Assembly: GCA_034430675.1 (NCBI GenBank)
Contig: DAOUEB010000048.1
Coordinates: 1-55,287, forward strand
Direction of reading: 5' to 3'
Source: Dehalococcoidales bacterium
Lineage (GTDB): Bacteria > Chloroflexota > Dehalococcoidia > Dehalococcoidales > RBG-16-60-22
DNA: 55,287 nt
Position 1 is the first letter of the stretch; the number at the start of each line of letters is the position of its first letter. The notes under the pieces are model-generated. The model was not told the origin of the DNA and did not search any database. It saw only the letters and a program-made list of their open reading frames with translations. Shown here in pieces: positions 1 to 55,287 of this stretch. Both the position numbers and the translations under genes were made by a program.

Positions 1-2
1 GT

Positions 3-200
3 AAACTGGGACTGACTTCCGACTTTGTTTTGCGTAAGGCGTGGGACCAGGCGGACAGGTATTCACCCGCACGACTGCGCGAAGTGTATCATAAGCTCCT
101 GGAGACGGACATCTCCATCAAGACAGGGAAACTGGACGGCGAAATCGCTCTTAATATCCTCGTTGCCGAACTGGGGCAGAGAGGCACCGTTTCAGCTTGA
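3..200 (+). CDS. holA: DNA polymerase III subunit delta, C-terminal end (partial; continues upstream of the window)
   Basis: Frame 3 is open from the window edge to TGA at 198-200. It reads KLGLTSDFVLRKAWDQADRYSPARLREVYHKLLETDISIKTGKLDGEIALNILVAELGQRGTVSA, which fits the HolA C-terminal helical domain pattern. Track ORF 25..216 is a different frame and looks spurious. Confidence 0.5.
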   Translation, partial: KLGLTSDFVLRKAWDQADRYSPARLREVYHKLLETDISIKTGKLDGEIALNILVAELGQRGTVSA

Positions 201-233
201 CAAATTAGCGAAATAGGATAAAGTAGTAATAAC

Positions 234-1226
234 ATGACGGGACACTACGACGCACCGGTCCTGGCCGCAGACATCGGCGGCACCAAGATAATGACCGCTA
301 TCTTTTCCCCTGAGGGTAAAATACTGGCCAGGGACGTCTGCCCGACTCTGGCTGACGAAGGTGTGAAGCCGGTCATCGAGCGACTCTGCTCAGCTATCGA
401 TAGTCTTTTAAGCAATAACAAGCTGAAATCTTCCCAACTGGGCGGCATCGGCATTGCCTGTGCCGGTGGTATCGACTCCGGTAGGGGGGTGGTGGTAACT
501 CCTTCCCCGAATATGACGGGCTGGGTGGATATACCGCTGGCGGATATCATACGGGAACGATTTAAAATCGGCACCTTTGTCATCAATGATGCCAGTGCGG
601 CGGCTCTGGGGGAGCACCGTTCCGGTGCCGGGAGGGGGGTAAACAATCTCGTTTTATTTACGCTGGGCACCGGTATCGGCGGTGGTATTATCGCCAACGG
701 AGAGCTTTATCTCGGCGCCATCGGTGCGGCTGCGGAGATAGGCCACATGACTGTTGATACCAGTGGCCCGAAGTGCGGCTGCGGTAATACCGGCTGCCTG
801 GAGATGCTCGCCTCCGGCCGGGCGGTAGAGAGAGATGCCATGAAACGTATCAGCCGGGGCGAAAAGTCTTCTCTTTCCGGGATGGTCGGGGGGAAGGCGG
901 AAAGCGTTACCGCGGAGCAGGTCGGGACGGCCGCCAGGAATGGCGACCCTCTGGCCTTGAATGTTCTCTCGCGGGCGGCTTACTATCTGGGTATCGGTAT
1001 GGTCAACGTGGTCAACATCTTTAACCCGGAGATGATTGTTCTCGGCGGAGGCATGGCCGAACTGGGTGACCTGTTTATTGGACCGGGCAGGAAGATGGTG
1101 GCGGAGCGCGCTTTCCCGATATCCTCACGGATAGTGCGTATCGTTACAGCGCAGCTCGGTAATGAGGCGGGCGTCTACGGCGCCGCGGCTTTCGCTCTTG
1201 AACAATCGATAAGGAGGACGGCATGA
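234..1226 (+). CDS. ROK-family glucokinase
   Basis: N-terminal DIGGTKI ATP-binding motif, the ROK signature region, and the CGCGNTGCLE zinc motif. Confidence 0.85.
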   Translation: MTGHYDAPVLAADIGGTKIMTAIFSPEGKILARDVCPTLADEGVKPVIERLCSAIDSLLSNNKLKSSQLGGIGIACAGGIDSGRGVVVTPSPNMTGWVDIPLADIIRERFKIGTFVINDASAAALGEHRSGAGRGVNNLVLFTLGTGIGGGIIANGELYLGAIGAAAEIGHMTVDTSGPKCGCGNTGCLEMLASGRAVERDAMKRISRGEKSSLSGMVGGKAESVTAEQVGTAARNGDPLALNVLSRAAYYLGIGMVNVVNIFNPEMIVLGGGMAELGDLFIGPGRKMVAERAFPISSRIVRIVTAQLGNEAGVYGAAAFALEQSIRRTA

Positions 1227-2083
1227 AAGTCCGTAAAGCGGTTATTATCGCGGCCGGACGGGGGACCAGGTTTCTGCCTGTGACACGCTCACAGCCCAAG
1301 GAGATGCTGCCCCTGGTGGATAAACCACTGATTCAATATTCGGTGGAGGAAGCGCTTAATTCGGGTATCGAGCAGGTTATCATGGTCACCGCCCAGGGCA
1401 AGATGGTCATGGAAGACTACTTCGACCGTTCTCTTGAGCTGGAGCATTTTCTGGAGCAAAAGGGAGACGCGGAGCACCTGTCGCAGATGCGGGAACTGTC
1501 CGGAATGGTGGATGTCTGCTATGTCCGGCAGAAAGAGCAGCTGGGTCTGGGACATGCTATTTTAATGGCTAAAGAAATTGTTGGTAACGAGCCTTTTGCG
1601 GTGATACTCCCCGACGATATTATCGATAGCAAAGTGCCCAGCTTGAAGCGGATGATAGAAATATATGAGAAATACGGGGCGGGCGTGGTGGCTGTAGAGC
1701 GGGTTGGTGATGAGGATACCAGCAAATACGGCATTATCGAACCGAAACAGGTCTCGGAGAGAATATATCAGGTACTGAGTCTGGTGGAGAAGCCGGAACC
1801 GGCACAGGCCCCATCGCGACTCGGTATCGTGGGCAGGTATGTACTGGCACCGCAGATATTCGATATCCTGGCCGTCACCCCGCCGGGTAAAGGTAACGAG
1901 ATTCAGGTAACCGATGCCCTCCAGCTGCTGCTGAAACAGCAGGAACTCTACGCTTTCGAGCTTGAAGGGGTGCGCCATGATACCGGCACGCCGCTGGGCT
2001 GGATGAAGGCCAACGTGGCACTGGCTTTAAAACGTGATGACCTCGGCCCGGAGCTCCGGGAATACCTGAAAAAAATACTCTGA
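1223..2083 (+). CDS. galU: UTP--glucose-1-phosphate uridylyltransferase
   Basis: AAGRGTRFLPVTRSQPKEMLPLVDKPLIQY nucleotidyltransferase motif and VEKP motif. There is a 4-nt overlap with the upstream gene. Confidence 0.85.
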   Translation: MKVRKAVIIAAGRGTRFLPVTRSQPKEMLPLVDKPLIQYSVEEALNSGIEQVIMVTAQGKMVMEDYFDRSLELEHFLEQKGDAEHLSQMRELSGMVDVCYVRQKEQLGLGHAILMAKEIVGNEPFAVILPDDIIDSKVPSLKRMIEIYEKYGAGVVAVERVGDEDTSKYGIIEPKQVSERIYQVLSLVEKPEPAQAPSRLGIVGRYVLAPQIFDILAVTPPGKGNEIQVTDALQLLLKQQELYAFELEGVRHDTGTPLGWMKANVALALKRDDLGPELREYLKKIL

Positions 2084-2117
2084 TTTTCGGCTGCATTATT
2101 TGTGTCCCGTGATTATT

Positions 2118-2196
2118 TGTCATTGCGAGGAACGTAGTGACGAAGTAATCTCTATGATTAATTGTAGGAGATTGCTTCGCTTTGCTCGCAATGACA
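2118..2196. repeat. Inverted pair of family-A dispersed repeat units (tgtcattgcgag ... ctcgcaatgaca) forming a long hairpin
   Basis: tgtcattgcgag at 2118-2129 is the exact reverse complement of ctcgcaatgaca at 2185-2196. cgaagtaatctc and gagattgcttcg are near-complementary. The same unit recurs at 16092, 27464, 27502, 31215 and 37838. Its position after the galU stop suggests it may also act as a terminator. Confidence 0.8.
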
Positions 2197-2240
2197 CGAA
2201 GAAGCAACTTGGTGTAAATGGGACTTAGACTGGCGTCTCA

Positions 2241-2270
2241 TTGACAGCCAGCCGTCATTAAACTTAAAAT
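2241..2270 (+). promoter_or_regulatory. Sigma-70-like promoter upstream of alaS
   Basis: TTGACA (2241-2246), an 18-nt spacer, then TAAAAT (2265-2270). Confidence 0.4.
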
Positions 2271-2311
2271 TACAGGTAAGAAATTTATCGTATTAACGTG
2301 GAGTCATTTGC

Positions 2312-5242
2312 GTGAACAGCGACGAGATACGAACGGCATTTTTAAAATTCTTCGAGGAGAAGGGGCATAAGATTATTCCCAGCTCTTCGCTGGTGCCTAG
2401 GGGCGACCCCACCCTGCTGCTGACCAGCGCCGGCATGGTGCAGGTTAAGCCTTACTTCCTGGGTGAGGAGGTGCCGCCCGGTAACCGGCTGGCATCGTGC
2501 CAGAAGTGCTTCCGGACGACCGATATCGAGTCGGTCGGCGATGCCACCCACCTGACCTTCTTCGAGATGCTGGGTAATTTCAGCGTCGGCGACTACTTCA
2601 AGAAGGAGGCCATCGCCTGGGCGTGGGAGTTTCTCACGGAGCGTATGAAGATATCGCCCGAGAAACTCTGGATTACCATTTATCTCGATGACGACGAGTC
2701 GTTTAAATACTGGCGTGACATCGGCATCCCCGAGGCAAAGATAGTGCGATTCGGTGAGGAGGACAACTTCTGGGGTCCGGCGGGCAGTTCCGGTCCCTGC
2801 GGTCCCTGCTCCGAGATTCATTACGACTTCGGGTCGGATAAGGGCTGCGGGAAGGCCGACTGCCAGCCGAACTGCGAGTGCGGGCGTTTTACCGAGTTGT
2901 GGAATCTGGTCTTTACCCAGTATAACCAGGACGAGGCCGGCAACCGCACGCTGCTGCCGAAGCCGAATATTGATACCGGCATGGGACTGGAAAGACTAAC
3001 GGCGGTGATGGTAGATAAGACCTCGGTCTATGACACCGACCTGTTTATACCGCTGCTGGAGTATATATCTAAGCTGACCGGCAAAAAATACGGCGATAGT
3101 CCCGATGATGATAATGCCATGCGTGTGGTCGCCGAGCACGGCCGCGCCATGGCTTTTCTCATCGCTGACGGCGTTATGCCTGATAACGAGGGAAGGGGCT
3201 ACGTGCTGCGGCGGCTCCTGCGGCGGGCGGCGCTTTTTGGGCGGCGGCTGGGGCTGGGCAAGCCGTTCCTGGCCGGGCTGGCTGAGACCGCTGTCAGGCA
3301 GATGAGCGCTGTCTATCCCGAATTACAGCAAATGGACTTTATTAAGAGTGTAGTTAATCATGAAGAAACCAGGTTTGAAGAGACTTTGAGCACGGGAGTT
3401 GATGTTATCGAAGGCTTACTTCAGTATCGTAAAGACCATAGTGGTGCAATATCTGAAATTTTAAATTACTTATTTGATTCTAAGCCTTCATCAGAGAACG
3501 CTGCATCAATTTTAGAACGATATGGTTTTGTAGGTGGTGGGTGGGAATCAGGAAGTCAAATTGGGACAGAAATTGCTGCTGAGGTAATTTCACGATTAAC
3601 TCACGATTTTCTTGAATCCTATGAACAGGAAGAAGAATTCGACGAAGACATTTTAAATGCTATTAAAAATTGGGGGCGGTGTGTCGCAGGTAATGAAATA
3701 TTTAAGCTCTACGATACTTATGGATTTCCCGTGGAACTGACGAAAGAGATTGTTGACAAGCAGGGATTTTCGGTGGATATGGCGGGCTTCGAGAAAGAGA
3801 TGGAGAAGCAGCGGGAGAGAGGTCGGGCTGGATTATTAAGATGCGCAGAGTGTGGTACAAGGTTGAAGGAATCTGATGAAAAATGCCCGAATTGTGGTTC
3901 CTCAAAGAGAACCTTTGGTCCAATTGTTTTTAATGTAGAAGTTAAAGATGGGATTAAACTGGGAGATTCCGTTGCCGGCACGGAATTTGTCGGCTATCAT
4001 ACCCTCGAGCAGAAAGCGAAAATCGCCGGGCTTATAGTTGATGGGAAAGAAGCCGATACTATAGAAGCGGGGCAGGAGGCCGGTCTGGTGCTGGATTCCA
4101 GCCCCTTCTATGCCGAGATGGGCGGTCAGGTCGGCGATACCGGCGAAATTATTGGGCCGACTGGCCGGTTTGTTGTTACTAATACAACTCGTGTTCAGCC
4201 GGATATTATTATACATCAAGGTCAGGTTGCTGAGGGTAGTCTGCGTGTTGGCGACGAGGTTGAAGCATCAGTAGATGTGGAGCGTCGCCGGGATATTGCC
4301 CGCAATCACACGGCCACCCACCTCCTGCAATCGGCCCTCCGGCAGGTGCTCGGCGAGCATATCCAGCAGAGGGGCTCGCTGGTAGCCCCGGAACGCCTCC
4401 GGTTCGACTTTTCCCACCTGGCGGCCATGACCCCGGAAGAAATTAAGACGGTGCAGCGTATCGTCAACGAGAAAATCCGGCAGAACCTGAGGGTATATGA
4501 CGAGGAGACCGATTATAAAAAGGCTATCGATGCCGGGGCCATCGCGCTGTTCGACGAGAAGTACGGCGATGTCGTCCGGGTGATGTGTATCGGCGAGCCG
4601 GTGGTGAGCGCCGAACTGTGCGGCGGCACCCATGTTGCCCACACCGGAGAAATCGGCTATTTCCACATTGTCAGCGAGGGCAGCATCGGCGCGGGACTGC
4701 GCCGTATCGAAGCTGTTACCGGTCGCGAGGCCGAGGCTTTTATTGAAAAGCGTTTATCGGAATTAGAAAAGACTGCTGAATATTTGGATGCTGAACTTGA
4801 TAATGTTATGGACAAAGCATATAGTCTGGTTTTAGAACGAGATAATGAACGAAAACTCGTCCTGTCTCTGGAAAGAGAACTGGCTAAAAAAGAAGCCGAG
4901 TCGCTAATCAGAAGGGTGGAGGTGGTCACAGGTATAAATTTGCTTTCGGCAAAGGTATCGACGGCCAACCAGCAGGTTCTGCGCGAGATGGCTGACTTTA
5001 TCAGGGATAAGCTGAAGAGCGTCATCGTCGTTCTGGGTGCCGTCAGTGGTGACAGGCCTGTCTTTATCGCCGCCGTAACCCCCGACCTTATAGAGAAGGG
5101 CTATAATGCCGGGGACATCGTAAAGCAGGTCTCGAAGGTAACCGGCGGCGGGGGTGGTGGCAAGGCGAACTTCGCCCAGGCGGGCGGTCGTGACAAAGGC
5201 AAGCTGGACGAAGCCCTGCGTCTGGTGAAAGACCTGATATAA
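2312..5242 (+). CDS. alaS: Alanine--tRNA ligase with extra in-frame insertions (976 aa)
   Basis: Class II catalytic motifs, YDTYGFP, editing-domain HxxxH/CGGTHV, and the C-terminal DHHA1 GGGGGK motif. GTG start. Two AT-rich insertions are described in the findings. Confidence 0.95.
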   Translation: MNSDEIRTAFLKFFEEKGHKIIPSSSLVPRGDPTLLLTSAGMVQVKPYFLGEEVPPGNRLASCQKCFRTTDIESVGDATHLTFFEMLGNFSVGDYFKKEAIAWAWEFLTERMKISPEKLWITIYLDDDESFKYWRDIGIPEAKIVRFGEEDNFWGPAGSSGPCGPCSEIHYDFGSDKGCGKADCQPNCECGRFTELWNLVFTQYNQDEAGNRTLLPKPNIDTGMGLERLTAVMVDKTSVYDTDLFIPLLEYISKLTGKKYGDSPDDDNAMRVVAEHGRAMAFLIADGVMPDNEGRGYVLRRLLRRAALFGRRLGLGKPFLAGLAETAVRQMSAVYPELQQMDFIKSVVNHEETRFEETLSTGVDVIEGLLQYRKDHSGAISEILNYLFDSKPSSENAASILERYGFVGGGWESGSQIGTEIAAEVISRLTHDFLESYEQEEEFDEDILNAIKNWGRCVAGNEIFKLYDTYGFPVELTKEIVDKQGFSVDMAGFEKEMEKQRERGRAGLLRCAECGTRLKESDEKCPNCGSSKRTFGPIVFNVEVKDGIKLGDSVAGTEFVGYHTLEQKAKIAGLIVDGKEADTIEAGQEAGLVLDSSPFYAEMGGQVGDTGEIIGPTGRFVVTNTTRVQPDIIIHQGQVAEGSLRVGDEVEASVDVERRRDIARNHTATHLLQSALRQVLGEHIQQRGSLVAPERLRFDFSHLAAMTPEEIKTVQRIVNEKIRQNLRVYDEETDYKKAIDAGAIALFDEKYGDVVRVMCIGEPVVSAELCGGTHVAHTGEIGYFHIVSEGSIGAGLRRIEAVTGREAEAFIEKRLSELEKTAEYLDAELDNVMDKAYSLVLERDNERKLVLSLERELAKKEAESLIRRVEVVTGINLLSAKVSTANQQVLREMADFIRDKLKSVIVVLGAVSGDRPVFIAAVTPDLIEKGYNAGDIVKQVSKVTGGGGGGKANFAQAGGRDKGKLDEALRLVKDLI

Positions 5243-5682
5243 TGCGCACGCTGGGACTCGATATCGGCGATATCCGCATCGGGGTGGCCCTCAGCGACCC
5301 CCTGGGTATCCTGGCCAGCCCGCTGACCATAATAAATAGGGCTGATGAGTCGGCGGCTATCGAGGAGATTGTTAACATTATCCGGCAGCATGAAGTCGGG
5401 CGGGCGATTGCCGGTCTGCCGCTGAATATGGATGGCAGTCTGGGCGAGCAGGCAGAGAAGACTAAATCCTTCGTGACGGCATTGAGCCATTATATTGAGG
5501 TTCCCGTAGAATACCGGGATGAACGCCTGTCGACGGTATCCGCCAGAGAGCTTATACAGGAGGTCAGGAAGACCAGCCGGGGCACCAGGTACGATGCCGC
5601 CGCCGCGGCGCTCATTTTACAGAGTTATCTGGATGAAGCGGCAGAGCGTCGTCCTGACGACCTCGCCCCACCGACTGAATAA
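5242..5682 (+). CDS. ruvX: Holliday junction resolvase-like / pre-16S rRNA nuclease YqgF
   Basis: MRTLGLDIGDIRIGVALSD RNase H-fold N-terminus. The start overlaps the alaS stop. Confidence 0.85.
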   Translation: MRTLGLDIGDIRIGVALSDPLGILASPLTIINRADESAAIEEIVNIIRQHEVGRAIAGLPLNMDGSLGEQAEKTKSFVTALSHYIEVPVEYRDERLSTVSARELIQEVRKTSRGTRYDAAAAALILQSYLDEAAERRPDDLAPPTE

Positions 5683-6194
5683 AACCATCTCATCCGCTTA
5701 CCATGCCTTTCTCTTTTCAGGGCTAGCTTTGGTTCTGTTTGCTTGTGGTTGACATCGTCATTTTCCTTTGGTAGATTGTCGGTATGGACACTATCAGGCG
5801 ATTTATCATTGAATGGTATTGGGGTGAAATCACTAATATCCTTCTGACTATCATTGTTTCTGCTGCTATATTTGGAATTTGCCAAGCAATTAAGTACCTT
5901 GCTAACCCATCCATTGACCCAAACGATTTGAAAGTAGTTTCCTACCACATATTTAATGTATTGAGCTGGCCATCCCGTATTAATACGGTAATTAGTATAA
6001 TTACCTTTATCATCAAAGGTGCTATGGGTTTGTATAATAGTTTTCGAGATTCCCTTGACGTTTAATCTCACGCACAAAAAAACAAACGCTATCAAAGCAG
6101 ACATGGCATATAACAATATAGTTAAAAGGAATATTCCTAGAACTACAATTACTACGTAACCCATAACAAACACTACTGCTTCAAAAACATTCAT
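5625..6194 (-). CDS. Passenger membrane protein of the IS; the ORF has no stop inside the IS and runs through the left IR into the ruvX 3' end
   Basis: The ATG overlaps the transposase stop (ATGA). The N-terminus carries hydrophobic helices (VVFVMGYVVIVVLGIFLLTILLYAMSALIAFVFL). About 154 codons lie inside the IS and the last ~35 come from flanking DNA. Confidence 0.45.
   Translation of the reverse strand: MNVFEAVVFVMGYVVIVVLGIFLLTILLYAMSALIAFVFLCVRLNVKGISKTIIQTHSTFDDKGNYTNYRINTGWPAQYIKYVVGNYFQIVWVNGWVSKVLNCLANSKYSSRNNDSQKDISDFTPIPFNDKSPDSVHTDNLPKENDDVNHKQTEPKLALKRERHGKRMRWFYSVGGARSSGRRSAASSR
5723..5730. repeat. Left copy of the 8-bp target-site duplication CTAGCTTT
   Basis: Identical octamer at 7243-7250, immediately outside the other IS end. 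Confidence 0.85.
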
Positions 6195-7242
6195 CTCTCT
6201 AACCTCGGTCTTTCGGGTGTAATACTTGGCATAGGTGGCGTTATTCTGGTACGACGCCTGCCAGCTTTGAACCCACGTATTTTAATTTCAGTACCACGCT
6301 TGACGTGTTCTACTGATACTTTATGAGAGGGTTTATGCTTGGAGATTAATTCACTCCAATTCCTGTAAGGATAGGTTATACCTGCGGCTTCGGCGGGTGT
6401 TTTATTCTCTAAAGATTCATGTGGTCTCAGGTAGTTATAGAACGCTAAGAATCCAGCTACAAAGTCAAGGGCGGTTTCCAGATTCTTAAGGTCACGCATA
6501 ACTTTAGTTCTAGCCTTTACAGTGCCATGCCAGCGCTCAATTCTAGACGTACTCTCGCCTTGTACTGTAGAGAATGGAGAGCCTTGCACATGTTCCGCAC
6601 CTTTGCCATAGGATACGTCAAGATATGAGGCAAGTTTATCGGTAAGCACTACCTTGGGATTCTTGCCTGCTAGCTTGATAGCACGGTCTATCAGAATTTG
6701 AGCATCTTTAGTAGTACGGCTGGTTGAAAGACGGGATGCAAGCAGGTAACGTGTATCTTGGTCTATAATATCCCATAGCCACACGTTTTGACCCGCTATC
6801 TTTACAGCCGTTTCGTCGGCTATCCAGATTGAGCCTACTTTCGGCTGATAATCTTTAATGCTATCGGTCAAATATTCAGTGTACTTTTGTATCCATTCAT
6901 AGATTGTAGCGGTTGAAGGCGTACTACCTGTTTCCTGTAAAACATGCCGACCGATAGCACGAACACTTGAACCACCATCATAATAGTCATGGAGTGCGGT
7001 TGCCACCTGTTCAGTGGATGACTTCATTTTGAATTGCTTATCTACCCACCTGAACTTGCGATGGCAGAATTTACAATAATAACGTTGAGTACCCTTATAA
7101 GTACCAAACTTTACTATCGCCTCAGAACCACAGTGGGGACATTTTACAGTTTCAACTGTTTGTATTTCAACTGGCATTTATCACCTCCGTTCTAAGCGTG
7201 CCATACTTTAATATTTAATTTCAACCATATGCAAACAGAACC
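5731..7242 (-). mobile_element. IS6/IS26-family insertion sequence (1512 bp) with a passenger ORF
   Basis: The terminal inverted repeats are GGTTCTGTTTGC at 5731-5742 and its exact reverse complement at 7231-7242. By my count they extend to 22 of 26 matches. The IR resembles the IS26 IR GGCACTGTTGCAAA. An 8-bp TSD is typical of IS6. The interior is AT-rich relative to the flanks. Confidence 0.85.
6191..7177 (-). CDS. IS6-family DDE transposase with an N-terminal zinc finger
   Basis: CPHCGSEAIVKFGTYKGTQRYYCKFCHRKF zinc finger. DDE-region motifs WIADETAVKIAG, VVLTDKLASY and SRIERWHGTVKARTK match the IS26-like DETxxK / TD / ExxHxxxKxR pattern. Confidence 0.75.
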   Translation of the reverse strand: MPVEIQTVETVKCPHCGSEAIVKFGTYKGTQRYYCKFCHRKFRWVDKQFKMKSSTEQVATALHDYYDGGSSVRAIGRHVLQETGSTPSTATIYEWIQKYTEYLTDSIKDYQPKVGSIWIADETAVKIAGQNVWLWDIIDQDTRYLLASRLSTSRTTKDAQILIDRAIKLAGKNPKVVLTDKLASYLDVSYGKGAEHVQGSPFSTVQGESTSRIERWHGTVKARTKVMRDLKNLETALDFVAGFLAFYNYLRPHESLENKTPAEAAGITYPYRNWSELISKHKPSHKVSVEHVKRGTEIKIRGFKAGRRRTRITPPMPSITPERPRLER

Positions 7243-7250
7243 CTAGCTTT
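7243..7250. repeat. Right copy of the 8-bp target-site duplication CTAGCTTT
   Basis: Identical to 5723-5730. Confidence 0.85.
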
Positions 7251-7251
7251 G

Positions 7252-7281
7252 TTGACAAGCATTTATTCCCGCTAGTATTAT
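7252..7281 (+). promoter_or_regulatory. Sigma-70-like promoter upstream of dnaJ, starting 2 nt after the IS target duplication
   Basis: TTGACA (7252-7257), an 18-nt spacer, then TATTAT (7276-7281). Confidence 0.4.
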
Positions 7282-7378
7282 AGATTTGGGAGTGTGCTTT
7301 CCGGAGGACGTTTTCAGGATTAAAGCGCATGTTTTTATGTTTTAAGAGGAGACGGATTAGCAGGATAAGGCGAATGGT

Positions 7379-8452
7379 ATGGCTGTAAAACGCGACTACT
7401 ATGAGGTGCTCGGGGTATCCCGTGACGCCTCGACCGAGGAAATAAAGAAAGCCTTTCGTAAGCTGGCGTTCCAGTATCACCCGGACCGAAATCGTGACGG
7501 TGACGCTGCGGAGAAGTTCAAGGAAGTCAACGAGGCTTATGAAATCCTCTCGGACGCTGATAAACGCGCTGCTTATGACCGCTTCGGGCATAGCGGTGCC
7601 GAGGGTTTATTCGGGAGGGGCTTTGAGGGATTCGGCTTTGGAGACTATGGGGATATCTTTGAAGATTTTTTCAGCTTTTTCGGCGGCACAGGCACGACTA
7701 CCCGGCAGGCACCCAGACGTGGCAATGACCTGCGTTATAGGGTTTCAATTTCTTTCGAAGAGGCAGCTCTGGGCTGTGAAAAGGAAATCGGTATAACCCG
7801 CACCGAAGTGTGCGCCACGTGTCATGGCACGCGTTCCAGGCCGGGCAGCCAGCCCGGTCGCTGCCCCGAATGTAACGGTACCGGTCAGGTGCGCCGGGTG
7901 CAGCGGAGCCTGTTCGGTAGGTTCATCAATACGGCTGTTTGCGGACAGTGTCATGGCGAGGGGACTGTAGTTACCGACCCCTGTCCGGACTGCAAAGGTT
8001 CCGGTTTACAGAAGCAAAAGCGGAATATCTCGGTTGAGGTACCCGCCGGCATTGACGACGGCAACGGCATACGACTTTCCGGTGAGGGCGATGCCGGTTC
8101 TCGCGGTGGTTCGCCGGGTAATCTGTATGTTGTGATTTCGGTAGCCAGGCACGAGTTCTTCACCAGAGAGGATGATAATGTGCTCTTTGAGCTACCGGTC
8201 AATTTTGTCCAGGCGGCTCTCGGTACTGAAGTGGAAATCCCGACCCTTTACGGTGAGAGCAAGCTGAAAGTTCCGGCCGGCAGCCAGAACGGTAAAGTTT
8301 TTAAGTTGAAAGATAAGGGTATTCCCCACCTGCGTGGCGGCGGACGCGGCGACCAGATGGTCGTTTTGCGTGTGGTGACGCCGGAATCGCTGACCAGGGA
8401 GCAGCGCGAGCTGTTTGAAGAGCTGGACAGGACTTTGCGGAAGGATAAATAA
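7379..8452 (+). CDS. dnaJ: Molecular chaperone DnaJ
   Basis: J domain with HPD (YHPDRN), a G/F-rich linker, and four CxxCxGxG zinc motifs. Confidence 0.95.
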
Positions 8453-8472
8453 GCGAGACCTGGTTCCTGCAG

Positions 8473-9534
8473 TTACGTGGTTGAGGTCTTTTTCCTTCGC
8501 CTGAAAAGGGAGAAAAGCCGCCACCGGCGCCCGGACAATTCGTGCTTGGCATTACCCCCCATAAGCTCTACCGCCGCCTGGCGGGGGTCGGCATTTTCAT
8601 AGAGTACCCGGTAAATCTTTTCCGCAATCGGCATTTCCAGTCCGAGTTGCTGGGCCAGGTTCTGGGTGACCAGTGTGGTATTCACTCCCTCGGCTACCTC
8701 TGTCATCGATTCGGTAATCTCCGCCAGTGGGCGTCCCTTGGCCAGTTCGGTACCGACGTAGTGGTTGCGACTTAACGGGCTGGCGCAGGTGGCGATAACG
8801 TCTCCCAGGCCGGCCAGACCGGAGAAGGTAAGGGGGTTGGCTCCCAGCGTCATACCGAGGGCGGTTATTTCGGTCAGGCCCCGTGTCATGAAAGCGGCTT
8901 TGGCATTATCCCCGTACCCCAGTCCGTCGGCAATACCGGCGCCAAGCGCGATAATATTCTTTAAGGTTCCTCCCAGTTCCACCCCGATGACATCGGAATT
9001 GGTAAAGACACAGAAGTTGGGGCATGTCAGCAGTCTTTGCGCCTTCTTGGCGGTTTTCGTGTCTTCGGCGGCCACCACGGCGGCGGCGGGGTGGTTTTGC
9101 ATGATTTCCCGGGCAAGGTTGGGGCCGGAAAGCACGCAGATATTGGATTCAAAACGGGGGTCAATTTCTTCGGCGATGACCTGAGACATGCGCTTATTGC
9201 TGCCTATCTCCAGACCCTTGGCGGCACTTATTACGATGGTTGATTTGGTGAGGGAGCTGGCTACCTGTGAAATATTCTGTCGCATGGTTGCGGAAGGCAC
9301 CGGCAGAATTACGGCGCTCGCGTTGTCCAGGGCCTCGCCCATCCGGCTGGTAATCACAATCTTTTCCGGCAGGGTGATGCCGGGGAAACGGGCAGGGTCG
9401 GGGCCCTTTTTCCTGAGTTTATTGGCCTCCCGCTGCGTACGTGCCCACAGCCTGACCTCAGTTCCCTTATTGGCCAGTAGCGTTGCCAGCGTTATTCCCC
9501 AGCTGGTGGTGCCGATAACGGCAATTTTCTGCAT
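8473..9534 (-). CDS. gpsA: NAD(P)H-dependent glycerol-3-phosphate dehydrogenase
   Basis: N-terminal IAVIGTTSWG Rossmann motif. Typical GpsA core (LKNIIALGAGIADGLGYGDNAKAA). Confidence 0.9.
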   Translation of the reverse strand: MQKIAVIGTTSWGITLATLLANKGTEVRLWARTQREANKLRKKGPDPARFPGITLPEKIVITSRMGEALDNASAVILPVPSATMRQNISQVASSLTKSTIVISAAKGLEIGSNKRMSQVIAEEIDPRFESNICVLSGPNLAREIMQNHPAAAVVAAEDTKTAKKAQRLLTCPNFCVFTNSDVIGVELGGTLKNIIALGAGIADGLGYGDNAKAAFMTRGLTEITALGMTLGANPLTFSGLAGLGDVIATCASPLSRNHYVGTELAKGRPLAEITESMTEVAEGVNTTLVTQNLAQQLGLEMPIAEKIYRVLYENADPRQAAVELMGGNAKHELSGRRWRLFSLFRRRKKTSTT

Positions 9535-9572
9535 TTTTTACAGCCTGCACTTCCTGGTGTGGATTGGATGCT

Positions 9573-10274
9573 CTATTCAGGGTTGTTGGACGAAGGAGAA
9601 GGTTCAGCCTTTGGCTTATCGCCTATCTTGCGCTCGGTGCCGGATACTAACCGGAGGATATTATCGCGGTGCATGACGTAGATAAATATAGCGCATATCA
9701 TGGCGTAAGTTACGTATTCAATCGGCGGAAATGGTTTTAAGAAGTCTATTCTCAGGATGTTTAACGCTATCAGCATGATGAAGGCGGTAACGGCCCCGAT
9801 GATGGAGCCGAGTGACATGAACCTGGTCCTGAAGCCGATGATGAGTATAAGCCCCCCGCCGACGACAGCCGCGGGCCAGTACAGAGCCATCAGTCCGCCG
9901 ATAAAAGTGGCTACCCCACGCCCGCCCTGGAACTTGAGGAATATGGACCAGCTGTGCCCGGCAATCGCCGATAGGGCCGCCAGTACCTTGGCGCTTTCAA
10001 GCCAGGTAAAGCCGCCAGTCGCGGCCGTGCTGTAATCGCTGAATATCAGTCCGGCCAAGATGACCGCCAGTGCGCCTTTGCCCATATCTAAAAGTAGTGA
10101 AAGGGCCGCCGCTTTTTTACCCGCCGCCCGCAGCACATTGGTCGTGCCTATCTTGCCGCTGCCGACCTGCCTGACATCTTTTTTAGCGAAAGCCCGGCCT
10201 ATCAACAGGCCGAAGGGTATGGAACCGATAAGGTAACCCGTCAGTATTACGGCAATGTACAGGCCAGCTATCAT
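9573..10274 (-). CDS. plsY: Glycerol-3-phosphate acyltransferase PlsY
   Basis: YLIGSIPFG, SGKIGTTN and FKGGRG-like (FQGGRGVAT) motifs. Polytopic membrane protein. Confidence 0.9.
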   Translation of the reverse strand: MIAGLYIAVILTGYLIGSIPFGLLIGRAFAKKDVRQVGSGKIGTTNVLRAAGKKAAALSLLLDMGKGALAVILAGLIFSDYSTAATGGFTWLESAKVLAALSAIAGHSWSIFLKFQGGRGVATFIGGLMALYWPAAVVGGGLILIIGFRTRFMSLGSIIGAVTAFIMLIALNILRIDFLKPFPPIEYVTYAMICAIFIYVMHRDNILRLVSGTERKIGDKPKAEPSPSSNNPE

Positions 10275-11632
10275 GATTCACCCCTTGTCTTGAAAATCAA
10301 ACGAAGCGGTGTACCGAAAAAGCCGAATGCCTCGCGTAATTTGTTTTCCAGATAGCGACGGTAGGAGAAGTGGATCAGTCTGGCGTCGTTGGTAAAGAAG
10401 ACAAAGGTTGGCGGGTTAACTTCCGCCTGGGTGGCGTAGAAGACCTTAAGTTGTTTATTCTTAATTCTCGGCCGGTTATGGGAGACAACCGCCTGCTGGA
10501 CGACGCTATTTACCGTGGCGGTGGATAACCTTTTAAGCCTCTCCTGGTAGACCTGGCTTACCTGAGGCATGATTCTCTCTACTCCCTGTCCTGATTTAGC
10601 CGAAGTATATAATATCGGTGCGTAAGAGGCAAACTTGAACTGGCTCTTGATGAATTTATTCCACCCGGCTATGTCTTTATTTTCAATCAGGTCCCACTTA
10701 TTAACGATAATCACGATACCCTTGGCGGCCTTCTGGATATACCCGGCAATATGTGTGTCCTGGGTGGTCACCGCCTCGGTGGCATCGAGAATCAGCAGGG
10801 CAATATCGGCCCGGTCAATAGCCCGGAGGGTCCGGATGACGCTGTAACGTTCTACCCCGGCTTTTACCCGTCCCCGCCGTCTGACGCCGGCCGTATCAAT
10901 AAGTAACACATTTTGGCCGTTAAAGTCAAACAGCGTATCGACGGCATCGCGGGTGGTCCCCGGTGTATCGTCGACAATAGCCCGCTTATCGCCTACCAGC
11001 GCGTTTAACAGCATCGACTTGCCCACATTGGGTCGCCCGACGATGGCTACCTTGACGGCTTCTGTTTCAGTCGCAACTGGTGGCGGGGGTGGCAGCAGGG
11101 AGACTATCCGGTCCAGTAGCTCGGCAACGCCGCGGCCGTGATGGGTGCTGATAGCCATGGGTTCTCCAAGTCCCAGTTCGTAAAATTCCAGGGCTTCCAT
11201 TTCCAGCCGGTCATTATCGGCCTTATTGACCGCCAGCAGTACCGGCTTGTTAGCGCGGCGGAGCATATCGGCGACTTCAAAATCGGACCGTGTTATACCA
11301 TCGATGACGTCTACCAGGTCGATGATAACGTCGGCATCACTGATGGCCGTCTCTATCTGCGCTCTGATACCCTGAGCGATAGTGGTATCGGGCTCCATCT
11401 CCAGGCCGCCGGTATCAATGAGGGTAAATTCGACCCCCTGCCAGTTGACATCGGCCAGATTGCGGTCGCGGGTTGTCCCCGGTATATCCTCGATGATAGC
11501 CAGAGGTTTACCCACAACCCGGTTGAGGAGAGTAGATTTGCCGGCATTAGGCCGGCCAACGATGGCGACAATAGGTCTGATCATGGATATTTTCTTTCCA
11601 TTGGAATATTCGGTCAAATGGAGGGGGGTCAT
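10271..11632 (-). CDS. der: Ribosome-associated GTPase Der/EngA
   Basis: Two tandem GTPase domains (GRPNAGKST and GRPNVGKS P-loops; DTGG and DTAG) plus a KH-like C-terminus. An alternative start at 11584 (MIRPIVAIVG) is plausible. Confidence 0.9.
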   Translation of the reverse strand: MTPLHLTEYSNGKKISMIRPIVAIVGRPNAGKSTLLNRVVGKPLAIIEDIPGTTRDRNLADVNWQGVEFTLIDTGGLEMEPDTTIAQGIRAQIETAISDADVIIDLVDVIDGITRSDFEVADMLRRANKPVLLAVNKADNDRLEMEALEFYELGLGEPMAISTHHGRGVAELLDRIVSLLPPPPPVATETEAVKVAIVGRPNVGKSMLLNALVGDKRAIVDDTPGTTRDAVDTLFDFNGQNVLLIDTAGVRRRGRVKAGVERYSVIRTLRAIDRADIALLILDATEAVTTQDTHIAGYIQKAAKGIVIIVNKWDLIENKDIAGWNKFIKSQFKFASYAPILYTSAKSGQGVERIMPQVSQVYQERLKRLSTATVNSVVQQAVVSHNRPRIKNKQLKVFYATQAEVNPPTFVFFTNDARLIHFSYRRYLENKLREAFGFFGTPLRLIFKTRGES

Positions 11633-12282
11633 CTCTTTCCGGGCAGCTCGCGGGCCAGTTTCACGCTGGGGGCTTCAATCTGAGTCCGGGCGATAGTTTT
11701 CAACTCCATAATAGTGTTACGGAAGTTCTCCACAAAGGCGTTATACTCCGTAACGAACCGGTTGTACTGCTCTATTACATTCTTGGGGACTTCGAACTTA
11801 TCGACTATTTCACAGAACTGGTCCGTGAAATCATAGTAGTGGTTGTTGATTGCCCATAATTCGTTAAGGTGGGTGTGTAAAAAGGTGGAGTACCTTCGGT
11901 TCCTGAGGTCGGTTTCCACCCTGGTGGCGAAGTGGTCCGTCCACGAGTCGAAGACACGATGCGCCATTTCGCAGCCCCTGGCCCATTCCCATACCTGAGG
12001 ATTCTCGATGCTGAAGAGGTTATCTATCACGGCAAAGATGGAAAGCGACGAATTGCCCATAAAACGCCGGTTGAAATAAGAGGCCAGTTGTGTCAACCTC
12101 ACCGATTGTAACTCGAGTTGATTCTTCCTGGCGTTGATGATGGCTACTATCAGCCCGACGCATAAAATAACTACCAGAACCGGTATTATGATATTGATTG
12201 ATAAATCGTAGACCAGACTGACGACGGCTATGGCGGTTATTAAAGCCGGATACCAACCGCGACTTATAATATTCCTAAACAT
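11629..12282 (-). CDS. Hypothetical membrane-anchored protein (two N-terminal TM helices)
   Basis: A 217-aa ORF whose stop overlaps the der start by 4 nt. I recognise no family. Confidence 0.5.
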   Translation of the reverse strand: MFRNIISRGWYPALITAIAVVSLVYDLSINIIIPVLVVILCVGLIVAIINARKNQLELQSVRLTQLASYFNRRFMGNSSLSIFAVIDNLFSIENPQVWEWARGCEMAHRVFDSWTDHFATRVETDLRNRRYSTFLHTHLNELWAINNHYYDFTDQFCEIVDKFEVPKNVIEQYNRFVTEYNAFVENFRNTIMELKTIARTQIEAPSVKLARELPGKR

Positions 12283-12295
12283 ATTGCCTCCATCT

Positions 12296-13237
12296 TTAAT
12301 GGTAATCGGGCAGTGGTATCTCCAGGCCGCCCAGCATTTCCGCCAGCAGCGCCTTCTGGGCGTGCAATCTATTTTCAGCCTGGTCGAAGACCACCGACTG
12401 CGGGCAGTACAGGATGTTTTCGGCTACCTCCTCGCCATGGTGAGCGGGCAGGGGGTGCATCAATATAGCGTCTTCCTTCGCCAGGGAGAGCAGTTTCTCA
12501 TCTACCTGATAAGCGGCAAATATCTGGCGTCGATGTTCGGCTTCGGCCTCCTGCCCCATACTGGCCCAGACATCGGTATAAATGACGTCAGCATCGGTAG
12601 CCGCCTGGTGCGGCTCTTCCGTGCAGTATATCTCCGCGCCGCTTTCGGCGGCGTATTCTTGAGCCTGCTGCAATATTCCTTCCTCGACCTGGTAGCCGCT
12701 GGGAGAAGCTATCCGGAAGTTCATCCCGCTGAGGGAAGCCGCCAGCATGAGGCTGTGTGCCGTATTATTGCCGTCGCCGATAAAGGCCAGAGTCAAGCCC
12801 TCGAGTGTTTCCTTGTGCTCGTGAATGGTCAGAATATCGGCCAGAGCCTGGCACGGGTGTTCCAGGTCGGACAGGGCGTTAATTACGGGTATGTCGGCAT
12901 ATCTGGCCAGAGTCGCCAGGGTCTGGTGAGAAAAGGTGCGGGCGGCGATGGCATTGGCATAGCGACTGAGCACCCGGGCGACATCGGGGACCGACTCGCG
13001 TTTTCCCAGTCCGACCTCCTCCGGAGAGAGGTAAAGGCAGTGTCCTCCCATCTGCCGCATGGCGACGTCGAAGCTCACCCGCGTTCTTGTTGACGGTTTT
13101 TCAAACATCAGTATGAGCACCTTCTCAGTCAGCAGGGAGCTCCAGCCCTCGGTCTTCATAATAACGGCATTGGATATGAGCCGTCGTATATCCTCGGGGG
13201 TGAGGTCGGAGATGGAAAGAAAATCTTTGCTGTTCAA
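12296..13237 (-). CDS. argF: Ornithine carbamoyltransferase
   Basis: STRTRVSF carbamoyl-phosphate motif, DVWASMG and HPLPAHHGEEV motifs. Confidence 0.85.
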   Translation of the reverse strand: MNSKDFLSISDLTPEDIRRLISNAVIMKTEGWSSLLTEKVLILMFEKPSTRTRVSFDVAMRQMGGHCLYLSPEEVGLGKRESVPDVARVLSRYANAIAARTFSHQTLATLARYADIPVINALSDLEHPCQALADILTIHEHKETLEGLTLAFIGDGNNTAHSLMLAASLSGMNFRIASPSGYQVEEGILQQAQEYAAESGAEIYCTEEPHQAATDADVIYTDVWASMGQEAEAEHRRQIFAAYQVDEKLLSLAKEDAILMHPLPAHHGEEVAENILYCPQSVVFDQAENRLHAQKALLAEMLGGLEIPLPDYH

Positions 13238-13342
13238 GTTAACCTCCCGTATGCCACCAGTATATCACGAAAAACGGTTTATTCAATAGCGGCAAACTTG
13301 ACACATTACGAAATACTTAACTAATATTCAGTTAAGCGGGAG

Positions 13343-13603
13343 GTGATTATGGCCGAGAGTGAAAGGTTCACGGTATCAGGCAGCCAGGTGGTGGAAAAGG
13401 TAAAACAGCTGATACGTGAAGGCAATGTCAGGAGAGTGCGCTTGCTGCATGACAGAAGGACGGTGTTTGACATTCCACTTACTATCGGCGCGCCGGTGGC
13501 CGTGGCGGGCATTCTGGCCGCACCCGTACTGGCGGCAATCGGCGCCTTTGCGGCGCTGGTGACCGAGTGCACCATAGAGGTGGAGAAGGAAGAAGAGAAA
13601 TAG
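13343..13603 (+). CDS. DUF4342-like small protein
   Basis: The pattern FTVSGSQVVEKVKQLIREGNVRRVRL followed by a hydrophobic AAPVLAAIGAFAALVTECTIEVEK tail is typical of DUF4342. Confidence 0.6.
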   Translation: MIMAESERFTVSGSQVVEKVKQLIREGNVRRVRLLHDRRTVFDIPLTIGAPVAVAGILAAPVLAAIGAFAALVTECTIEVEKEEEK

Positions 13604-13659
13604 GGCGGTCTGGGATTGCACCAGCATCTATTTCTCTACCATCGTTAGAGTAGGTCTGC

Positions 13660-14295
13660 ATGGTAGAAATAATTTTAGCAAGGCACGGCGAGACCGATTG
13701 GAATACGGGTGAAATCTTTCGCGGCCGGGCGGATGTCGGTTTGAACGAGACCGGGTTGCGGCAGGCGGAGCTGCTGGGCGATTACCTGAGCGGTGAGAAA
13801 ATCGATTTTATTTACTCCAGCCCCCTGAAACGTGCCGTGCAGACCGCCGAGGCTATCGCCCAACCCCGGGCGGTGGACGTAAACATCGTCCAGAACCTTA
13901 TTGATTTCGATTACGGGGAGTGGCAGGGCTTGTCTCATCGGGAGGTGAAAGAAAAGTACCCGGAGCTTTACCAGGACTGGCGGGACACTCCCGAGCAGGT
14001 GAGAATCCCCGGTGGTGAAAGCCTGGAAGAAGTCAGGAGCCGGGCCATATCTTTCGTTGAGGACGCGGTCATGAGATGCGGGGAGGGGAAGATTGTCTTC
14101 GTGTCGCATCGCGTCGTGAACAAGGTGCTCACCTGCTCTTTACTGGGGCTGGGTAATGCTCACTTCTGGAATATAAGACTGGATACAGGTGGTATTACCC
14201 GTTTTAATTGTGGTGATGGCAGAGTGGTGCTTACCAGTCACAATGATACCTCTTATTTGAAACCTGTTCAGGGTATGCCTCTGAACGATTTCTGA
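13660..14295 (+). CDS. Histidine phosphatase family protein (phosphoglycerate mutase / alpha-ribazole phosphatase-like)
   Basis: RHGETDWN catalytic motif and the downstream SHR/H motif. Confidence 0.8.
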   Translation: MVEIILARHGETDWNTGEIFRGRADVGLNETGLRQAELLGDYLSGEKIDFIYSSPLKRAVQTAEAIAQPRAVDVNIVQNLIDFDYGEWQGLSHREVKEKYPELYQDWRDTPEQVRIPGGESLEEVRSRAISFVEDAVMRCGEGKIVFVSHRVVNKVLTCSLLGLGNAHFWNIRLDTGGITRFNCGDGRVVLTSHNDTSYLKPVQGMPLNDF

Positions 14296-14371
14296 TTTTT
14301 AGCTGTAATCCCTTTACAGAGTAGGCCAGGGGGGTTACAATGCTTATAGCAATTCTTAGAAACGGGGGGTA

Positions 14372-14656
14372 ATGACCGTGAGCATTGAATGGTTCCGTGA
14401 CCTGGTGGTGTGTATTTTCGGGCTTGGGACGATGGTAGCCGTCATCATCCTGGCGGTGCTGGCTTTAATTCTTTATATAAAAATTCAGCCTGTAATCAAG
14501 TCCGTTAAGACAACTACAAAGACCGTGGAGAATATCTCTTCCTGTGTGGAAGAGGAAGTGGTCAAGCCTCTGGCCCAGGTAGCCGCTTTCGTTCAGGGTA
14601 TCCGGCAGGCAGTTGGCATGGTTAGTAAGTTTACCAAAAAGAAGGAGGAAGATTAG
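14372..14656 (+). CDS. DUF948-like membrane-anchored coiled-coil protein
   Basis: One N-terminal TM helix followed by a helical region. It is adjacent to a YtxH-like gene, as in Firmicutes. Confidence 0.45.
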   Translation: MTVSIEWFRDLVVCIFGLGTMVAVIILAVLALILYIKIQPVIKSVKTTTKTVENISSCVEEEVVKPLAQVAAFVQGIRQAVGMVSKFTKKKEED

Positions 14657-14657
14657 A

Positions 14658-14894
14658 ATGAGTGACAAAGATTCTGGAAGCAGCTTTGCCATCGGTTTTC
14701 TCATTGGCGCTATCACCGGTGTGGCTATCGGCTTTCTCTACGCTCCTAAAGCCGGTAAGGAGACCAGGGTGCTATTGAGGGAAAAAGCGGGTGAAATTAA
14801 AGAAAAAGCGGATGAAGTAACCGAAAAAGCGAAGGAAGCGGCTTTAGAGGCCGGGAAGAGAGTGAGAGGCAAATTCGGGACTAAGGAAGAATAA
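14658..14894 (+). CDS. YtxH domain protein
   Basis: GFLIGAITGVAIGFLYAPKAGKETR motif. I moved the start to ATG 14658, after GGAGG, rather than the track start at 14613. Confidence 0.65.
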   Translation: MSDKDSGSSFAIGFLIGAITGVAIGFLYAPKAGKETRVLLREKAGEIKEKADEVTEKAKEAALEAGKRVRGKFGTKEE

Positions 14895-14956
14895 GGCAAG
14901 ATAAAGGCCCTTTCTTTGTATGCCGAAGTCAGATAATTAGTTGAGTACCGTAATAA

Positions 14957-16078
14957 TTGACGAATGCATTAGTTAAACACTGGCGCCTGGTAGCTTTAGC
15001 ACTGGGTATCGTTATATTTGTCTGGGTTCTCTACCTGTTGAGAGCCTTCGTGCTTCCTTTTGCTGTCGGGCTGGTCCTTGCCTATCTTTTGATGCCACTG
15101 GTAACCTGGCTGGAAAAGAGGTTACCTCCCCGTAATAAATGGTTGAGTTTCAAACGGGTCTTTTCCGTAGTAGTCGCTTTTATATTACTTATTGCCATTA
15201 TCGGTGGTTTCATCTATGTCGTGGTTACGGCTGTCATTGATGCTTCGGTTAAACTGGTAGAAAGCGCCCCTTATTTCATCAGCCAGAGTATCCTGCGGGT
15301 ACAGCAATGGATTGAAGGGGTAATCACCAATTTACCTGTGGAGATACAGGAGGAATTGACCCAGGAGCTTGTTCAGGGTGGTATCTCTCTGGGCAATTCC
15401 ATTCGTGATGCTTTGTTGGGCATGGTTTCGTCTATCCCCAGTGCCTTCAGCCTGTTTCTTGGTTTTGCCGTATTGCCATTCTTCCTTTTTTATATACTGA
15501 AGGACTCGGAGAAGCTGAAGAAGGGTTTGTCTTCGGCATTACCCGCAGGTGTCGTCTGGCATGGCCGGAATGTGGTCACTATTATAGAGAGGGTGCTGGG
15601 GAGGTATATCAGGGCCCAGTTAATGCTGGGACTGATTGTCGGGTATTTCTCTTTCGTCGGACTACTGCTGCTTAAAGTCCCGTTTCCTCTGGCACTGGCT
15701 CTGCTGGCGGGTGTATCCGAGCTTATCCCCACACTGGGGCCGTGGATTGGCGGCGCGGTGGCGGTGGTAGTGGCCCTGGCGATGGCCCCGGATAAAGCGA
15801 TATGGGTGATTGTTCTCTATCTGGGTATCCAACTGGTGGAGAATAATCTGCTGGTGCCTAAAGTCCAGAGCGCCTATCTGCGTATCCACCCGGCCGTGAT
15901 GATAGTCCTGCTCGTCTTCGGGGCTTATGTGGCCGGTTTCTGGGGGATACTGTTAATCGGGCCGCTGACGGCTACCCTCGTAGAAATCTTCAAGTACGTG
16001 CGCGAGCAATATTATGCCCAGAATCCCCCTGAAATGTTAGAGCCCCCCGCCTCCCCCGAACCTGTAGAATCCCCTTAA
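14957..16078 (+). CDS. AI-2E family transporter (PerM/UPF0118)
   Basis: Polytopic membrane protein with the typical LSELIPTLGPWIGG-like motif (VSELIPTLGPWIGGAVAV). Confidence 0.8.
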   Translation: MTNALVKHWRLVALALGIVIFVWVLYLLRAFVLPFAVGLVLAYLLMPLVTWLEKRLPPRNKWLSFKRVFSVVVAFILLIAIIGGFIYVVVTAVIDASVKLVESAPYFISQSILRVQQWIEGVITNLPVEIQEELTQELVQGGISLGNSIRDALLGMVSSIPSAFSLFLGFAVLPFFLFYILKDSEKLKKGLSSALPAGVVWHGRNVVTIIERVLGRYIRAQLMLGLIVGYFSFVGLLLLKVPFPLALALLAGVSELIPTLGPWIGGAVAVVVALAMAPDKAIWVIVLYLGIQLVENNLLVPKVQSAYLRIHPAVMIVLLVFGAYVAGFWGILLIGPLTATLVEIFKYVREQYYAQNPPEMLEPPASPEPVESP

Positions 16079-16091
16079 CCCCGCCCCCTCC

Positions 16092-16162
16092 TGTCATTGC
16101 GAGGAACGTAGTGACGTGCCTGCACACCGAAGTGCGTTATGGCACGCAGGCGTGGCAATCTC
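16092..16162. repeat. Family-A repeat unit with an internal ~36-nt insert
   Basis: tgtcattgcgaggaacgtagtgacg ... tggcaatctc. The first 24 nt are identical to the copy at 2118. Confidence 0.75.
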
Positions 16163-16254
16163 AATTTATCGCCATTTCAGCCTTTTCCATATTGTCATTA
16201 TTGTCATTACAGCCCCGTATCGGTGTATGGGGTAAACTCCGGCTGGAATCCAGG

Positions 16255-16385
16255 CCGCCCCCTCGTTGTTATCTTTTCCCACCCAGGCTTGCCCGCCGTA
16301 GCTCTCACCTGCCAAAGCTCAGGAGGAGCGGCGAGCAGGTTAGCGTAGGCGGGCCGCCCTCGTGGCATTTGAGGCTTAGGCCGTG
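16255..16385 (+). repeat. Family-C dispersed repeat, copy 1
   Basis: Shares gttatcttttcccaccc, cttgcccgccg and gcgtaggcgggccgccc blocks with the reverse complement of 30345-30445. Track ORFs 16111..16386 and 30327..30599 both translate it as CYLFPPRLARRS. Confidence 0.75.
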
Positions 16386-16607
16386 AGATATGCTCCCATT
16401 CCCCTTACTTTGGGAATTGATGATAAGGTAGGGAGACACACTTTTAGACGGCGTTGCACATTCTTTCGGGTTTCTAGAAAAAGCAAAAAAGCTTGATGGA
16501 GGCATGAAATATAATCAGAGTTGTAATTAATTGATATTTTTGCTAAATTACTCGACAAACTAAATTATTTGTTTTACCATATGTTTGTTGTTTATAAGGG
16601 CAAGCAT

Positions 16608-17111
16608 ATGGCTAAAGCAAGAGTAGTCTCGGATAGATTAGCAAAGTTAAGTTGTGGAGAATGGCTGGAGAAAGTCGGTTTTGAAGATGTTAAACCGGCA
16701 AGGAATCAAAGCTGTGATTTGATAGCTAGTAAATCTGGTAAGACATATTTTATTGAAATTAAGTATTCTTCAAAAGAGGAGGGTAACTTTTTCGGTACAG
16801 TTATGCTAACTGAAATGTATCAGGCGATATGTAACAAAGAAAATTATCTGTTTTTAGTATGCCGAGGCATAGGTAACGATATAAATGATTGGTTTTTTAA
16901 GTTGTTCAGTGTTAAAGATTTTATTAAATGTTGCACATTAACAACGCCTATTTTCCTTTATCACTTGGATGTGAGAGATTCTGATGTTTTGGCTGCTCCT
17001 AGTTTCTCAGAAAATACTACACTAGCTTCAGAGAAATTAATAAGGAAAATGTGGAAAGATTTCCAGAAGTGGAAATCACAACGGAAGGTGTATAATGGAG
17101 GTAAATCGTAA
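16608..17111 (+). CDS. PD-(D/E)xK nuclease-fold protein (restriction endonuclease-like), AT-rich islet
   Basis: CDLIASKSGKTYFIEIKY fits D-x(n)-E-x-K, preceded by GEWLE. I moved the start to ATG 16608. Confidence 0.45.
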   Translation: MAKARVVSDRLAKLSCGEWLEKVGFEDVKPARNQSCDLIASKSGKTYFIEIKYSSKEEGNFFGTVMLTEMYQAICNKENYLFLVCRGIGNDINDWFFKLFSVKDFIKCCTLTTPIFLYHLDVRDSDVLAAPSFSENTTLASEKLIRKMWKDFQKWKSQRKVYNGGKS

Positions 17112-17326
17112 TGAATAGCAGAAAGTATGTTTTAACTAAGTACGAAACGATACAGCGAACTGAAAAAGTTGAATATATAGTGGAGATTCCAGTTAATATC
17201 AGGAATAAAACAGAATACGCTGATGAGCAAGTGTTTGATAATAATTATGTTGATTATAAGGTGGTAGATATAGTCGATAGTGAGAAGCTTGATGAAGAAA
17301 TTTGTAGTCTGCGAAAGTCTAGTTAA
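17111..17326 (+). CDS. Small acidic protein translationally coupled to the nuclease-like ORF
   Basis: TAATG stop/start overlap at 17109-17113. 71 aa, D/E-rich. No recognisable family. Confidence 0.4.
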   Translation: MNSRKYVLTKYETIQRTEKVEYIVEIPVNIRNKTEYADEQVFDNNYVDYKVVDIVDSEKLDEEICSLRKSS

Positions 17327-17501
17327 GGAAAAGAGTTTAAAAGATACTTCATCAATAGCCTCTAGATAAATATTATCATTTTACCACTCACTCTCCCTTC
17401 ACGCCTCTCGTTACGTACAACCGCACCGCTTGGAGTTGCCAGCCTTATAGATGTTGTGTTAGCATAGGTATTCATATATATATAAAAATCGGGTCAATAT
17501 C

Positions 17502-17699
17502 GTGAAGTTTAGCGAATTGGTCAGACTGCTTGAAAAGAATGGATTTGAGCTTATACGTGAAAAAGGCTCTATCCGTTATTATACAAAGCCCGGACTGGAC
17601 AAGTTGATTAGAGTCGATTATCATGGTTCTAGGGAGATACCCTCGGGCACCTGTGAAGCCGTTTTAAAAGCGGCCGGCATTAAGAAAAAAGGTAAGTAG
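17502..17699 (+). CDS. hicA: HicA-family toxin (mRNA interferase-like)
   Basis: MKFSELVRLLEKNGFELIREKGS matches the HicA/YcfA N-terminal pattern. GTG start. Note GSIRYY where many HicA proteins have GSH. Confidence 0.7.
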   Translation: MKFSELVRLLEKNGFELIREKGSIRYYTKPGLDKLIRVDYHGSREIPSGTCEAVLKAAGIKKKGK

Positions 17700-17701
17700 C
17701 G

Positions 17702-17950
17702 ATGATAGAACTAAAATATTCTTTGGTGATAGAAGCCACCGAAGACCCCACCTTCTTTACCTTCTTCTCAACTGACCTGGAAGGTTTTACCGGCGTGGGG
17801 CATTCTGTGGAGGACTGTCTTTATCAGGCAAAGTGGGGCATGGAAGAATATATCGCTCTCCTTAAAGAGCGCGGTCTACCCGTTTTAAAACCCAATTCTG
17901 AACCTACCGTCGTAATAAGGAACACGGAACGGTTTTCAGCCGTTAGATAG
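17702..17950 (+). CDS. hicB: HicB-family antitoxin (N-terminal domain only)
   Basis: The pattern YSLVIEATEDPTFFTFFSTDLEGFTGVGHSVEDCLYQAKWGMEEYI is typical of HicB/UPF0150. It starts 3 nt after hicA. Confidence 0.65.
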   Translation: MIELKYSLVIEATEDPTFFTFFSTDLEGFTGVGHSVEDCLYQAKWGMEEYIALLKERGLPVLKPNSEPTVVIRNTERFSAVR

Positions 17951-18080
17951 TCATCTCTAGCCAACCCTTACTCCTCTCGGCTCGTATAGTCGCGCGTCTT
18001 AGCCCGCCAGTTCCCCCCTTTCATAAGGGGGGGGCTAAGGGGGATTTCGAACCACAGCCCCACTCTGTTATAATTGGGTT

Positions 18081-20819
18081 ATGGAAAAGCCTCGTTTAGT
18101 GCTGTTCGACGGCAACGCTATCGTGCACCGTGCCTACCACGCGTTCGGGGCTACAAAATACCGTCAGGCCACGCCGCTGACCGTCTCTAAAACCGGCGAG
18201 GTCGTCAGCGCCGTTTATGGCTTCGCCCTGATGCTGCTTAAAGTCCTCAGCGAGCTTAAGCCGACCCACTATGCCGTCGCTTTCGATAAGAAAGGCCCTA
18301 CCTTCCGGCACGAGCTTTTCGACCAGTATAAGGCGCAGCGCCCGCCCACCCCCGATGAGCTAATCAACCAGATAGGGCGGGTAAAGCAGCTGGTGGAAGC
18401 TTTTAATATTCCTCTCTTTGAAATCGACAAGTACGAGGCCGATGATGTCCTGGGTACGCTGAGCCAGCAGGCAAGCCGGCAGGGGATTGAGACGGTAATC
18501 GTTACCGGCGACGCCGACACCATGCAGCTGGTCTCTCCCCATGTGAAAGTGCTTTATCCTAGGGCGGGCAGGGCTTTCAGCGATACCATGCTTTTTGACG
18601 CAGAGGCTGTTAAAGAGAAGTACGGCGTCGGCCCGGAACATATTACCGACCTCAAGGCTATGATGGGCGACCCCTCCGATAATATCCCCGGTATCCCTAG
18701 CATAGGGCCAGTCAATGCGGCTAAACTAATCAGGCAATTTGGCTCTATAGAAGAAATCTATACTCATTTAGATGAGGTAACTCCACCAAGAATCCAGACC
18801 TTGTTGCGTGAAAATGAAGACATGGCTCGTCAAAGCAAGAAGCTGGCGACTATCGTGACACAGACGCCGGTCACTCTGAATCTTGATGATTGCCGTATCG
18901 GACAGTACGACCGTAAACAGGCAGCCGACTTCTTGCGTGAGATGGAGTTCTACAGCCTCCTGCCGAAACTGCCGGATACGGAAGGAGAGTCGGCTTCGGT
19001 AGAGGTTGAGGCCGGGCTGGCGCAGGGAGACTACCGTGTCGTGGCTGCTACCGAAGACCTTGACGAACTGATTAACTACCTTTCTTCATCCAGGTCCTTC
19101 GCCTTCGATACGGAGACAACGGGACTGGACCCGATGGCGGCGCAGCTTGTCGGCATATCCCTCGCCGCCGAGTCGGGCAGGGCGTACTATATTCCGGTCG
19201 GTCATGTCCTGCTGGACGCGGTCACACAGCTGCCGCTGGAGCAGGTCATCAATCGACTCAAGCCGCTCCTTGAAGACGTAAAAATAGCCAAGCTGGCTCA
19301 CAACGGCAAGTACGATATGATGGTGCTGGCGGAGTATGGGGTGGCTGTCAGCGGCCTCAGCTTCGATACCATGATTGCCGCCCACCTCCTCGGGGAAAAG
19401 GCTGTGGGGCTGAAAGCGCTGGCCTTCAGCAAGCTGGGTATCGAGATGACACCTATCAAATCCCTTATCGGCACCGGCGCCAAGCAGATATCAATGTCGC
19501 AGGTTGACATAAAGCAGGCTGCCGACTACGCCTGTGCTGATGCCGACATGACTTTAAGGCTGGCAGAATTACTGGGAAAAGAACTTAACCGGGAAGGATT
19601 AGTAAAGTTGTTTGCCGAGGTTGAGATGCCGCTGGTGCCGGTCCTGCTGCTCATGGAAAGAAACGGCGTGGCGGTTGATGCGGGCATATTGCAGGATATG
19701 TCGAAAAATCTTGGCGAGCAGGTGGCCGTGCTGGAGGGCAAGATATATGACCGCGTCGGCCACGAGTTCAATATCAACTCGCCCCAGCAACTCGGACGCA
19801 TCCTTTTTGACGAATTGCAGTTACCCACCAGCCGCCGGGGTAAGAGCAAATACTCCACCGAGGCATCGGTATTAGAGGAATTTCGTAAAGACTACCCGAT
19901 AGCCGGTGATATCCTTGAATACCGTCAGCTCACCAAAATAAAGTCGACCTATATCGATACCCTGCCGGGTCTGGTGAACACTAAAACCGGGCGGATTCAC
20001 ACCAGTTTCAACCAGACCCGGACGACTACCGGGCGGCTTTCCTCCAGCGACCCCAATATGCAGAATATTCCCGTCAGGGGTGAACTGGGTGGGCAGGTGA
20101 GGCAGGCATTTATCGCTCCGCAGGGTTCCAGCCTCCTGGGTGGAGACTATTCCCAGATAGACCTCCGGGTTCTGGCGCACCTGTCGCAGGATGAAGGCCT
20201 CATAAGTGCATTTATGCATGACGAGGATATACATGCCGCAACCGCGGCCCGGCTCTTCGGCGTGGAGGCCTCGAAGATAACGCCGGACATGAGGCGACTC
20301 GCCAAGACGGTTAATTTCGGAGTTATCTACGGCATGAGCGACTACGGCCTGGAGCAGGCCACTGAGCTTTCCCGCGAGGAAGCCGGTAAGTTCATCAGGG
20401 CCTACTTCGTAAAATATCCGGGCGTACGGAAATACCTGGATGACACCAAGGAACAGACGAGGCGTGACGGCTTCGTGCAGACATTGCTGGGCCGGCGACG
20501 CTATATTCCCGATATCAACTCGCCCAATCGGCAGGTGAGAGAGGCCGCCGAGCGTATGGCCATCAATATGCCGGTGCAGGGGACCTCCGCCGATATCATC
20601 AAGGTGGCGATGATAAACCTGTACCGCGAGATGGAGGAGGAGCGACTGAAAAGCAAAATGCTGCTCCAGGTGCACGACGAGCTTGTCTTCGAGGTGCCGG
20701 ATGAGGAGATGGCGACCATGCGCCAGCTCGTGCCTGAGGTAATGGATTCCGCGGTAGAGCTGACCATTCCGCTGAAGGTGGATACTAAGGCCGGCAGGAA
20801 CTGGGGAGAGATGAAGTAA
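18081..20819 (+). CDS. polA: DNA polymerase I
   Basis: 5'-nuclease domain, 3'-5' exonuclease domain (FDTETTGLD), and polymerase motifs A (DYSQIDLRVLAH), B (RRLAKTVNFGVIYG) and C (QVHDELVFE). Confidence 0.97.
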   Translation: MEKPRLVLFDGNAIVHRAYHAFGATKYRQATPLTVSKTGEVVSAVYGFALMLLKVLSELKPTHYAVAFDKKGPTFRHELFDQYKAQRPPTPDELINQIGRVKQLVEAFNIPLFEIDKYEADDVLGTLSQQASRQGIETVIVTGDADTMQLVSPHVKVLYPRAGRAFSDTMLFDAEAVKEKYGVGPEHITDLKAMMGDPSDNIPGIPSIGPVNAAKLIRQFGSIEEIYTHLDEVTPPRIQTLLRENEDMARQSKKLATIVTQTPVTLNLDDCRIGQYDRKQAADFLREMEFYSLLPKLPDTEGESASVEVEAGLAQGDYRVVAATEDLDELINYLSSSRSFAFDTETTGLDPMAAQLVGISLAAESGRAYYIPVGHVLLDAVTQLPLEQVINRLKPLLEDVKIAKLAHNGKYDMMVLAEYGVAVSGLSFDTMIAAHLLGEKAVGLKALAFSKLGIEMTPIKSLIGTGAKQISMSQVDIKQAADYACADADMTLRLAELLGKELNREGLVKLFAEVEMPLVPVLLLMERNGVAVDAGILQDMSKNLGEQVAVLEGKIYDRVGHEFNINSPQQLGRILFDELQLPTSRRGKSKYSTEASVLEEFRKDYPIAGDILEYRQLTKIKSTYIDTLPGLVNTKTGRIHTSFNQTRTTTGRLSSSDPNMQNIPVRGELGGQVRQAFIAPQGSSLLGGDYSQIDLRVLAHLSQDEGLISAFMHDEDIHAATAARLFGVEASKITPDMRRLAKTVNFGVIYGMSDYGLEQATELSREEAGKFIRAYFVKYPGVRKYLDDTKEQTRRDGFVQTLLGRRRYIPDINSPNRQVREAAERMAINMPVQGTSADIIKVAMINLYREMEEERLKSKMLLQVHDELVFEVPDEEMATMRQLVPEVMDSAVELTIPLKVDTKAGRNWGEMK

Positions 20820-20822
20820 ACC

Positions 20823-21632
20823 ATGCCGGAACTCCCTGAAGTAGAAACAATCAAGACCGAACTGATGTCCCATGTCCTCGGACGCACGATTACCGGGGTC
20901 GACCTGTTCTGGGAGCGTATCGTAAGGCAGCCATCGGTTGAGGAGTTTCGCTCCCGCGTTATCGGGCAGAGGATAACGGGCCTTTCGCGACGGGGCAAAT
21001 ATCTTTTCTTTCACCTGAACGGCGGCGAGATGCTGGTCATGCACATGAAGATGACCGGCTCGCTGCTGATAGACCCATCCGACGGCAGGTTTACGCGCGC
21101 CGTATTGCACCTGAATAACGGGGTGGCACTGCATTTCTGGGACCCACGCAAGTTCGGCGTTATGTGGCTGGACAGAGATGAAAGCGCCGTGGTTGCTAAA
21201 CTGGGCCCTGAGCCGCTGGACGATGATTTCACGTCGGAAGTGCTGGCAGAGCTTTTACGCAACCGGACGGCGTCGATAAAGCCCATCATTCTTGACCAGT
21301 CTATCATCGCCGGCATCGGTAATATGTACGCCGATGAAGCATTGTTCGACGCTAAAATCCACCCAGGGAGACCGGCGGGGAGCCTCTCCGGGGATGAAAT
21401 TGAGCGACTTCACGGCTCCATCAAGCGGGTGTTGCTGAAAGGTCTCGATAGCAAGGGCGCCAGCATTCGCAACTATATACGACCCGACGGTAGTCTAGGC
21501 ACCGCCCACGACGAGTTTAACGTCGCCCACGGCGTCGGCAAGAACTGCCCCAGGTGCGGCACCCCCATCAGGCGCATCGTGCTGCGGGGACGCGGCACTT
21601 ATTTCTGCCCCGAATGCCAGCGGGAGGATTAA
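20823..21632 (+). CDS. mutM: Formamidopyrimidine-DNA glycosylase
   Basis: N-terminal MPELPEVE and the C-terminal zinc finger CPRCGTPIRRIVLRGRGTYFCPECQ. Confidence 0.95.
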   Translation: MPELPEVETIKTELMSHVLGRTITGVDLFWERIVRQPSVEEFRSRVIGQRITGLSRRGKYLFFHLNGGEMLVMHMKMTGSLLIDPSDGRFTRAVLHLNNGVALHFWDPRKFGVMWLDRDESAVVAKLGPEPLDDDFTSEVLAELLRNRTASIKPIILDQSIIAGIGNMYADEALFDAKIHPGRPAGSLSGDEIERLHGSIKRVLLKGLDSKGASIRNYIRPDGSLGTAHDEFNVAHGVGKNCPRCGTPIRRIVLRGRGTYFCPECQRED

Positions 21633-21653
21633 TACAGGCCATTGATATCAGCA

Positions 21654-21682
21654 TTGACAGCTTAACCGTGTTAGTGTATTTT
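21654..21682 (+). promoter_or_regulatory. Sigma-70-like promoter
   Basis: TTGACA (21654-21659), a 17-nt spacer, then TATTTT (21677-21682). Confidence 0.35.
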
Positions 21683-21722
21683 ATGTTCAAGTAGTATTTC
21701 TTACCTTAAAAAGGAGGCCGAC

Positions 21723-22406
21723 ATGGAAGCTGGCGGGAATGTCACAGCGAATCTGATTACGTTTAGGCCCGGGGTAGGTTCGTCCTATGGTAACGGGTGG
21801 AGGCAGCTCTGGAAATTTTTCCTGGAGCTTTTATTAATAGGAATTATAGCCTGTGTTATAAGCCTGCCATCCGGTATGGGTGGCTGGGCGCAGGGTGGTG
21901 CCGGTGCTTTTCTGGGAATTGTGGCAGCTGCATACGGAATTTTGGTTATCGGGCCTGTTGATTATGGTGTTAGTTTCTCCTTCCTCAAGGCCGCCAGAGG
22001 AGATAAAGTCGAGATAAAAGACATGTTCGCTGCCTTCCAGAACTACTGGAATGCCGTCCTGGCGAGCCTGCTTGTTACTGTTATTGTGGTTGTCGGGTTG
22101 ATTCTTATTATAATACCGGGTATTATTTTTGCCTGTAAACTGGCTTTTACACCGTATCTGGTGGTGGACAGGAAAATGGAGGTAATCGAAGCAGTTAAGA
22201 CCAGCTGGCGCATGACTAACGGCCATGCCTGGAAAGTTTTTCTCATCGGCCTGCTGGCTATTCCCATTGGTATTGCCGGGATGATATGTTTAGGTGTTGG
22301 TTTCATTATCGCAATTATGTGGATAACTATGGCGCTGGCTTCGCTATATCATGCGGTCAGCACTTCAAGTGCGGCGGTGGTTGAGCAGCCCTCCCCGATT
22401 CAGTAA
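21723..22406 (+). CDS. Integral membrane protein (DUF975-like)
   Basis: Several TM helices. The FLKAARGDKVEIKDMFAAFQNYW segment resembles the DUF975 loop. Confidence 0.5.
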   Translation: MEAGGNVTANLITFRPGVGSSYGNGWRQLWKFFLELLLIGIIACVISLPSGMGGWAQGGAGAFLGIVAAAYGILVIGPVDYGVSFSFLKAARGDKVEIKDMFAAFQNYWNAVLASLLVTVIVVVGLILIIIPGIIFACKLAFTPYLVVDRKMEVIEAVKTSWRMTNGHAWKVFLIGLLAIPIGIAGMICLGVGFIIAIMWITMALASLYHAVSTSSAAVVEQPSPIQ

Positions 22407-22423
22407 CGGATACATGTCAGGTT

Positions 22424-23425
22424 TTACAGGTACTGTTTCAGGCGCTCTATCTCGTTCATCAGTTCCTCGAACTGCTGCAGGTATAAAGACTGCATACCGT
22501 CGGAAAGGGCGTGGGCCGGGTCGTGGTGCACCTCCACGAGAAGGCCGTCAGCGCCGACGGCTATAGCGCCCCGGGATAGCGGAATAACGTAGTCGCGCCG
22601 CCCCGCAGCATGACTGGGGTCGACGATGATAGGCAGGTGGCTGGCTTCCTTGATGGAGAGTATGGCGCCAAAGTCCAGGGTGTTGCGCGTGTTGTCGGAG
22701 AACGTGCGTATTCCCCTTTCGCACAGGATAACTCTGGCGTTCCCTTCCGACAGGATATATTCGGCGGCCATGAGCCACTCATCGATGGTGGCGGCAAAGC
22801 CTCGCTTCAGGAGAATCGGCTTTCTTAACTGGCCGGCGAGCCGGAGCAGGGAATAGTTCTGCATATTCCTGGCCCCGATTTGAATAATGTCGGTATATTT
22901 TTCGACAATAGTGAGATTTTCGTTATCGGTAGCCTCGGTGACAATCAGCAGGCCGGTTTCCTGGCGCACCTTTTGAAGTATTTTCAGTCCTTTTTCTCCC
23001 AGTCCCTGGAAGCTGTAGGGAGATGTCCTCGGCTTGAAAGCACCACCTCGAAAGACTTTAGCACCGTGCTCTTTGACGAAGCTGGCGATGGTGAGCGCCT
23101 GTTCCTCGCTCTCTACAGCGCAGGGGCCGGCCATGATAACTAGCTCTCCGGAGCCGATTTTCACATCTCCAATAGATATCACCGAAGACTCGGGGTGTGT
23201 CTCCCGGCTGACGAGTTTATAGGGCTTGGTGACCGGGATAGCCTCTTTAACGCCCTCCATAGCCAGTAGCTGCGTGGCTTCAACCGGTCCCTTGTTGCCG
23301 ATAATGCAAACAGCCGTCCTCTGAGCGCCTGGCATAGGAATACCGCGGTAGCCCATTTTCTCGATTTCCTTAATAACGCCACGCACCTGCTCTTCGGTAG
23401 CGTCGTTTTTCATGACAACTAGCAT
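22424..23425 (-). CDS. aroF: 3-deoxy-7-phosphoheptulonate (DAHP) synthase, type I-beta, with an N-terminal ferredoxin-like regulatory domain
   Basis: KPRTSPYSFQGLGEKGL, IQIGARNMQN, LLKRG, CERGIRTF and VDPSH motifs. The architecture matches the Thermotoga-type enzyme. Confidence 0.9.
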   Translation of the reverse strand: MLVVMKNDATEEQVRGVIKEIEKMGYRGIPMPGAQRTAVCIIGNKGPVEATQLLAMEGVKEAIPVTKPYKLVSRETHPESSVISIGDVKIGSGELVIMAGPCAVESEEQALTIASFVKEHGAKVFRGGAFKPRTSPYSFQGLGEKGLKILQKVRQETGLLIVTEATDNENLTIVEKYTDIIQIGARNMQNYSLLRLAGQLRKPILLKRGFAATIDEWLMAAEYILSEGNARVILCERGIRTFSDNTRNTLDFGAILSIKEASHLPIIVDPSHAAGRRDYVIPLSRGAIAVGADGLLVEVHHDPAHALSDGMQSLYLQQFEELMNEIERLKQYL

Positions 23426-23464
23426 TTAAGTATTTCTCCTCGACGGCTAAAAATAATAGTTTAT

Positions 23465-24040
23465 CTAACCTTTTTCTCCCATTATATCCCAGAGGGCGTC
23501 GGCATACGCTTCAAAGGTGCGTGAATCGAAGAGGACGAAAACCGCTTCTTTTACGGAAGTATCCTCCGAGAGGAAGGAGACCATCGTTTTAAGGGCTATC
23601 CTCGCAGCTTTATCCACAGGATAGCCGTAGGCCCCGGTGCTGATGGAAGGGAAGGAGATGCTGGAAAGGTTGCTTTCGGCGGCGAGCTTCAGGCTTTCTT
23701 GGTAGGCGCTGGCCAGCAGTTCGGGCTCTCCCTGACTGCCGCCGTGCCATATCGGCCCGACGGTATGAATGACGTGCCTGGCTTTCATATCGCCGGCGGT
23801 GGTGATGACAGCCTGTCCGGTGGGCAGCCGACCCTGCCGGGCGACGATTTGTTTGCATTCTTCCAGTATGGCCGGGCCACCGGCGCGGTGTATGGCACCG
23901 TCCACGCCGCCACCGCCCATGAGGCCGGAGTTGGCAGCATTGACGATAGCGTCGGTAGCCTGGCGGGTAATGTCGCCCTGTACTACGGAGAGTTTTGCCT
24001 GGTTTACGGTATAAGTAAGGTTATCGGTCATGTCATTCAC
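23465..24040 (-). CDS. Macro domain protein (O-acetyl-ADP-ribose deacetylase-like)
   Basis: VQGDITRQATDAIVNAANSGLMGGGGVDGAIHRAGG and ISFPSISTGAYGYP motifs. Confidence 0.85.
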   Translation of the reverse strand: MNDMTDNLTYTVNQAKLSVVQGDITRQATDAIVNAANSGLMGGGGVDGAIHRAGGPAILEECKQIVARQGRLPTGQAVITTAGDMKARHVIHTVGPIWHGGSQGEPELLASAYQESLKLAAESNLSSISFPSISTGAYGYPVDKAARIALKTMVSFLSEDTSVKEAVFVLFDSRTFEAYADALWDIMGEKG

Positions 24041-24051
24041 ACCCCTTTCGG

Positions 24052-25191
24052 TTACTCACCGCCAGTCAGGTAGTCAATTGCCCACCCTACGGCGTCTTCT
24101 CCGTTGAGGTCAAGCACCCTGTCCGGTTCGATTCCATGGCCTTCGATGAGACGGCCGTCGGGAGTAAGCCAGCGGGCGGTGGTGATATATAGTCCGGAGC
24201 CATCGCTGAGGCGGCGCAGAATATTCACGCTGCCCTTGCCGAAGGTGGTCTTACCGGCAACGAGGGCACGGCCGTGGTCCTGCAGGGCGCCGGCCAGCAC
24301 CTCGCTGCCGCTGGCGCTGGCATCGTCTACCAGGGCGACCATCGGCAGGTCAGTGGTTACGGGGCTGGTAATCACTTCCAGAGTTGCCACCTTTCCCTGG
24401 TTACTCATCACTTCCACCAGAGTGCCTTCAGTAATGAAGTGACTGGCCACCTCGATTACGATATCGAGGAGTCCTCCCGGATTGCCGCGCAGGTCAAGGA
24501 TGATACCTCTGGCGTTTTCCTCTTTCAGTTCCTGAATGACTGGCGCCAGTTCGTTTTCCGTGCGCTCGGAGAACTGGGTGATAATAATATAAGCGATATC
24601 TCCCCGCATTTCAAAGCGGACACTCGGTACTTCTACCCGGTCCCTTATTATCTCAATCTCAACCGGCCCGGTATCACCTTCATGAAGGATAAGGAGGCTT
24701 ACCGCCGTACCTTTAGGGCCGCGTATTTTAATGATTGCCTCAGCCAGGCTCATGTCCAGGACGGGTTCGCCGTTTATTTCCAGGATGATGTCGCCCGCCT
24801 TAATGCCGGCCTTATCCGCCGGAGAATCGGCAATGGGGGCGATAATCAAGAGCTGCCTGTCTTCAACGGTTACGTAAGCGCCGATGCCATCGAACTCCCC
24901 CTCAAGACTGCTTATTCCCAGCTCATAGTATTCAGCGTCCAGATAGGAGGTGTAAGGGTCGTCCAGCGCCTCAATCATGCCTTCTATGGCGGCAATGCTC
25001 AAATTAGCGGAGTCCAGTTTGGACCTGTCTACGTAGTCGCTGAAGATGATGTTCCAGGCCTGCTCTACAATATCCAGGCCTTCCCCCGAACCGGGGAGAT
25101 TGCTGTAGCCAAAGAAAAAGCCGGCCCCGAAGGCGAGGGCGATAACCACCAGGAGCAACAGGCCTATGATGAGTTTTGTTATCTTTGACAT
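24052..25191 (-). CDS. S41 family C-terminal processing peptidase
   Basis: N-terminal TM helix, PDZ region, and the GILDLRGNPGG, SASGSEVLAG and TFGKGS catalytic motifs. Confidence 0.9.
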   Translation of the reverse strand: MSKITKLIIGLLLLVVIALAFGAGFFFGYSNLPGSGEGLDIVEQAWNIIFSDYVDRSKLDSANLSIAAIEGMIEALDDPYTSYLDAEYYELGISSLEGEFDGIGAYVTVEDRQLLIIAPIADSPADKAGIKAGDIILEINGEPVLDMSLAEAIIKIRGPKGTAVSLLILHEGDTGPVEIEIIRDRVEVPSVRFEMRGDIAYIIITQFSERTENELAPVIQELKEENARGIILDLRGNPGGLLDIVIEVASHFITEGTLVEVMSNQGKVATLEVITSPVTTDLPMVALVDDASASGSEVLAGALQDHGRALVAGKTTFGKGSVNILRRLSDGSGLYITTARWLTPDGRLIEGHGIEPDRVLDLNGEDAVGWAIDYLTGGE

Positions 25192-25254
25192 GAATTATTT
25201 CTCCCTCCGCGTGTTCCGGCAGGAATGACCGCATAATCGAGCTTTAAAAAACGA

Positions 25255-25612
25255 GCCAAGTAAACCTGTAAGCCGAGTTCTGTGTCCCGATATAATCGGG
25301 ACGGTGACCATCTATCTAGCCCCGATGTTACCATCGGGGTCAAGCGACCAACCCGGGGAATGGGCCGGGCGTCCCTTTGTCCCTCTATTCGGTCTTGCTC
25401 CGGATGGGGTTTGCCCAGCCGGCCGGTCACCCGGCCGCCGGTGAGCTCTTACCTCACCATTTCACCCTTACCCCGATTATTAGTCGGGGCGGTATGTTTC
25501 TGTGGCACTTTCCGTAGGGTCACCCCTCCTGGGTGTTACCCAGCATCCTGCCCGGTGGAGCTCGGACTTTCCTCCCCGAAAAATATCGGGGCGGTCACCC
25601 GGTTTACTTGAC
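25255..25612 (-). ncRNA. rnpB: RNase P RNA, bacterial type A
   Basis: The reverse strand contains GGGGAGGAAAGTCCGAGCTCCAC (P4 5' strand) and ACAGAACTCGGCTTACAGG near the 3' end. caagtaaacc and ggtttacttg pair as P1. The ends are approximate to a few nt. Confidence 0.9.
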
Positions 25613-25669
25613 CCGGTTATAGTGTAGTGGAGAGTTAGGGGTTAGTCAACAGGTTGGGGTGGAAGAGAG

Positions 25670-26077
25670 CTAAGTCTCATCCAGAGCTTTGTTCGCCAGG
25701 GCGTCTGCCTCGGCGTTCCGGGCACGGGGAACGTGAGATACCGTGACACTTTCCAGCGAACCGGTGAGCTTGACTACTTCCTGGTAGAGTGGCCGCAGGG
25801 CTGAGTTTTTAATCTTATAGCGGCCGTTGATTTGTTTCACCGCCAGCTCCGAGTCTGACTTTAATACTACGTGTTTGGCGCCCAGGCTGATAGCTTTCTC
25901 CAGGGCGGCAATAATGGCGCGGTATTCCGCCTGGTTGTTGGTGGTGATGCCGATTCGCCGGGAAACGCTTGTAATAAGGTTACCTGTTTCGTCCTTGATG
26001 GTAGCACCGATAGCTGCCGGGCCGGGATTGCCCCGGGCAGCGCCATCAGTATATATTGTGACTTTGTGTACGTTCAA
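25670..26077 (-). CDS. rnhA: Ribonuclease H (type 1 family)
   Basis: The TIYTDGAARGNPGPAAIG and NNQAEYRAIIAALE motifs carry the catalytic D and E. I moved the start to TTG 26077. The longer track ORF overlaps the upstream gene. Confidence 0.8.
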   Translation of the reverse strand: MNVHKVTIYTDGAARGNPGPAAIGATIKDETGNLITSVSRRIGITTNNQAEYRAIIAALEKAISLGAKHVVLKSDSELAVKQINGRYKIKNSALRPLYQEVVKLTGSLESVTVSHVPRARNAEADALANKALDET

Positions 26078-26085
26078 TCTGTCCT

Positions 26086-26781
26086 TCAGGGAATATACAG
26101 GATTCTTCCGCAGGTGCCGCACTGTACGGGTTGACCGCTTCGGGCCCTCTGGAGCGCACTGGCCGAAAGTGATATGCGGCAGGCACGGCAAATACCCTGT
26201 TCTACCTTGGCGACGGCCGGCCTCTTTTGCTGCCTGATTCTTTCGTAGAGCTCGATGGTAGGGGAATCAATCTGCCCGGCCAGCTGCTGACGTTTATCCT
26301 TGAGGTCGGCCAGGCTGGTCTTGAGTTGTTCTATCTCGTCGCCCAGCTGCTTTTGCTGGCGCTGCCATTCATCCTCCAGTTTACCGTGATTGCTGGTGGC
26401 GGTGGCTACGGCTGTTTCGGCGGCTTCTACCCGGTCGATTATTTCCAGGGCCTTGTTCTCCAGCTGGTCGCTCTTAGTCTTCATCATCGCTACCTCGTGC
26501 TGGAGGCCGGACAGCTCCTTGGGATTGTTTATCTTGCCGCCATAGAGCTGCTCTTCGGCAGCGGAGATTTTACTCAGCAGGTCGTCGACTTCAGCTTCAG
26601 AATCGCGGTGCTGGTGTCTTAGCTCATCCAGGCGCTTTCGTTCGGAGTCGAGATGGCTTTGCGCGTTGTCCAGCACGTCCCTGTTCCCAAGCTGACCGGT
26701 TTTCTGGCTCAGGGACTGTTCTTCCTTCTCAATCTCCAGGTCGAGTTCCTGTAGCTGGTAGAGTTGTCTGGTAATAGCCAT
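26086..26781 (-). CDS. Coiled-coil zinc-ribbon protein (COG1579/DUF164-like)
   Basis: A long coiled coil followed by CRACRISL ... CGTCGRILY, a C4 zinc ribbon. Confidence 0.75.
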   Translation of the reverse strand: MAITRQLYQLQELDLEIEKEEQSLSQKTGQLGNRDVLDNAQSHLDSERKRLDELRHQHRDSEAEVDDLLSKISAAEEQLYGGKINNPKELSGLQHEVAMMKTKSDQLENKALEIIDRVEAAETAVATATSNHGKLEDEWQRQQKQLGDEIEQLKTSLADLKDKRQQLAGQIDSPTIELYERIRQQKRPAVAKVEQGICRACRISLSASALQRARSGQPVQCGTCGRILYIP

Positions 26782-26840
26782 TTTTATTCCTGCTGCCTAT
26801 TCTATAACGCGGGCAGTATAATATCAAACCGCCTTGAAAA

Positions 26841-26890
26841 TTTACGACAAAAACCCGTAGTTAATAAAGAACATATGTGCTAATATTATC
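26841..26890 (+). promoter_or_regulatory. Promoter/operator copy 1: TACGACAAAA box plus AGAACATATGTGCTA operator overlapping the spacer and -10 (TAATAT)
   Basis: Aligns without gaps to 35409-35458, about 35 of 50 identical by my count. The 15-mer at 26868-26882 is identical to 35436-35450. Confidence 0.6.
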
Positions 26891-26916
26891 GGTAGGTTTT
26901 TGGGATAGGAGGGAAT

Positions 26917-27069
26917 ATGAGCCTATTAAGGTTAGCTGTGAAAAACCAGAGGTGGGACCTGGCGGCTCACACTATTGTCCTGGCTACTGTCAGAGCACTG
27001 AACAAAGGAGAGCTTGATGCCGGAAAGAACAGGCAGAAAAAGTACCTCAAAGCGAAGCCAAAGCGATAA
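26917..27069 (+). CDS. Small basic ORF (50 aa), first gene after promoter copy 1
   Basis: ATG 26917 follows GGAGGG at a suitable spacing. It reads MSLLRLAVKNQRWDLAAHTIVLATVRALNKGELDAGKNRQKKYLKAKPKR. It is below the ORF-track cutoff and overlaps the next ORF out of frame. Confidence 0.3.
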   Translation: MSLLRLAVKNQRWDLAAHTIVLATVRALNKGELDAGKNRQKKYLKAKPKR

Positions 27070-27385
27070 AAAACAAAATTTTTATTCCAGAGTTCTGGAT
27101 GAAGCTGAAAAGCTTGACTTTGAGCTTGCGGCTGATGTTAATGGCATCGATGACGAGATTGCTTTGCTGAGGGTAAAAATAAAGTCGGTGCTGGAGAAGG
27201 ACCCGGAGAATATCAAGCTCATCATGCAGGCGACGAACGCCCTGGCGGGTTTGGTGAAGACGCGGTACAACATCACCGGGCAGCAGCGGAAGGGGCTGCG
27301 GGAGGCAATCGGCAACGTGCTGAGGGACGTGGCGCTGCCGCTGGGGATAAATATAGGGGCGAGTGTTATCGGGAAGCAGATATAG
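27014..27385 (+). CDS. Hypothetical phage-like protein upstream of the terminase (possible small terminase subunit)
   Basis: Its position immediately 5' of TerL, a basic N-terminus and a helical body. AAGGAG precedes the ATG at 27017. No motif-level assignment. Confidence 0.4.
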   Translation: MMPERTGRKSTSKRSQSDKKQNFYSRVLDEAEKLDFELAADVNGIDDEIALLRVKIKSVLEKDPENIKLIMQATNALAGLVKTRYNITGQQRKGLREAIGNVLRDVALPLGINIGASVIGKQI

Positions 27386-27404
27386 GAGATTGGGAATTAA
27401 TAGA

Positions 27405-27425
27405 AAGAGGGGCTTCGCCCCTCTT
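27405..27425 (+). terminator. GC-rich hairpin (9-bp stem, 3-nt loop) after ORF 27014..27385
   Basis: aagaggggc-ttc-gcccctctt. There is no U-tract, so terminator function is uncertain. Confidence 0.3.
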
Positions 27426-27463
27426 AGACGCCCCATGTGGGGGCTGGGGACAAATTGAGGGAC

Positions 27464-27535
27464 GGATTGCTTCGCTACGCTCGCAATGACAGGAAGCGTA
27501 CGGATTGCTTCGTCGCTGCGCGGCTCGCAATGACA
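27464..27535 (+). repeat. Two tandem family-A repeat units immediately upstream of TerL
   Basis: ggattgcttcgctacgctcgcaatgaca (27464-27491) and ggattgcttcgtcgctgcgcggctcgcaatgaca (27502-27535). Confidence 0.8.
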
Positions 27536-27549
27536 GAAGTGGGTGAAAA

Positions 27550-28944
27550 GTGGATGAAAATATATCTATAAACAGGCTGCGGCCTTACCAGCGGGAGGTA
27601 GCGGTGGCGGTGCTGGATAGCGTGTTCGGGGGGAAGGGTTTTACCTTCTCGGTGGAAATCGCGAGGCAGGGGGGCAAAAACGAGCTTTCGGCACAGCTGG
27701 AATTGCTCCTGCTGACCCTCCACATGGGGGAGTCTAAGAATTTAATAAAATGCTCGCCGACGTTCAAGCCGCAGGCGGCGATATCGATGAGGAGGCTCAA
27801 AGACAGGCTCAACGACGCCGGATTCCGGGGCATATGGAAGTCGGAGCTCGGCTACACGGTAAGACTCGGCGACGCCCGGGCGATTTTCCTCTCGGCGGAG
27901 GAAACAGCCAACGTGGTCGGTAACACGGCCCACCTGCTCCTGGAAATCGACGAGTCGCAGGACGTCGGCAAAGAAAAATACACCAAGGAGTTCAAGCCGA
28001 TGGGGGCGACGACCAACGTCACGACCGTCCATTACGGCACGACCTGGGACGACACCACGCTGCTCGAGGAGGTCAAGCAGACGAACCTCGAACGGGAGCG
28101 CAAAGACGGCGTGAAGCGGCACTTCCGCTACGACTGGGAGGAGGTCGCCCGGCACAACCCGGACTACCGGGCTTATGTGGAGTTGGAGAGAGAACGATTG
28201 GGGGAGAACCACCCGCTGTTCCTGACGCAGTACCGCCTGCTGCCGATACACGGCGGGGGCGGATTCCTCAACGAACAGCAGAGGGCTCAGCTGCAGGGTG
28301 AGCACTCCCGGAAGCGACACGGTGAGCCGGGGAAGGTCTACGTGGCGGGAATCGACCTCGCCGGAGAAGCGGAGGAAATCGAAGGGAGCTATGCAAAAGC
28401 GGCCAAACACAGTCATGACTCAACAGTAGTAACAATCGGCGAGCTGGACTTTACGTCGGTCGATGAAATCGTCGGGGAGCCGGTCGTCAGAGTCGTCGAG
28501 CATTACCGGTGGACGGGGATAAAGCACACCGGGCTGTACGCTCGGCTGGCAGACATCATCAGGAAGGTGTGGCGGTGCCGGAGGGTAGTCGTCGACGCCA
28601 CCGGGGTAGGGGAGCCGGTGGCATCGTTCCTGCGAAAATCGCTCGGCACGCGGGTGACGCCGTTCAAGTTCACGCAGAAAAGCAAGAGCGAGCTGGGGTT
28701 CAACCTGCTGGCGGCGGTCAACGCGGGGCGGCTCAAGGTGTACCAGGGGGACGGCTCCGAGGAGTATCATGAGTTCTGGCAGGAGATGGAGAAGGCCAAA
28801 AGCACCTACCGGGCGAGCCAGACGATGAACTTCTACGTGGACGCGGCGCAGGGCCACGACGACTACCTGATGAGCCTGGCGCTTCTGGTGGAAGCGGCGC
28901 GGCTCTACGAGCCGAAAACCGCGAAGGGAGAAGAGAGGGAGTGA
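27550..28944 (+). CDS. terL: Phage terminase large subunit
   Basis: N-terminal ATPase region (EIARQGGKNE Walker-A-like; LLLEIDESQD Walker-B-like) and a C-terminal RNase H-fold nuclease region (GIDLAGE, VVVDATGVG, GHDDYLMSLALL). GTG start. Confidence 0.8.
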   Translation: MDENISINRLRPYQREVAVAVLDSVFGGKGFTFSVEIARQGGKNELSAQLELLLLTLHMGESKNLIKCSPTFKPQAAISMRRLKDRLNDAGFRGIWKSELGYTVRLGDARAIFLSAEETANVVGNTAHLLLEIDESQDVGKEKYTKEFKPMGATTNVTTVHYGTTWDDTTLLEEVKQTNLERERKDGVKRHFRYDWEEVARHNPDYRAYVELERERLGENHPLFLTQYRLLPIHGGGGFLNEQQRAQLQGEHSRKRHGEPGKVYVAGIDLAGEAEEIEGSYAKAAKHSHDSTVVTIGELDFTSVDEIVGEPVVRVVEHYRWTGIKHTGLYARLADIIRKVWRCRRVVVDATGVGEPVASFLRKSLGTRVTPFKFTQKSKSELGFNLLAAVNAGRLKVYQGDGSEEYHEFWQEMEKAKSTYRASQTMNFYVDAAQGHDDYLMSLALLVEAARLYEPKTAKGEERE

Positions 28945-28984
28945 GAAGTAACCAAATTGTATAGAAAGTAACTATTGTAAACTA

Positions 28985-29013
28985 TTGACAACCAATGGAT
29001 ACTATGGTATACT
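28985..29013 (+). promoter_or_regulatory. Near-consensus sigma-70 promoter with tandem 10-bp direct repeats over the -35
   Basis: TTGACA (28985-28990), a 17-nt spacer, then TATACT (29008-29013). ACTATTGTAA and ACTATTGACA are tandem at 28971-28990, and aagtaac recurs at 28946 and 28966. Confidence 0.55.
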
Positions 29014-29022
29014 GAAGTCACC

Positions 29023-29178
29023 ATGGAACAGAAAATCAAAACAAAGGGAAAATCAATAAAACTGAGAGCCGCAACTATTGAAAAGCTTGACAAATTGAGA
29101 CATAAAGGGCAAAGTTACGACGGAATAGTTTCGGAATTAATCGATCACTATGAAAAAGGGAAAGGATCGGGTGATTAG
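29023..29178 (+). CDS. Small putative DNA-binding protein, possibly ribbon-helix-helix-like (51 aa)
   Basis: MEQKIKTKGKSIKLRAATIEKLDKLRHKGQSYDGIVSELIDHYEKGKGSGD. The strand-helix-helix pattern (SIKL..ATIEKLDKL....SYDGIVSELI) resembles CopG/Arc-type proteins. It is below the ORF-track cutoff. Confidence 0.4.
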   Translation: MEQKIKTKGKSIKLRAATIEKLDKLRHKGQSYDGIVSELIDHYEKGKGSGD

Positions 29179-29235
29179 TTGTAGTTGAATATTGATTGAG
29201 ATATAACGATAGTGTCGGAATGAAGGAGGTGTGGT

Positions 29236-29838
29236 ATGCAAAGGATAAGCTTCAACTTCGACTATAAGAAGGCTACTCAAGAGCTCAATTATTTCGCTTT
29301 GAAAGAGGGGGGTGATATCAATAAGATGAAAGCCCTCAAATTAATATATTTCGCAGACCGATTTCATCTAAGGAAATATGGCCGCCTAATAACTAATGAT
29401 ATATATTTTGCTATGGATTATGGGCCTGTACCTTCAAATGTCAAAGACATTGCTGAAGAAACAAGTTTCCTTGGTGACAGTGAAAAGGACTATTCCTCAC
29501 AGTATATTTCCGTTATTGATAACCTTACCTTTAAATCTGTAAACCCGGTTGATAATGGTATATTTTCTGACTCAGATGTGGAAGCGTTAGACTATATTTG
29601 GGAGAGGTTTGGGCATCTTGATCAATTTGAACTCGCAGATATTACTCATGAATACCCCGAATGGAAAAGGCATGAAAAGGCATTAGATTTAGATCCCAGA
29701 ATTCAAATGTATCTGGAAGATTTTTTTGATGATCCAGATGCTGATGTTGAAAAGTGTTTTGAATTGAGTGATCAAGATAAGAATCTCCGCCGTGAACAGT
29801 TAGCAGAAATGGCCTACCTAGAATCTCTCTGGAGGTAG
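29236..29838 (+). CDS. Panacea (DUF4065) domain antitoxin-like protein (SocA/PanA type)
   Basis: KALKLIYFADRFHLRKYGRLITNDIYFAMDYGPVPSNVKDI and ELADITHEYPEWKRH match the DUF4065 pattern. Confidence 0.65.
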   Translation: MQRISFNFDYKKATQELNYFALKEGGDINKMKALKLIYFADRFHLRKYGRLITNDIYFAMDYGPVPSNVKDIAEETSFLGDSEKDYSSQYISVIDNLTFKSVNPVDNGIFSDSDVEALDYIWERFGHLDQFELADITHEYPEWKRHEKALDLDPRIQMYLEDFFDDPDADVEKCFELSDQDKNLRREQLAEMAYLESLWR

Positions 29839-29840
29839 CC

Positions 29841-30278
29841 TTGATTGATGTTCCTCCAGAAGTCGCCATCAGAGCCACTATACGACCTGGTTCTGTTTAT
29901 TATTTCACAGAAAGTAGCTTCAGTTCGTCAGAACCGCATTATTTCATTGTAATTAATATTAATCCCCATGAAGATAGAGTAATTTTTCTCGTATGCGCCT
30001 CTTCTCAAATTGAAAAGGTCAAACTACGTCAAAAAATGTGTCCGAATGAAACGTTAATTGAAATTTCCTCTAGTAAATATTCAAATTTTCACGTTGATTC
30101 AATTGTAGACTGTAATAAAGTAATAGAAAAAACTATTGATCATTTAGTAGAAAAGTTGGTACAAAGTAAACTCAAATTAAAAACTGAGATGGACATGAAT
30201 TTGGTGAAGCAATTACGGCAAGGAGTGTTACAAAGCCCCCTGGTTGAAAACCGAATTAAGGAATCATTACGTGATTAG
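29841..30278 (+). CDS. Unknown 145-aa protein coupled to the Panacea ORF (candidate toxin)
   Basis: TTG start 5 nt after GGAGG and 2 nt after the upstream stop. The N-terminal half (PGSVYYF ... HYFIVININP ... VIFLVCASS) is reminiscent of an SH3-like PemK/MazF barrel, but that is unconfirmed. Confidence 0.45.
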   Translation: MIDVPPEVAIRATIRPGSVYYFTESSFSSSEPHYFIVININPHEDRVIFLVCASSQIEKVKLRQKMCPNETLIEISSSKYSNFHVDSIVDCNKVIEKTIDHLVEKLVQSKLKLKTEMDMNLVKQLRQGVLQSPLVENRIKESLRD

Positions 30279-30344
30279 AATATATAACCAACTTGGCTCA
30301 TATCATTTTGGGTTTTCACTGTCCTGTCATAGTGTGTAGGTAAC

Positions 30345-30445
30345 TAACGAGATAAGCCGCAGATGGTGCGGGGGCGGCCCGCCTACGCCGAGGCTTCGGC
30401 GGGCAAGTCGGGGTGGGAAAAGATAACATGCGATGGGGGGGTAAG
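30345..30445 (-). repeat. Family-C dispersed repeat, copy 2 (inverted relative to copy 1)
   Basis: Its reverse complement shares gttatcttttcccaccc, cttgcccgccg and gcgtaggcgggccgccc with 16255-16385. It lacks the ~35-nt internal segment of copy 1. Confidence 0.75.
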
Positions 30446-30516
30446 GGGGGGCGTTAGTGCTCCCCCTTTTTTTTATGATATTATTGGGTCGAACGGCACT
30501 TTTAGGGAGGGTTTTC

Positions 30517-31215
30517 ATGGCGGATAAAGATTTGGAAGCCAGAGTGGCGGCGCTGGAGAAAGAACTCCAGAGGCTGAAAGACATCGAGGCGATACGCAAG
30601 CTGGAGCACGCCTACAGCTTTTACCTGGTCATGTGGATGCCCGACGAGATAATGGACCTGTTTTCATGGAGGGACGACACAACGCTGGAATGGCCGGAGG
30701 GGACGTTCTACGGCAAGGACGGCTTGAAACGGTTCTTCGGGAACATCAACCCGAATAAAGACCCGGAGTTCATGCACCAGATGATGCACCTTTCGGACGT
30801 AATCGATATAGCCGGGGATGGAAAGACCGGCCAGGGGCGCTGGTGGGGATTCGGGGCGATGGCCCTGCCCATGGGCGACATGGGCGTCAACCAGGCGCTG
30901 GCCTGCGGCATCTACGAGAACGACTTCATTAAAGAGGATGGCGTCTGGAAGCTGTGGAAAATCAAGTGGGTGCCCGTGTACTCCGGGACACCGGCGCGGG
31001 GATGGGTTAAAGAGGAGAGGGTCGCCAGGCCGCGGCCGCCCAGAGAAGGCGAAGAAATGAGGCTGCCCGAATGGTGGCAGTCGGACAAGCCGGCCAAGGG
31101 CATCGATTACGGATATCCCTCAGGTTATATACTGCCGTTCCACTTCCCGCACCCGGTGACCGGGAAGGCAACGGCCGAAGGTGAGAGAAACAAGCGCGTC
31201 AAAGGGGTGAAATAG
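30517..31215 (+). CDS. SnoaL/NTF2-like fold protein
   Basis: The pattern LEARVAALE..L.DIEAIRKLEHAYSFY is typical of SnoaL_4-type proteins. I moved the start to ATG 30517, after GGGAGGG. Confidence 0.5.
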   Translation: MADKDLEARVAALEKELQRLKDIEAIRKLEHAYSFYLVMWMPDEIMDLFSWRDDTTLEWPEGTFYGKDGLKRFFGNINPNKDPEFMHQMMHLSDVIDIAGDGKTGQGRWWGFGAMALPMGDMGVNQALACGIYENDFIKEDGVWKLWKIKWVPVYSGTPARGWVKEERVARPRPPREGEEMRLPEWWQSDKPAKGIDYGYPSGYILPFHFPHPVTGKATAEGERNKRVKGVK

Positions 31216-31243
31216 AGATTGCTTTGCTACACTCGCAATGACA
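31215..31243 (+). repeat. Family-A repeat unit
   Basis: gagattgctttgctacactcgcaatgaca. Confidence 0.75.
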
Positions 31244-31296
31244 TCCATGTGGTTGGGGGGATATTTTTACGGGGGGTGGGGATGTTAAAATAATAT

Positions 31297-31336
31297 CCCC
31301 CTCTCCTCCGGGAGGCAGGGTCCGAAGGAGAGGGGG
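31297..31336. terminator. Hairpin between convergent genes (11-bp stem ccccctctcct/aggagaggggg)
   Basis: Exact complementarity between 31297-31307 and 31326-31336. It lies between the SnoaL-like stop and the stop of the 573-aa surface protein. Confidence 0.4.
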
Positions 31337-31378
31337 TAGCAAAGGGGGGTGGGGTAAGGGAATGCAGCATACTATATT

Positions 31379-33100
31379 TTAGTAGTAGAAGGCAGTCCTC
31401 CTGCCCAGCCAGTAACCGATGCCAAAGATAAGTACCGCACCGATTCCGAGTATGGTATACAGCGCCCAGCTGGGGAAGGAACCGGGACCACCACCGGAAT
31501 AGAATTCGCCGGCACCGGTCCATTCACTTTCGTTGGAGGCGGCATCTACGGCCTGTACTCTCCAGTAGAAAGCGTCTTTGCGACCAGCCAGTTTGAGCTC
31601 CTCGGCTTCGGTCAGGGTGTAAGTGGAAAGCTCAATGTCAGTAATCTCCATGACAATGGAGGCTTCCGAGAAAGTATCGTCGGTGGCAATCTGGAGGACA
31701 TAGGTTACCGGCATGCTGTCATCGGTAACATCTTCCCAGCCGAAGGTTCCCGGAGATTTTAGTTTGACTCCCATCTCCGGTAACAGGGGCGGGGGTGTCT
31801 CCGGAGCTACCGATTCCACGGTATAGGTAATCGTATTGGTATTGGTGCCGTCGCTGACGGTTATGATATGCTCTCCGTGCGCGCTGGGCGGGGCCGTGAA
31901 GATAGACATGACCTGGCCGTTGGCATCGGCGGTTGCCGTGGCTACTTCCGTATCGTCGTATTTAATAGTAACCTCAGCATTCGGGGTAAAGCCGGCACCG
32001 CCGATGCCGATACTGGAACCGATAGTGTCACCGTCGGTGCTGATGCTGAGGACGGGGGTTGAGGTGGATGGGGGGGTGGGTGTGGGTTCGGGCGTGGGTT
32101 CAGGTTCGGGGGTGGGCTCGGTGGGAGGGGCTACGTTCAGGGTGAAACTGGCAACAGCAAGATTGGTGCCGTCATCAGCTTCCACCTGATATACTACGGC
32201 GTTTAACCCTGAAGGCACGATGAAAGATGCCGAAAAAGTACCTGAAGTGTCTGCTATTACCGGCGATAGTGTTTCCACCGGGTAAGCATTGAAGTATATT
32301 GTCGGTACCGCCCTTCTAGCGAAGCCGGTGCAGCTCATAAGCACGGTGGAGCCGGCCTCTCCCGACTGTGGTGTAATGAGTATGTCCGGCACTACGGTGA
32401 ACGTGGCGGTAACATCACTGCTGCCTACGGTCACGGTTATGGTATGGGCGCCGGCGACACTATCCGGGATGTAGATATAAGAATCAAGGCTACCGTTGGT
32501 CAGGGTTGTAGTACTGCCACTATCGATGATAACCGGGGTGCCATCATATGTGACAGTGATAGCGGTACTGGCGACATAGCCGGTGCCGACAATCCTCACG
32601 GCAGTATCTACGGGGCCGGTGGTGGGTGTAATGGTAATAGCGCCGGCGGCTATGGTGAACTGGGCTTTAGACTTAATGAGGGTAGCGCCTAACAAAGTGA
32701 CATAAATGTAGTAAGTACCGGAGGTAACGCTGACGTCAGCGGAACCATCGGTGAGTGTTGCGGGTAGCGTAAAGGTGGTGCTGAAATCCCCCTCGGTGGC
32801 GGTGTATTCTTCGCCAATAAGCGCATTCGCGACAACCTCGTAGCTATTGACGTTTGTATCAATGTACTGTCCTACTAAGGCTGAATTCTGAGCGAAGATA
32901 ACTCTGGCCCATTTTTCGCTGGTATCGGTACTCGGGGTGAAGTTAGTACCGCTGACGGTAATGGTGTCACCAACCTTACCCGAAGCCGGTGATGCCGTAA
33001 TATCATTGGTGGCGTGGACCGGCAATGCCGGTACGGCCATCAGCAAAAGTGACAGGATGAGCGTCACCACGAGCATTCTAATAATTCCTGTGTATTTCAT
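31379..33100 (-). CDS. Secreted surface protein with IPT/TIG-like Ig repeats, a PT-rich linker, an Fn3-like module and a C-terminal TM anchor
   Basis: Signal peptide (LLMAVPALPVHA). Repeated units of the type I(T/S)P..G..G..V.V.G.GF. A PTEPTPEPEPTPEPTPTPP linker. YWRVQAVDAASNESEWT. C-terminal WALYTILGIGAVLIFGIGYWLGRRTAFYY. Confidence 0.7.
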   Translation of the reverse strand: MKYTGIIRMLVVTLILSLLLMAVPALPVHATNDITASPASGKVGDTITVSGTNFTPSTDTSEKWARVIFAQNSALVGQYIDTNVNSYEVVANALIGEEYTATEGDFSTTFTLPATLTDGSADVSVTSGTYYIYVTLLGATLIKSKAQFTIAAGAITITPTTGPVDTAVRIVGTGYVASTAITVTYDGTPVIIDSGSTTTLTNGSLDSYIYIPDSVAGAHTITVTVGSSDVTATFTVVPDILITPQSGEAGSTVLMSCTGFARRAVPTIYFNAYPVETLSPVIADTSGTFSASFIVPSGLNAVVYQVEADDGTNLAVASFTLNVAPPTEPTPEPEPTPEPTPTPPSTSTPVLSISTDGDTIGSSIGIGGAGFTPNAEVTIKYDDTEVATATADANGQVMSIFTAPPSAHGEHIITVSDGTNTNTITYTVESVAPETPPPLLPEMGVKLKSPGTFGWEDVTDDSMPVTYVLQIATDDTFSEASIVMEITDIELSTYTLTEAEELKLAGRKDAFYWRVQAVDAASNESEWTGAGEFYSGGGPGSFPSWALYTILGIGAVLIFGIGYWLGRRTAFYY

Positions 33101-33184
33101 TTCAGCCTCCTGAATAAAGTATTAATATTTTATCGTGTACCAGATAAACTCCCCATTTTATATAACGTTACCACCACTCAAAAG

Positions 33185-35050
33185 TTAGTCCGGCGGCTGG
33201 TAGGCGGTGCGCCTGCCCCACCGGAAAGCAAAATACACAATGATAATGACCCCGATACCTATCAAGGTATATATTAACCAGCCAGGAAAAGTGAATGAAG
33301 AGTCGATATAGAATGAGCTGGGAGCTGACCAATCGCTTTCGTTGTTAACGCTATCTATGGCTTTTACCCTCCAGTAATAGGCTATTTCCCGTTCGAGTTC
33401 CAGTTCATCTTCTTCGGTCAGGAGGTAGTCGGAAGAGGTCAGCCCTGTTTTCTCGAAGATGACGGACGTAAAATTCAGGTCCGTGGCGAGCTGCAGGTTA
33501 TAAGTCATCGGCAGGCTGTAACTGGTGACAGCCTGCCAGTTAAAGAGCACCGGCATATCCGACATACTATCCGATGCCGGCGTCAGCAATACCGGCGCTT
33601 GCGGTGCGTTTATGTAGAACGACCACGGTTCAGACCACTCGCTTTCATTGCCAGCGCCATCTATGGCTTTTACCCTCCAGAAGTAGAGGACGGTTTCAGC
33701 GACTGCGATGAGTTTTTCTTCCCCGGTCAGGTTATATTCTGATTCGGTCAGTCCTTCTTTTACCAAAACCAGGGACGAGAAATTCTGGTCGGAAGCTAAC
33801 TGAAGGTTATAAACCACGGGCAGACTGGGGTCGGTAACATCATACCAATCGAGGAAGGCTTCGGACCTTGCCTCGCTGCTGTTGTGAGGCAGCTTCAGGG
33901 CAGGATTCTGTGGGGCTTCCGATTCCACGGTGAAGGCAAGCTGTTTGGTGGTGGTGCCGTCGCTGACGGTGATAACGTGACTGCCGCTACCGCTGGAAGG
34001 GACATAAAAAGTTATGGTGAAGCCACCATTATTATCAGCTGTGGCCGTACCGACACGCAGATTATCGTAGTCCACGGTAACCGTTTCTCCAACTTCAAAG
34101 CCGCTACCCCGAACGGTAATTGTGCTGCCGACGGAGCCGGTGGTCTGGCTCAGGCTAGCCCCGGCGGTGACGGTGAACTTTACTTTATCCACATTATCTG
34201 CTTCGTCCTTTGCCTTGACATCGTACTGATTGGGTTTAATATCCGGCACGTTGAATTCAATATCGAAGTTGCCGTAATCATCTGTTTTGACGGTAGCCAC
34301 GGTGAAGTTGCCGAAGGTGATATTAACCTTGCTCCGATAACCAAAACCGGTGCCGCTGGCATTCAGCAATTCTCTGGACCCACCGGAGGTCAGGTTGAGC
34401 TTCAGGTCCGGGAGCACCTCGAATTCAGCCTCAGCCAGGTGACCTTCGGCATTGGACGCGGTAATCTTGTGAATACCCCCGATACTATTGGGTATGGTGA
34501 AGCTATGGCTGAACTGGCCCACGGAAGAAGCGGTTACCGTATTGATGATATCCTCAACAATATTGTAATAGTACAGGGTGACCGTCCTTCCGGCGTAGAA
34601 GCCGATGCCGATGATAGTGACTTCAGTGCCGGCAGGGCCGTCAACAACATCCAGAGTTATGCCAGGCTCTTCAACGATGAAAAAGTTATTGGCCAGGGAG
34701 TCCGTGGAGTCGGCTTCGCTTTTTATCCGAATCCAGTGACGGCCGGGGGTGGCAGTGGCGGGGATGGTAAACGGGATAGTGAACTCACCTGTCTGAGGGA
34801 CGGTGAGCGGACTGCTGCCGGATATTTCTGTGCTGTCAAAGAATATATGAATGCTATCACCTTTATAGGAGTCGAAAACAGTGCCGGATATAGTCACCTT
34901 GGTTCCGACGGCGCCAGAGGCGGGGTCCAAAGTGACTACGGGCGCCGCCAGGGCAGGGGTGCTCATTAAGAGCACAGCGAGTAACGGTAAAATTATTACC
35001 AGCGAGAAGAAACGTTTATGATATCTTGCGGAGCATTCCGCTGTTTTCAT
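33185..35050 (-). CDS. Paralogous secreted surface protein (IPT/TIG-like repeats, two Fn3-like modules, C-terminal TM anchor)
   Basis: Signal peptide (LLMSTPALAAP). Repeated Ig-like units. FWRVKAIDGAGNESEWS and YWRVKAIDSVNNESDWS. C-terminal WLIYTLIGIGVIIIVYFAFRWGRRTAYQPPD. Confidence 0.7.
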   Translation of the reverse strand: MKTAECSARYHKRFFSLVIILPLLAVLLMSTPALAAPVVTLDPASGAVGTKVTISGTVFDSYKGDSIHIFFDSTEISGSSPLTVPQTGEFTIPFTIPATATPGRHWIRIKSEADSTDSLANNFFIVEEPGITLDVVDGPAGTEVTIIGIGFYAGRTVTLYYYNIVEDIINTVTASSVGQFSHSFTIPNSIGGIHKITASNAEGHLAEAEFEVLPDLKLNLTSGGSRELLNASGTGFGYRSKVNITFGNFTVATVKTDDYGNFDIEFNVPDIKPNQYDVKAKDEADNVDKVKFTVTAGASLSQTTGSVGSTITVRGSGFEVGETVTVDYDNLRVGTATADNNGGFTITFYVPSSGSGSHVITVSDGTTTKQLAFTVESEAPQNPALKLPHNSSEARSEAFLDWYDVTDPSLPVVYNLQLASDQNFSSLVLVKEGLTESEYNLTGEEKLIAVAETVLYFWRVKAIDGAGNESEWSEPWSFYINAPQAPVLLTPASDSMSDMPVLFNWQAVTSYSLPMTYNLQLATDLNFTSVIFEKTGLTSSDYLLTEEDELELEREIAYYWRVKAIDSVNNESDWSAPSSFYIDSSFTFPGWLIYTLIGIGVIIIVYFAFRWGRRTAYQPPD

Positions 35051-35113
35051 GCTGGCCTCCTTGTGGAGGGGATTCGTTGCCGGGTAGTACCGATTTCTTT
35101 TCGTCGGCTCCTT

Positions 35114-35320
35114 TCACTGTACTAGTCTTCTCCTGGCGCCGCGACTCGGATTATATGTCCCGGCGAAGTTGTCCAGGGTATCTTTGTTAATGAGCCAGGT
35201 GTTATGAATCTTGGTAGCCGGGATGTCTCCCTGGCGGCATAGCCGTTTCACCGTTTCCGGATGAACCTTGAGACGGCGACTGGCCTCAATCACATTAAGA
35301 TAATTATCCCAGACCGGCAT
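35114..35320 (-). CDS. Excisionase/MerR-type helix-turn-helix protein
   Basis: LNVIEASRRLKVHPETVKRLCRQGDIPATKI matches the HTH_17/excisionase pattern. It is divergent from the phage-like operon. Confidence 0.6.
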   Translation of the reverse strand: MPVWDNYLNVIEASRRLKVHPETVKRLCRQGDIPATKIHNTWLINKDTLDNFAGTYNPSRGARRRLVQ

Positions 35321-35408
35321 TTTATTCTCTTAACATTCCTTAATAAATATTGCTTTATCAAAGCAATTATAACATTCCCGAACACATTTGTCAAGCATTG
35401 GCGCCCAA

Positions 35409-35458
35409 AATACGACAAAATTCCATTGACGAAATAGAACATATGTGCTATTCTAACC
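35409..35458 (+). promoter_or_regulatory. Promoter/operator copy 2: TACGACAAAA box, TTGACG, 17-nt spacer, TATTCT, with AGAACATATGTGCTA over the spacer and -10
   Basis: -35 at 35426-35431 and -10 at 35449-35454. The operator 15-mer at 35436-35450 is identical to 26868-26882. Confidence 0.65.
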
Positions 35459-35481
35459 CTGTTTGGTTTGAGAGGTGAGCT

Positions 35482-35838
35482 ATGGATTTGGTGACGCGTG
35501 AGATTGGCGATGCTGAACAGGAAGAGAAGGAGGAAACCAGTAAGAATGAGCCGGATTTACCGCCGGAATACTGCCACTACCGGGATGAAGGATGCGAGTA
35601 TGCCGATTCCTGCCTGGACTGTCCGTTCCCGCAGTGCCTTTACGATGAACCGCGCGGGAGGCAGCGCTGGCTGAAGGAATTACGGAACAGGGAGATAAAC
35701 AGGCTTTTTACAGGAGGGTGGGGGGTCAAGGAACTGGCATTATTGTTCGGGGTGAGCCAGAGGACGATACAGAGGGCGTTAAATAACACTTTACCTACCT
35801 CACCTATAAAGCAGAGCGAGGAACCCGATAAACGGTAA
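35482..35838 (+). CDS. Cysteine-cluster plus HTH regulator (phage-like)
   Basis: Five Cys in 22 residues (CHYRDEGCEYADSCLDCPFPQC) followed by GGWGVKELALLFGVSQRTIQRAL, a helix-turn-helix. Confidence 0.5.
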   Translation: MDLVTREIGDAEQEEKEETSKNEPDLPPEYCHYRDEGCEYADSCLDCPFPQCLYDEPRGRQRWLKELRNREINRLFTGGWGVKELALLFGVSQRTIQRALNNTLPTSPIKQSEEPDKR

Positions 35839-35863
35839 GACTATTTATTAAGGAGAAAGAAAC

Positions 35864-37252
35864 ATGGCGAACGAAACGGTCACCGCACAGTTGAATCGCC
35901 TTGACCCGGAAAGGCTCAGGGGCTATAAAGAGCTACTCGATTTCTATAACGGCCATCAGTGGGAAGGGAGAGAGAGGCGGGGCGAGCGGCGCCTGATTTT
36001 CAACTATGCCAGAGTCTTCGTGGAGAAAATAACATCGTACTTAATGACCGGCATAAGCTTCGCCGTCGACCCCTTTGAGGATTCGGACGAGGCGAGAGCC
36101 AGGGCGAGGAAGGCAGAGGCAGCCCTCTACAAGGTCTACGCGGACAATCAACTGGAGCAGCTCGACCTGGAGACGGAAATCGACTGCGCGGTGCTGGGTG
36201 ACGGCTGCTATAAGGTTACCTGGGACGCCGCCGAGAAAAGGGTCAGGGTGACGGCGCCGGACGTCCAGGGAATATATGCGTGGTGCTCGGGGGACGATGT
36301 CTCCCGGGTGTGGCGGGTGGCTTCCCGGTACCGGCTCTCCGCCGAGGAGGTCGAGCTTATCTACGGGGTAAAACCTCAGAAAAAGACGGCTATTATCGTT
36401 GAGCTGTGGACGGACAGGGATTTCGAGCTGTACCTGGACAATGCCTTAATTGAGGCCAAGCCCAATCCCTACGGTTTTATCCCGTTCATCGTCTTTCCCA
36501 ACCTGCGCGAGCCCAAGAAGTTCTGGGGGGTCTCCGACCTGCCGCAGATAATGGAGTCGCAGCGGGAGCTTAACCGCGCCATGAGCCAGCTATCGCGGAT
36601 ACTGGAGCTATCCGGGAACCCTATCGCCGTGCTGGAGAACGTGGAGGAGTCCGAGGACATCGCCATCAGGCCGGGGGCGGTGTGGAACATCCCGGAAGAC
36701 GCCAAGGCCTACCTGCTCGACCTGCTTCAGGGGGGCGGCGTCAACTTGCATATTAATTATATCGACCTGATATACCGGGCTTTGCACGACCTGTCCGAAT
36801 CGCCGAGGTCGGCTTTCGGGGGCATCGAGAGGGACATGTCCGGCGTGGCTCTGGAGATAGAGCTGCAACCGCTTTTACAGAAGGTCAGGCGGAAGAGGAT
36901 TATCCGGACGGCCGCATATAGTCGGCGCAACGAGATGATTCTCAAGCTGCTGACCCAGTACCGGGGCGAGGACTTCGGGGACAACCAGCTGCGGGTGGTG
37001 TGGGGGCCGGTACTGCCCAAGGACATGGAGAGAAAGGTGAGCAGCGAACAGGTCATGGTGCAGACGGGAATACACTCCCGGAGGACGGCCATGGACGAGG
37101 TCGGCGTGCGTGACCCCGACTACGAGTTCGAGCGGTGGCTGGAAGAAAGGGAGTCCATTCTCAAGATGAATAAAGAGCTTAATGCCAAATCCAGCAGGGG
37201 TGGAGCGAGAGAGGGAGATGTGCCGCCCCGGGCGGAAGGCGTTGAGGAGTAA
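35864..37252 (+). CDS. Phage portal protein (SPP1 gp6-like)
   Basis: YNGHQW, the NYARVFVEKITSYL segment, and its size and position before the scaffold and capsid genes. Confidence 0.8.
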   Translation: MANETVTAQLNRLDPERLRGYKELLDFYNGHQWEGRERRGERRLIFNYARVFVEKITSYLMTGISFAVDPFEDSDEARARARKAEAALYKVYADNQLEQLDLETEIDCAVLGDGCYKVTWDAAEKRVRVTAPDVQGIYAWCSGDDVSRVWRVASRYRLSAEEVELIYGVKPQKKTAIIVELWTDRDFELYLDNALIEAKPNPYGFIPFIVFPNLREPKKFWGVSDLPQIMESQRELNRAMSQLSRILELSGNPIAVLENVEESEDIAIRPGAVWNIPEDAKAYLLDLLQGGGVNLHINYIDLIYRALHDLSESPRSAFGGIERDMSGVALEIELQPLLQKVRRKRIIRTAAYSRRNEMILKLLTQYRGEDFGDNQLRVVWGPVLPKDMERKVSSEQVMVQTGIHSRRTAMDEVGVRDPDYEFERWLEERESILKMNKELNAKSSRGGAREGDVPPRAEGVEE

Positions 37253-37261
37253 TCAGGAGGA

Positions 37262-37759
37262 ATGATGGTTACGGAAAAAGAACAGGAAAAGACCGAAGAG
37301 TTAGAGGCGGACGTGGATGAGCTTGATAAGCTCAAGCAGGAGAACGAATCGCTTACCCGTGAGCTTGAGTCCCGCGACGCAACCATTATAAGGCTGGAGC
37401 AGGCGCTGGTGACGAAAGACAGCGAAATAACCGCGTTAAAGCAGTCGCTGGACGATACGGAGCAGTCGCTGGACGAGCTCGGCAAGGCCTTACCGCAGGC
37501 GGTAGCCGCCTATAAGGAAATCGTGGTGCAGGCGAACCCCGGCATCCTGACTGAGCTGATAGCCGGGGATTCCATCGAGGAAGTGAACGAATCGCTGAAG
37601 AACGCCCGGGCGCTCATGGAAAGAGTCAGACAGGAAATGGAAGCGGAAGCGGCGAAAACGAGAGTGCCTGCCGGCGCCCCGCAGAGGGCGCCATTAGACC
37701 TGTCGTCGCTCTCGGCCCGGGAGAAAATTCAATACGCAATAGGAGGTTCTTCGTCCTGA
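37262..37759 (+). CDS. Phage scaffolding protein
   Basis: Acidic coiled-coil protein of 165 aa between the portal and major capsid genes. Confidence 0.6.
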   Translation: MMVTEKEQEKTEELEADVDELDKLKQENESLTRELESRDATIIRLEQALVTKDSEITALKQSLDDTEQSLDELGKALPQAVAAYKEIVVQANPGILTELIAGDSIEEVNESLKNARALMERVRQEMEAEAAKTRVPAGAPQRAPLDLSSLSAREKIQYAIGGSSS

Positions 37760-37787
37760 TGCGTAAGAGCAGGCTACTCCCTCCCGG

Positions 37788-37915
37788 CTGGATTCTGGCC
37801 TGCGCCGGAATGACAGGTGAGTGAGAGAAGGGGGGGCGGATTGCTTCGCGGAGTTTATCCTGAGCGTAGCGTGAGGACTCGCAATGACAGGGGGAAAGCG
37901 TTCCCCGGAATGACA
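37788..37915. repeat. Cluster of family-B (ctggattc..gc..ggaatgaca) and family-A repeat units between the scaffold and capsid genes
   Basis: B unit at 37788-37815. A unit with an insert at 37838-37889. ccggaatgaca again at 37905-37915. Confidence 0.8.
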
Positions 37916-37961
37916 GATACAAACAAAACAGGAATTTTAAAAGAGGGAGGAGAAAAATAAA

Positions 37962-38882
37962 ATGGCAATGACTTTAGAAGAGGCAGCCAAGCTATCCAAC
38001 GATATGCTGCTGCAGGGGGTGGTGGAGACCATCGTCAAAGACTCGCCGGTGCTCCAGAGCCTGCCCTTTATCGAAATCGTGGGTAACGGCCTGACCTATA
38101 ACCAGGAAAAGACCCTGCCCAGCATCGACTTTTACGATGTCGGTGATACCTGGGCGGAATCGACGCCTACCTTCGAGCAAATTACCGCCAACCTGAAAAT
38201 CATGGGCGGTGACGCCGACGTGGACAACTTTCTTAAGTCCACCCGCAGCAATATCCAGGACCTGGAAGCGGCGGTAATCGAGCTGAAGGCCAAGGCACTC
38301 AAGGACAAGTTCGAAGAGATGTTTATCTACGGGGATTCCGACACCAATGCCAAGCAGTTCGACGGCTTGAGGAAACTCATCGATACCGAGTCGGCCAGCG
38401 ACCGGGTAGTGGCAATGGGGGCTACCGGCGCCACGCTGACCCTGGCCAAGCTCGACGAGCTTATCGACGCCGTCAAGGGCGGCAAGCCCGATATGCTGCT
38501 GATGAGTCGCCGTTCCAGGAGAAAAATCAATGTCCTGGTCAGGGCGGCCGGCGGCATGACCGAGACCGAACGGGACAAGTGGGGCAACTTCGTGCAGCTC
38601 TGGGACGGTGTGCCTATCGGCGTTAATGACTGGATACTGGATACCCACACCGTAGTTTCAAGCCTGGAAACAGGCACTACCGGGGGCACCTGCTCCACCA
38701 TCTACGCCGTGCAGTTCGGGGAGGGGGCCCTCTGCGGGCTGACCAGCCCGGGGCACCTGCAGGCCGAGCCGGTAGGGCCGCTGGAGAACAAGGATGCCTC
38801 GCGGACCAGGGTCAAGTGGTATGTATCTCTGGCGCTGTTTTCGTCCGTCAAGGCGGCGACATTAATCGGCGTCAAGGACTAA
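37962..38882 (+). CDS. Phage major capsid protein (HK97-fold type that uses a separate scaffold)
   Basis: 306 aa directly after the scaffold gene. The overall pattern (N-terminal LTLEEAAKLSND, FDGLRKLI, LTLAKLDELIDAV..GKPDMLLMS) is typical of major capsid families. Confidence 0.7.
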   Translation: MAMTLEEAAKLSNDMLLQGVVETIVKDSPVLQSLPFIEIVGNGLTYNQEKTLPSIDFYDVGDTWAESTPTFEQITANLKIMGGDADVDNFLKSTRSNIQDLEAAVIELKAKALKDKFEEMFIYGDSDTNAKQFDGLRKLIDTESASDRVVAMGATGATLTLAKLDELIDAVKGGKPDMLLMSRRSRRKINVLVRAAGGMTETERDKWGNFVQLWDGVPIGVNDWILDTHTVVSSLETGTTGGTCSTIYAVQFGEGALCGLTSPGHLQAEPVGPLENKDASRTRVKWYVSLALFSSVKAATLIGVKD

Positions 38883-38903
38883 AACTTTACATAAAGATAG
38901 ACA

Positions 38904-38925
38904 GGGGGAGGGAACTCCCTCCCCC
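38904..38925 (+). terminator. Perfect 9-bp GC hairpin (gggggaggg-aact-ccctccccc) 22 nt after the capsid stop
   Basis: Exact complementarity. There is no U-tract. It could attenuate read-through into the downstream genes. Confidence 0.35.
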
Positions 38926-38942
38926 TTACGGGAGGAAAAATT

Positions 38943-39407
38943 ATGGTACTGGCAGTAGTAGAACATATCGAGCACCCCTTCGCCAGGGGCAGCCTGACGG
39001 CGGACGGAGTGCAGTGGAGCGCCGAGCATACGACGACCACCGACGATTACGAGGAAGTCGAGAGCGTGACGATTAAGCCCCCGGCGCTGGGCGAAGTGCT
39101 GGAGTACGAGTTCGGGCTTACCTGCGCGGTAAAGTCGAGCGGTGCTACCGAATCCGTCCTTCTCAAGTGGCAGGCGCGCAACCAGGGTGGCACCTGGGTT
39201 GACCTTCATGACGAGGTAACCTATGCGGCTAACGCCTCTACTTACAGAGAATACACCTACAGCGGGCGCTTCAAACCGGTGGCCAACTTCGATGCGGTGC
39301 CTTTTGAAGTCCGGCTGATGGTTAAGTCGGGTGGCGCCGGAGGAGAAACCGCCACCGGCAAGACCAAGAGCTCAAGCTATGTCAAGGTAGTCTATTCGGC
39401 TTCGTGA
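38943..39407 (+). CDS. Hypothetical phage structural protein (beta-rich)
   Basis: GGGAGG RBS. Position within the structural operon. No recognisable motif. Confidence 0.45.
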   Translation: MVLAVVEHIEHPFARGSLTADGVQWSAEHTTTTDDYEEVESVTIKPPALGEVLEYEFGLTCAVKSSGATESVLLKWQARNQGGTWVDLHDEVTYAANASTYREYTYSGRFKPVANFDAVPFEVRLMVKSGGAGGETATGKTKSSSYVKVVYSAS

Positions 39408-40054
39408 GGTGTGTTGTGAAGTTTATATTTGACCCCAGTCTGGTGCTTTATCTGCCATTATATGAACAGGATGGCAGTTCCCTCTTGTCCAGGGACGCCT
39501 ACGGACATGTATGCACTGTAACGGGTGCTTTGTGGCGACCTGGCGGCAGGTACTTTGATGGCGTGGATGACAGGATTTATTGTGGGGATTCGGCAATACT
39601 TGACCTGGTTTCTGCGTTCACGCTGGAAATATGGGTTAAGACGACTGACACAGAAGGAGTGCTCCTAGCAAAGAGAACGACCCAAAGTGATTGGCCATTT
39701 GTATTCTACGTTGGTGCTTCGGTGACTCCTGCTCTCTATGCTGACGATGGTAGTGCAGATAGCGTTAGTTCTACATCAACGCTATCTGATGTTATGACGC
39801 ATGTGGTTGTAACCAGGGATGAAACTACCATTAACTTTTTCTTTAATGGTCAAGCGGATGCGGGCAACCCGCAAACACTGAAGAAGGGAAGCTCGGATGC
39901 CGATGCCAAATTTGCTATTGGGGCACAGTGGGTTGTTAATACTTGGAACAATCCTCTAATAGGGAATATCGGTGAAGCTCGCATTTACAGCCGTGTCCTA
40001 ACCCCACAGGAAATCCAACACAACTATCTGGCAACTAAATGGAGGTATCAATGA
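39404..40054 (+). CDS. LamG / concanavalin-A-like lectin domain protein
   Basis: The pattern FDGVDDRIYCGDS ... FTLEIWVKT ... ARIYSRVLTPQEIQHNY matches Laminin_G_3. Confidence 0.65.
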   Translation: MRCVVKFIFDPSLVLYLPLYEQDGSSLLSRDAYGHVCTVTGALWRPGGRYFDGVDDRIYCGDSAILDLVSAFTLEIWVKTTDTEGVLLAKRTTQSDWPFVFYVGASVTPALYADDGSADSVSSTSTLSDVMTHVVVTRDETTINFFFNGQADAGNPQTLKKGSSDADAKFAIGAQWVVNTWNNPLIGNIGEARIYSRVLTPQEIQHNYLATKWRYQ

Positions 40055-40263
40055 AGTACAGAGTGAGAGTGGACCTGAGCTTTGACAGCGAGGCCGATGC
40101 CCGGTCATTGATGGATTATGCCAGGACTTTAAGCGGCAAGGCGGTCAGCATCAACGAGAGCGAGCCCAATGAGGAGATAGCCTTCTGCGACCTGGAACTC
40201 TGCGGCCACGACGAAGGGCTGCCCTGCACCAAACTGGACAGGGTGGAAGTAAGAAAGCTATAA
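40051..40263 (+). CDS. Small hypothetical protein (70 aa)
   Basis: ATGA overlap with the LamG stop. No family recognised. Confidence 0.4.
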   Translation: MKYRVRVDLSFDSEADARSLMDYARTLSGKAVSINESEPNEEIAFCDLELCGHDEGLPCTKLDRVEVRKL

Positions 40264-40275
40264 GGAGTGGTAACT

Positions 40276-40908
40276 ATGAATCTGACTGATATGAGAGCCA
40301 TAGTCAGGCGTGACCTGCATGACGAGGACGCCGGTAACTATCGCTGGACAGACGATGAGATTAGCCGGCACATCGCTCACGCCGTTAAGGAGTTCTCCGA
40401 GCGGATACCTTATGAGCAGAAGGCGACCAAAGCCACGACATCGGCCTCGAGGGAGCTGGATATATCTACCGTAACCGACAGGGTTGTGGTGGAGGCCGTG
40501 GAGTACCCGGTAGACAGGTTCCCCAAAAGATACCAGCCTTTTTCGCTGTGGGGCGATACGCTGACTGTCCTCGGGGATGAGGTGCCGGACGGCTCCGATG
40601 CTTACATATACTATGGTAAGCTCCATACCCTCGATGCCGGCGGTTCCACCATACCCGCGCCGTATGAAGACCTGATTGCGGTCGGTGCCGGCGGCTTCGC
40701 CGCGATAGAGTGGGCGGTCTATGCGGTCAACCGGGTCAATGTCGGCGGGACGGTAACGCCGAAGGAGTTTCTCGACTGGGGTAACCGGAAGCTGAAGTAT
40801 TTCCGGCAGGAACTGAGGAGGCTGGGACGAAGAAACCGTGTCAGGACCAGCACTCTCTACCGTCCGTACTATCCAATCGTTTCGAAAACAACCGATTACG
40901 GCCCATAA
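40276..40908 (+). CDS. Hypothetical phage protein, possibly a head-tail adaptor
   Basis: AAGGAG lies 10 nt upstream of ATG 40276. The N-terminal pattern LTDMRAIVRRDLHDED....WTDDEISRHIAHAV resembles head-tail connector proteins. This is a weak call. Confidence 0.35.
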   Translation: MNLTDMRAIVRRDLHDEDAGNYRWTDDEISRHIAHAVKEFSERIPYEQKATKATTSASRELDISTVTDRVVVEAVEYPVDRFPKRYQPFSLWGDTLTVLGDEVPDGSDAYIYYGKLHTLDAGGSTIPAPYEDLIAVGAGGFAAIEWAVYAVNRVNVGGTVTPKEFLDWGNRKLKYFRQELRRLGRRNRVRTSTLYRPYYPIVSKTTDYGP

Positions 40909-40933
40909 TCGACCGGGGCACTGGAGTAAAGCG

Positions 40934-42937
40934 ATGCGCGAGTTAACATCAACGCTATTGGCCGCCCCGAAGCAGGAGGCGGCGATTCCTTACGTCAAAA
41001 TTGAGGCCGTCAACAAAATAGCCGGGGTGGTCAGACAGGACTGGTCCAGGCTGTACGATGGCTCCGAGGAGGACTACTTCCATGCCGTGACCATGCCCGG
41101 CGACGGCTCTCTTATCAGGGCCAGGATAACCCTGCCCGCCGATTCCCGGAAGCTGTACCGGCAGAGGGTGGGCAGTCCCGGCCCGGGGAGCGATTTCAGC
41201 CAGTGGACCTACACCGGCCAGTACAATGCCATCGTGGTGGTGGCGGCTTCACTGGGGACAGAGGTCTCCATCTTCTGGATTAAGTCCAACCGGGAAATCA
41301 GACGCATCAAGAGCACGGACTACGGTGTTAGCTGGGGCAGCCCCGAGCTTATCGACTACACGCCGACCACTGCTATCTACGGCCTGGCGGCGGCCTATAA
41401 GCCCGGCGGCGACCTGGCCATCTTCTTCGCCGACCAATCGACCCTCTACGTCAAGAAGAATATCAGCGGCCAGTGGCAGACAAAGGCGGCCTGGGACAGG
41501 GCCACCGGGGATTTATCCGGGGTTGCCTGTGTCTATGACGGCGACTGGAACCTGCTAATTACCGGGAAAGACACGGCGGGGAACTACAAGCTGTGGAGTC
41601 TGGTTTATGGAGATGGCGGCGATGTCGCCGCCGGGACATGGTCGGCGCTGAAAGAGCTTGCCTCGGCGCCGTCGGGTGGGGATTTCGAGTACCGCCAGCC
41701 CTTTCTGGGTAAACCGGATGTCTACCGCTGTTTCTTTGTCGAAAAATTCGCCGGCACCGCAGCCTATAATCGTCCCTTCCGGTCGCATTCCATACCCGGC
41801 ACGGATTTCATCAACGGGCTGTGGCGGGAGCCTGCGCCGTTCAATTTATCCTCGGAATACGGCCTGGCCATGGCGCACCACGGCGATTACGGCTGGCTCT
41901 CTTGTCCCGACGGCGTCTGGAGGGCACCGCTGGCTGCCCAGAGCCTCGACCTGACGGCGGATGTTGTCGGCGTCAGGCAGGAAGCCGGTGAGACTTCAGG
42001 CGGTTTAACGGTGGAACTGAGGAACGACGACGGGAGGTATGCCGCGCCGGGGGAAGGCGACCTGGCCATCCTCGACATCGGCTGCCATCTGGAGTTTAGT
42101 CCCGGCTATGTTACCCTTTCTGGCAGCGAGTACAGCGCTGGCCAGAGCTTTTGTCTGGAGTCCTACGAACATACGAGCTCCGGTGGGAAAGCCAGCCTGA
42201 TTCTGCACGCCAGGGATGGGTGGGGGGCGCTTAACGACTGGAAGGCGCGGCACCAGTTCCGCTGGAACCGGACTTCCGATGATTTTAGCGTTAAAGAAAT
42301 TATAGCTTTGATTTTAGCCAGGGTAGGCCTGAAGCTCGAGGTGATATCGCAGTCGCCGGTGGTAACCGGCTTTTACCCCGATTTTACGGTAAGCCCGGAT
42401 AATAGCGGCCGGGCGGTGATACACAAGCTGCTGTCCTTTGTCCCCGATGTCATCTTCATCGAAGGTAACAAGGCTTATATCGTCAATCCGTTATCGTCGG
42501 ATAGCTCCGTTTACAGCTACGGCGGAGAGCACCGGCTCCGGGAGGGGAGATACCTGCGGGGAGCCCTGCGAATGAACCGGGTGCAGGTGGAGGGGTATGA
42601 TACGGTCGGCGGCAATTTGATTCTGGCCGACAGCTTTGACTGGGACGAGATAGACCGACTCTACGACCGGCTGGTCCAGGTTGAGGATAGGAATACGGGC
42701 ACCGTGGCGGAAGCCCAGCAACGGGGGCAGGCTTATTTAAGACAAGCTGAGATAGAAGCGGGCGGGGGTGCGATTGTCATCCCGGTGAACTGCGGACAGC
42801 AGCTCTACGACGTCGTTGATGTGACCGATGCGCGGGCGGGACTCGATGCGGAGAAGAAAAGGGTGCTGGGCCTCGTCCTGGTCTATAATCCCCAGCGGGG
42901 AGAGTACCGCCAGCGATTAAGCTTGGGGGCGGTGTAG
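40934..42937 (+). CDS. Large phage tail-tip/hub-like protein with a BNR (Asp-box) element and a gpD-like C-terminus
   Basis: I moved the start to ATG 40934, after GGAG. The Asp-box STDYGVSW is at 41312-41335. The C-terminal segment (GQQLYDVVDVTDARAGLD ... RVLGLVLVYNPQRGEYRQRLSLG) resembles late-control gpD/hub proteins. Confidence 0.5.
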   Translation: MRELTSTLLAAPKQEAAIPYVKIEAVNKIAGVVRQDWSRLYDGSEEDYFHAVTMPGDGSLIRARITLPADSRKLYRQRVGSPGPGSDFSQWTYTGQYNAIVVVAASLGTEVSIFWIKSNREIRRIKSTDYGVSWGSPELIDYTPTTAIYGLAAAYKPGGDLAIFFADQSTLYVKKNISGQWQTKAAWDRATGDLSGVACVYDGDWNLLITGKDTAGNYKLWSLVYGDGGDVAAGTWSALKELASAPSGGDFEYRQPFLGKPDVYRCFFVEKFAGTAAYNRPFRSHSIPGTDFINGLWREPAPFNLSSEYGLAMAHHGDYGWLSCPDGVWRAPLAAQSLDLTADVVGVRQEAGETSGGLTVELRNDDGRYAAPGEGDLAILDIGCHLEFSPGYVTLSGSEYSAGQSFCLESYEHTSSGGKASLILHARDGWGALNDWKARHQFRWNRTSDDFSVKEIIALILARVGLKLEVISQSPVVTGFYPDFTVSPDNSGRAVIHKLLSFVPDVIFIEGNKAYIVNPLSSDSSVYSYGGEHRLREGRYLRGALRMNRVQVEGYDTVGGNLILADSFDWDEIDRLYDRLVQVEDRNTGTVAEAQQRGQAYLRQAEIEAGGGAIVIPVNCGQQLYDVVDVTDARAGLDAEKKRVLGLVLVYNPQRGEYRQRLSLGAV

Positions 42938-42982
42938 GTAAGGTACGAAGGAGGCATTGGAGATGAGTATGTTACCCCTTTT

Positions 42983-43056
42983 TGTCATAGTCGGGCTTGA
43001 CCCGACTATCCAGACCTCCTTACCCCCTCTGGATTCCCGCCTTTGCGGGAATGACA
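42983..43056. repeat. Composite inverted repeat (tgtcatagtcgggcttgacccgactatccag ... ctggattcccgcctttgcgggaatgaca)
   Basis: Left arm at 42983-43013. Right arm, a family-B unit, at 43029-43056. The termini tgtcat and atgaca are complementary, and each arm holds its own small hairpin. Confidence 0.7.
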
Positions 43057-43095
43057 GTTTGGGTGTCTGATTTGTATTTTCGGAGGAATTCTATT

Positions 43096-43308
43096 ATGAA
43101 GTTGAGGAAAGGTGAGCTAAGGAGTTTCAACTCCGGTAACTATACGGCCACGGTTCGACTCGCCAGCAGCTATAAGGTCTATCTGGAAGATGTGGCTGTG
43201 GCCAGGAATATATCATCGGCGGAAATGATTACCGGACGCAGGGTGGCCGTGATATTCTTCGATGAGCACAGTCCCAGGGATGCGGTGGTCGTGGCTGTTT
43301 ATACCTAA
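43096..43308 (+). CDS. Small gpV/gp5 OB-fold-like spike protein (70 aa)
   Basis: GGAGGA RBS. TATVRLASSYKVYLEDVAVARN....ITGRRVAVIFFDEHSPRDAVVVAVY resembles the N-terminal OB domain of baseplate protein V. The longer track ORF only translates the upstream repeat. Confidence 0.4.
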   Translation: MKLRKGELRSFNSGNYTATVRLASSYKVYLEDVAVARNISSAEMITGRRVAVIFFDEHSPRDAVVVAVYT

Positions 43309-44231
43309 TGGGGCTTGCTGAGGATTTCATTGGGAGTGAGGGGGCGTTTCCGCGCGCAACCCGGTATTCCCTTTTGCAGGGCTCCGTGGAAAGGTTTTAC
43401 CGGTTCTTCAACCTCGGGTTCGGGTTCTGTTACCGGCGCCTCTATCTCTATAGCGGTTGCTCCCAGCCCGGCTCCCGGCTTGCCCATGTTCTCCACGAGT
43501 GTCATCAGGACGCGGTTCTGCTCGGCGGCGCCCTTCTTTAATTCTTGAGAGGCCTCGGAGAGGCCCTGGATAGCGCTGGTATGGCTGGACAGGTGCTGGG
43601 CATATTCCGCAATGGCGCCGGCAAACTTCTCCAGTGCCTGTTCCGTGGTGTTCATCTTTTGTTCCGTGGCTTCTATCTTGCTCGTCAGCGCCCGGCTGGA
43701 GCGTTTTTCCTCGTTAATGACAGGGGCAAAGATTCCCCGGTGTACCAGGTTGCCGCCGCGGGTTATCTCGCCGCCGTAGAGGAAGAAGGCAAGCAGGGCG
43801 AGGGCAATAATAGCGAATATCAGACCCTGCTGACTCTGGAAGAACAGCAGCGGGAGTCCGAGGAACGGTATCTGACTGCCAACCGTGCCCCTGATGTCCT
43901 GGGGGCTTATGGTAAAGGGGTCTTCGCCGGTATTATCGCCCTTGGTACGGAAACCGAGGATCGGAGTGGTATTAATTTTTATGACCCTGTGGGCGACCGT
44001 CGGGGGGTAGCTATAGTAGTCCCGGACCATGGGCGGGACATTGTATACGATGATATCGCCCACCTTGACATCCCGGGGTTCTACGGGCTCAATCATGAGC
44101 AGGCCGCCGGACTGAAGCGCCGGTTCCATACTGGAGCCGAAGATAGGCATAAACGGCAGTGTTCCTCTTACGGAGAGGAAAGCTATTATACAGGCTATTA
44201 CTGCGAATGTTAGTCCTATGGCGCGTTTCAT
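43305..44231 (-). CDS. ER/archaeal-type signal peptidase I (SipW-like, S26B) with a long C-terminal coiled-coil extension
   Basis: GSSMEP (Ser nucleophile), VAHRV (His general base, not Lys), TKGDNTGEDP, and a second TM helix followed by a ~160-aa helical tail. Confidence 0.75.
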   Translation of the reverse strand: MKRAIGLTFAVIACIIAFLSVRGTLPFMPIFGSSMEPALQSGGLLMIEPVEPRDVKVGDIIVYNVPPMVRDYYSYPPTVAHRVIKINTTPILGFRTKGDNTGEDPFTISPQDIRGTVGSQIPFLGLPLLFFQSQQGLIFAIIALALLAFFLYGGEITRGGNLVHRGIFAPVINEEKRSSRALTSKIEATEQKMNTTEQALEKFAGAIAEYAQHLSSHTSAIQGLSEASQELKKGAAEQNRVLMTLVENMGKPGAGLGATAIEIEAPVTEPEPEVEEPVKPFHGALQKGIPGCARKRPLTPNEILSKPH

Positions 44232-44247
44232 GATACTATCCTATGCC

Positions 44248-45297
44248 TTACCTCTGTCCGACCTCACAATAGAATTCGGGTATAATGTTCCAGCCAGCCC
44301 CCCATTCATCGGAGTCGCCGGAAATCAGGCGGTAGCTGCCGCCGGTTATTTCTATGATATAGGTTTCGGCGGAGCCGCCTTCAATGTTAAATAAAACTAC
44401 GCCGGTCTCGATGCTGAGGACCTGGTAATCGGGCGTTTTTTCCGCTTCAAGTGTATTGGCCATGTAGACCTTCATGTTGAGGTACTGGTACGCCTTGAGG
44501 AGTTCGGCGGTGTTGGTCAGGTAAAGCTTTACCAGCAGGTCGCCGGTATAATCCTCGTGCGGGGTGATGTCATACAGGTGACCGTGGGGTACTTCACCCT
44601 CGGTAATAGAGAACTCGTAGCTGACCGCGACATAGACCTGGGTGCAGAGGGCGGGTTTCGTTTTTTTATTGCCCTTCATGGTGACCCCGGCCTGTAATTC
44701 ATTTATTTCTTCCGATGTCCACGGTTCACCGGTGTCAGGGTTGGTGGTGCACTGCCATGACTCGGTCACAAAATCAGTGCCGGAATAAGTTAATGTAGGG
44801 CCTTCATAGACCTGGCCATTGGTCTTGAGGGCGGCCATGGCTTTGACATTGTAGCCTCCGCCAGCGGCGTAACGGAAATAAACGGTAATACCGGTTATCG
44901 TTTCCTCGCCGCCGACTCCTGTATAGTTACTGAGGTTGTACAGGTCTCTCTCCCAGTGTTTGGATGTTAAGGTGGATACGTAGGTATCACCGTCATCGGC
45001 GGTGGGCTGGTCATCCACTTTGTCCCAGTGTTCATCGGAAGCGGGGTACTGGGTGGGCAGCTCGGTATCATCGCCAGCGGCAACCGGTACAAGGGTTTCG
45101 GTATTAAACTCACCCTCGGGCAGGATGTTATTCCATAGAGGCTGATTGTCTGATGGCTGGTAGGTGGTCCAGACGCCGTCAGCCAGAGTAACATCCAGTG
45201 TTGTTGTGCCGATATTGGTATAGGTGTAAGCGAAGGTACCGGTGGTCAACACCAGGGCGAGTAATACCATTCCTATAAAAACCAGTTTCTTTTTCAT
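44248..45297 (-). CDS. Secreted protein with a SipW-cognate-like signal peptide; paralogous C-terminal domain
   Basis: MKKKLVFIGMVLLALVLTTGTFAYTY signal. The C-terminal ~110 aa align with the neighbouring 251-aa protein and end in EFYCEVGQR. Confidence 0.6.
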   Translation of the reverse strand: MKKKLVFIGMVLLALVLTTGTFAYTYTNIGTTTLDVTLADGVWTTYQPSDNQPLWNNILPEGEFNTETLVPVAAGDDTELPTQYPASDEHWDKVDDQPTADDGDTYVSTLTSKHWERDLYNLSNYTGVGGEETITGITVYFRYAAGGGYNVKAMAALKTNGQVYEGPTLTYSGTDFVTESWQCTTNPDTGEPWTSEEINELQAGVTMKGNKKTKPALCTQVYVAVSYEFSITEGEVPHGHLYDITPHEDYTGDLLVKLYLTNTAELLKAYQYLNMKVYMANTLEAEKTPDYQVLSIETGVVLFNIEGGSAETYIIEITGGSYRLISGDSDEWGAGWNIIPEFYCEVGQR

Positions 45298-45348
45298 TTG
45301 TCCTTTTACCGTTTGCCTTTGTCGAGAGTAAGGTTTTTTCTTTAGTGG

Positions 45349-45383
45349 GGTAGGGTGGCGGTGCTGAGTCCTGCCACCCTACC
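45349..45383 (-). terminator. 11-bp-stem hairpin between the two secreted-protein genes
   Basis: ggtagggtggc (45349-45359) and gccaccctacc (45373-45383). There is no U-tract on the coding (minus) strand. Confidence 0.3.
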
Positions 45384-45398
45384 ACCTATATCAGAGTA

Positions 45399-46154
45399 TT
45401 AGAGTCCTTTCTGGGCTACTTCACAGAACAGCTGCGGAGAGCCGGTGCCAACCACGGCACCAGAGCCCTTGGCATGGGTGATGTAGAAACCGCTCTTAAT
45501 ACGGACGGTCATGTTGGCTGTAACAGGCGGGAACATATCTACCGAGCCGTTCTTCAGGTTGAGCAGGACCCATTTGGCGCCGTTCCCGCCGCTGATGTCA
45601 AGAGGAACACTAGGAGCAGCTGAATTCACCACTTCCAGCTGCATAGAGAGCACGCGGTACTCATCCGACAGTTCGGCGGCATTACCGATACCGACGCTTA
45701 CAATCAGGTCGCCGGCATAGGTGCCAGCGTCGACGTAGAACAGGCTGGTGTTTGCGGTCATTTCTCCTTTCACGTTACCGTGAGCAGTCCAGCCGGTTAA
45801 GGTTGCGTTTACCGCAGTGACATCGGCGAAGTTTTCGGCGGTCGTGGTGGCGCTCATCGTAGTGGTGGCGTTAATCCAGCCGAAGGCGAAGACGCCGCCG
45901 GTGACGGCCAGTGCCAGGAGCAGAGCTCCAACCAGGTAGGGTACCTTGGTTCTGGAGACGGCGAAAGTGAGTTTATCGTCGTCGTTGAGCACCGTATCAA
46001 GTTCGGCGCTCGATTTGACCTTGCTGCCATTCAACTTTGTTTTGGCTTTATCCGGGATGCCAAATTCTGACTTGAATGCCTCGCGAGCCTCGCTTACTGT
46101 CTGGCCAGCCAGGTCGGTTACTTCGTATTGGTCACCATATCTAATTTCGACCAT
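45399..46154 (-). CDS. Protein with an N-terminal ubiquitin-like (beta-grasp) domain, a signal-anchor and a secreted paralogous domain
   Basis: Residues 1-70 fit a ThiS/MoaD/YukD-like pattern (VEIRYGDQYEV ... KLNGSKV ... LNDDDKLTFAV). Then comes the TM helix LVGALLLALAVTGGVFAFGW. The protein ends in QLFCEVAQKGL. Confidence 0.55.
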   Translation of the reverse strand: MVEIRYGDQYEVTDLAGQTVSEAREAFKSEFGIPDKAKTKLNGSKVKSSAELDTVLNDDDKLTFAVSRTKVPYLVGALLLALAVTGGVFAFGWINATTTMSATTTAENFADVTAVNATLTGWTAHGNVKGEMTANTSLFYVDAGTYAGDLIVSVGIGNAAELSDEYRVLSMQLEVVNSAAPSVPLDISGGNGAKWVLLNLKNGSVDMFPPVTANMTVRIKSGFYITHAKGSGAVVGTGSPQLFCEVAQKGL

Positions 46155-46320
46155 TGTTCTTGTTCCTCCTTAGTATTTGTTAATTAGTTTAAGTTTGACT
46201 GTTTATCTTGCCGGTAAAGTCGGCGGTTCTCCTGCCTGCCCGGACAGCTAGAGTTCCGACCGACTTATTTTTTTCTTCATCTACATACGCAACCTCCCTT
46301 TCATACAAGATTGCCATTTT

Positions 46321-47109
46321 TCAGGTCAGTTCACCTATAAAGGATTTTAAGCGTTCCATTAAAGAGTCTTTGAACTCGTTGAATTCTGCTTTGGTAACGT
46401 ATTCGGCGGCTTTGCCGCCCTTTTTAACCGGGCCGCCGATTATAGATGGCAGGCTTCTCTGGGTGACTTCAATCACGGCCCGGGCCTGTTCATTGCTTAT
46501 CAGCTTGTTCAGCACCAGTCTCAGGTTGCGCCTGATGGTCTCCTCGTTTACATCCAGTTTGGCAGCGACCTGCTCGATGGTATTGCCGGCGGCGATGTTG
46601 GTCAGGACCTGTGTCTCTTTGGGAGTGAGGTTGGCGAGAAGATTATCAATCTGCTCGTTTAAAGCGGCCATGTCTTCAAATTCGGCAAGCACCATCGAGG
46701 CAAGCTCCGGGAGCAGCAGGTCTTCCATAATAGGTTGGCTGCCCTGGGCGACTACCCTGATGATATCGAGAAGATATTCGGGGTCGGTATCTTTGGTAAG
46801 GCAGGCGCTGGCCCCGCTCTTGATGGCGGCGAAGAGATTGTCCTCATCTTTTTTATCCAGTGTCAGAATCACCGATACCGAGGGGAAATTGCGTTTGATG
46901 CGGCGGGTTATCTCGGCGCCGCTGGTCTTGGCATCCTGCATGCTCAGGACAGCGATGTTGGGTGGATTGGATTCAATAAGGGTAAAGGCTTCCTGGTTGC
47001 TGGTGGTCTCACCGATAACCTCAAAATCGTCCTCGCCCGAGAGAATGAAGTGTATGCCTTCTCGGAAGAGAACCTGCGGGTCTGAGAGAAATACTTTTAC
47101 TTTTTCCAT
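46321..47109 (-). CDS. LuxR/NarL-type response regulator with an atypical receiver and a C-terminal extension
   Basis: Receiver-like N-terminus, LuxR HTH (LTPKETQVLTNIAAGNTIEQVAAKLDVNEETIRRNL), then ~55 extra residues. The expected phospho-acceptor position reads AVLSMQD. An alternative start exists at 47133. Confidence 0.65.
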   Translation of the reverse strand: MEKVKVFLSDPQVLFREGIHFILSGEDDFEVIGETTSNQEAFTLIESNPPNIAVLSMQDAKTSGAEITRRIKRNFPSVSVILTLDKKDEDNLFAAIKSGASACLTKDTDPEYLLDIIRVVAQGSQPIMEDLLLPELASMVLAEFEDMAALNEQIDNLLANLTPKETQVLTNIAAGNTIEQVAAKLDVNEETIRRNLRLVLNKLISNEQARAVIEVTQRSLPSIIGGPVKKGGKAAEYVTKAEFNEFKDSLMERLKSFIGELT

Positions 47110-47302
47110 CTTCACAATTCCCTCTATTACCATAAGTACTTGATTACCTAGTTCAAATGTAACATAGATTCATAAAGAAGCGTCTAAGAAATATAAAGAT
47201 TTTATAAAGATGTTGTAAGCTTTTAGTAAAGAATGGAAGGTGGTTTTATGACTGGGGCTGTGGGGCTAATGGCAAGGGGCAACGGAGGGGTTGGGCGGAC
47301 AC

Positions 47303-48001
47303 TTAGTTGCGGGAGGGACGGATAAACTTGTAGCCGATGCCATGCTCGGTGACGATGATGATGGGCGATTCGGCACTGTCTTCCAGTTTCTGCCGGAGGT
47401 GCTGGATGTGGACGCGGAGCAGGTCCCTGGCGTCAACGTAGGTATCTCCCCAGACCTTGGTGAGCAGGCTCTCATGGGAGAGGATGCGTCCCTCGTTCCT
47501 GATCAAGTAGTAGAGCAGTTTTCTTTCGGTGGAGGTGAGCTTTATCGGCTGGCCACTTATCATGACTTCATTGCGGTTAAAATCGACAGATAGCTTGCCG
47601 CTGATGAAGGGGCGTTCCTCATCGGTTACGGCCAGTCCCTGAGCGCGGCGCAGGACTGCCTGCACCCGGGCTATCAGCTCGATGTGGCTGAAGGGCTTGG
47701 TGATATAGTCGTCGGCGCCGAGCTCAAGACCTTTAGCAACGTCGGTATCCTCGCCCCTGACCGTCAGCATGAGTACCGGCACGTCGGCGAAACGGCGTAT
47801 CTCTCTGAGTACCTGGTAGCCGTCTATATCGGGCAGGCCGATATCCAGGATAACAACGTCAGGACTCTCTGCTTCCACGAGCTCTATACCCTTATGACCG
47901 TTGGCGGCGGATATCACCGTGGTACCGCTCCAGCGCAACTGGAAACAGAGGGAGACTACTTCTATAATCCCCGGGTCATCTTCTATAACCAGAACTTTCA
48001 T
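47303..48001 (-). CDS. OmpR/PhoB-type response regulator
   Basis: MKVLVIEDDP, VILDIGLPDIDG, and a winged-helix C-terminus (TVRGEDTD ... LSVDFNRNEV ... LTSTERKLLYYL). I moved the start to ATG 48001, after AAGGAG. Confidence 0.9.
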   Translation of the reverse strand: MKVLVIEDDPGIIEVVSLCFQLRWSGTTVISAANGHKGIELVEAESPDVVILDIGLPDIDGYQVLREIRRFADVPVLMLTVRGEDTDVAKGLELGADDYITKPFSHIELIARVQAVLRRAQGLAVTDEERPFISGKLSVDFNRNEVMISGQPIKLTSTERKLLYYLIRNEGRILSHESLLTKVWGDTYVDARDLLRVHIQHLRQKLEDSAESPIIIVTEHGIGYKFIRPSRN

Positions 48002-48017
48002 TTTGCTCCTTAAACCA

Positions 48018-48731
48018 TTACGTAGGCTGTTTTGTAGCTTGCCGCGGTATAAAGAAGGAGAAAGTGCTGCCTTCACCCGGTTCGCTGTCTACCCAGATTC
48101 TGCCTCCGTGGAGCTCGACTACCTGCTTGGCCAGGGCAAGCCCCAAGCCCAGTCCCGGGTGGCGTCGTGTGTCAGAGCTGAGGCGGCTGTATGGCTTGAA
48201 TATACTTTCTTGCTCTTCCTTGGCGATGCCGATGCCGTCATCATGTACACCTATCACCAGGCCGGTATCCTGCTTCCGTACTCGTACCGTGATGTTGCCC
48301 CCTTCCGGGGTGAACTTGGTGGCGTTGTTCATCAGGTTGAGTAATACCTGCTCCAACCTCTGCCCGTCTCCGTGTATGATGGGGATGGATTCAGGTAAGT
48401 CGGTATTCAGGGTTTGCTGCTTGCCACGGAGCAGCGGGCTGATTTGCATGCATGTGCCGAGAACGAGCGACTTCATGTCCACCGGCTCAAGCTGTAGCCC
48501 TAGCTTGCCGCTGCCCGTCTTGACGATATCCAGCAGTTCGGCCAGTCTTGTCTCCAGGGTATTGGCGTTCTGGATGATGGTTTGAATCAGCTTCTGGTAA
48601 GACTCATCGGCGGTGGTTTCAAGTTCCTCGGCCAGCAGGCCGGCCGCAGCGATAATCGTGGTCAGGGGTGTTTTAAGTTCATGGCTGAGGGTATCGATAA
48701 ACCTCAGCCATTCCTCTCCTTTGGTTTCCAT
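48018..48731 (-). CDS. Histidine kinase core only (DHp plus CA; no sensor or TM region)
   Basis: H-box SHELKTPLTTI at residues ~16-26, N box LLNLMNNATKF, G boxes DDGIGI and GLGLGLALA. Only ~15 residues precede the H-box. Confidence 0.8.
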   Translation of the reverse strand: METKGEEWLRFIDTLSHELKTPLTTIIAAAGLLAEELETTADESYQKLIQTIIQNANTLETRLAELLDIVKTGSGKLGLQLEPVDMKSLVLGTCMQISPLLRGKQQTLNTDLPESIPIIHGDGQRLEQVLLNLMNNATKFTPEGGNITVRVRKQDTGLVIGVHDDGIGIAKEEQESIFKPYSRLSSDTRRHPGLGLGLALAKQVVELHGGRIWVDSEPGEGSTFSFFIPRQATKQPT

Positions 48732-48882
48732 AGGGGCTATTCTTCCTATGCTCTTACCTGGAAGCGATGGATTTAATTAAATGTATCACGTTTTTTATTG
48801 CGTATCAAGTGCCACCGGCTGCTCAGGGATGGCGCAGCTTTCCCTTTCGAGAGGATGATACCCTAATCGGAGTCGGTAGACC

Positions 48883-49269
48883 CTATTTTACCATTCCCTT
48901 GGCGATGCTTTTTAAGAGGCTCAGGATGCCGATGACGGCACGCTGCACCTCAGGTGGCTCTTCCGCCAGCATCCTGGCGACATAGGGGTCTAACTGCCGG
49001 CTGTTGTAGCGTGTGTCGCTTTCTTCGGCTACACCGTGCGTCTGAGGGGAGAGGAAGCCGGCCAGGATAAACAGTTCATCCTCATCAAAGCCCAGGGGTT
49101 TGGCGATTTTGCGCAAAATCCGTGCCGATGGAAAGCGCTCACCCCTCTCGATGCGCCCCAGGTGCGATGAAGACACGCTCGATTCCGATGCGAGTTCCTG
49201 CAGAGTTAACGGGACCGTTATTCTCTGCTGTTTGAGTATTCTGCCCAAATCATTATTTGCGTAATCCAT
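48883..49269 (-). CDS. XRE-family helix-turn-helix regulator
   Basis: LGRILKQQRITVPLTLQELASESSVSSSHLGRIERGERFPSARILRKIAKPLG. I moved the start to ATG 49269. Confidence 0.8.
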   Translation of the reverse strand: MDYANNDLGRILKQQRITVPLTLQELASESSVSSSHLGRIERGERFPSARILRKIAKPLGFDEDELFILAGFLSPQTHGVAEESDTRYNSRQLDPYVARMLAEEPPEVQRAVIGILSLLKSIAKGMVK

Positions 49270-49281
49270 ACTCTTATTATA

Positions 49282-49299
49282 ATTTGCCAATTGGCAAAT
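49282..49299. promoter_or_regulatory. Perfect 18-bp palindrome ATTTGCCAATTGGCAAAT 13 nt upstream of the XRE start
   Basis: Exact dyad symmetry. It lies in the divergent intergenic region between the XRE and FAD-oxidoreductase genes. Confidence 0.55.
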
Positions 49300-49505
49300 G
49301 TCAACCCTTTAAGATACTCGTTCTGGGCAGTCTGTCCATATTTTGGCTTTTTGGTATTGAAAAATAATTTCTTGACGGGCTGGTATACTGACGATATAAT
49401 TATGACGGCCATAAAGGCAAAGTAAAATCGGTTTAAAGCTGAGAGGCGTTTCGCATCGGATAGTCCGTCTCGGCTTTTTCATGTGTCCGGGGGAAATCAG
49501 GCATA

Positions 49506-50894
49506 ATGGCGGAAATTTTTGATGTTATCATCGTTGGAGGCGGCCCGGCCGGTATCTTTGCAGCTTTGGAGCTTACCCAGACCGAAGGACTGAGTATTCT
49601 CCTTATTGAGAAGGGCAAGGATATCAGCCAGCGCCGGTGCCCGGTACGGGATACGGGCGGTGCCTGCGTAGAGTGTCAGCCGTGTAATCTGGTCTGCGGC
49701 CTGGGTGGGGCGGGCGCATTTAGCGACGGTAAGCTGGTACTCGCCTCGGAGGTAGGGGGGCATCTGGGTGAATACCTCGGCGAGGAACACGCGGCCGGCC
49801 TGATTAAATATGTAGATGAGTTGTACCTGAAATTCGGCGCATCCAGGAAGGTTTTCGGCGGGGATGGCGCCATTAACGAAATCAGCCAAAAGGCCAGTCA
49901 GGCCGGACTGCGTCTGATACCGATGCCGGTGCGCCACATGGGGACGGAAAACGGCTTCGCCGTGCTCAAGGACATGCGGGACTACCTCATGCCGCGCCTG
50001 GAGCTAAAGCTCAGCTCGATGGTGACAAAGGTGCTGGTGGATGACGGCATCGTCACAGGGGTGGAAACCGAGGATGGGGAGAGGTTTCTCTGCAAGTATC
50101 TGGTACTGGCGCCGGGGAGGGAGGGGGCCGACTGGTTATCGAACGAGGCCGGCCGACTTAAGTTGACCATGCGTCACAACCCCATAGATGTCGGTGTCAG
50201 GGTGGAAGTTCCGGTTAGGGTGATGAAAGAATTGACCGACGTGCTCTATGAGGTAAAGCTGGAGTACATGTCGCAGAGCTTTAACGACCGTATCAGGACG
50301 TTCTGCATGTGTCCCGCCGGCGAGGTTATCATGGAGTCCACCGGCGGCACCGGACCCGTGGTGACGGTTAACGGGCACAGCTATGCCGGCCGGAAAAGTC
50401 GCAACACCAATTTTGCGCTGCTGGTAAGCACCGATTTTACCAAGCCGTTTCACGAGCCGATTGCCTACGGCAAGTACCTGGCCAAGCTGGCCAATCTTCT
50501 CGGCGGCGGGGTGCTGGTGCAGCGCCTGGGCGACCTTCTGGAAGGCCGCCGTTCCACTCCGGAACGGATTAAAAAAGGACTGGTAAAGCCGACGCTGAAG
50601 AGCGCCGTACCGGGAGATTTGAGCTTCGCGCTTCCCTTCCGTCACCTTACCGGACTGATAGAGATGCTGCTGGCCATGGACAAGCTGACTCCGGGCGTGG
50701 CTTCTCCGGATACCCTGCTCTACGGAATAGAAGTAAAGTTTTATTCCTTCCGTCCGCAGCTCAGTTCCTGCATGGAGACCGAAATCCATAACATGTTTGC
50801 CGTCGGTGACGGCGCGGGGGTCAGCCGGGGACTGGTGCAGGCATCGGCTTCCGGGCTGGTGGCCGCCGTCGAGATAATGAGGAGAATGGAGTAG
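49506..50894 (+). CDS. FAD-dependent oxidoreductase (COG2509-like)
   Basis: N-terminal DVIIVGGGPAGIFAA dinucleotide-binding motif and a C-terminal GDGAG motif. Confidence 0.75.
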   Translation: MAEIFDVIIVGGGPAGIFAALELTQTEGLSILLIEKGKDISQRRCPVRDTGGACVECQPCNLVCGLGGAGAFSDGKLVLASEVGGHLGEYLGEEHAAGLIKYVDELYLKFGASRKVFGGDGAINEISQKASQAGLRLIPMPVRHMGTENGFAVLKDMRDYLMPRLELKLSSMVTKVLVDDGIVTGVETEDGERFLCKYLVLAPGREGADWLSNEAGRLKLTMRHNPIDVGVRVEVPVRVMKELTDVLYEVKLEYMSQSFNDRIRTFCMCPAGEVIMESTGGTGPVVTVNGHSYAGRKSRNTNFALLVSTDFTKPFHEPIAYGKYLAKLANLLGGGVLVQRLGDLLEGRRSTPERIKKGLVKPTLKSAVPGDLSFALPFRHLTGLIEMLLAMDKLTPGVASPDTLLYGIEVKFYSFRPQLSSCMETEIHNMFAVGDGAGVSRGLVQASASGLVAAVEIMRRME

Positions 50895-51139
50895 GGTTGA
50901 AATATCTCAGTATGCGAGTTACCCATCTTGGCAGGACGGCCATGCCGTTTGTTTCCCCTGGGAGCATCCGGCCGATTCAGCAGCCTGATAGCTGCCTTGC
51001 GGTGTAATCCCGTAACCTGAGTAAATTCATCCAACATTTTGCCTTTCTCCTCTTTTGCTGCCCGAAAATATCGTTTTCTTAGTGCCTGTACATATTCCAT
51101 TATGCGGCGTCGTGTCACCTTTACCTCCTTCGGTAACAC
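50895..51139 (-). pseudogene. N-terminal HTH fragment of an IS transposase (truncated remnant)
   Basis: MEYVQALRKRYFRAAKEEKGKMLDEFTQVTGLHRKAAIRLLNR...RHGRPAK resembles N-termini of DDE transposases of the ISNCY/IS1202-like type. The reading frame then runs into the 3' end of the oxidoreductase gene and no catalytic domain follows. Confidence 0.5.
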
Positions 51140-51356
51140 TAATTTTGACGCAACTACCCCTCTTTCGGTAACTTTTATTATGAGTCAATGCGGTGGCTGG
51201 ACTTATCCCCGAAAAGGGAGTAGAATTTAAGAAATGATGAAGGACCAGGGCAATGGCTGATATATGTCAGGCGGTAATGTCCTGTTCACGGGGGTAGAAA
51301 GCAAGAGCACTGGGCTCGGCAGAGTCGGTGCTCTTTGAGTTAAGGAGGTAGCGATA

Positions 51357-51635
51357 ATGCAGTCAAGTCTGATTGGTAAGATTGAAAAAGCCAAGCGCTA
51401 TGCTGAAGAAAAAGACCGGGTTACCTTCTCCGAGCTGGCGGTAAAGTTCCGCGGTGAGAATAACGATTACGATACCAGCTACAAAGACGGCAAGTGGCAC
51501 TGCACCTGCGATTTCTTCTCCAAGTGGGGGCTCTGCGTTCATACCATGGCCATGGAGAAAATCCTGGGAAACATGCTACCCCCGGAAGCCCGCACGACAC
51601 AATATGATGTTTCCAGCCTTTCGACAGAAGGTTAA
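51357..51635 (+). CDS. SWIM zinc-finger protein
   Basis: WHCTCDFFSKWGLCVHTMA matches the CxCx(n)CxH SWIM signature. Confidence 0.55.
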   Translation: MQSSLIGKIEKAKRYAEEKDRVTFSELAVKFRGENNDYDTSYKDGKWHCTCDFFSKWGLCVHTMAMEKILGNMLPPEARTTQYDVSSLSTEG

Positions 51636-51718
51636 CCTGAATACCGGCGAGACCTGTCTCACCGGTAGCAGTCCTCCTGTTTACGGTCCAATACGGAAAA
51701 ACCCGCTCCGGGGAAGGA

Positions 51719-52522
51719 ATGAATTTTCTCGAAAAGCTGGCGCAGGCCAGTAAGAAGAACCGCAGTTTATTATGTGTCGGCCTCGACCCCGACCCTTCGT
51801 TGATGCCGCCGGGCACAGGTGTCTTCCAGTTCAACAGGGCTATTATCAATGCTACGGCCGACCTGGTATGTGCCTATAAACCGAACATCGCCTTCTACGA
51901 GTCAATGGGCAGCGAAGGGCTGGATGTCCTGAAGCGCACGAGGGATTACATACCCACTGATATTCCGGTGATAGTCGATGCCAAGCGCGGGGATATCGGC
52001 AATACGGCCAAAGCCTATGCGTGGGGCCTTTTCGGCTACTTTAACTTCGATGCCACCACGGCCAGCCCTTACCTTGGCTTCGATTCTCTGGAGCCTTTTA
52101 TTCAGTACCGTGACCGCGGTGTCTTTATCCTCTGCCGTACTTCCAACACTGGCGCCGCGGATTTCCAATCGCTCTCATGTGAAACGGACGGCGGCCATAA
52201 AATGCTCTTTGAAATCGTCGCCGAGAAGGTCAACGAGTGGAACACCCACGACAACCTGGGGCTGGTGGTGGGGGCTACCTATCCCGAGGAGTTGAAGCTG
52301 ATACGGCAGAGATATCCGGATATGCCGCTCCTGATACCGGGGGTCGGCGCTCAGGGGGGAGAACTCTCTCAGGTGGTCGGCTATGGGGTCGATGCCGGGC
52401 GGCAGAGGACGATTATCAATTCCTCGCGTCAGATACTCTACGCCTCTGGAGGCGATGACTTCGCCACGGCAGCCAGGCAGGCGGCTAAGGAGCTTAGAGA
52501 CCGGATTAACAGCCTCCTGTAA
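51719..52522 (+). CDS. pyrF: Orotidine 5'-phosphate decarboxylase (type 2)
   Basis: LCVGLDPD, VDAKRGDIGNT, and the PGVGAQGG phosphate-binding loop. Confidence 0.9.
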   Translation: MNFLEKLAQASKKNRSLLCVGLDPDPSLMPPGTGVFQFNRAIINATADLVCAYKPNIAFYESMGSEGLDVLKRTRDYIPTDIPVIVDAKRGDIGNTAKAYAWGLFGYFNFDATTASPYLGFDSLEPFIQYRDRGVFILCRTSNTGAADFQSLSCETDGGHKMLFEIVAEKVNEWNTHDNLGLVVGATYPEELKLIRQRYPDMPLLIPGVGAQGGELSQVVGYGVDAGRQRTIINSSRQILYASGGDDFATAARQAAKELRDRINSLL

Positions 52523-52548
52523 TTCTATATCTATAAGGATAACCTGGA

Positions 52549-52740
52549 ATGGTCCTGGAGATTAATCTCGGCGATGTGGTCCGACTTAAGAAGGTTCACC
52601 CCTGCGGCGGCTACGAGTGGCAGGTGGTGAGGCTGGGCGCCGATATCGGCATTAAATGTCTTAAGTGCGGCCGCCGCGTCCTCCTGGAGAGAAGCGTCTT
52701 CGAGCGCAGAGTGAAAGAGTTTGTTTCGCGGGAAGAATGA
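52549..52740 (+). CDS. DUF951 family small protein
   Basis: [47 protein letters not shown] matches the DUF951 pattern. Confidence 0.6.
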
Positions 52741-52817
52741 TGGCGCATCGCATTATGCGCGTTATCTTTACGGTATAGTGGTATTATTCCCCGCTAACAG
52801 TTGTCTCCTCGGCGGCT

Positions 52818-53216
52818 TTATAGCGCCTGCCCTCCCTGATGCAAAATACTGGCGATAGTCTGGCTCAGGTGGTGGGCGCTCAGCGGTTTGATAAGGTAAC
52901 TGCTGGCACCCATGCGTAAAGTCTTCCGGCGCTGTGTTGATTCGGCAATGGCCGTAAGCACGACCACGGGTGTTTCGGAGGACTCGGGATTACGTTTTAT
53001 CTCGCGCAGTATCGACCATCCGTCGGGACCGGGCAACCGTAAATCTAGCAATACCAGAGAGACAGGATTCTCTCTGATTATTTCCATTCCCGCATTGCCG
53101 TCACTGGCTTTAAGTACCTGATACCCTTCGAGTTCCAGCACCCGGGAAATAAAGTTCTGGATATCAGCCTCATCTTCAATAATCAGTACCGTCTTGGGAT
53201 TACGTTTCTTAACCAT
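52818..53216 (-). CDS. Stand-alone CheY-like response regulator
   Basis: VLIIEDE, LVLLDLRLPGPDG, VVVLTA and YLIKP. I moved the start to ATG 53216. Confidence 0.85.
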   Translation of the reverse strand: MVKKRNPKTVLIIEDEADIQNFISRVLELEGYQVLKASDGNAGMEIIRENPVSLVLLDLRLPGPDGWSILREIKRNPESSETPVVVLTAIAESTQRRKTLRMGASSYLIKPLSAHHLSQTIASILHQGGQAL

Positions 53217-53280
53217 AGCCCTATCATGTTTACCTGCCCCGTACAATAGTACTACTGTGCGCATATTGTGTCAAGTATGT

Positions 53281-53354
53281 TGCCATATGGCATATTTATA
53301 GGCTTGATTACAGGGTTAATCTGGTAATAAAGAGTCCATATTTGCCATATGGCG
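53281..53354. promoter_or_regulatory. Two copies of the palindrome TGCCATATGGCA upstream of the orphan response regulator
   Basis: A perfect 12-bp palindrome at 53281-53292. A second copy, TGCCATATGGCG, at 53343-53354, 62 bp away. The half-site TTGCCA/TGGCA is shared with the 49282-49299 palindrome. Confidence 0.45.
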
Positions 53355-53640
53355 GTTTACGGGTGGGCGGCTTCTCCGGCTTACTTGTCGAGGTGAGGCG
53401 TGTAATGATATGTTATGATGAAAAGTGGTGGGGTTTTGGTGGGGACAGATATTAATAGTTCAGCCTGCCAGCGTAGCTCAGTGGTAAAGCACGCTTGAAG
53501 TGGTGTTATGTCTGCAACCATTGTGTCCAGTCTCAGGGGTTCACTCCAGGTGGTTCGGTTAGCTGTTCAGGTTTTGGCTGTTTTCTTTTTGGTTTAATCC
53601 TTGGCATCTCCCTTTCTGCCTCAGAAAAGTAAATGAGAAG

Positions 53641-53713
53641 TACCCCCAAGCGGATTCGAACCGCTGCTGCCGGCGTGAAAGGCCGGTGTCCTAGGCCTCT
53701 AGACGATGGGGGC
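53641..53713 (-). tRNA. tRNA-Glu (anticodon UUC)
   Basis: The reverse complement GCCCCCATCGTCTAGAGGCCTAGGACACCGGCCTTTCACGCCGGCAGCAGCGGTTCGAATCCGCTTGGGGGTA folds as a cloverleaf. The anticodon stem is CCGGC/GCCGG with loop CTTTCAC. The T-loop is GGTTCGAATCC. No CCA is encoded. Confidence 0.9.
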
Positions 53714-53798
53714 ATACCTGTTAAGTATACCAGAGAAGAGTCCGACCAGACAATATATACTGAGGAAGTTTTGCTTGCATTCGGTAGCCAGATACCGG

Positions 53799-53901
53799 CC
53801 TCACCCCTGACCCCTCTCAAATATTCCTCCCCTTCTCCGACCAAATGTCTCCATGGTTATTTTAATCTTGCTGGTCGGAGAGGGGGACACAGGGGGTGAG
53901 G
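53799..53901. repeat. Long imperfect inverted repeat (cctcacccctg ... ccccttctccgacc / ggtcggagaggggg ... cagggggtgagg)
   Basis: The inner 14-bp stem pairs 53829-53842 with 53873-53886, with one G-T pair. The outer stem pairs 53799-53809 with 53890-53901. Confidence 0.7.
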
Positions 53902-54023
53902 AAAAGTAATCAGCTGGGTTTTTATAGAACCAGGCCAGGGCTTTCACGTCTGACTCAGCTTGCCTTAGAAGCACCTTTCATGTTAAATTGTATATAGTGG
54001 ACGAGTTTGCGAGGTGATATTCC

Positions 54024-54278
54024 ATGCCTATTTACGAGTATGAATGCGGTAATTGCGGCTATCGTTTTGAGATGAGACAGGGCTTTAATGATGAACCCCA
54101 GGCGGAGTGCCCGCAGTGTCGAGAGATAGCCCGTCGCGTCTTTCATCCCACGCCGATAATATTCAAGGGAAGCGGTTTCTACGTTACGGACCATCGTAAG
54201 AGCACAGAAACAGAGAAAAGCAAGAGAGAATCAAAAGCAAGCAAGGGGGAATCGGGGGTCAGCAAGAGTTCAAAGTGA
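54024..54278 (+). CDS. FmdB-family zinc-ribbon protein
   Basis: MPIYEYECGNCGYRFE ... CPQC is the CxxC_CxxC_SSSS signature. Confidence 0.85.
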   Translation: MPIYEYECGNCGYRFEMRQGFNDEPQAECPQCREIARRVFHPTPIIFKGSGFYVTDHRKSTETEKSKRESKASKGESGVSKSSK

Positions 54279-54727
54279 AAGCACTGCTTCAGCGAGTTAG
54301 CCGGGCTTCGGTCAGCATTGCCGGTAAAGAGGTGGGGAGGATAGAGGGGGGGCTGGTGGTTTTTCTCGGGGTGGCTGGTGGGGACACGGAAAGAGATGCG
54401 CAGTATTTGATGCAGAAAATCACCAATCTGCGCATTTTTGCTGATGCCGAAGAAAAGTTTAACCTTTCCGCCCTGGATATCAGCGGCGAACTCCTGCTGG
54501 TCAGCCAGTTTACTCTCCTGGCCGACACCCGGAAGGGACGCCGTCCCGGTTTCATCGGGGCGGCGCCGCCGGAGCAGGCTGAGGAACTGTTTAATTATTT
54601 CGTGGGATTGGCCCGTGAGAGCGGTCTGAAGGTGGCCACCGGGCAGTTCCAGCAGTATATGCAGGTGGAAATTCATAACGATGGCCCGGTAACGGTCATG
54701 CTGGATAGCCGCGATAAGTTCGGTTAA
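54275..54727 (+). CDS. dtd: D-aminoacyl-tRNA deacylase
   Basis: MKALLQRV, the SQFTL motif and the GPVT motif near the C-terminus. Confidence 0.9.
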   Translation: MKALLQRVSRASVSIAGKEVGRIEGGLVVFLGVAGGDTERDAQYLMQKITNLRIFADAEEKFNLSALDISGELLLVSQFTLLADTRKGRRPGFIGAAPPEQAEELFNYFVGLARESGLKVATGQFQQYMQVEIHNDGPVTVMLDSRDKFG

Positions 54728-54746
54728 ATATATAGGGGGAAGTGAT

Positions 54747-54959
54747 ATGAGCAGCGATGAAAAGGCCAAGCTGAAGACTCTTTTAAATTACTGGGTGGAG
54801 CATAATCAGGAGCACAGTCAGGAATTCAGGGAATGGGCGGAAAAGGCAAGACAGATGGGTGAGGAGGAAGTAGCCGGGGAAATATTGCAGGCAGTCGGCA
54901 ATATGGACAAGGTCAGCGAGATACTGTCAAAGACACTGAAACGACTGGAGGAGGCATAA
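54747..54959 (+). CDS. Small helical hypothetical protein with a His/Glu cluster
   Basis: 70 aa, WVEHNQEHSQEFREW. It lies immediately upstream of the CooT-like gene. Confidence 0.4.
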   Translation: MSSDEKAKLKTLLNYWVEHNQEHSQEFREWAEKARQMGEEEVAGEILQAVGNMDKVSEILSKTLKRLEEA

Positions 54960-54963
54960 GGCG

Positions 54964-55158
54964 ATGTGTTTGGCGAAGGCATACTTCGGCGGGAAAGGCG
55001 AAAACGAACTACTGATGGAGGAGATTGCCTTGATTAAGGTGGAAGATGGCAAGCTCCTGGTAATGACGCTTTTCGGTGAGAAGAAGGAGATAACGGCCAG
55101 CATCAAGGAGATTGATTTCCGGGCGAGCCGCGTACTCCTGGAGCGGGTAGGGGCTTGA
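54964..55158 (+). CDS. CooT-family (nickel-binding) small protein
   Basis: An N-terminal MC and the pattern LLMEEIALIKVEDGKLLVMTLFGEKKEITASIKEIDF are as in CooT-like proteins. Confidence 0.6.
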   Translation: MCLAKAYFGGKGENELLMEEIALIKVEDGKLLVMTLFGEKKEITASIKEIDFRASRVLLERVGA

Positions 55159-55287
55159 CAGATATATAATAATATAATATAAATAGTATATTGTTACAAG
55201 TAATTGCAGTTGCAAGTAGTTGATATTTCGTCGGACCAGTTGTATAATAGGTAGTGGTGTGTGGGGCAGGGGCTATAAATTTTTTTT

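Follow-up and report, generated by a model that had tools for sequence, protein, structure and literature searches.

Judging from its gene content, a phage-derived locus in a Dehalococcoidales genome is probably (we would put the probability at about 0.6) the remnant of a tailed phage that was domesticated long ago and has been inherited vertically since, and that would now serve its host as a regulon of two operons producing a GTA-like, DNA-filled particle with a minimal tail. A host-owned particle of this kind is the most likely explanation because the locus occupies a fixed site in many Dehalococcoidales species and its genes are conserved in the manner of housekeeping genes.

The window, that is, the whole stretch of 55,287 nucleotides that was analysed, contains the particle genes in two blocks (Table 1), one with TerS and TerL (27017-28944) and one with portal, scaffold, capsid, a variable fibre/lectin cassette, adaptor, gp27-like hub and a 70-aa protein, p70 (35864-43308). 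A preliminary description of this DNA had recognised TerL and the portal, scaffold, capsid, LamG and adaptor-like genes, as well as the gap of about 6.9 kb between TerL and the structural block, and all of these are confirmed where it had placed them. Pfam and PHROG searches agree with its statement that integrase, replication, lysis, tail tube, sheath and tape-measure genes are missing, as none was found in the window, and no holin or any other release function was found for the locus. Comparison of the orthologous loci, made solely with the window's own proteins, revealed no integrase, replication or lysis gene there either. The left neighbours are rnhA and a Zn-ribbon gene, beside rnpB, as had been described. 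REP-like dispersed repeats occur within the locus between TerS and TerL and at 31217-31248, 37785-37900 and 43028-43056; the family of the first recurs at 2118-2201, 16084-16116, 31217-31248 and 37840-37890. The earlier observation that the locus shares repeats with the surroundings of galU and the AI-2E transporter is thus correct, with copies 3' of both genes (2118-2201 and 16084-16116, respectively).

Table 1. Positions of the features discussed, numbered from the first nucleotide of the window.
Feature	Position	Strand	Description
IS transposase	6191-7177		Sole transposase in window
rnpB	25253-25610		Left neighbour of particle locus
Promoter P1	26843-26890	+	Packaging operon; ACGACAAAA-N15-AGAACATATGTGC-TAATAT
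s50	26917-27069	+	Small conserved ORF, 50 aa; first gene after P1, overlaps TerS start
TerS	27017-27385	+	Small terminase subunit, about 122 aa; precedes TerL
REP-like repeat	27465-27543		GATTGCTTCGC...CTCGCAATGACA; between TerS and TerL
TerL	27550-28944	+	ATPase and RNaseH-like nuclease; Pfam Terminase_6C 1.8e-9, PHROG TerL families
Cargo genes	29023-31215	+	DUF7557 (51 aa), SocA/Panacea antitoxin-like (200 aa), putative toxin (145 aa), SnoaL_4 (252 aa); Pfam
Surface proteins	31379-35050	-	Two, membrane-anchored (573 aa, 621 aa); downstream of HTH17
HTH17	35114-35320	-	68 aa; HTH_17 (MerR/excisionase-type), PF12728 9.4e-12
HTH17 promoter	35350-35394	-	Sigma-70, TTGACA-17-TATAAT with TG; palindrome TTGCTTTATCAAAGCAA
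Promoter P2	35411-35458	+	Structural operon; P1 element, -35 TTGACG
HTH118	35482-35838	+	118-aa regulator; first gene of structural operon
Portal protein	35864-37252	+	SPP1_portal 1e-25, phrog_64 1.9e-40
Scaffolding protein	37262-37759	+	Acidic coiled coil; between portal and capsid genes
Major capsid protein (MCP)	37962-38882	+	HK97 fold; phrog_212 1.5e-73
Variable accessory cassette	38943-40263	+	154-aa, LamG lectin-fold (216 aa) and 74-aa proteins
LamG	39404-40054		Laminin_G_3 2.6e-20
Head-to-tail adaptor	40276-40908	+	Pfam SU10_adaptor, window copy 2.6e-5
Tail hub	40934-42937	+	667 aa; exact product present in databases
p70	43096-43308	+	Conserved, 70 aa; always 3' of hub gene

The capsid protein is encoded in 336 species-level GTDB genomes, the best 80 of which were used for comparison of the locus. 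The split layout and the chromosomal position, from rnhA/Zn-ribbon to a two-component system, are the same in these 80 genomes: rnhA, Zn-ribbon, s50, TerS, TerL, the surface proteins with HTH17, and HTH118 are followed by portal, scaffold, MCP, cassette, adaptor, hub and p70, and then by a host flank of response regulator, kinase, XRE and FAD oxidoreductase genes. The synteny check proposed in the preliminary description therefore finds the locus fixed beside rnhA/Zn-ribbon. MCP identity in these loci is 81-92%, compared with 53-70% for the neighbouring rnhA, and synonymous sites are saturated (pS 0.63-0.72). The dN/dS of the phage-like genes is about 0.09-0.16, in line with that of host genes (response regulator, 0.065; FAD oxidoreductase, 0.117), and the values for the three genes suggested earlier for such a check, TerL (0.118), portal (0.106) and MCP (0.087), are not those of neutral decay. 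These sequence comparisons show strong purifying selection on the phage-like genes, which are conserved like housekeeping genes. Mantel correlations (portal/histidine kinase 0.85, portal/FAD oxidoreductase 0.84, TerL/Zn-ribbon 0.64; all p <=0.003) further show that they co-diverge with the flanking host genes, as expected from vertical descent.

That the locus is an ordinary prophage, or the remnant of one in neutral decay, is already contradicted and has a negligible probability. The particle genes are all of phage origin, IMG/VR labels 199 related contigs as viral and a few loci are damaged by deletions or frameshifts (L077, L067, L071, L062 and L057), but position and architecture are alike in the best 80 species despite the saturated synonymous sites, dN/dS is about 0.1, the MCP is free of internal stops in 80/80 loci and life-cycle genes are absent from the window. 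The IMG/VR relatives, judged from the 80 listed of the 199, are all short fragments of 2-13 kb. Fixed position, selection, co-divergence, a common promoter and the short length of the IMG/VR contigs listed all favor the earlier proposal of a retained, host-controlled module over a recent prophage.

The common promoter is an element duplicated between P1 and P2. In P1 the -10 is of the extended type (TGn) and a 16-bp near-palindrome is present (TAGAACAT/ATGTGCTA); the element that P1 has in common with P2 forms a 40-nt direct repeat (26843-26882 and 35411-35450). Direct repeats had been reported as absent, but this one pair exists; it corresponds to the duplicated promoter and is not att. The P1 motif precedes s50/TerS in 15 of 16 orthologous loci. 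Strict matching places the P2 motif about 45 nt 5' of HTH118 in about 48 of 63 loci, and a looser match gives 60 occurrences at this position in 67 loci. When metagenomes were scanned for the exact P1/P2 element, all 76 classifiable matches were at P1 or P2 (63 of them at P1). The duplicated element indicates, at the level of sequence, that the two operons form one regulon.

The preliminary description had also denied the presence of a regulator pair, but divergent small HTH genes with operators lie directly upstream of the portal gene. HTH17, which heads the leftward operon, is a candidate repressor (72-96% identity in 41 loci, dN/dS 0.074). Its promoter matches the consensus at 12/12 positions and has the palindrome (35350-35366) just 3' of the -10; promoter and palindrome occur as a single copy in the window and are at least 80% conserved over 33 aligned loci. 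HTH118 is a candidate activator: it combines an N-terminal C-x6-C-x6-C-x2-C-x4-C pattern with a C-terminal HTH resembling sigma region 4, matches phrog_836 'late transcriptional activator' (6.9e-7) and, weakly, HTH_23 and Sigma70_ECF, and has kept its Cys residues and HTH in 28 orthologues. The erroneous claims concerning the regulator pair and the direct repeat leave the domestication reading unweakened. LexA is another possible regulator, since the P1/P2 element resembles the GAAC-N4-GTTC box. The right half, however, is not GTTC but GTGC in the window clade and GCTC in a second clade, and LexA control is doubtful because this half is consistently off GTTC and partly doubles as the extended -10.

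Of the packaging genes, s50 has tblastn matches in 15 loci (46-77% identity) and no protein family match. The TerS gene upstream of TerL had been overlooked in the preliminary description; 14 of 19 TerS orthologues match PHROG TerS families (phrog_1889, phrog_370, phrog_509; best 7.7e-9), and an N-terminal basic motif with the consensus KRGAPKGNQNARKHG is degenerate in the window copy. Walker A (ARQGGKNE), Walker B (LLEIDESQDV) and nuclease motifs of TerL are invariant across 19 orthologues. Its closest phage homologues, in Bacillus phage BCD7 and Streptomyces phage BRock, come from genomes that also carry the closest portal homologues, and in BCD7, the one phage region inspected, the TerL and portal genes are adjacent. 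Among the head proteins, the portal is 64-93% identical in 74 loci, while the scaffold, found in 78 of the 80 loci, has coiled-coil matches only in Pfam and PHROG. The MCP is at most 42% identical to those of deposited phages, and its nearest phage relatives have genomes of 42-59 kb; if the particle has kept a capsid of that size, it could hold the whole locus, which is unlike RcGTA and speaks against the GTA reading.

The adaptor is the first of three contiguous tail genes, and all 29 orthologues match Pfam SU10_adaptor (best 2.2e-12). The hub and mini-spike genes of the preliminary description are real, but its ORFs of 699 and 103 aa were over-extended at their 5' ends, the actual products being 667 and 70 aa long. 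By sequence the hub has no match in Pfam, PHROG, PDB sequences or phage genomes. Its AlphaFold2 model (pLDDT 96.1, pTM 0.92) matches Mu gp44, gp27, VgrG and CIS hubs in Foldseek at 5e-17 to 1e-12, with TM 0.65-0.73 on the target (7b5h_AJ, 5e-17; 1wru, TM 0.70), and 'Tail protein / Phage protein D' in BFVD. About half of the hub, presumably the C-terminal part, is accordingly predicted to have the gp27/Mu gp44/gpD/VgrG-type fold, which is also that of CIS/PVC hubs and siphophage Tal N-domains, and the remainder is modelled as a beta-propeller with a BNR-like motif. The protein differs from T4 gp27, P2 gpD and other baseplate hubs in its fused propeller, in showing no similarity to them by Pfam, PHROG or PDB profiles, and in having its gene directly 3' of the adaptor, with no tube, sheath or baseplate wedge genes. 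Hub dN/dS is 0.158. The protein p70 has 49 orthologues of 70-72 aa, lies 3' of the hub also in the distant loci L162, L164 and L166, and matches no family or PDB entry; its gene position suggests a spike or plug. We know of no characterised precedent for a tail consisting of adaptor, hub and 70-aa protein alone.

The hub fold is typical of long-tailed phages and contractile systems, and BCD7, among the nearest TerL/portal relatives, has an annotated tail sheath. The locus might thus belong to a multi-locus GTA or a defective long-tailed phage whose tube, sheath/tape-measure, neck and lysis genes lie elsewhere in the genome. Modules can indeed scatter: in a second Dehalococcoidia clade, whose MCP shares 53% identity with that of the window, the scaffold and MCP genes are grouped in one module and those for adaptor, hub and p70 in another, the two being split by host genes and adjoining ruvB. 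Related promoter elements stand before both the head and the tail module in L162, and before the head module in L166. We nevertheless regard such a dispersed long tail as quite improbable, as none of 80 metagenome loci with the exact P1/P2 element represents a third module, the adaptor, hub and p70 genes adjoin one another in all contexts observed, and the window contains no tube-like gene in the 25 kb to the left or right of the locus.

The genes between the two blocks are of different kinds. The segment 29023-31215, with toxin-antitoxin and SnoaL genes, has a GC content of 43% (about 54% elsewhere) and is missing in most of the orthologous loci, in which the surface-protein genes adjoin TerL; it is recent cargo outside the particle machinery. 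The surface proteins contain Ig/TIG/FN3-like repeats (Pfam TIG, Big_6, Rha78A Ig), are present in 25 of 26 loci spanning TerL to HTH118 and evolve fast (median dN 0.52-0.65, dN/dS 0.27-0.35). Within the structural block, the accessory cassette is of at least three alternative types across loci and absent from three; other types match PHROG 'tail protein' and, weakly, 'tail fiber' families, and the cassette proteins are probably head or tail fibres or receptor-binding proteins. Fast surface proteins and a swappable fibre/lectin cassette resemble an arms-race interface, which, together with the toxin-antitoxin module inserted within the locus, would suit a domesticated particle with a purpose other than transfer, such as a PBSX-type killer, a decoy or abortive-infection device directed at related phages, or the release of DNA into biofilm or for nutrition. 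The evidence for domestication fits this explanation equally well, but we consider it unlikely: constraint on TerS, TerL and portal is as strong as on the MCP, which points to DNA packaging itself as what selection maintains, and no toxin, lysin or effector domain was found on hub or cassette proteins.

Like the RcGTA type of Alphaproteobacteria, the locus encodes phage-derived head and packaging proteins, occupies a fixed site, is inherited vertically throughout a large clade and evolves under purifying selection; both lack integrase and replication genes, and in both the components can be distributed over several loci under common regulation. RcGTA, however, possesses a prohead protease, known lysis genes and the tail of a siphovirus, including tube and tape measure, whereas the locus described here, from the phylum Chloroflexota, has a scaffold, no protease and a tail of adaptor, hub and 70-aa protein; it carries a duplicated local promoter element, while RcGTA is regulated by CtrA/GafA. 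As far as it was examined, homology to RcGTA is that of the folds generic to HK97 capsids, portals and terminases. BaGTA, VSH-1, Dd1, VTA and PBSX of Bacillus subtilis are likewise retained by their hosts and package host DNA, some being induced by DNA damage, and PBSX is also conserved at one site in related species; as far as is known, all of them have complete long tails and lysis genes, unlike the present locus. The late operon of P22-like podoviruses encodes TerS, TerL, portal, scaffold, coat, gp4 adaptor, gp10 hub and gp26 needle, the same order down to a small distal protein and with a scaffold but no protease. Here, by comparison, the hub has the gp27/Mu gp44 fold with a beta-propeller and is not of gp10 type, ejection proteins, tailspike, lysis and lysogeny genes are lacking, and a host-type surface-protein operon splits TerL from portal. 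Capsid-forming islands (cf-PICIs) encode TerS, TerL, portal, capsid protein and adaptor of their own and likewise lack a tail tube, and a grounded island of this type, making DNA-filled heads for helper-phage tails, would account for the full head and packaging set. It is nonetheless very improbable: cf-PICIs are mobile, with integrase, replication and helper induction, whereas this locus is immobile, keeps a fixed position and co-diverges with its host; no integrase, alpA-type activation module, primase or replication origin is found in the window; and the locus has its own hub, which, like p70, would be pointless to conserve with borrowed tails.

If the locus does produce a GTA-like particle, a signal would lift repression at P1 and P2 through LexA, HTH17 or HTH118, and the portal would serve as the base on which scaffold and capsid protein assemble. 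TerS and TerL would then fill the head by headful packaging, probably with host DNA and with little sequence preference, after which adaptor, hub trimer and 70-aa plug would close the portal and constitute the entire short tail. The LamG/fibre cassette and the hub beta-propeller may bind the surface of related cells. Particles would be released by death of the producer cell; cultured Dehalococcoides are not known to have a peptidoglycan wall, and if their relatives also lack one, no endolysin would be needed. Delivered DNA would finally recombine in the recipient. No published description of a GTA or such a particle in Dehalococcoidia was found in the literature, and the locus would provide Dehalococcoidales with a GTA-like particle that has not been described in these bacteria before.

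The window is a chromosomal stretch (GC about 54%) carrying the core genes alaS, ruvX, dnaJ, gpsA, plsY, der, polA, fpg, DAHP synthase, ctpA, rnhA, pyrF and tRNA-Glu together with RNase P RNA. Searches with Pfam, PHROG and Foldseek re-identified the phage-derived genes named in the preliminary description, namely TerL, portal, scaffold, major capsid protein (MCP), LamG protein, adaptor and hub region; a TerS gene had been missed there (coordinates and matches are listed in the table). The Walker A, Walker B and nuclease motifs of TerL are invariant across 19 orthologues, and 14 of 19 TerS orthologues match PHROG TerS families (best 7.7e-9). The N-terminal motif of TerS is degenerate in five of the 19, an indirect hint that packaging of host DNA may be essentially random. 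No integrase, replication, lysis, tail tube, sheath or tape-measure gene was found among the large ORFs of the window with Pfam and PHROG, as had been stated before, and the same searches found no holin or endolysin in window ORFs and no prohead protease at the locus. Annotation searches gave no match for the 50-aa ORF before TerS (s50), for the 70-, 154- and 74-aa proteins (p70, p154 and p74) or for most proteins of the cassette, the genes between MCP and adaptor, and BLASTP detected no similarity between the adaptor and that of Streptomyces phage Rowa. The MCP is 98% identical to NCBI entries named 'phage major capsid protein [Dehalococcoidales bacterium]'. A strong GC-rich hairpin of 10 pairs directly 3' of the capsid gene could act as an attenuator, leaving capsid protein in excess over the downstream products.

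Features of the window and of the phage-derived locus
Feature	Position	Strand	Remarks
Dispersed repeats	2118-2201, 16084-16116, 27465-27543, 31217-31248, 37785-37900, 43028-43056		two families
Alanyl-tRNA synthetase	2312-5242		976 aa
IS element	5625-7248		includes 189-aa ORF
IS transposase	6191-7177		DDE, IS240/rve type
IS inverted repeats	5725-5755 / 7218-7248		31 nt
Inverted repeat pair	16267-16390 / 30341-30428		36 nt at 92%, 48 nt at 77%
RNase P RNA	25253-25610		core gene
Direct repeat (P1, P2)	26843-26882, 35411-35450		upstream of s50-TerS-TerL and of HTH118-portal
TerS	27017-27385		122 aa, just upstream of TerL
TerL	27550-28944		Terminase_6C nuclease domain
Low-GC genes after TerL	29023-31215		GC 43%
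Three-gene module therein	29023-30278		DUF7557 (51 aa), SocA/Panacea-domain protein (200 aa), unannotated 145-aa protein
Two surface proteins	31379-35050	-	Ig/TIG/FN3 repeats
HTH17	35114-35320	-	68 aa
HTH118	35482-35838	+	118 aa
Portal			SPP1_portal 1e-25
Scaffold			acidic coiled coil, between portal and MCP
MCP			phrog_212 1.5e-73
Hairpin	38903-38926		3' of MCP
Cassette			154-aa protein, LamG protein, 74-aa protein, after MCP
Adaptor			SU10_adaptor matched by 29/29 orthologues
p70	43096-43308		conserved; final gene of structural operon
Signal peptidase and two secreted proteins	43305-46154	-	S26; 349 and 251 aa
311-aa ORF	46208-47143	+	
270-aa ORF	46321-47133	-	
Right-flank regulators	47303-49290	-	OmpR-type, kinase, XRE

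A scan of one genome per GTDB species recovered capsid relatives in 336 species, and the best 80 of these 336 matches are all from Dehalococcoidales or Chloroflexota MAGs (81-92% identity). Comparison of all window proteins with these best 80 loci by tblastn revealed the same single architecture throughout: rnhA and a Zn-ribbon gene on the minus strand, s50, TerS, TerL, two surface-protein genes and the 68-aa regulator HTH17 (minus strand), then the 118-aa regulator HTH118, portal, scaffold, MCP, a variable cassette, adaptor, hub and p70, followed by a response regulator, a kinase, an XRE protein and a FAD oxidoreductase. The locus is fixed beside rnhA and the Zn-ribbon gene in these best 80 of 336 species genomes, and it has the same flanking genes wherever the loci are long enough to reach them, as expected of a vertically inherited, non-mobile GTA. 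The right-flank regulators (an OmpR-type response regulator, a short sensor-less histidine kinase and an XRE-family HTH protein) occur in most loci that reach far enough, the response regulator being 84-93% identical across most species; linked to the locus by synteny alone, they are possible host regulators of it. The neighboring 311-aa ORF is broken by internal stops in its tblastn matches at 20 of 27 loci and is overlapped on the opposite strand by a 270-aa ORF, and the true gene at this position is probably on the minus strand.

The MCP is more conserved than the host neighbor rnhA (53-70% identical). With synonymous sites at saturation (pS 0.63-0.72), the loci are not recent copies of a single phage. 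Values of dN/dS are 0.087 for MCP, 0.106 for portal, 0.118 for TerL and 0.158 for the hub, in the same range as those of the flanking host genes; enzymatic and structural genes span 0.09-0.18, with 0.24 for the scaffold. TerL, portal and MCP are under purifying selection and do not evolve neutrally. Deletions or frameshifts affect only about five loci, some of which may be assembly errors, and MCP is intact in all of the best 80 of the 336 loci; the locus is under purifying selection without decay, as is the case for GTAs. In Mantel tests, pairwise divergence is correlated between phage-like genes and host flanks with rho of 0.5-0.85 (portal and kinase 0.85, portal and FAD oxidoreductase 0.84, TerL and Zn-ribbon 0.64; all p <=0.003). 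A recent or decaying prophage is excluded by the fixed site, the saturated synonymous sites, the low dN/dS and the intact MCP, and an inducible or recent one is contradicted by the lack of integrase, replication and lysis modules in the window, where the sole direct repeat is a promoter duplication. Fixed site, purifying selection and co-divergence with host flanks bear out the preliminary description of a retained particle-forming module as opposed to a recent prophage.

Known classes of domesticated or satellite elements were also considered. A capsid-forming PICI is contradicted by the absence of integrase, alpA-type regulator and primase or replication genes from the window and by the fixed position, and the data exclude a mobile island. 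Membership of the RcGTA family, with its head-tail cluster of 15-17 genes, is contradicted by the absence of protease, tube and tape measure. The IME1 element of a recent preprint is unrelated to the locus and lacks tailed-phage genes. The closest deposited phages share 42% identity in MCP, 32% in TerL and 26% in portal, and within the phage collection the MCP comes closest to those of Clostridium, Streptomyces and Gordonia siphophages (38-42%). Since TerL and portal match the same phages and are adjacent in BCD7, the sole region inspected, the split of the locus is secondary.

The two halves share a promoter element. The preliminary description had reported no att-like direct repeats; one notable direct repeat does occur in the region, and it is not of the att type. 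The reading of this 40-nt repeat as att sites bounding an 8.5-kb insertion was rejected, as the copies lie upstream of operons in orthologous loci and have promoter architecture. Each copy reads ACGACAAAA-N15-AGAACATATGTGC and continues into a -10 hexamer, TGn forming an extended -10. A 16-bp near-palindrome makes up the core, and the spacing does not agree with an ECF-type or sigma-54 promoter. By strict match, the copy before s50-TerS-TerL (P1) is found in 15 of 16 loci and the copy before HTH118-portal (P2) in about 48 of 63, and a looser match gives 60 hits at P2 among the 67 HTH118-bearing loci. The loose pattern occurs 120 times in 1.17 Mb of related DNA, with 76 of the matches at P1 or P2. 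A metagenome scan with the exact pattern recovered at least 80 loci, all 76 classifiable ones being P1 or P2; no third module was found behind the exact element among the metagenome matches listed. The core resembles the GAAC-N4-GTTC box that LexA of Dehalococcoides reportedly binds, a box of which we found no usable description in the literature, and since the right arm of the core deviates consistently, LexA control is hypothetical.

Contrary to the preliminary statement that no repressor/Cro pair is present, HTH17 and HTH118 form a small divergent pair. The spacer between them contains a sigma-70 promoter for HTH17 that matches the consensus perfectly. The palindrome TTGCTTTATCAAAGCAA follows the -10 of this promoter closely, and an alignment of 33 loci shows both promoter and palindrome to be conserved. 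HTH118 combines a conserved Cys-rich motif with a sigma-region-4-like HTH, and the two proteins are candidate regulators of the locus.

What separates the two halves is in part recent. In many loci TerL is directly followed by the convergent surface-protein genes, and the DUF7557, SocA-Panacea and 145-aa module plus SnoaL gene found here are therefore recent cargo in this genome. The three-gene module, which lies within the 43% GC patch and is missing from most orthologous loci, is probably toxin-antitoxin or defence cargo. The conserved part of the insert is a minus-strand operon of HTH17 and two membrane-anchored Ig/TIG/FN3-repeat proteins, which are fast-evolving (dN 0.52-0.65). Both surface proteins share a C-terminal anchor, FP(G/S)W, hydrophobic helix and RR(T), that may be an uncharacterised sorting signal, and their genes have repeated FN3-like units in common (direct repeats D1, D2 and D10).

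A second clade carries the genes in another arrangement. Distant hub homologues (30-35% identity) occur on GC-rich 'Dehalococcoidia bacterium' contigs, one of 2.26 Mb. Here scaffold and MCP, the latter 53% identical to that of the window, stand alone amid host genes (DUF3090, adenine glycosylase, hydrolase), divergent adaptor, hub and p70 adjoin ruvB, and portal and TerL are elsewhere; another contig has the order TerL, portal, adaptor, hub. Most of the at least 120 MCP homologues of this clade, among those listed, are 76-96% identical. A related element, GTGACA...AGAACAT(A/T)TGCTCTA, precedes both the head and the tail module in the second-clade locus L162, and L166 has a similar one in front of its head module. 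This layout and these elements indicate that the gene set persists in deep branches of the class, with its modules scattered and jointly marked.

Each locus carries between MCP and adaptor one of at least three unrelated cassettes, encoding a 168-aa protein and a large fibre-like protein, the 154-aa, LamG and 74-aa proteins of the window, or proteins of 113, 199 and 70 aa; three loci have none. Some members match PHROG 'tail protein' and, weakly, 'tail fiber' families, and we read the cassette as a putative swappable receptor-binding or decoration module. Downstream of p70, a signal-peptidase (S26) gene is followed by those of two secreted proteins whose N-termini resemble TasA/camelysin-type signals by eye; only about half of orthologous loci carry this block. 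In five related loci (L029, L051, L064, L070 and L080), cassette proteins encoded on the plus strand share a domain with the 349-aa protein.

The 667-aa hub protein has no sequence match in Pfam, PHROG, PDB or 50,697 phage genomes, and no free phage relatives were found with a distant hub as query. A first AlphaFold2 run with a shallow alignment (>70% identity) reached pLDDT 51 and gave generic propeller matches only; a diverse alignment of representatives at 30-46% identity raised pLDDT to 96. With Foldseek, about half of this model (340-355 aligned columns) matches the gp27, Mu gp44, gpD and VgrG hub fold, with probability 1.0 and E of 5e-17 to 1e-12 against many hubs (TM <=0.73 on target). 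The model thus places the protein in the gp27/gpD/VgrG hub superfamily with its tube-like domains, and the remaining residues are predicted to form a beta-propeller. Because the first, weaker model had the propeller at residues 50-245, the gp27-type fold is assigned to the C-terminal half. From its position, p70 would be a spike or plug, and the tail appears to consist of adaptor, hub and this small distal protein only. The order adaptor-hub-p70 fits a podovirus-type tail, whereas the hub has a fold known from long-tailed phages and contractile systems; the gene order parallels that of P22, from which the locus differs in its gp27-type hub.

Several other features of the window were recorded. 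Short, dispersed palindromic repeats of two families (TGTCATTGCGAG.../...CTCGCAATGACA and GGATTCCCGCCTTTGCGGGAATGACA-like) occur at six sites, both in the phage-derived operons and beside backbone genes, as noted previously, and create spurious ORF extensions such as the first 33 codons of a 103-aa ORF. An inverted repeat pair joins the spacer after the AI-2E transporter gene with that after the cargo toxin gene and may be a MITE-like element tied to the cargo insertion. The IS element, bounded by inverted repeats, holds the sole transposase. In the long alanyl-tRNA synthetase the catalytic domain is matched in two stretches, with weak zinc-ribbon/DUF7130 matches near residues 481-534, which suggests an inserted domain.

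These sequence data are consistent with a domesticated regulon for particle formation. As TerS, TerL and portal are as constrained as MCP, selection probably acts on DNA packaging, and GTA-like gene transfer would be the most economical function; a killer or defensive role in place of gene transfer is possible. We give a probability of roughly one in three to the full reading, namely that Dehalococcoidia possess a class-wide ancient GTA of independent origin, whose whole tail is a portal adaptor capped by a gp27-like hub trimer together with a 70-aa plug, a delivery device of a new, minimal kind that may suit cells lacking a peptidoglycan wall, and which is run as a dedicated regulon with an element marking every scattered module, linked in one clade to fast-evolving surface proteins that may be a receptor or exclusion system. 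Cultured Dehalococcoides lack a peptidoglycan wall, and if the relatives here lack it as well, endolysin and a long tail may be dispensable. We found no description in the literature of a GTA or conserved capsid locus in Dehalococcoidia or Chloroflexota.

At least 199 'viral genome' contigs in IMG/VR are this host locus (MCP 81-92% identical), and the best 80 of the 199 (L081-L160) are all fragments of 2-13 kb; these contigs are a systematic false positive for viral databases. MAG annotations label MCPs of this type as phage capsid, and together such entries inflate prophage and virus-host counts for the class. Aquifers and sediments are rich in Dehalococcoidia, a class with key organohalide respirers among its members; genomes of the class are small, with dehalogenase genes in islands that show signs of horizontal transfer. 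That about 12 kb of particle-forming genes are constrained like housekeeping genes in hundreds of species points to a real fitness role and makes the locus a concrete candidate vehicle, open to testing, for gene exchange in Dehalococcoidia. If the reading is true, the locus would be one more independent domestication of a tailed phage, and its tail may be unusually reduced.

Follow-up and report, generated by a model that had tools for sequence, protein, structure and literature searches.

The window, by which we mean the whole stretch of 55,287 nucleotides analysed here, carries two phage-like gene modules on the forward strand, with cargo and a divergent operon between them. Each module is headed by a promoter of the same build, P1 for module 1 and P2 for module 2. 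The features are, in order of position:

26843..26852, + strand: P1 upstream box TACGACAAAA, with its core GACAAAA at 26846-26852, at roughly -47 to -41 counted from the inferred start of transcription
26858..26863, + strand: hexamer TAGTTA at the -35 position of P1, non-consensus; the clade consensus is TAGCCA ('other-type' profile gTaG)
26867..26882, + strand: P1 putative operator AAGAACATATGTGCTA; its core GAACATATGTGC (26869-26880) occupies the spacer, and TG stands at 26878-26879
26881..26886, + strand: P1 -10 hexamer TAATAT, its first two bases being the last two of the operator
26917..28944, + strand: module 1 operon, with o50 (26917-27069), o123 (27014-27385, in the small-terminase position) and the large terminase (27550-28944)
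28985..31215, + strand: variable cargo between the modules, comprising a 51-aa ORF, a SocA/Panacea protein with its 145-aa partner, and a SnoaL-like protein (Pfam)
31379..35320, - strand: divergent operon, with a 68-aa HTH_17 protein (35114-35320) and Ig-domain paralogues (33185-35050 and 31379-33100), from Pfam and synteny
35346..35370, no strand assigned: palindrome AATATTGCTTTATCAAAGCAATTAT, sharing bases with the -10 of the HTH_17 promoter
35411..35420, + strand: P2 upstream box TACGACAAAA, with GACAAAA at 35414-35420
35426..35431, + strand: P2 -35 hexamer TTGACG; TTGAC is conserved in 41 'TTGAC-type' sites
35435..35450, + strand: P2 putative operator TAGAACATATGTGCTA, core at 35437-35448, TG at 35446-35447; one base off TAGAACATATGTTCTA
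35449..35454, + strand: P2 -10 hexamer TATTCT, 17 nt after TTGACG and preceded by TG
35482..43308, + strand: module 2 operon, starting with o118 (35482-35838, Cys-rich with an HTH, late-activator-like), the portal (35864-37252) and a scaffold-like protein (37262-37759)
The same operon continued, + strand: major capsid protein (37962-38882), a 154-aa protein, a Laminin_G_3 protein, a 74-aa protein, an SU10-type adaptor (40267-40908), and proteins of 699 and 103 aa

The head and packaging genes found (terminase, portal, scaffold, major capsid protein and adaptor) are shared out between the two promoters. P1 heads o50, o123 and the large terminase, and P2 heads o118, portal, scaffold, major capsid protein and adaptor. 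The large terminase was identified by Pfam Terminase_6C and a PHROG terminase match, with module 1 synteny in 80 loci; module 2 was assigned from Pfam, PHROGs, synteny and dN/dS. Between 26.8 and 47 kb we found no integrase, replication or CI-like genes and recognised no lysis or tail-fibre genes. Pfam and PHROGs gave no LexA homologue (LexA_DNA_bind or S24 domain) among the element's proteins.

The 15-mer AGAACATATGTGCTA occurs exactly twice in the window, at 26868-26882 and 35436-35450, both times on the + strand. Searching the window with up to three mismatches otherwise returned only the near-palindromic reverse strands of these two sites. The stretches 26841-26890 and 35409-35458 align without a gap and are identical at 35 of 50 positions, the likeness ending about 5 nt beyond AGAACATATGTGCTA and just upstream of TACGACAAAA. 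Spacing is the same in both: GACAAAA starts 23 nt before GAAC, and the distance from TACGACAAAA to AGAACATATGTGCTA is equal. At each promoter the operator fills a 17-nt spacer and its last two bases open the -10 hexamer, so that the layout reads TAGTTA, 17 nt, TAATAT at P1 and TTGACG, 17 nt, TATTCT at P2. Both have an extended -10, TGcTAATAT at P1, where the -35 is poor, and TGcTATTCT at P2. These two stretches of 45 nt each, 8.6 kb apart and carrying the same 16-bp site, are best read as sigma-70-type promoters. The first-pass annotation had described the duplicated 15-mer, a gapless alignment with about 35 identities, the shared upstream box, the 17-nt spacer of the second copy and the passage of the 15-mer into both -10 hexamers, and we recovered each of these.

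Both window cores are GAACATATGTGC, which matches the GAAC-N4-GTTC of Gram-positive-type LexA boxes at seven of eight core positions. Counting alone says little here. No perfect GAAC-N4-GTTC exists in the window, and the 17 sites with one mismatch are at chance level (19 expected). Pairs of 50-mers as alike as these are expected by chance about 0.06 times under the global composition of the window and about 10 times under its AT-rich local composition. Statistics from the window alone are modest, and it is the comparative evidence that is decisive. As for an RNA element, the only Rfam families matched within the window are RNase P RNA and one tRNA, and a hairpin formed by so short a palindrome would not be stable; we rejected this reading.

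Relatives of TerL are present in 146 species genomes, and all 80 loci that we kept are Dehalococcoidia/Chloroflexota MAGs. The window and these 80 related loci together show the promoter architecture at 88 module heads, with flanks that carry zero information, and 17 IMG/VR fragments have it too. The pattern shared by the 88 heads is aaaa-N3-GACAAAA-N5-[TTGAC or TAGCC]-N5-TAGAACAtaTGTGCTAnTaT. Related sites were gathered with up to two mismatches; the filter gave 89 matches including a spurious one (L010 18532), and counts per position are given over 89. The operator core has G0, A2, C3, G8 and C11 in all 89 and G10 in 77, and the spacer bases GAACA are present in 86-89. The -10 is equally strict, with T12 in 88, A13 in 89 and T17 in 87. 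The right half is GTGC in 77, GTTC in six and GTAC in six. The GACAAAA core is conserved too, with its register shifted by 1 nt in about a quarter of sites. In distant lineages TTGACA stands at the -35 position of P1, and P3, a third promoter found in relatives, there carries a perfect GAACTAATGTTC; L007 has TAGAACGTTAGTGCTA. Judged from these last sites, the half-sites of the putative operator are constrained and its centre is freer.

We searched the composite GACAAAA-N15-16-GAACATATGTGCTA against 185,579 species genomes (596 Gb). All 61 matches were in Dehalococcoidia/Chloroflexota MAGs, and all 61 lay upstream of o50-o123-TerL, of o118-portal or of scaffold-major capsid protein, or at decayed remnants of these. 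The first-pass annotation had allowed that the 15-mer might be a dispersed repeat at non-promoter sites, which would undo the operator reading; the 61 module heads refute this, and its proposal of homologous promoters with an operator-like site is borne out by the conservation of all three promoters, P1, P2 and P3, throughout Dehalococcoidia. The strict pattern TACGACAAAA-N14-AGAACATATGTGCTA had no match in the same collection, where the looser composite did, so the genome from which the window comes lies outside the species representatives. A GAAC-N4-GTTC upstream of polA in L051 lies within AT-rich cargo and was judged unrelated.

In dozens of species the element has the same host genes on either side, and genes for a CT398-like protein and RNase H lie upstream in 40 of the 56 loci with enough flank. 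Among relatives, TerL and o118 are separated by as little as 36 nt and as much as 9.8 kb. Overall dN/dS for element genes is 0.06-0.20 (portal 0.06-0.10, major capsid protein 0.11, TerL 0.13-0.19), within the range of the flanking housekeeping genes (DAHP synthase 0.05-0.08, S41 peptidase 0.14-0.16), and their dS falls in the same range as that of flanking host genes. Comparison of the sequences shows the two modules to be halves of one phage-derived element, vertically inherited and under purifying selection. The earlier claim of two co-regulated phage-like modules thus stands as to the common promoter and operator and falls as to the number of elements, since these are halves of a single one split by cargo. 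Maintenance is not universal: the element has suffered deletions in some lineages (L014, L020, L038, L119), and in L020 and L038 the operator decays along with it. The constant chromosomal site, the purifying selection and the SOS box on every operon together suggest a damage-triggered particle system kept by the host rather than a dead prophage.

Evidence on what the box is comes from other genes of the phylum. The TA-flanked operator copies, as TAGAACATATGTGCTA, match TAGAACATATGTTCTA at 15 of 16 bases. Among the first 120 matches to TAGAACATATGTTCTA, 49 are in Chloroflexota, usually between TTGAC and TAnnnT, and the genes beside these include IMS Y-family polymerases (8), RecA-like/ImuA proteins (3), DnaE2 (2) and one LexA_DNA_bind gene, directly downstream of the box in locus L144. 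The promoter form TTGAC-N3-6-TAGAAC-N4-GTTCTA gave the same picture: about 75% of the matches listed are Chloroflexota, and downstream of it, again among the matches listed, are RecA/ImuA (15) and IMS (9) genes. In three loci of the class Dehalococcoidia (L228, L262 and L327) the box precedes imuB/dinB-like genes, in one also dnaE2, and true recA follows it in L342 and L354, two loci not assigned to an organism. The -10 hexamers after the box in these SOS promoters, TATTAT, TAATAT and TATTCT (the last in L272 and L354), are those of the element, and the GTGC variant is found in an SOS context outside the element in L312.

These contexts show, as far as sequence without binding data can, that the putative operator is the LexA (SOS) box of the phylum with one base substituted, at the level of phylum and class. 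The likeness to a Cheo/SOS box noted in the first-pass annotation is strengthened by the enrichment of TAGAACATATGTTCTA and its promoter form upstream of Chloroflexota SOS genes. Host SOS genes with a clearly different box, which it had named as grounds for dropping the SOS link, were not found at phylum or class level. This identity rests on other Chloroflexota and on the three other Dehalococcoidia, not on element-bearing genomes. No lexA or recA was found in the window or in 138 Dehalococcoidia loci by tblastn with B. subtilis and E. coli LexA, E. coli RecA and the LexA-like N-terminal domain of L144, and the related loci (1.38 Mb) likewise contained no lexA, recA or uvrA promoter of an element-bearing genome. 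The LexA of Dehalococcoides ethenogenes reportedly binds GAAC-N4-GTTC.

We consider it probable, with real room for doubt, that host LexA occludes the sigma-70 promoters of a domesticated, GTA-like particle cluster; binding and induction are inferred. DNA damage then probably switches on the production of virus-like particles, which is also an inference. The near-palindrome (T/A)AGAAC-ATAT-GTGCTA, 16 bp long, lies in the spacer and the start of the -10, where a LexA dimer would block RNA polymerase. The occluding position proposed earlier is indeed found, the operator overlapping the core promoter at both copies, with LexA binding inferred. RecA-stimulated self-cleavage of LexA after DNA damage would release both operons jointly, together with the P3 operon in relatives.

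The counterpoint to LexA is the right half-site, which is GTGC rather than GTTC in 77 of 89 sites, with an effect on LexA affinity that is unknown. As far as is known, characterised Gram-positive SOS boxes do not usually vary at this position. The conserved departure from GTTC is best explained by the overlapping TGn extended -10. The T-to-G change creates TGTGcTAnnnT, which would allow a promoter to fire without a good -35, as at P1, and would probably lower LexA affinity. The extended -10 is not the whole explanation for the G, because GTAC variants occur at P1 promoters that also lack a -35 (L011, L015, L023). The ATAT centre and TA flanks are also more uniform than in bona fide SOS promoters. 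This is partly ascertainment, the collection having been made with up to two mismatches, and could reflect a more specific binder.

The extended -10 raises the question of whether a repressor is needed at all. P1, P2 and P3 plausibly arose by duplication inside one element, and a strong promoter might be kept for its contacts with RNA polymerase alone: TGTGcTAnnnT is a good extended -10, and the A-tracts near -54 and -44 look like UP subsites, to which a -35 and -10 would be added. We regard this as very unlikely. Sigma-70 does not read the spacer bases GAACA, kept in nearly every site, or the left TA flank of the palindrome, yet both are conserved as strongly as the -10. The spacer sequence is moreover the SOS box of the phylum, and six sites trade the TG for a perfect GTTC.

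The uniformity of the box, non-canonical G included, speaks for a dedicated regulator encoded by the element, o118 or an unrecognised LexA mimic, that binds the GAAC box in place of host LexA, as repressor or activator. o118 is present in nearly all motif-bearing lineages, and its match to PHROG 836 'late transcriptional activator' (E = 7e-7) covers only the HTH, a C-terminal three-helix fold that is confidently modelled. In the model as a whole (mean pLDDT 55) only this HTH is confident, and the N-terminus has an invariant five-cysteine cluster without a match in the libraries searched. Pfam matches to o118 were below threshold only. Foldseek against the PDB gave nothing below E = 0.39, and the fold search as a whole returned generic GerE, sigma region 4 or Mor-like HTH matches, none significant. 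The motif is absent in the few lineages without o118 (L064, L074, L077), but this co-absence is uninformative because those lineages also lack a promoter there, the operon continuing upstream. There is a precedent in phage GIL01, whose gp6, a LexA homologue, acts on SOS-box-like sites of a late promoter (PMC6182141). The element's proteins, however, have no LexA_DNA_bind or S24 domain, and a spacer site overlapping the -10 suits a repressor and not a late activator. Unless such a regulator copies the specificity of LexA, a 15/16 match to the SOS optimum of the phylum at the same promoter position would be coincidence. We therefore think a dedicated regulator of the GAAC box unlikely, though it deserves more weight than the reading without a repressor.

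LexA leaves the GACAAAA box unexplained. Placed at about -47 to -41, this box would be a second element, probably an activator site, for which the phage-late-activator-like o118, first gene of the P2 operon, is the best candidate; both roles are inferred. The small HTH protein beside terminase or portal genes recalls the late activators of the RinA/ArpU type (PHROG 836), and every module promoter of the element has this conserved box just upstream of the -35. The five-cysteine cluster sets o118 apart from RinA/ArpU proteins, and there are no binding data.

The other regulator to hand is the divergent 68-aa HTH_17 protein, excisionase/AlpA-like and encoded immediately upstream of P2, which might bind the 15-mer as common regulator of both modules. 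It is well kept (74-96% identity, dN/dS 0.05-0.14), and AlpA-type proteins regulate phage-like lysis or particle genes in other bacteria. Its own promoter (35394..35366, a perfect consensus) has a different conserved palindrome, TTGCTTT-N3-AAAGCAA. This site, AATATTGCTTTATCAAAGCAATTAT, is conserved in more than 20 loci, with a compensatory variant TTGTTTTGTTAAAACAA, and is a separate, putative operator with no sequence relation to the GAAC box. In distant lineages whose cluster is contiguous, the GAAC box is present and the locus has no HTH_17 gene. On these two grounds, its own palindrome and its absence from box-bearing lineages, we rejected HTH_17 as the common regulator, a role that is hardly credible.

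The favoured reading, occlusion by host LexA, has parallels in several known systems. The putative operator is comparable to the Gram-positive-type (Cheo/SOS) box of Firmicutes, Actinobacteria and Dehalococcoides: its palindromic core, GAAC-N4-GT(T)C, has a centre of the R-N-R-Y type, here ATAT, and sits inside the promoter core. The Gram-positive motif itself is given in PMC3323433. Chloroflexota SOS promoters place the same TA-flanked box between TTGAC and TAnnnT, before a LexA-domain gene, imuA-like and imuB/dinB-like genes and dnaE2. The element differs from the Cheo box in its right half, GTGC in about 87% of sites and doubling as a TGn extended -10, without binding data. Among SOS-controlled bacteriocins, colicin promoters are overlapped by LexA boxes, and LexA occludes a costly, possibly lethal product until DNA damage; pyocins and tailocins are damage-induced via the dedicated PrtR/PrtN. 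The element, in contrast, has terminase, portal and capsid, predicting DNA-filled heads and not a toxin or headless tail.

In the temperate phage GIL01 of Bacillus thuringiensis, host LexA with gp7 represses P1 and the LexA homologue gp6 activates the late P3 (PMC4551915 and PMC6182141). On the favoured reading, the element resembles GIL01 in having phage-type promoters directly under host SOS boxes, no CI-type repressor and possibly a second, element-encoded factor. GIL01 replicates as a tectivirus and has a lifecycle of its own, whereas the element is chromosomal and vertically inherited, has its boxes on structural and packaging operons, and lacks replication or integration genes and a LexA homologue.

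RcGTA and the Caulobacter GTA are controlled by the host and a dedicated sigma-like/HTH activator (GafA/GafYZ), as set out in PMC5026251, PMC6363796, PMC9638019 and PMC9632790. With GTAs the element shares a phage-derived head and packaging cluster, purifying selection, host synteny across species and, by inference, co-regulated separate loci. The GTAs known so far have a siphovirus-like build and come from Alphaproteobacteria (others from spirochaetes, Desulfovibrio or archaea), whereas the element is from Chloroflexota and looks podovirus-like, with an SU10-type adaptor and no tape measure, and its packaging of host DNA is only conjectured. We know of no description of the LexA link of GTAs as SOS boxes on every structural operon. 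Our literature search turned up nothing published on this element or on any GTA in Dehalococcoidia.

Tentatively, and at rather less than even confidence, we suggest that Dehalococcoidales have an order-wide, vertically inherited podovirus-like GTA (or other DNA-filled particle), with terminase, portal and capsid operons each locked by LexA and released together on damage, and o118 as a second switch. Its promoter design would give up one LexA-box base to gain an extended -10, so that polymerase and repressor share the same short piece of DNA; here too LexA binding is inferred. Dehalococcoidia, slow growers that are mostly uncultured, abound in aquifers, sediments and the deep subsurface, and their gene exchange, that of the mobile reductive-dehalogenase islands included, is poorly understood. 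If the suggestion is true, Chloroflexota would gain their first GTA-like system, and organohalide-respiring and subsurface Dehalococcoidia a ready-made means of exchanging genes.

The 15-mer AGAACATATGTGCTA occurs on the forward strand at 26868-26882 and 35436-35450 and, as the first-pass annotation had claimed, is exact in both. It is found at no other place in the window, and allowing up to three mismatches added only the reverse strands of both sites, a consequence of their near-palindromic sequence. Aligned without gaps, the two 50-nt stretches are identical at 35 of 50 positions, as had been estimated. The identity spans only some 45 nt, beginning with TACGACAAAA (26843-26852 and 35411-35420) and ending slightly beyond the 15-mer. 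The second copy (P2) has the promoter described earlier, TTGACG, a 17-nt spacer and TATTCT, to which we add a TG ahead of the -10; the first (P1) has TAGTTA in the -35 position, 17 nt and TAATAT, here too with TG. Window statistics by themselves make the pair no more than suggestive; that it is real is settled by the comparative sequence data.

Genes of the two modules and of the interval between them
26917-27069, forward: o50, a 50-aa ORF, module 1
27014-27385, forward: o123, a 123-aa ORF in the small-terminase position, module 1
27550-28944, forward: large terminase, TerL (Pfam Terminase_6C, PHROG terminase), module 1
Between modules: cargo, a SocA/Panacea pair and a SnoaL-like protein
Between modules, reverse: operon of a 68-aa HTH_17 protein and two Ig-domain paralogues, with a perfect consensus promoter
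35482-35838, forward: o118, a 118-aa HTH protein, first gene of P2, module 2
Module 2, forward: SPP1-type portal
Module 2, forward: coiled-coil scaffold-like protein
Module 2, forward: HK97-type major capsid protein (PHROG 212, E = 1.5e-73)
Module 2, forward: Laminin_G_3 protein
Module 2, forward: SU10-type adaptor
Module 2, forward: 699-aa (o699) and 103-aa (o103) proteins

No integrase, replication gene or CI-type repressor was found in the element, which lies in a chromosomal core of polA, fpg, DAHP synthase, RNase P RNA, RNase H and a CT398-like zinc-ribbon gene. Terminase relatives of 62-90% identity were found across 146 species-level genomes; the 80 loci that were kept all come from Dehalococcoidia/Chloroflexota MAGs. 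Their recurring order runs from DAHP synthase, Macro, S41 peptidase, RNase H and CT398 into P1-o50-o123-TerL, then through variable cargo, with Ig paralogues and HTH_17 on the minus strand, to P2-o118-portal-scaffold-capsid protein through adaptor, o699 and o103. The CT398-like gene is upstream in 40 of the 56 loci with enough flank. In distant lineages (L060-L067, L072) o118 and portal follow TerL within 36-200 nt, so the window's modules are one cluster separated by insertions (1.5-9.8 kb). The two modules first described are thus physically separate, but are not two elements. Portal has a dN/dS of 0.06-0.10, the capsid protein 0.11, TerL 0.13-0.19 and o118 0.19-0.20; among flanking host genes DAHP synthase has 0.05-0.08, and S41 and CT398 have 0.14-0.29. 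Synonymous divergence of element and host genes is in the same range. These comparisons show that the element is inherited vertically and is not two phage remnants. About 199 short module 2 fragments are present in IMG/VR. In four distant relatives with TerL at 62-65% identity (L064, L074, L077, L078), the o123-TerL-portal genes prolong an upstream operon without o118 or the promoter motif; these may be true prophages, relatives of the domesticated element's ancestor.

The cargo is varied. Toxin-antitoxin-like genes lie at 17502-17950 (a HicA/HicB-like pair upstream of polA) and directly after the terminase at 29023-30278 (a 51-aa ORF, RHH-like by eye only, a SocA/Panacea protein and a 145-aa partner), the latter with its own consensus-like promoter at 28985-29013. 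Three unannotated reverse-strand genes (308, 349 and 251 aa; 43305-46154) between o103 and o311 are probably lineage-specific cargo, since o311 directly follows o103 in L014, L020 and L038. Most related loci have one to three Ig/TIG/GEVED-domain paralogues (31379-35050, reverse strand, in the window), always between the modules and on the opposite strand. They have internal repeats and diverge fast (25-65% identity between species), and may serve the particle in receptor binding or be surface proteins of the host. Short REP/MITE-like repeats (GGATTGCTTCG...CTCGCAATGACA) occupy intergenic gaps at 2120-2194, 16094, 27460-27535, 31230 and 37876, with a tandem pair between o123 and terminase, a gap of about 0 to 1.4 kb among relatives, and one between scaffold and capsid genes.

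The claim of homologous promoters with a shared operator-like site extends well beyond the window. The architecture aaaa-N3-GACAAAA-N5-(TTGAC or TAGCC)-N5-TA-GAAC-AtaT-GTGC-TAnTaT is common to 88 module heads, counting the window together with the 80 loci (89 filter matches less one spurious). Numbering from the first G of GAAC, positions G0, A2, C3, G8 and C11 are invariant across the 89 sites, A1, A4 and T9 are kept in at least 86, and T12, A13 and T17 of the -10 in at least 87; the flanks have no information content. Core conservation is somewhat inflated because sites were gathered with up to two mismatches to the core, but this affects neither the contrast with the flanks nor the constant placement ahead of the first gene. 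Variants change the centre and keep the half-sites (TAGAACGTTAGTGCTA in L007, TAGTACACATGTTCTA in L024), and a third copy, P3, whose GAACTAATGTTC is perfect, lies ahead of scaffold-MCP in distant lineages (L060, L062, L066, L067). When 596 Gb of sequence from 185,579 species were scanned for GACAAAA-N15-16-GAACATATGTGCTA, 61 matches came out, all in Dehalococcoidia/Chloroflexota MAGs and all at P1, P2, P3 or their remnants. The motif is therefore element-specific, and a dispersed repeat at non-promoter sites is ruled out.

The box is a 16-bp palindrome but for one base, TAGAACAT|ATGTGCTA. The GAAC-N4-GTTC motif of Gram-positives is documented (PMC3323433). We searched for the perfect palindrome, TAGAACATATGTTCTA, and 49 of the first 120 matches listed were in Chloroflexota; those outside were mostly in Firmicutes and Actinobacteria, the other phyla using GAAC-N4-GTTC. 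Adjoining genes among the matches listed include IMS Y-family polymerases (8), RecA-like/ImuA (3), DnaE2 (2) and DUF6504 (2). At L144 a flanking gene has a LexA DNA-binding domain, and in L228, from a Dehalococcoidia MAG, imuB-like and dnaE2 genes lie downstream, which strengthens the earlier likening of the core to a LexA box. In Chloroflexota the box typically lies between TTGAC and TAnnnT (gcTTGACggaaaTAGAACATATGTTCTAATAT at L255). Scanning for TTGAC-N3-6-TAGAAC-N4-GTTCTA gave about 75% Chloroflexota among the matches listed, with RecA/ImuA downstream in 15 of 107 and IMS in 9; true RecA follows at L342 and L354 (organism titles not shown), and IMS polymerases at the Dehalococcoidia loci L262 and L327. 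The hexamers after the box, TATTAT, TATCAT, TAATAT and TATTCT, are those of the element. The element promoters thus have the phylum's SOS-promoter architecture with one base changed. Dehalococcoides LexA reportedly binds GAAC-N4-GTTC. Promoter anatomy, conservation and SOS-box identity at phylum and class level are observed; binding is inferred, and host LexA is probably the protein that occupies the box. The earlier observation is thus confirmed and its interpretation supported.

The changed base may have a second use. GTGC and TAnnnT together form TGTGcTAnnnT, a TRTGn extended -10, which explains how P1 can be a promoter without a -35 in the window's clade (TAGTTA/TAGCCA); all six GTTC revertants have a TTGAC -35. 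This does not account for everything, since GTAC occurs at three P1 sites that lack a -35. That the site is promoter and nothing more, with no repressor, is unlikely. The one GTGC example found outside the element is a tandem TAGAACTTGTGTGCT-TAGAACGTTCGTGCTA before an SLT-domain gene in an Anaerolineaceae MAG (L312, 940-1100). This region is divergent, with a canonical TAGAACAAGTGTTCTA SOS promoter on one strand and the tandem TAGAAC-N4-GTGCT boxes on the other, and the SLT-domain membrane protein may be an SOS-induced cell-wall enzyme.

LexA does not explain GACAAAA, which lies 22-23 nt upstream of GAAC (about -47 to -41) and is conserved equally with the -35. A dedicated regulator, LexA-mimicking or of o118 type, is a minor possibility as binder of the GAAC box. 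The o118 HTH matches PHROG 836, "late transcriptional activator", over the HTH only; the family's 1,382 clusters are labelled "hypothetical" or generic DNA-binding, with no specific functional name among them. Ahead of the HTH are invariant or near-invariant cysteines (C31, C38, C44, C47, C52), over which no Pfam family or PDB match was found and which may bind metal or sense redox state. The C-terminal three-helix bundle is confidently modelled; Foldseek gave no significant match to o118, only GerE, sigma region 4 and Mor non-significantly. A weak inference is that GACAAAA is the site of o118, which would raise the output of the promoters, P1 most, once LexA has gone.

The HTH_17 gene (35114-35320, reverse) has a perfect consensus promoter (35346-35394; TTGACA, 17 nt, TATAAT, with TG) overlapped by the palindrome ATTGCTTT-ATC-AAAGCAAT (TTGCTTT-N3-AAAGCAA). 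This palindrome is conserved, being shared by over 20 related loci, with a compensatory variant TTGTTTTGTTAAAACAA in relatives, and is probably an autoregulatory operator, or a leader hairpin, for HTH_17 and the two-Ig-paralogue operon. HTH_17 is unlikely to bind the GAAC box because its own promoter has this different palindrome; moreover, lineages with the contiguous cluster carry the box without HTH_17 in the locus.

Natural deletions are useful for marking the borders of the element. In L119 and L082 it is deleted, leaving the promoter alone between CT398-like and FAD-dependent genes. L014, L020 and L038 lack structural genes, with o118 joined directly to o103 or o699, and L097 keeps P2-o118 alone beside host genes; o118 can evidently persist without structural genes. 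P1 of L020 and L038 retains GACAAAA, and its GAAC box has decayed. Three contigs of one MAG, BS750m-G39 (L094, L100, L103), each carry the promoter and a nearly identical o50-like small ORF upstream of unrelated host genes, such as tryptophanyl-tRNA synthetase. This unit may have spread or been retained alone in this genome; alternatively, the three copies could reflect assembly or strain variation.

On the LexA reading, a LexA dimer would cover spacer and -10 at P1 and P2, and at P3 where that copy exists, as long as the cell is undamaged, and RecA-mediated cleavage would release these promoters together. P2, having a good -35, would fire to give o118 and the head proteins, and o118 would then reinforce P1 and so the terminase. 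The predicted outcome is DNA-filled podovirus-like particles; whether these are GTAs, killer particles or something else is not decidable from sequence. Our literature search found no paper on this element or on any Dehalococcoidia GTA. SOS-controlled phages, colicins and GTAs already exemplify this regulatory principle; what is new, as far as the literature found goes, is the element itself, its order-wide vertical inheritance, the sharing of one operator by all its operons and the double role of the G.

What the first reader, a model, noticed from the sequence alone, without database searches (positions are those of the whole stretch)
43305..46154. SipW-type signal peptidase operon with two paralogous secreted proteins: candidate TasA-like / bundling-pilus-like fibre system
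The 308-aa peptidase has the ER/archaeal-type Ser-His signature (GSSMEP, AHRV, KGDNTGEDP), not the bacterial Ser-Lys type. Directly upstream on the same strand are two proteins whose hydrophobic leaders end in similar motifs, LTTGTFAYTY and VTGGVFAFGW. Their C-terminal ~110 residues are paralogous: YAGDLIVSVGIGNAAELSDEYRVLSMQLEV ... QLFCEVAQ versus YTGDLLVKLYLTNTAELLKAYQYLNMKVYM ... EFYCEVGQ. From established knowledge, dedicated SipW peptidases process TasA/TapA biofilm fibres in Bacillus. I recall related donor-strand-exchange fibres being described in archaea. The peptidase here also carries a ~160-aa coiled-coil tail after a second TM helix. The substrates do not obviously resemble TasA/camelysin at the sequence level, so this could be a distinct fibre or surface-layer family.
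Basis: partly seen in the sequence, partly recalled or inferred. Interest (0 to 1): 0.75.

Follow-up and report, generated by a model that had tools for sequence, protein, structure and literature searches.

The report
Cannula-like secreted fibre operon in Dehalococcoidales
A wall-less bacterial group (Dehalococcoidales) carries a conserved gene module, made of regulators, two secreted jelly-roll proteins and their own archaeal-type signal peptidase, that most likely builds an extracellular fibre related to the cannulae and bundling pili of archaea and to the TasA biofilm fibres of Bacillus.

Summary
Three same-strand genes encode protA (45399-46154), protB (44248-45297) and an archaeal/ER-type Ser-His signal peptidase I (43305-44231). 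TIGR02228 scores above its cut-off. The C-terminal ~115 residues of protA and protB are homologous (hhalign E 3.5e-18).

The AlphaFold2 model of protA matches, in order, Pyrodictium cannulae CanA, the Hyper2 tube and the Pyrobaculum bundling pilin AbpA. All are donor-strand fibres of the TasA superfamily.

Both leaders end in T-G-G-x-F-A. A conserved strand-like segment follows, alternating Thr/Ser with hydrophobic residues. It is unstructured in the monomer models, as expected for a donor strand.

The peptidase is present in 27 of 27 informative genomes. The same pairing recurs in a distant Paenibacillus relative.

- protA carries a strongly conserved cytoplasmic ubiquitin-like domain ahead of its signal sequence.
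- The cytoplasmic tail of the peptidase is as conserved as its catalytic domain.
- A covarying hairpin follows protA.
- protB carries an inserted module shared with phage proteins.
- The adjacent phage-like capsid cluster is vertically conserved.

No Pfam or NCBIfam model covers the substrates. Polymerisation itself is untested. Verdict: a new variant of a known kind.

The parts
48883..49290 (-). XRE-type HTH regulator, first gene of the seven-gene module
   Evidence: Syntenic in nearly all loci. Pfam HTH_3/HTH_31 on the orthologues. Absent together with the rest of the module in L109.
48018..48731 (-). Soluble histidine kinase (HisKA + HATPase_c) with no sensor or TM domain
   Evidence: Pfam domains on the orthologues. 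No hydrophobic segment. Syntenic.
47303..48076 (-). OmpR-type response regulator
   Evidence: Response_reg + Trans_reg_C on the orthologues. 83-94% identical across loci.
46321..47133 (-). NarL/LuxR-type response regulator with a conserved ~45-residue C-terminal helical extension, directly upstream of protA
   Evidence: Response_reg 6.4e-13 and GerE 1.4e-7. Syntenic. The same tail is kept in an HTH-less paralogue next to an orphan protA copy in L025.
45957..46154 (-). protA residues 1-66: cytoplasmic ubiquitin-like (ThiS/MoaD-type beta-grasp) domain, without a C-terminal Gly-Gly
   Evidence: AF2 pLDDT ~90. Foldseek hits to ThiS 3cwi and 1zud and to MoaD 3rpf/6jbz, probability 1.0, TM 0.58-0.68. 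Pfam ThiS E 0.0028, below cut-off. It is the most conserved part of protA (0.82 mean identity to the window residue, against 0.49 for the jelly roll).
45885..45956 (-). protA residues 67-90: signal-anchor ending in T-G-G-V-F-A. The predicted signal-peptidase cut lies between Ala90 and Phe91.
   Evidence: Hydropathy TM 70-96. T85, G86, G87, F89 and A90 are invariant or nearly so. Variants at the same locus that lack the beta-grasp domain carry this segment as an ordinary N-terminal signal peptide.
45819..45884 (-). protA residues 91-112: conserved N-terminal extension of the mature protein (FGWINATTTMSAT...NFADV), the candidate donor strand
   Evidence: No secondary structure and the lowest pLDDT in the monomer model. 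Across 107 divergent relatives, Thr/Ser at positions 5, 7, 9, 11 and 13 alternates strictly with hydrophobic residues at 6, 8, 10, 12 and 14, followed by D-F-A-x-V.
45402..45818 (-). protA residues 113-251: CanA-like jelly-roll domain ending in LFCEVAQ
   Evidence: Foldseek against the PDB: CanA 9h8b E 2.9e-6, 7uii, 9hdi, 9dlo, Hyper2 9bab, AbpA 7ueg. In one of two profile searches CanA is also the top PDB sequence hit (A2: E 0.49); in the other it is second (A3: E 1). Neither is significant.
45349..45383 (-). Intercistronic GC-rich hairpin immediately 3' of the protA stop codon (GGTAGGGTGGC / GCCACCCTACC), with no U tract
   Evidence: Sequence. Folds in all loci. 11-bp stem, 91% of cells paired, 9 of 11 pairs with compensatory double changes, 0 of 500 shuffles reach this, and slid controls give 32-55%. 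No Rfam family.
45229..45297 (-). protB residues 1-23: Sec signal peptide ending in T-T-G-T-F-A. The predicted cut lies between Ala23 and Tyr24.
   Evidence: Hydropathy 3-25. A14, L15, L17, T18, G20, T21, F22 and A23 are invariant or nearly so.
44608..45120 (-). protB residues ~60-230: inserted beta-sandwich module shared with phage proteins, the candidate adhesin or lectin module
   Evidence: phrog_6368 E 9e-8 over residues 68-206. Foldseek against BFVD: A0A6J7XSE0, TM 0.82, rmsd 2.4, 23% identity. 33-45% identical, with E down to 1.6e-29, to a signal-less protein encoded between the capsid and adaptor genes in other variants of the neighbouring cluster. Absent from 202-208-residue second subunits in L006 and L128/L129.
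44251..44607 (-). protB residues 231-349: C-terminal half of the jelly roll, homologous to protA residues 127-249, ending in FYCEVGQR
   Evidence: hhalign probability 99%, E 3.5e-18. The protA profile hits it at 4.6e-15 in the window.
43755..44231 (-). Signal peptidase I, archaeal/ER (S26B, Ser-His) type: TM1, extracytoplasmic catalytic domain, TM2
   Evidence: TIGR02228 72.9 bits against a cut-off of 51.85. S34-M-E-P and H81-R are conserved. TM 1-31 and 128-158.
43308..43754 (-). Peptidase residues 160-308: cytoplasmic tail. Residues 160-245 are a conserved helical region, followed by a variable Pro/Glu-rich linker and a short basic end.
   Evidence: Per-column conservation over 28 orthologues equals that of the catalytic domain. 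Only weak similarity to MCP-signalling and coiled-coil families. Kept in all 120 listed homologues, which are 281-425 residues long.

Best explanation
This is a seven-gene module: an XRE regulator, a sensor-less histidine kinase, two response regulators, protA, protB and a peptidase. It most likely makes an extracellular fibre by donor-strand complementation.

Shown:
- protA and protB share a jelly-roll domain whose predicted fold is closest to CanA and AbpA.
- Both carry hydrophobic leaders ending in T-G-G-x-F-A.
- The third gene is an archaeal-type Ser-His signal peptidase I, always encoded with them.

Inferred:
- Both proteins are inserted through Sec with the N-terminus in the cytoplasm.
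- The dedicated peptidase cuts after the conserved Ala. This exposes the new N-termini FGWINATTT... (protA) and YTYTN... (protB).
- That amphipathic Thr-rich strand inserts into the open groove of the next subunit's jelly roll. Subunits are chained in this way without a chaperone, as in CanA, AbpA and TasA.
- protA is the major subunit. Its gene comes first and is followed by a conserved hairpin that should attenuate read-through or stabilise the protA transcript.
- protB is a minor subunit, either a tip adhesin or an initiator, as TapA and AbpB are proposed to be. It displays an acidic, phage-type binding module.
- The ubiquitin-like domain of protA and the helical tail of the peptidase both face the cytoplasm. 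They probably regulate or couple processing, perhaps to the sensor-less kinase. This last step is the weakest.
For: Fold:
- Foldseek hits of the protA model are CanA, Hyper2 and AbpA.
- protB hits CanA at probability 1.0.

Peptidase:
- TIGR02228 scores above its cut-off, and Ser34 and His81 are conserved.

Linkage:
- 27 of 27 informative GTDB loci carry the peptidase.
- The same order is kept in divergent relatives.
- A Paenibacillus relative lies next to a TIGR02228-type peptidase.

Cleavage site:
- T/G-G-x-F-A is invariant or nearly so and obeys the -3/-1 rule.
- By my own knowledge it resembles the TasA/CalY 'GGGT(F/W)A' site.
- Variants of protA without the beta-grasp domain use the same segment as an ordinary signal peptide.

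Donor strand:
- The N-terminal extension is conserved with strict alternation across 107 divergent relatives.
- It is unstructured in the monomer models.

Stoichiometry:
- A covarying hairpin follows protA.

Unit:
- The whole seven-gene block is missing as one piece in L109.
Against: - No oligomer was modelled or observed, so donor-strand exchange is an analogy.
- The similarity to CanA is structural only. Sequence E-values are 0.49 and 1, and TM-scores are moderate (0.46-0.61 on the target).
- No PF12389 or TIGR04088 match.
- The N-terminal motif (aromatic residues at positions 1 and 3, no acidic residue at 4) differs from the one described for AbpX/TasA.
- A folded cytoplasmic domain ahead of a cleaved signal sequence is unusual. 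protA might stay uncleaved as a membrane anchor.
- Whether this peptidase is dedicated, or is the cell's only type I signal peptidase, was not tested.
- The role of the hairpin is inferred. It has no U tract.
Confidence: 0.6

Rival explanations
1. The same proteins polymerise by strand exchange, but into a two-dimensional lattice, sheath or wide tube (an S-layer-like coat or true cannulae) rather than a thin fibre. This would serve as the envelope or intercellular matrix of these peptidoglycan-less cells.
For: The best structural matches are tube formers: CanA cannulae and the Hyper2 tube. AbpX, of the same superfamily, forms para-crystalline lattices. protA carries about 6 N-x-S/T sequons per ~160 mature residues, as surface-layer glycoproteins often do. 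By my own knowledge, cultured Dehalococcoidia lack peptidoglycan and have an S-layer-like envelope.
Against: An essential envelope protein would not be expected to be absent from its locus, yet the whole module is missing there in L109. The GTDB scan returned only uncultured MAGs and no named Dehalococcoides or Dehalogenimonas genome. Control by a two-component system suggests conditional expression.
Confidence: 0.12
2. protA and protB do not polymerise. They are monomeric surface or membrane-tethered binding proteins (lectin- or CBM-like jelly rolls) that simply need a specialised signal peptidase. protA may stay anchored by its uncleaved TM helix, with the ubiquitin-like domain signalling to the cytoplasm.
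For: The PDB matches of protB are dominated by carbohydrate-binding and MAM jelly rolls. protA has a type II membrane-protein layout with a highly conserved cytoplasmic domain. No oligomer evidence exists.
Against: The top six PDB matches of protA are all polymer subunits. The conserved, alternating N-terminal extension that is unstructured in the monomer has no obvious role in a monomer. Variants without the beta-grasp domain have ordinary cleavable signal peptides at the same position. The pairing of subunit paralogues with an archaeal-type/SipW-like peptidase matches known fibre loci.
Confidence: 0.18
3. The module is an accessory of the neighbouring domesticated phage-like particle. It could be a receptor, a tether or a release device for the particle, and not primarily a biofilm or adhesion fibre.
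For: The module converges on a capsid, portal, adaptor and 699-residue-protein cluster in nearly all genomes. The inserted module of protB is 33-45% identical to a protein encoded inside that cluster in other variants, and it matches phage proteins.
Against: Each occurs without the other. L030 has the fibre module and no cluster. L010, L016, L024 and L028 have eroded clusters with an intact fibre module. L109 has the cluster with the module precisely absent. Second subunits without the phage-type module exist. The Paenibacillus relative shows no phage-like genes among the called neighbours.
Confidence: 0.07

Closest known systems
CanA/CanX cannulae of Pyrodictium abyssi, with the Hyper2 tube (PDB 9h8b, 7uii, 9dlo, 9hdi, 9bab)
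   Same: This is the best structural match of the protA jelly roll. Both have a Sec/SPI-type leader, an N-terminal donor strand and chaperone-free assembly. The motif xDLxVxVxLxNAxxLxxxYxxLxLQL aligns with CanA DVKLKVTLANAEQLKPYFKYLQIQI.
   Different: Sequence similarity is not significant (E 0.49-1). CanX homologues are reported only in Pyrodictiaceae, and CanX-like proteins mostly in Thermoproteota, and their loci lack a dedicated peptidase. The present system is bacterial, has its own peptidase, has a second subunit with an inserted module, and has a ubiquitin-like domain on the precursor. Calcium dependence is unknown.
AbpA/AbpB archaeal bundling pili of Pyrobaculum calidifontis (PDB 7ueg)
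   Same: Jelly-roll subunit with an N-terminal donor strand. It is encoded next to a larger secreted protein proposed to initiate the filament and act as an adhesin. Foldseek E 2.3e-3.
   Different: No dedicated peptidase lies near abpA. The structural match is weaker than to CanA. No sequence similarity was detected.
tapA-sipW-tasA operon of Bacillus subtilis, and CalY/camelysin (Pfam PF12389, TIGR04088 signal)
   Same: The logic is the same: a major jelly-roll fibre subunit, a minor accessory subunit and a dedicated ER/archaeal-type signal peptidase in one operon. By my own knowledge, the TasA/CalY cleavage region reads G-G-G-T-F/W-A, against T-G-G-V-F-A and T-T-G-T-F-A here.
   Different: No PF12389, TIGR04088 or SipW-equivalog match (40 bits against a cut-off of 190). 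TasA is not among the top 50 structural hits. The gene order differs (subunit, subunit, peptidase). The peptidase carries a 148-residue conserved cytoplasmic tail.
AbpX-like biomatrix proteins (reported in Thermoproteota, Bacillota and Chloroflexota)
   Same: TasA-superfamily subunits with a neighbouring TIGR02228 peptidase. Bacterial loci are linked to histidine kinases and other regulators. The proteins are acidic, and mature protB has 15% Asp+Glu.
   Different: [quoted passage not shown] Here the peptidase has two TM helices plus a tail, and the aromatic residues are at positions 1 and 3. Whether the published Chloroflexota members overlap this family could not be checked.

Membership tests
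TasA superfamily of donor-strand fibre subunits (TasA, AbpA, AbpX, CanA, Saci_0406 thread) | Jelly-roll beta-sandwich fold similar to solved members | tested here: met
   The six best PDB matches of the protA model are CanA (four entries), Hyper2 and AbpA (E 2.9e-6 to 2.3e-3, probability 0.95-1.0). protB hits CanA 9dlo at probability 1.0. This rests on AF2 models (pLDDT 85.6 and 86.2).
TasA superfamily of donor-strand fibre subunits (TasA, AbpA, AbpX, CanA, Saci_0406 thread) | Secretion by Sec with a type I signal peptidase cleavage site | tested here: met
   Hydrophobic leaders with conserved small residues at -3 and -1 (T/V-F-A). Cleavage itself has not been shown.
TasA superfamily of donor-strand fibre subunits (TasA, AbpA, AbpX, CanA, Saci_0406 thread) | N-terminal donor strand that completes the neighbour's fold | tested here: inconclusive
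   A conserved amphipathic alternating segment follows the predicted cut and is unstructured in the monomer models. No oligomer model was possible.
TasA superfamily of donor-strand fibre subunits (TasA, AbpA, AbpX, CanA, Saci_0406 thread) | Assembly into filaments, tubes or lattices | not testable with these tools
   This needs multimer prediction, in vitro assembly or microscopy.
TasA/camelysin family proper (Pfam PF12389) with the SipW-cognate signal (TIGR04088) | Match to the family HMMs | tested here: not met
   No Pfam or NCBIfam hit for protA, protB or five relatives, at E up to 0.1-1.
CanA/CanX cannula proteins | Detectable sequence homology to CanA | tested here: inconclusive
   CanA is the top PDB hit of one protA profile and the second hit of the other, at E 0.49 and 1.
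Signal peptidase I, archaeal/ER type (MEROPS S26B; TIGR02228) | HMM score above the curated cut-off | tested here: met
   72.9 bits against 51.85.
Signal peptidase I, archaeal/ER type (MEROPS S26B; TIGR02228) | Ser-His catalytic residues instead of Ser-Lys | tested here: met
   S34 in S-M-E-P and H81 in A-H-R-V are each kept in at least 90% of 28 orthologues. Catalysis has not been assayed.
SipW of Bacillus (NF046067 equivalog) | Equivalog-level HMM score | tested here: not met
   40 bits against a cut-off of 190. It works like SipW but is not an orthologue.
ThiS/MoaD sulfur-carrier beta-grasp proteins (N-terminal domain of protA) | Beta-grasp fold | tested here: met
   Foldseek hits to ThiS and MoaD, probability 1.0, TM 0.58-0.68. 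Pfam ThiS E 0.0028, below cut-off.
ThiS/MoaD sulfur-carrier beta-grasp proteins (N-terminal domain of protA) | Free C-terminal Gly-Gly for adenylation or thiocarboxylation | tested here: not met
   The domain runs on into ...LTFAVSRTKVPYLVG and the TM helix, with no Gly-Gly. It is a ubiquitin-like interaction domain, not a sulfur carrier.

The most novel reading that the evidence does not exclude
The fibre module and the adjacent, vertically inherited phage-like capsid cluster work together as one DNA- or cargo-exchange apparatus of wall-less Dehalococcoidales. Cannula-like fibres or tubes would carry the same phage-type binding module as the particle. They would capture, guide or release gene-transfer-agent-like particles. 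Processing would be reported to a sensor-less kinase through the ubiquitin-like domain of the precursor and the cytoplasmic tail of the peptidase.
Probability: 0.08. Interest if true: 0.9.

Novelty: new variant of a known kind. Interest (0 to 1): 0.6.

Why it matters
Donor-strand fibres of the TasA superfamily are emerging as a matrix-building principle shared by bacteria and archaea. The cannula-like branch has so far been reported essentially only from hyperthermophilic Thermoproteota. This locus points to a sequence family with no Pfam or NCBIfam model and that fold, in mesophilic, uncultured Dehalococcoidales, with distant members in Bacillota.

The family comes with its own peptidase and regulators. 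It therefore offers an experimentally tractable set: two small secreted proteins and one protease. It also adds to the known archaeal-type surface machinery in Chloroflexota.

Three features have no described counterpart in the fibre systems compared here:
- a folded ubiquitin-like domain in front of a signal sequence;
- a conserved cytoplasmic tail on a signal peptidase;
- a binding module shared between a fibre subunit and a domesticated phage-like particle.

Each suggests a concrete experiment on how fibre secretion is controlled.

Tried and rejected
- Family models for the substrates: Pfam, NCBIfam and PHROGs gave nothing for protA. For protB they gave only phrog_6368.
- Sequence searches of the PDB with both family profiles and with the Paenibacillus relative: nothing significant.
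- tblastn of protB against 50,697 phage genomes: no match.
- The 699-residue neighbour against the PDB: nothing.
- The full CanA sequence, wanted for a profile comparison, is not in the text of PMC12326000.
- The supplement of the AbpX preprint holds no Chloroflexota accessions.
- Rfam has no family for the hairpin.
- The promoter/terminator scan found no more sites than in shuffled sequence and missed the hairpin, which lacks a U tract.
- Rejected: the ubiquitin-like domain and the peptidase tail depend on each other. Loci L130 and L131 combine a protA without that domain (194-195 residues) with tail-bearing peptidases of 331 and 308 residues.
- Rejected: the fibre module needs the phage-like cluster, or the reverse. 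L030 and L109 show each without the other.
- Rejected: the neighbouring cluster is an ordinary recent prophage (see the items noticed in passing).
- Rejected: the C-terminal CEVxQR is a sortase-like sorting signal. It is the last strand of the modelled jelly roll, no TM segment follows it, and the Cys is replaced in some relatives.

Full report
**1. What is in the sequence**

On the minus strand, the ORF listing gives three consecutive genes:
- protA, 45399-46154, 251 aa.
- protB, 44248-45297, 349 aa.
- A 308-aa peptidase, 43305-44231.

The gaps between them are 101 nt and 16 nt.

The peptidase passes the curated threshold of TIGR02228, the archaeal-type signal peptidase I model (72.9 bits against 51.85). 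It scores far below the thresholds of the bacterial LepB model and of the Bacillus SipW equivalog. In 28 orthologues, Ser34 (S-M-E-P) and His81 (A-H-R-V) are each kept in at least 90%.

protA and protB have no Pfam or NCBIfam match. Their C-terminal ~115 residues are clearly homologous: BLASTP E 8e-9 and hhalign probability 99%, E 3.5e-18. The window holds no third copy.

**2. Conservation and linkage**

- protB has 245 relatives and protA has 366 in the 5.8-billion-protein set. The names attached are Dehalococcoidales or Chloroflexi MAGs.
- A scan of one genome per GTDB species found 37 loci, all in uncultured Dehalococcoidales or 'Dehalococcoidaceae'.
- A tblastn map shows one gene order almost everywhere: FAD oxidoreductase (opposite strand), XRE regulator, histidine kinase, OmpR-type regulator, LuxR-type regulator, protA, protB, peptidase.
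- All 27 primary loci with enough downstream sequence carry the peptidase. Only L036 lacks protB.
- Four orphan protA copies lie elsewhere in the same genomes.
- In IMG/VR contig L109 the seven genes from the XRE regulator to the peptidase are missing as one block, between unchanged flanks. This defines the module.

A profile of the mature protA domain, run against 1.84 billion cluster representatives, found 211 relatives. They come in three layouts:
- signal peptide plus jelly roll, about 175-200 aa;
- ubiquitin-like domain, TM segment and jelly roll, about 250 aa;
- protB-like, about 345 aa.

Distant members are in Bacillota (Paenibacillus darwinianus, Terrihalobacillus insolitus). The Paenibacillus gene lies next to a 222-aa TIGR02228-type peptidase. 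The pairing of this family with an archaeal-type peptidase therefore crosses phyla.

**3. Fold**

*protA.* The AlphaFold2 model built on 120 sequences (pLDDT 85.6) has these top PDB matches:
- ex vivo cannulae, 9h8b, E 2.9e-6;
- self-assembled CanA, 7uii;
- truncated CanA 9hdi and monomeric CanA 9dlo;
- the Hyper2 tube, 9bab;
- the bundling pilin AbpA, 7ueg, E 2.3e-3.

ThiS, MoaD and ubiquitin-like chains follow these, interleaved with low-probability hits. They match residues 1-66.

*protB.* The model (pLDDT 86.2) hits generic CBM and MAM jelly rolls, and hits CanA at probability 1.0 but E 8e-3.

At the sequence level, CanA is the top PDB hit of one protA profile (A2) and the second hit of the other (A3). 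The E-values are 0.49 and 1. The assignment to the TasA superfamily is therefore structural, not sequence-based.

**4. Cleavage site and candidate donor strand**

- Both leaders end in T-(T/G)-G-(T/V)-F-A. These residues are invariant or nearly so.
- Small residues sit at positions -3 and -1. By my own knowledge the site resembles G-G-G-T-F/W-A of TasA and CalY.
- In loci L130 and L131, protA lacks the N-terminal domain and the same segment is an ordinary signal peptide (MKVKTNKTAFMLGALLLALAITGGVFA-YGY). This argues that the segment is also cleaved in the long form.
- Across 107 divergent relatives, the residues after the predicted cut show aromatic residues at positions 1 and 3. Thr/Ser at 5, 7, 9, 11 and 13 then alternates strictly with hydrophobic residues at 6, 8, 10, 12 and 14. 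D-F-A-x-V follows.
- In the monomer models this conserved segment has no secondary structure and the lowest confidence.

This is the expected signature of a donor strand, but it is not proof.

**5. Operon anatomy**

Directly after the protA stop codon lies a GC-rich hairpin (45349-45383).
- It folds in every locus.
- Its 11-bp stem is paired in 91% of cells.
- Nine of 11 pairs show compensatory double changes.
- No shuffle out of 500 reaches this, and slid controls give 32-55%.
- It has no U tract and no Rfam family.

I read it as an attenuator or a 3' stabiliser that raises protA above protB and the peptidase. By my own knowledge this is known for major-subunit genes of fimbrial operons. protA is then the major subunit.

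The kinase of the module has no sensor or TM domain.

**6. protB**

Residues ~60-230 form an inserted module.
- It matches phrog_6368 (E 9e-8).
- It matches uncharacterised phage proteins in BFVD (TM 0.82, 23% identity).
- It is 33-45% identical (E down to 1.6e-29) to a signal-less 276-aa protein encoded between the capsid and adaptor genes in other variants of the neighbouring cluster.
- Second subunits of only 202-208 aa, which lack the module, occur in L006 and in L128/L129. The module is therefore an optional display domain.

Mature protB is strongly acidic: net charge -33 and 15% Asp+Glu. This fits a minor, tip-located or initiating adhesin subunit, the role proposed for TapA and AbpB.

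**7. Cytoplasmic parts**

- The ubiquitin-like domain is the best-conserved part of protA: 0.82 mean identity to the window residue, against 0.49 for the jelly roll. It lacks the Gly-Gly end of sulfur carriers.
- Residues 160-245 of the peptidase tail are as conserved as its catalytic domain. The tail is present in all 120 listed homologues.
- Hydropathy and flanking charges place both parts in the cytoplasm.
- They are not mutually dependent.
- Their function is unknown. A link to the sensor-less kinase is my speculation. It is prompted only by a sub-threshold MCP-signalling match (E 0.0065).

**8. Comparison with the literature**

- Dedicated SipW-type peptidases with TasA/TapA are established, and TasA assembles by donor-strand exchange.
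- CanX homologues are reported as exclusive to Pyrodictiaceae. CanX-like proteins are reported mostly in Thermoproteota, and without a dedicated peptidase.
- PF12389 TasA homologues and AbpX-like proteins have been noted in Chloroflexota. The present family does not match PF12389. Its peptidase has two TM helices plus a tail, not ten. Its N-terminal motif differs from that of AbpX.
- No paper in the library links Dehalococcoidia with TasA-like fibres.

I therefore file it as a new variant of a known kind.

**9. Limits**

- Both structure-prediction slots went to monomers, and no multimer tool was available.
- Polymerisation, cleavage and location are inferred.
- Whether the genomes also encode a LepB-type peptidase was not tested.
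- The organism is known only from MAGs.

Noticed in passing
window 27550-28944 and 35482-43308 (+ strand); same cluster in L001-L043 and L047-L126: A phage-like structural cluster converges on the fibre operon: large terminase, HTH protein, SPP1-type portal, scaffold-like protein, major capsid protein, small variable genes, SU10-type adaptor, a 699-aa protein and a ~70-aa protein. It sits in the same chromosomal place in nearly all Dehalococcoidales genomes. The capsid protein is 81-91% and the portal 70-90% identical where protA is only 42-77% identical. The nearest cultured phage capsid is at most 42% identical. Housekeeping genes flank it (PolA, Fpg, DAHP synthase, RNase P RNA), and no integrase, lysis or replication gene was identified among those annotated. 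The terminase is separated from the rest by non-phage genes. In IMG/VR it appears only on contigs of 12.7 kb or less among the 80 retrieved. This looks like a domesticated, gene-transfer-agent-like particle, and I found no paper describing one in this group.
   Followed up: partly
L117 1640-2470; also L080, L056, L096, L097, L089, L112: In some variants of the phage-like cluster, the slot between the capsid and adaptor genes encodes a signal-less protein. Its first ~165 residues are 33-45% identical to the inserted module of protB (E down to 1.6e-29). A Gly/Ser/Thr-rich tail follows. The fibre subunit and the particle therefore share a module.
   Followed up: partly
window 45349-45383 (- strand): A conserved, covarying 11-bp GC-rich hairpin lies right after the protA stop codon. 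It has no U tract and no Rfam family. Some orphan protA copies (L026, L040) carry a classical terminator with a U tract instead.
   Followed up: yes
window 45402-45884 (- strand), mature protA: Mature protA is rich in N-x-S/T sequons. The mean is 6.35 per protein across 120 orthologues, including the conserved I-N-A-T directly after the predicted cut. protB has 2.4. This may indicate N-glycosylation, which would be unusual for a bacterium.
   Followed up: no
L025 9312-10777; also L026, L032, L040: Several genomes hold a second, orphan protA-like gene away from the module. In L025 it is preceded by a paralogue of the LuxR-type regulator. That paralogue has lost its HTH domain but keeps the receiver domain and the conserved C-terminal helical tail (...EFNEF(K/R)D.LM..LKSFIGELT).
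   Followed up: partly
window 48018-48731 (- strand): The histidine kinase of the module consists only of HisKA and HATPase_c domains, with no sensor or membrane domain. Its input must come from another protein.
   Followed up: no
P0264 (2369 aa) and P0351 (3357 aa): Two giant proteins contain 12-13 tandem matches to the central part of the protA domain profile (positions ~46-118). Part of the fold therefore also occurs as a repeat unit in very large proteins of unknown origin.
   Followed up: no
window 29236-29838 (+), 31379-33100 (-) and 33185-35050 (-): A SocA/Panacea antitoxin-like gene and two large minus-strand genes lie between the terminase gene and the rest of the phage-like cluster. 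One of the two large genes has TIG/Big_6/Rha78A-type Ig domains. The two large genes are syntenic in several other genomes.
   Followed up: no
window 25253-25610 (-) and 53641-53713 (-): Bacterial class A RNase P RNA (323.6 bits) and one tRNA. These confirm that the window is ordinary bacterial chromosome.
   Followed up: yes
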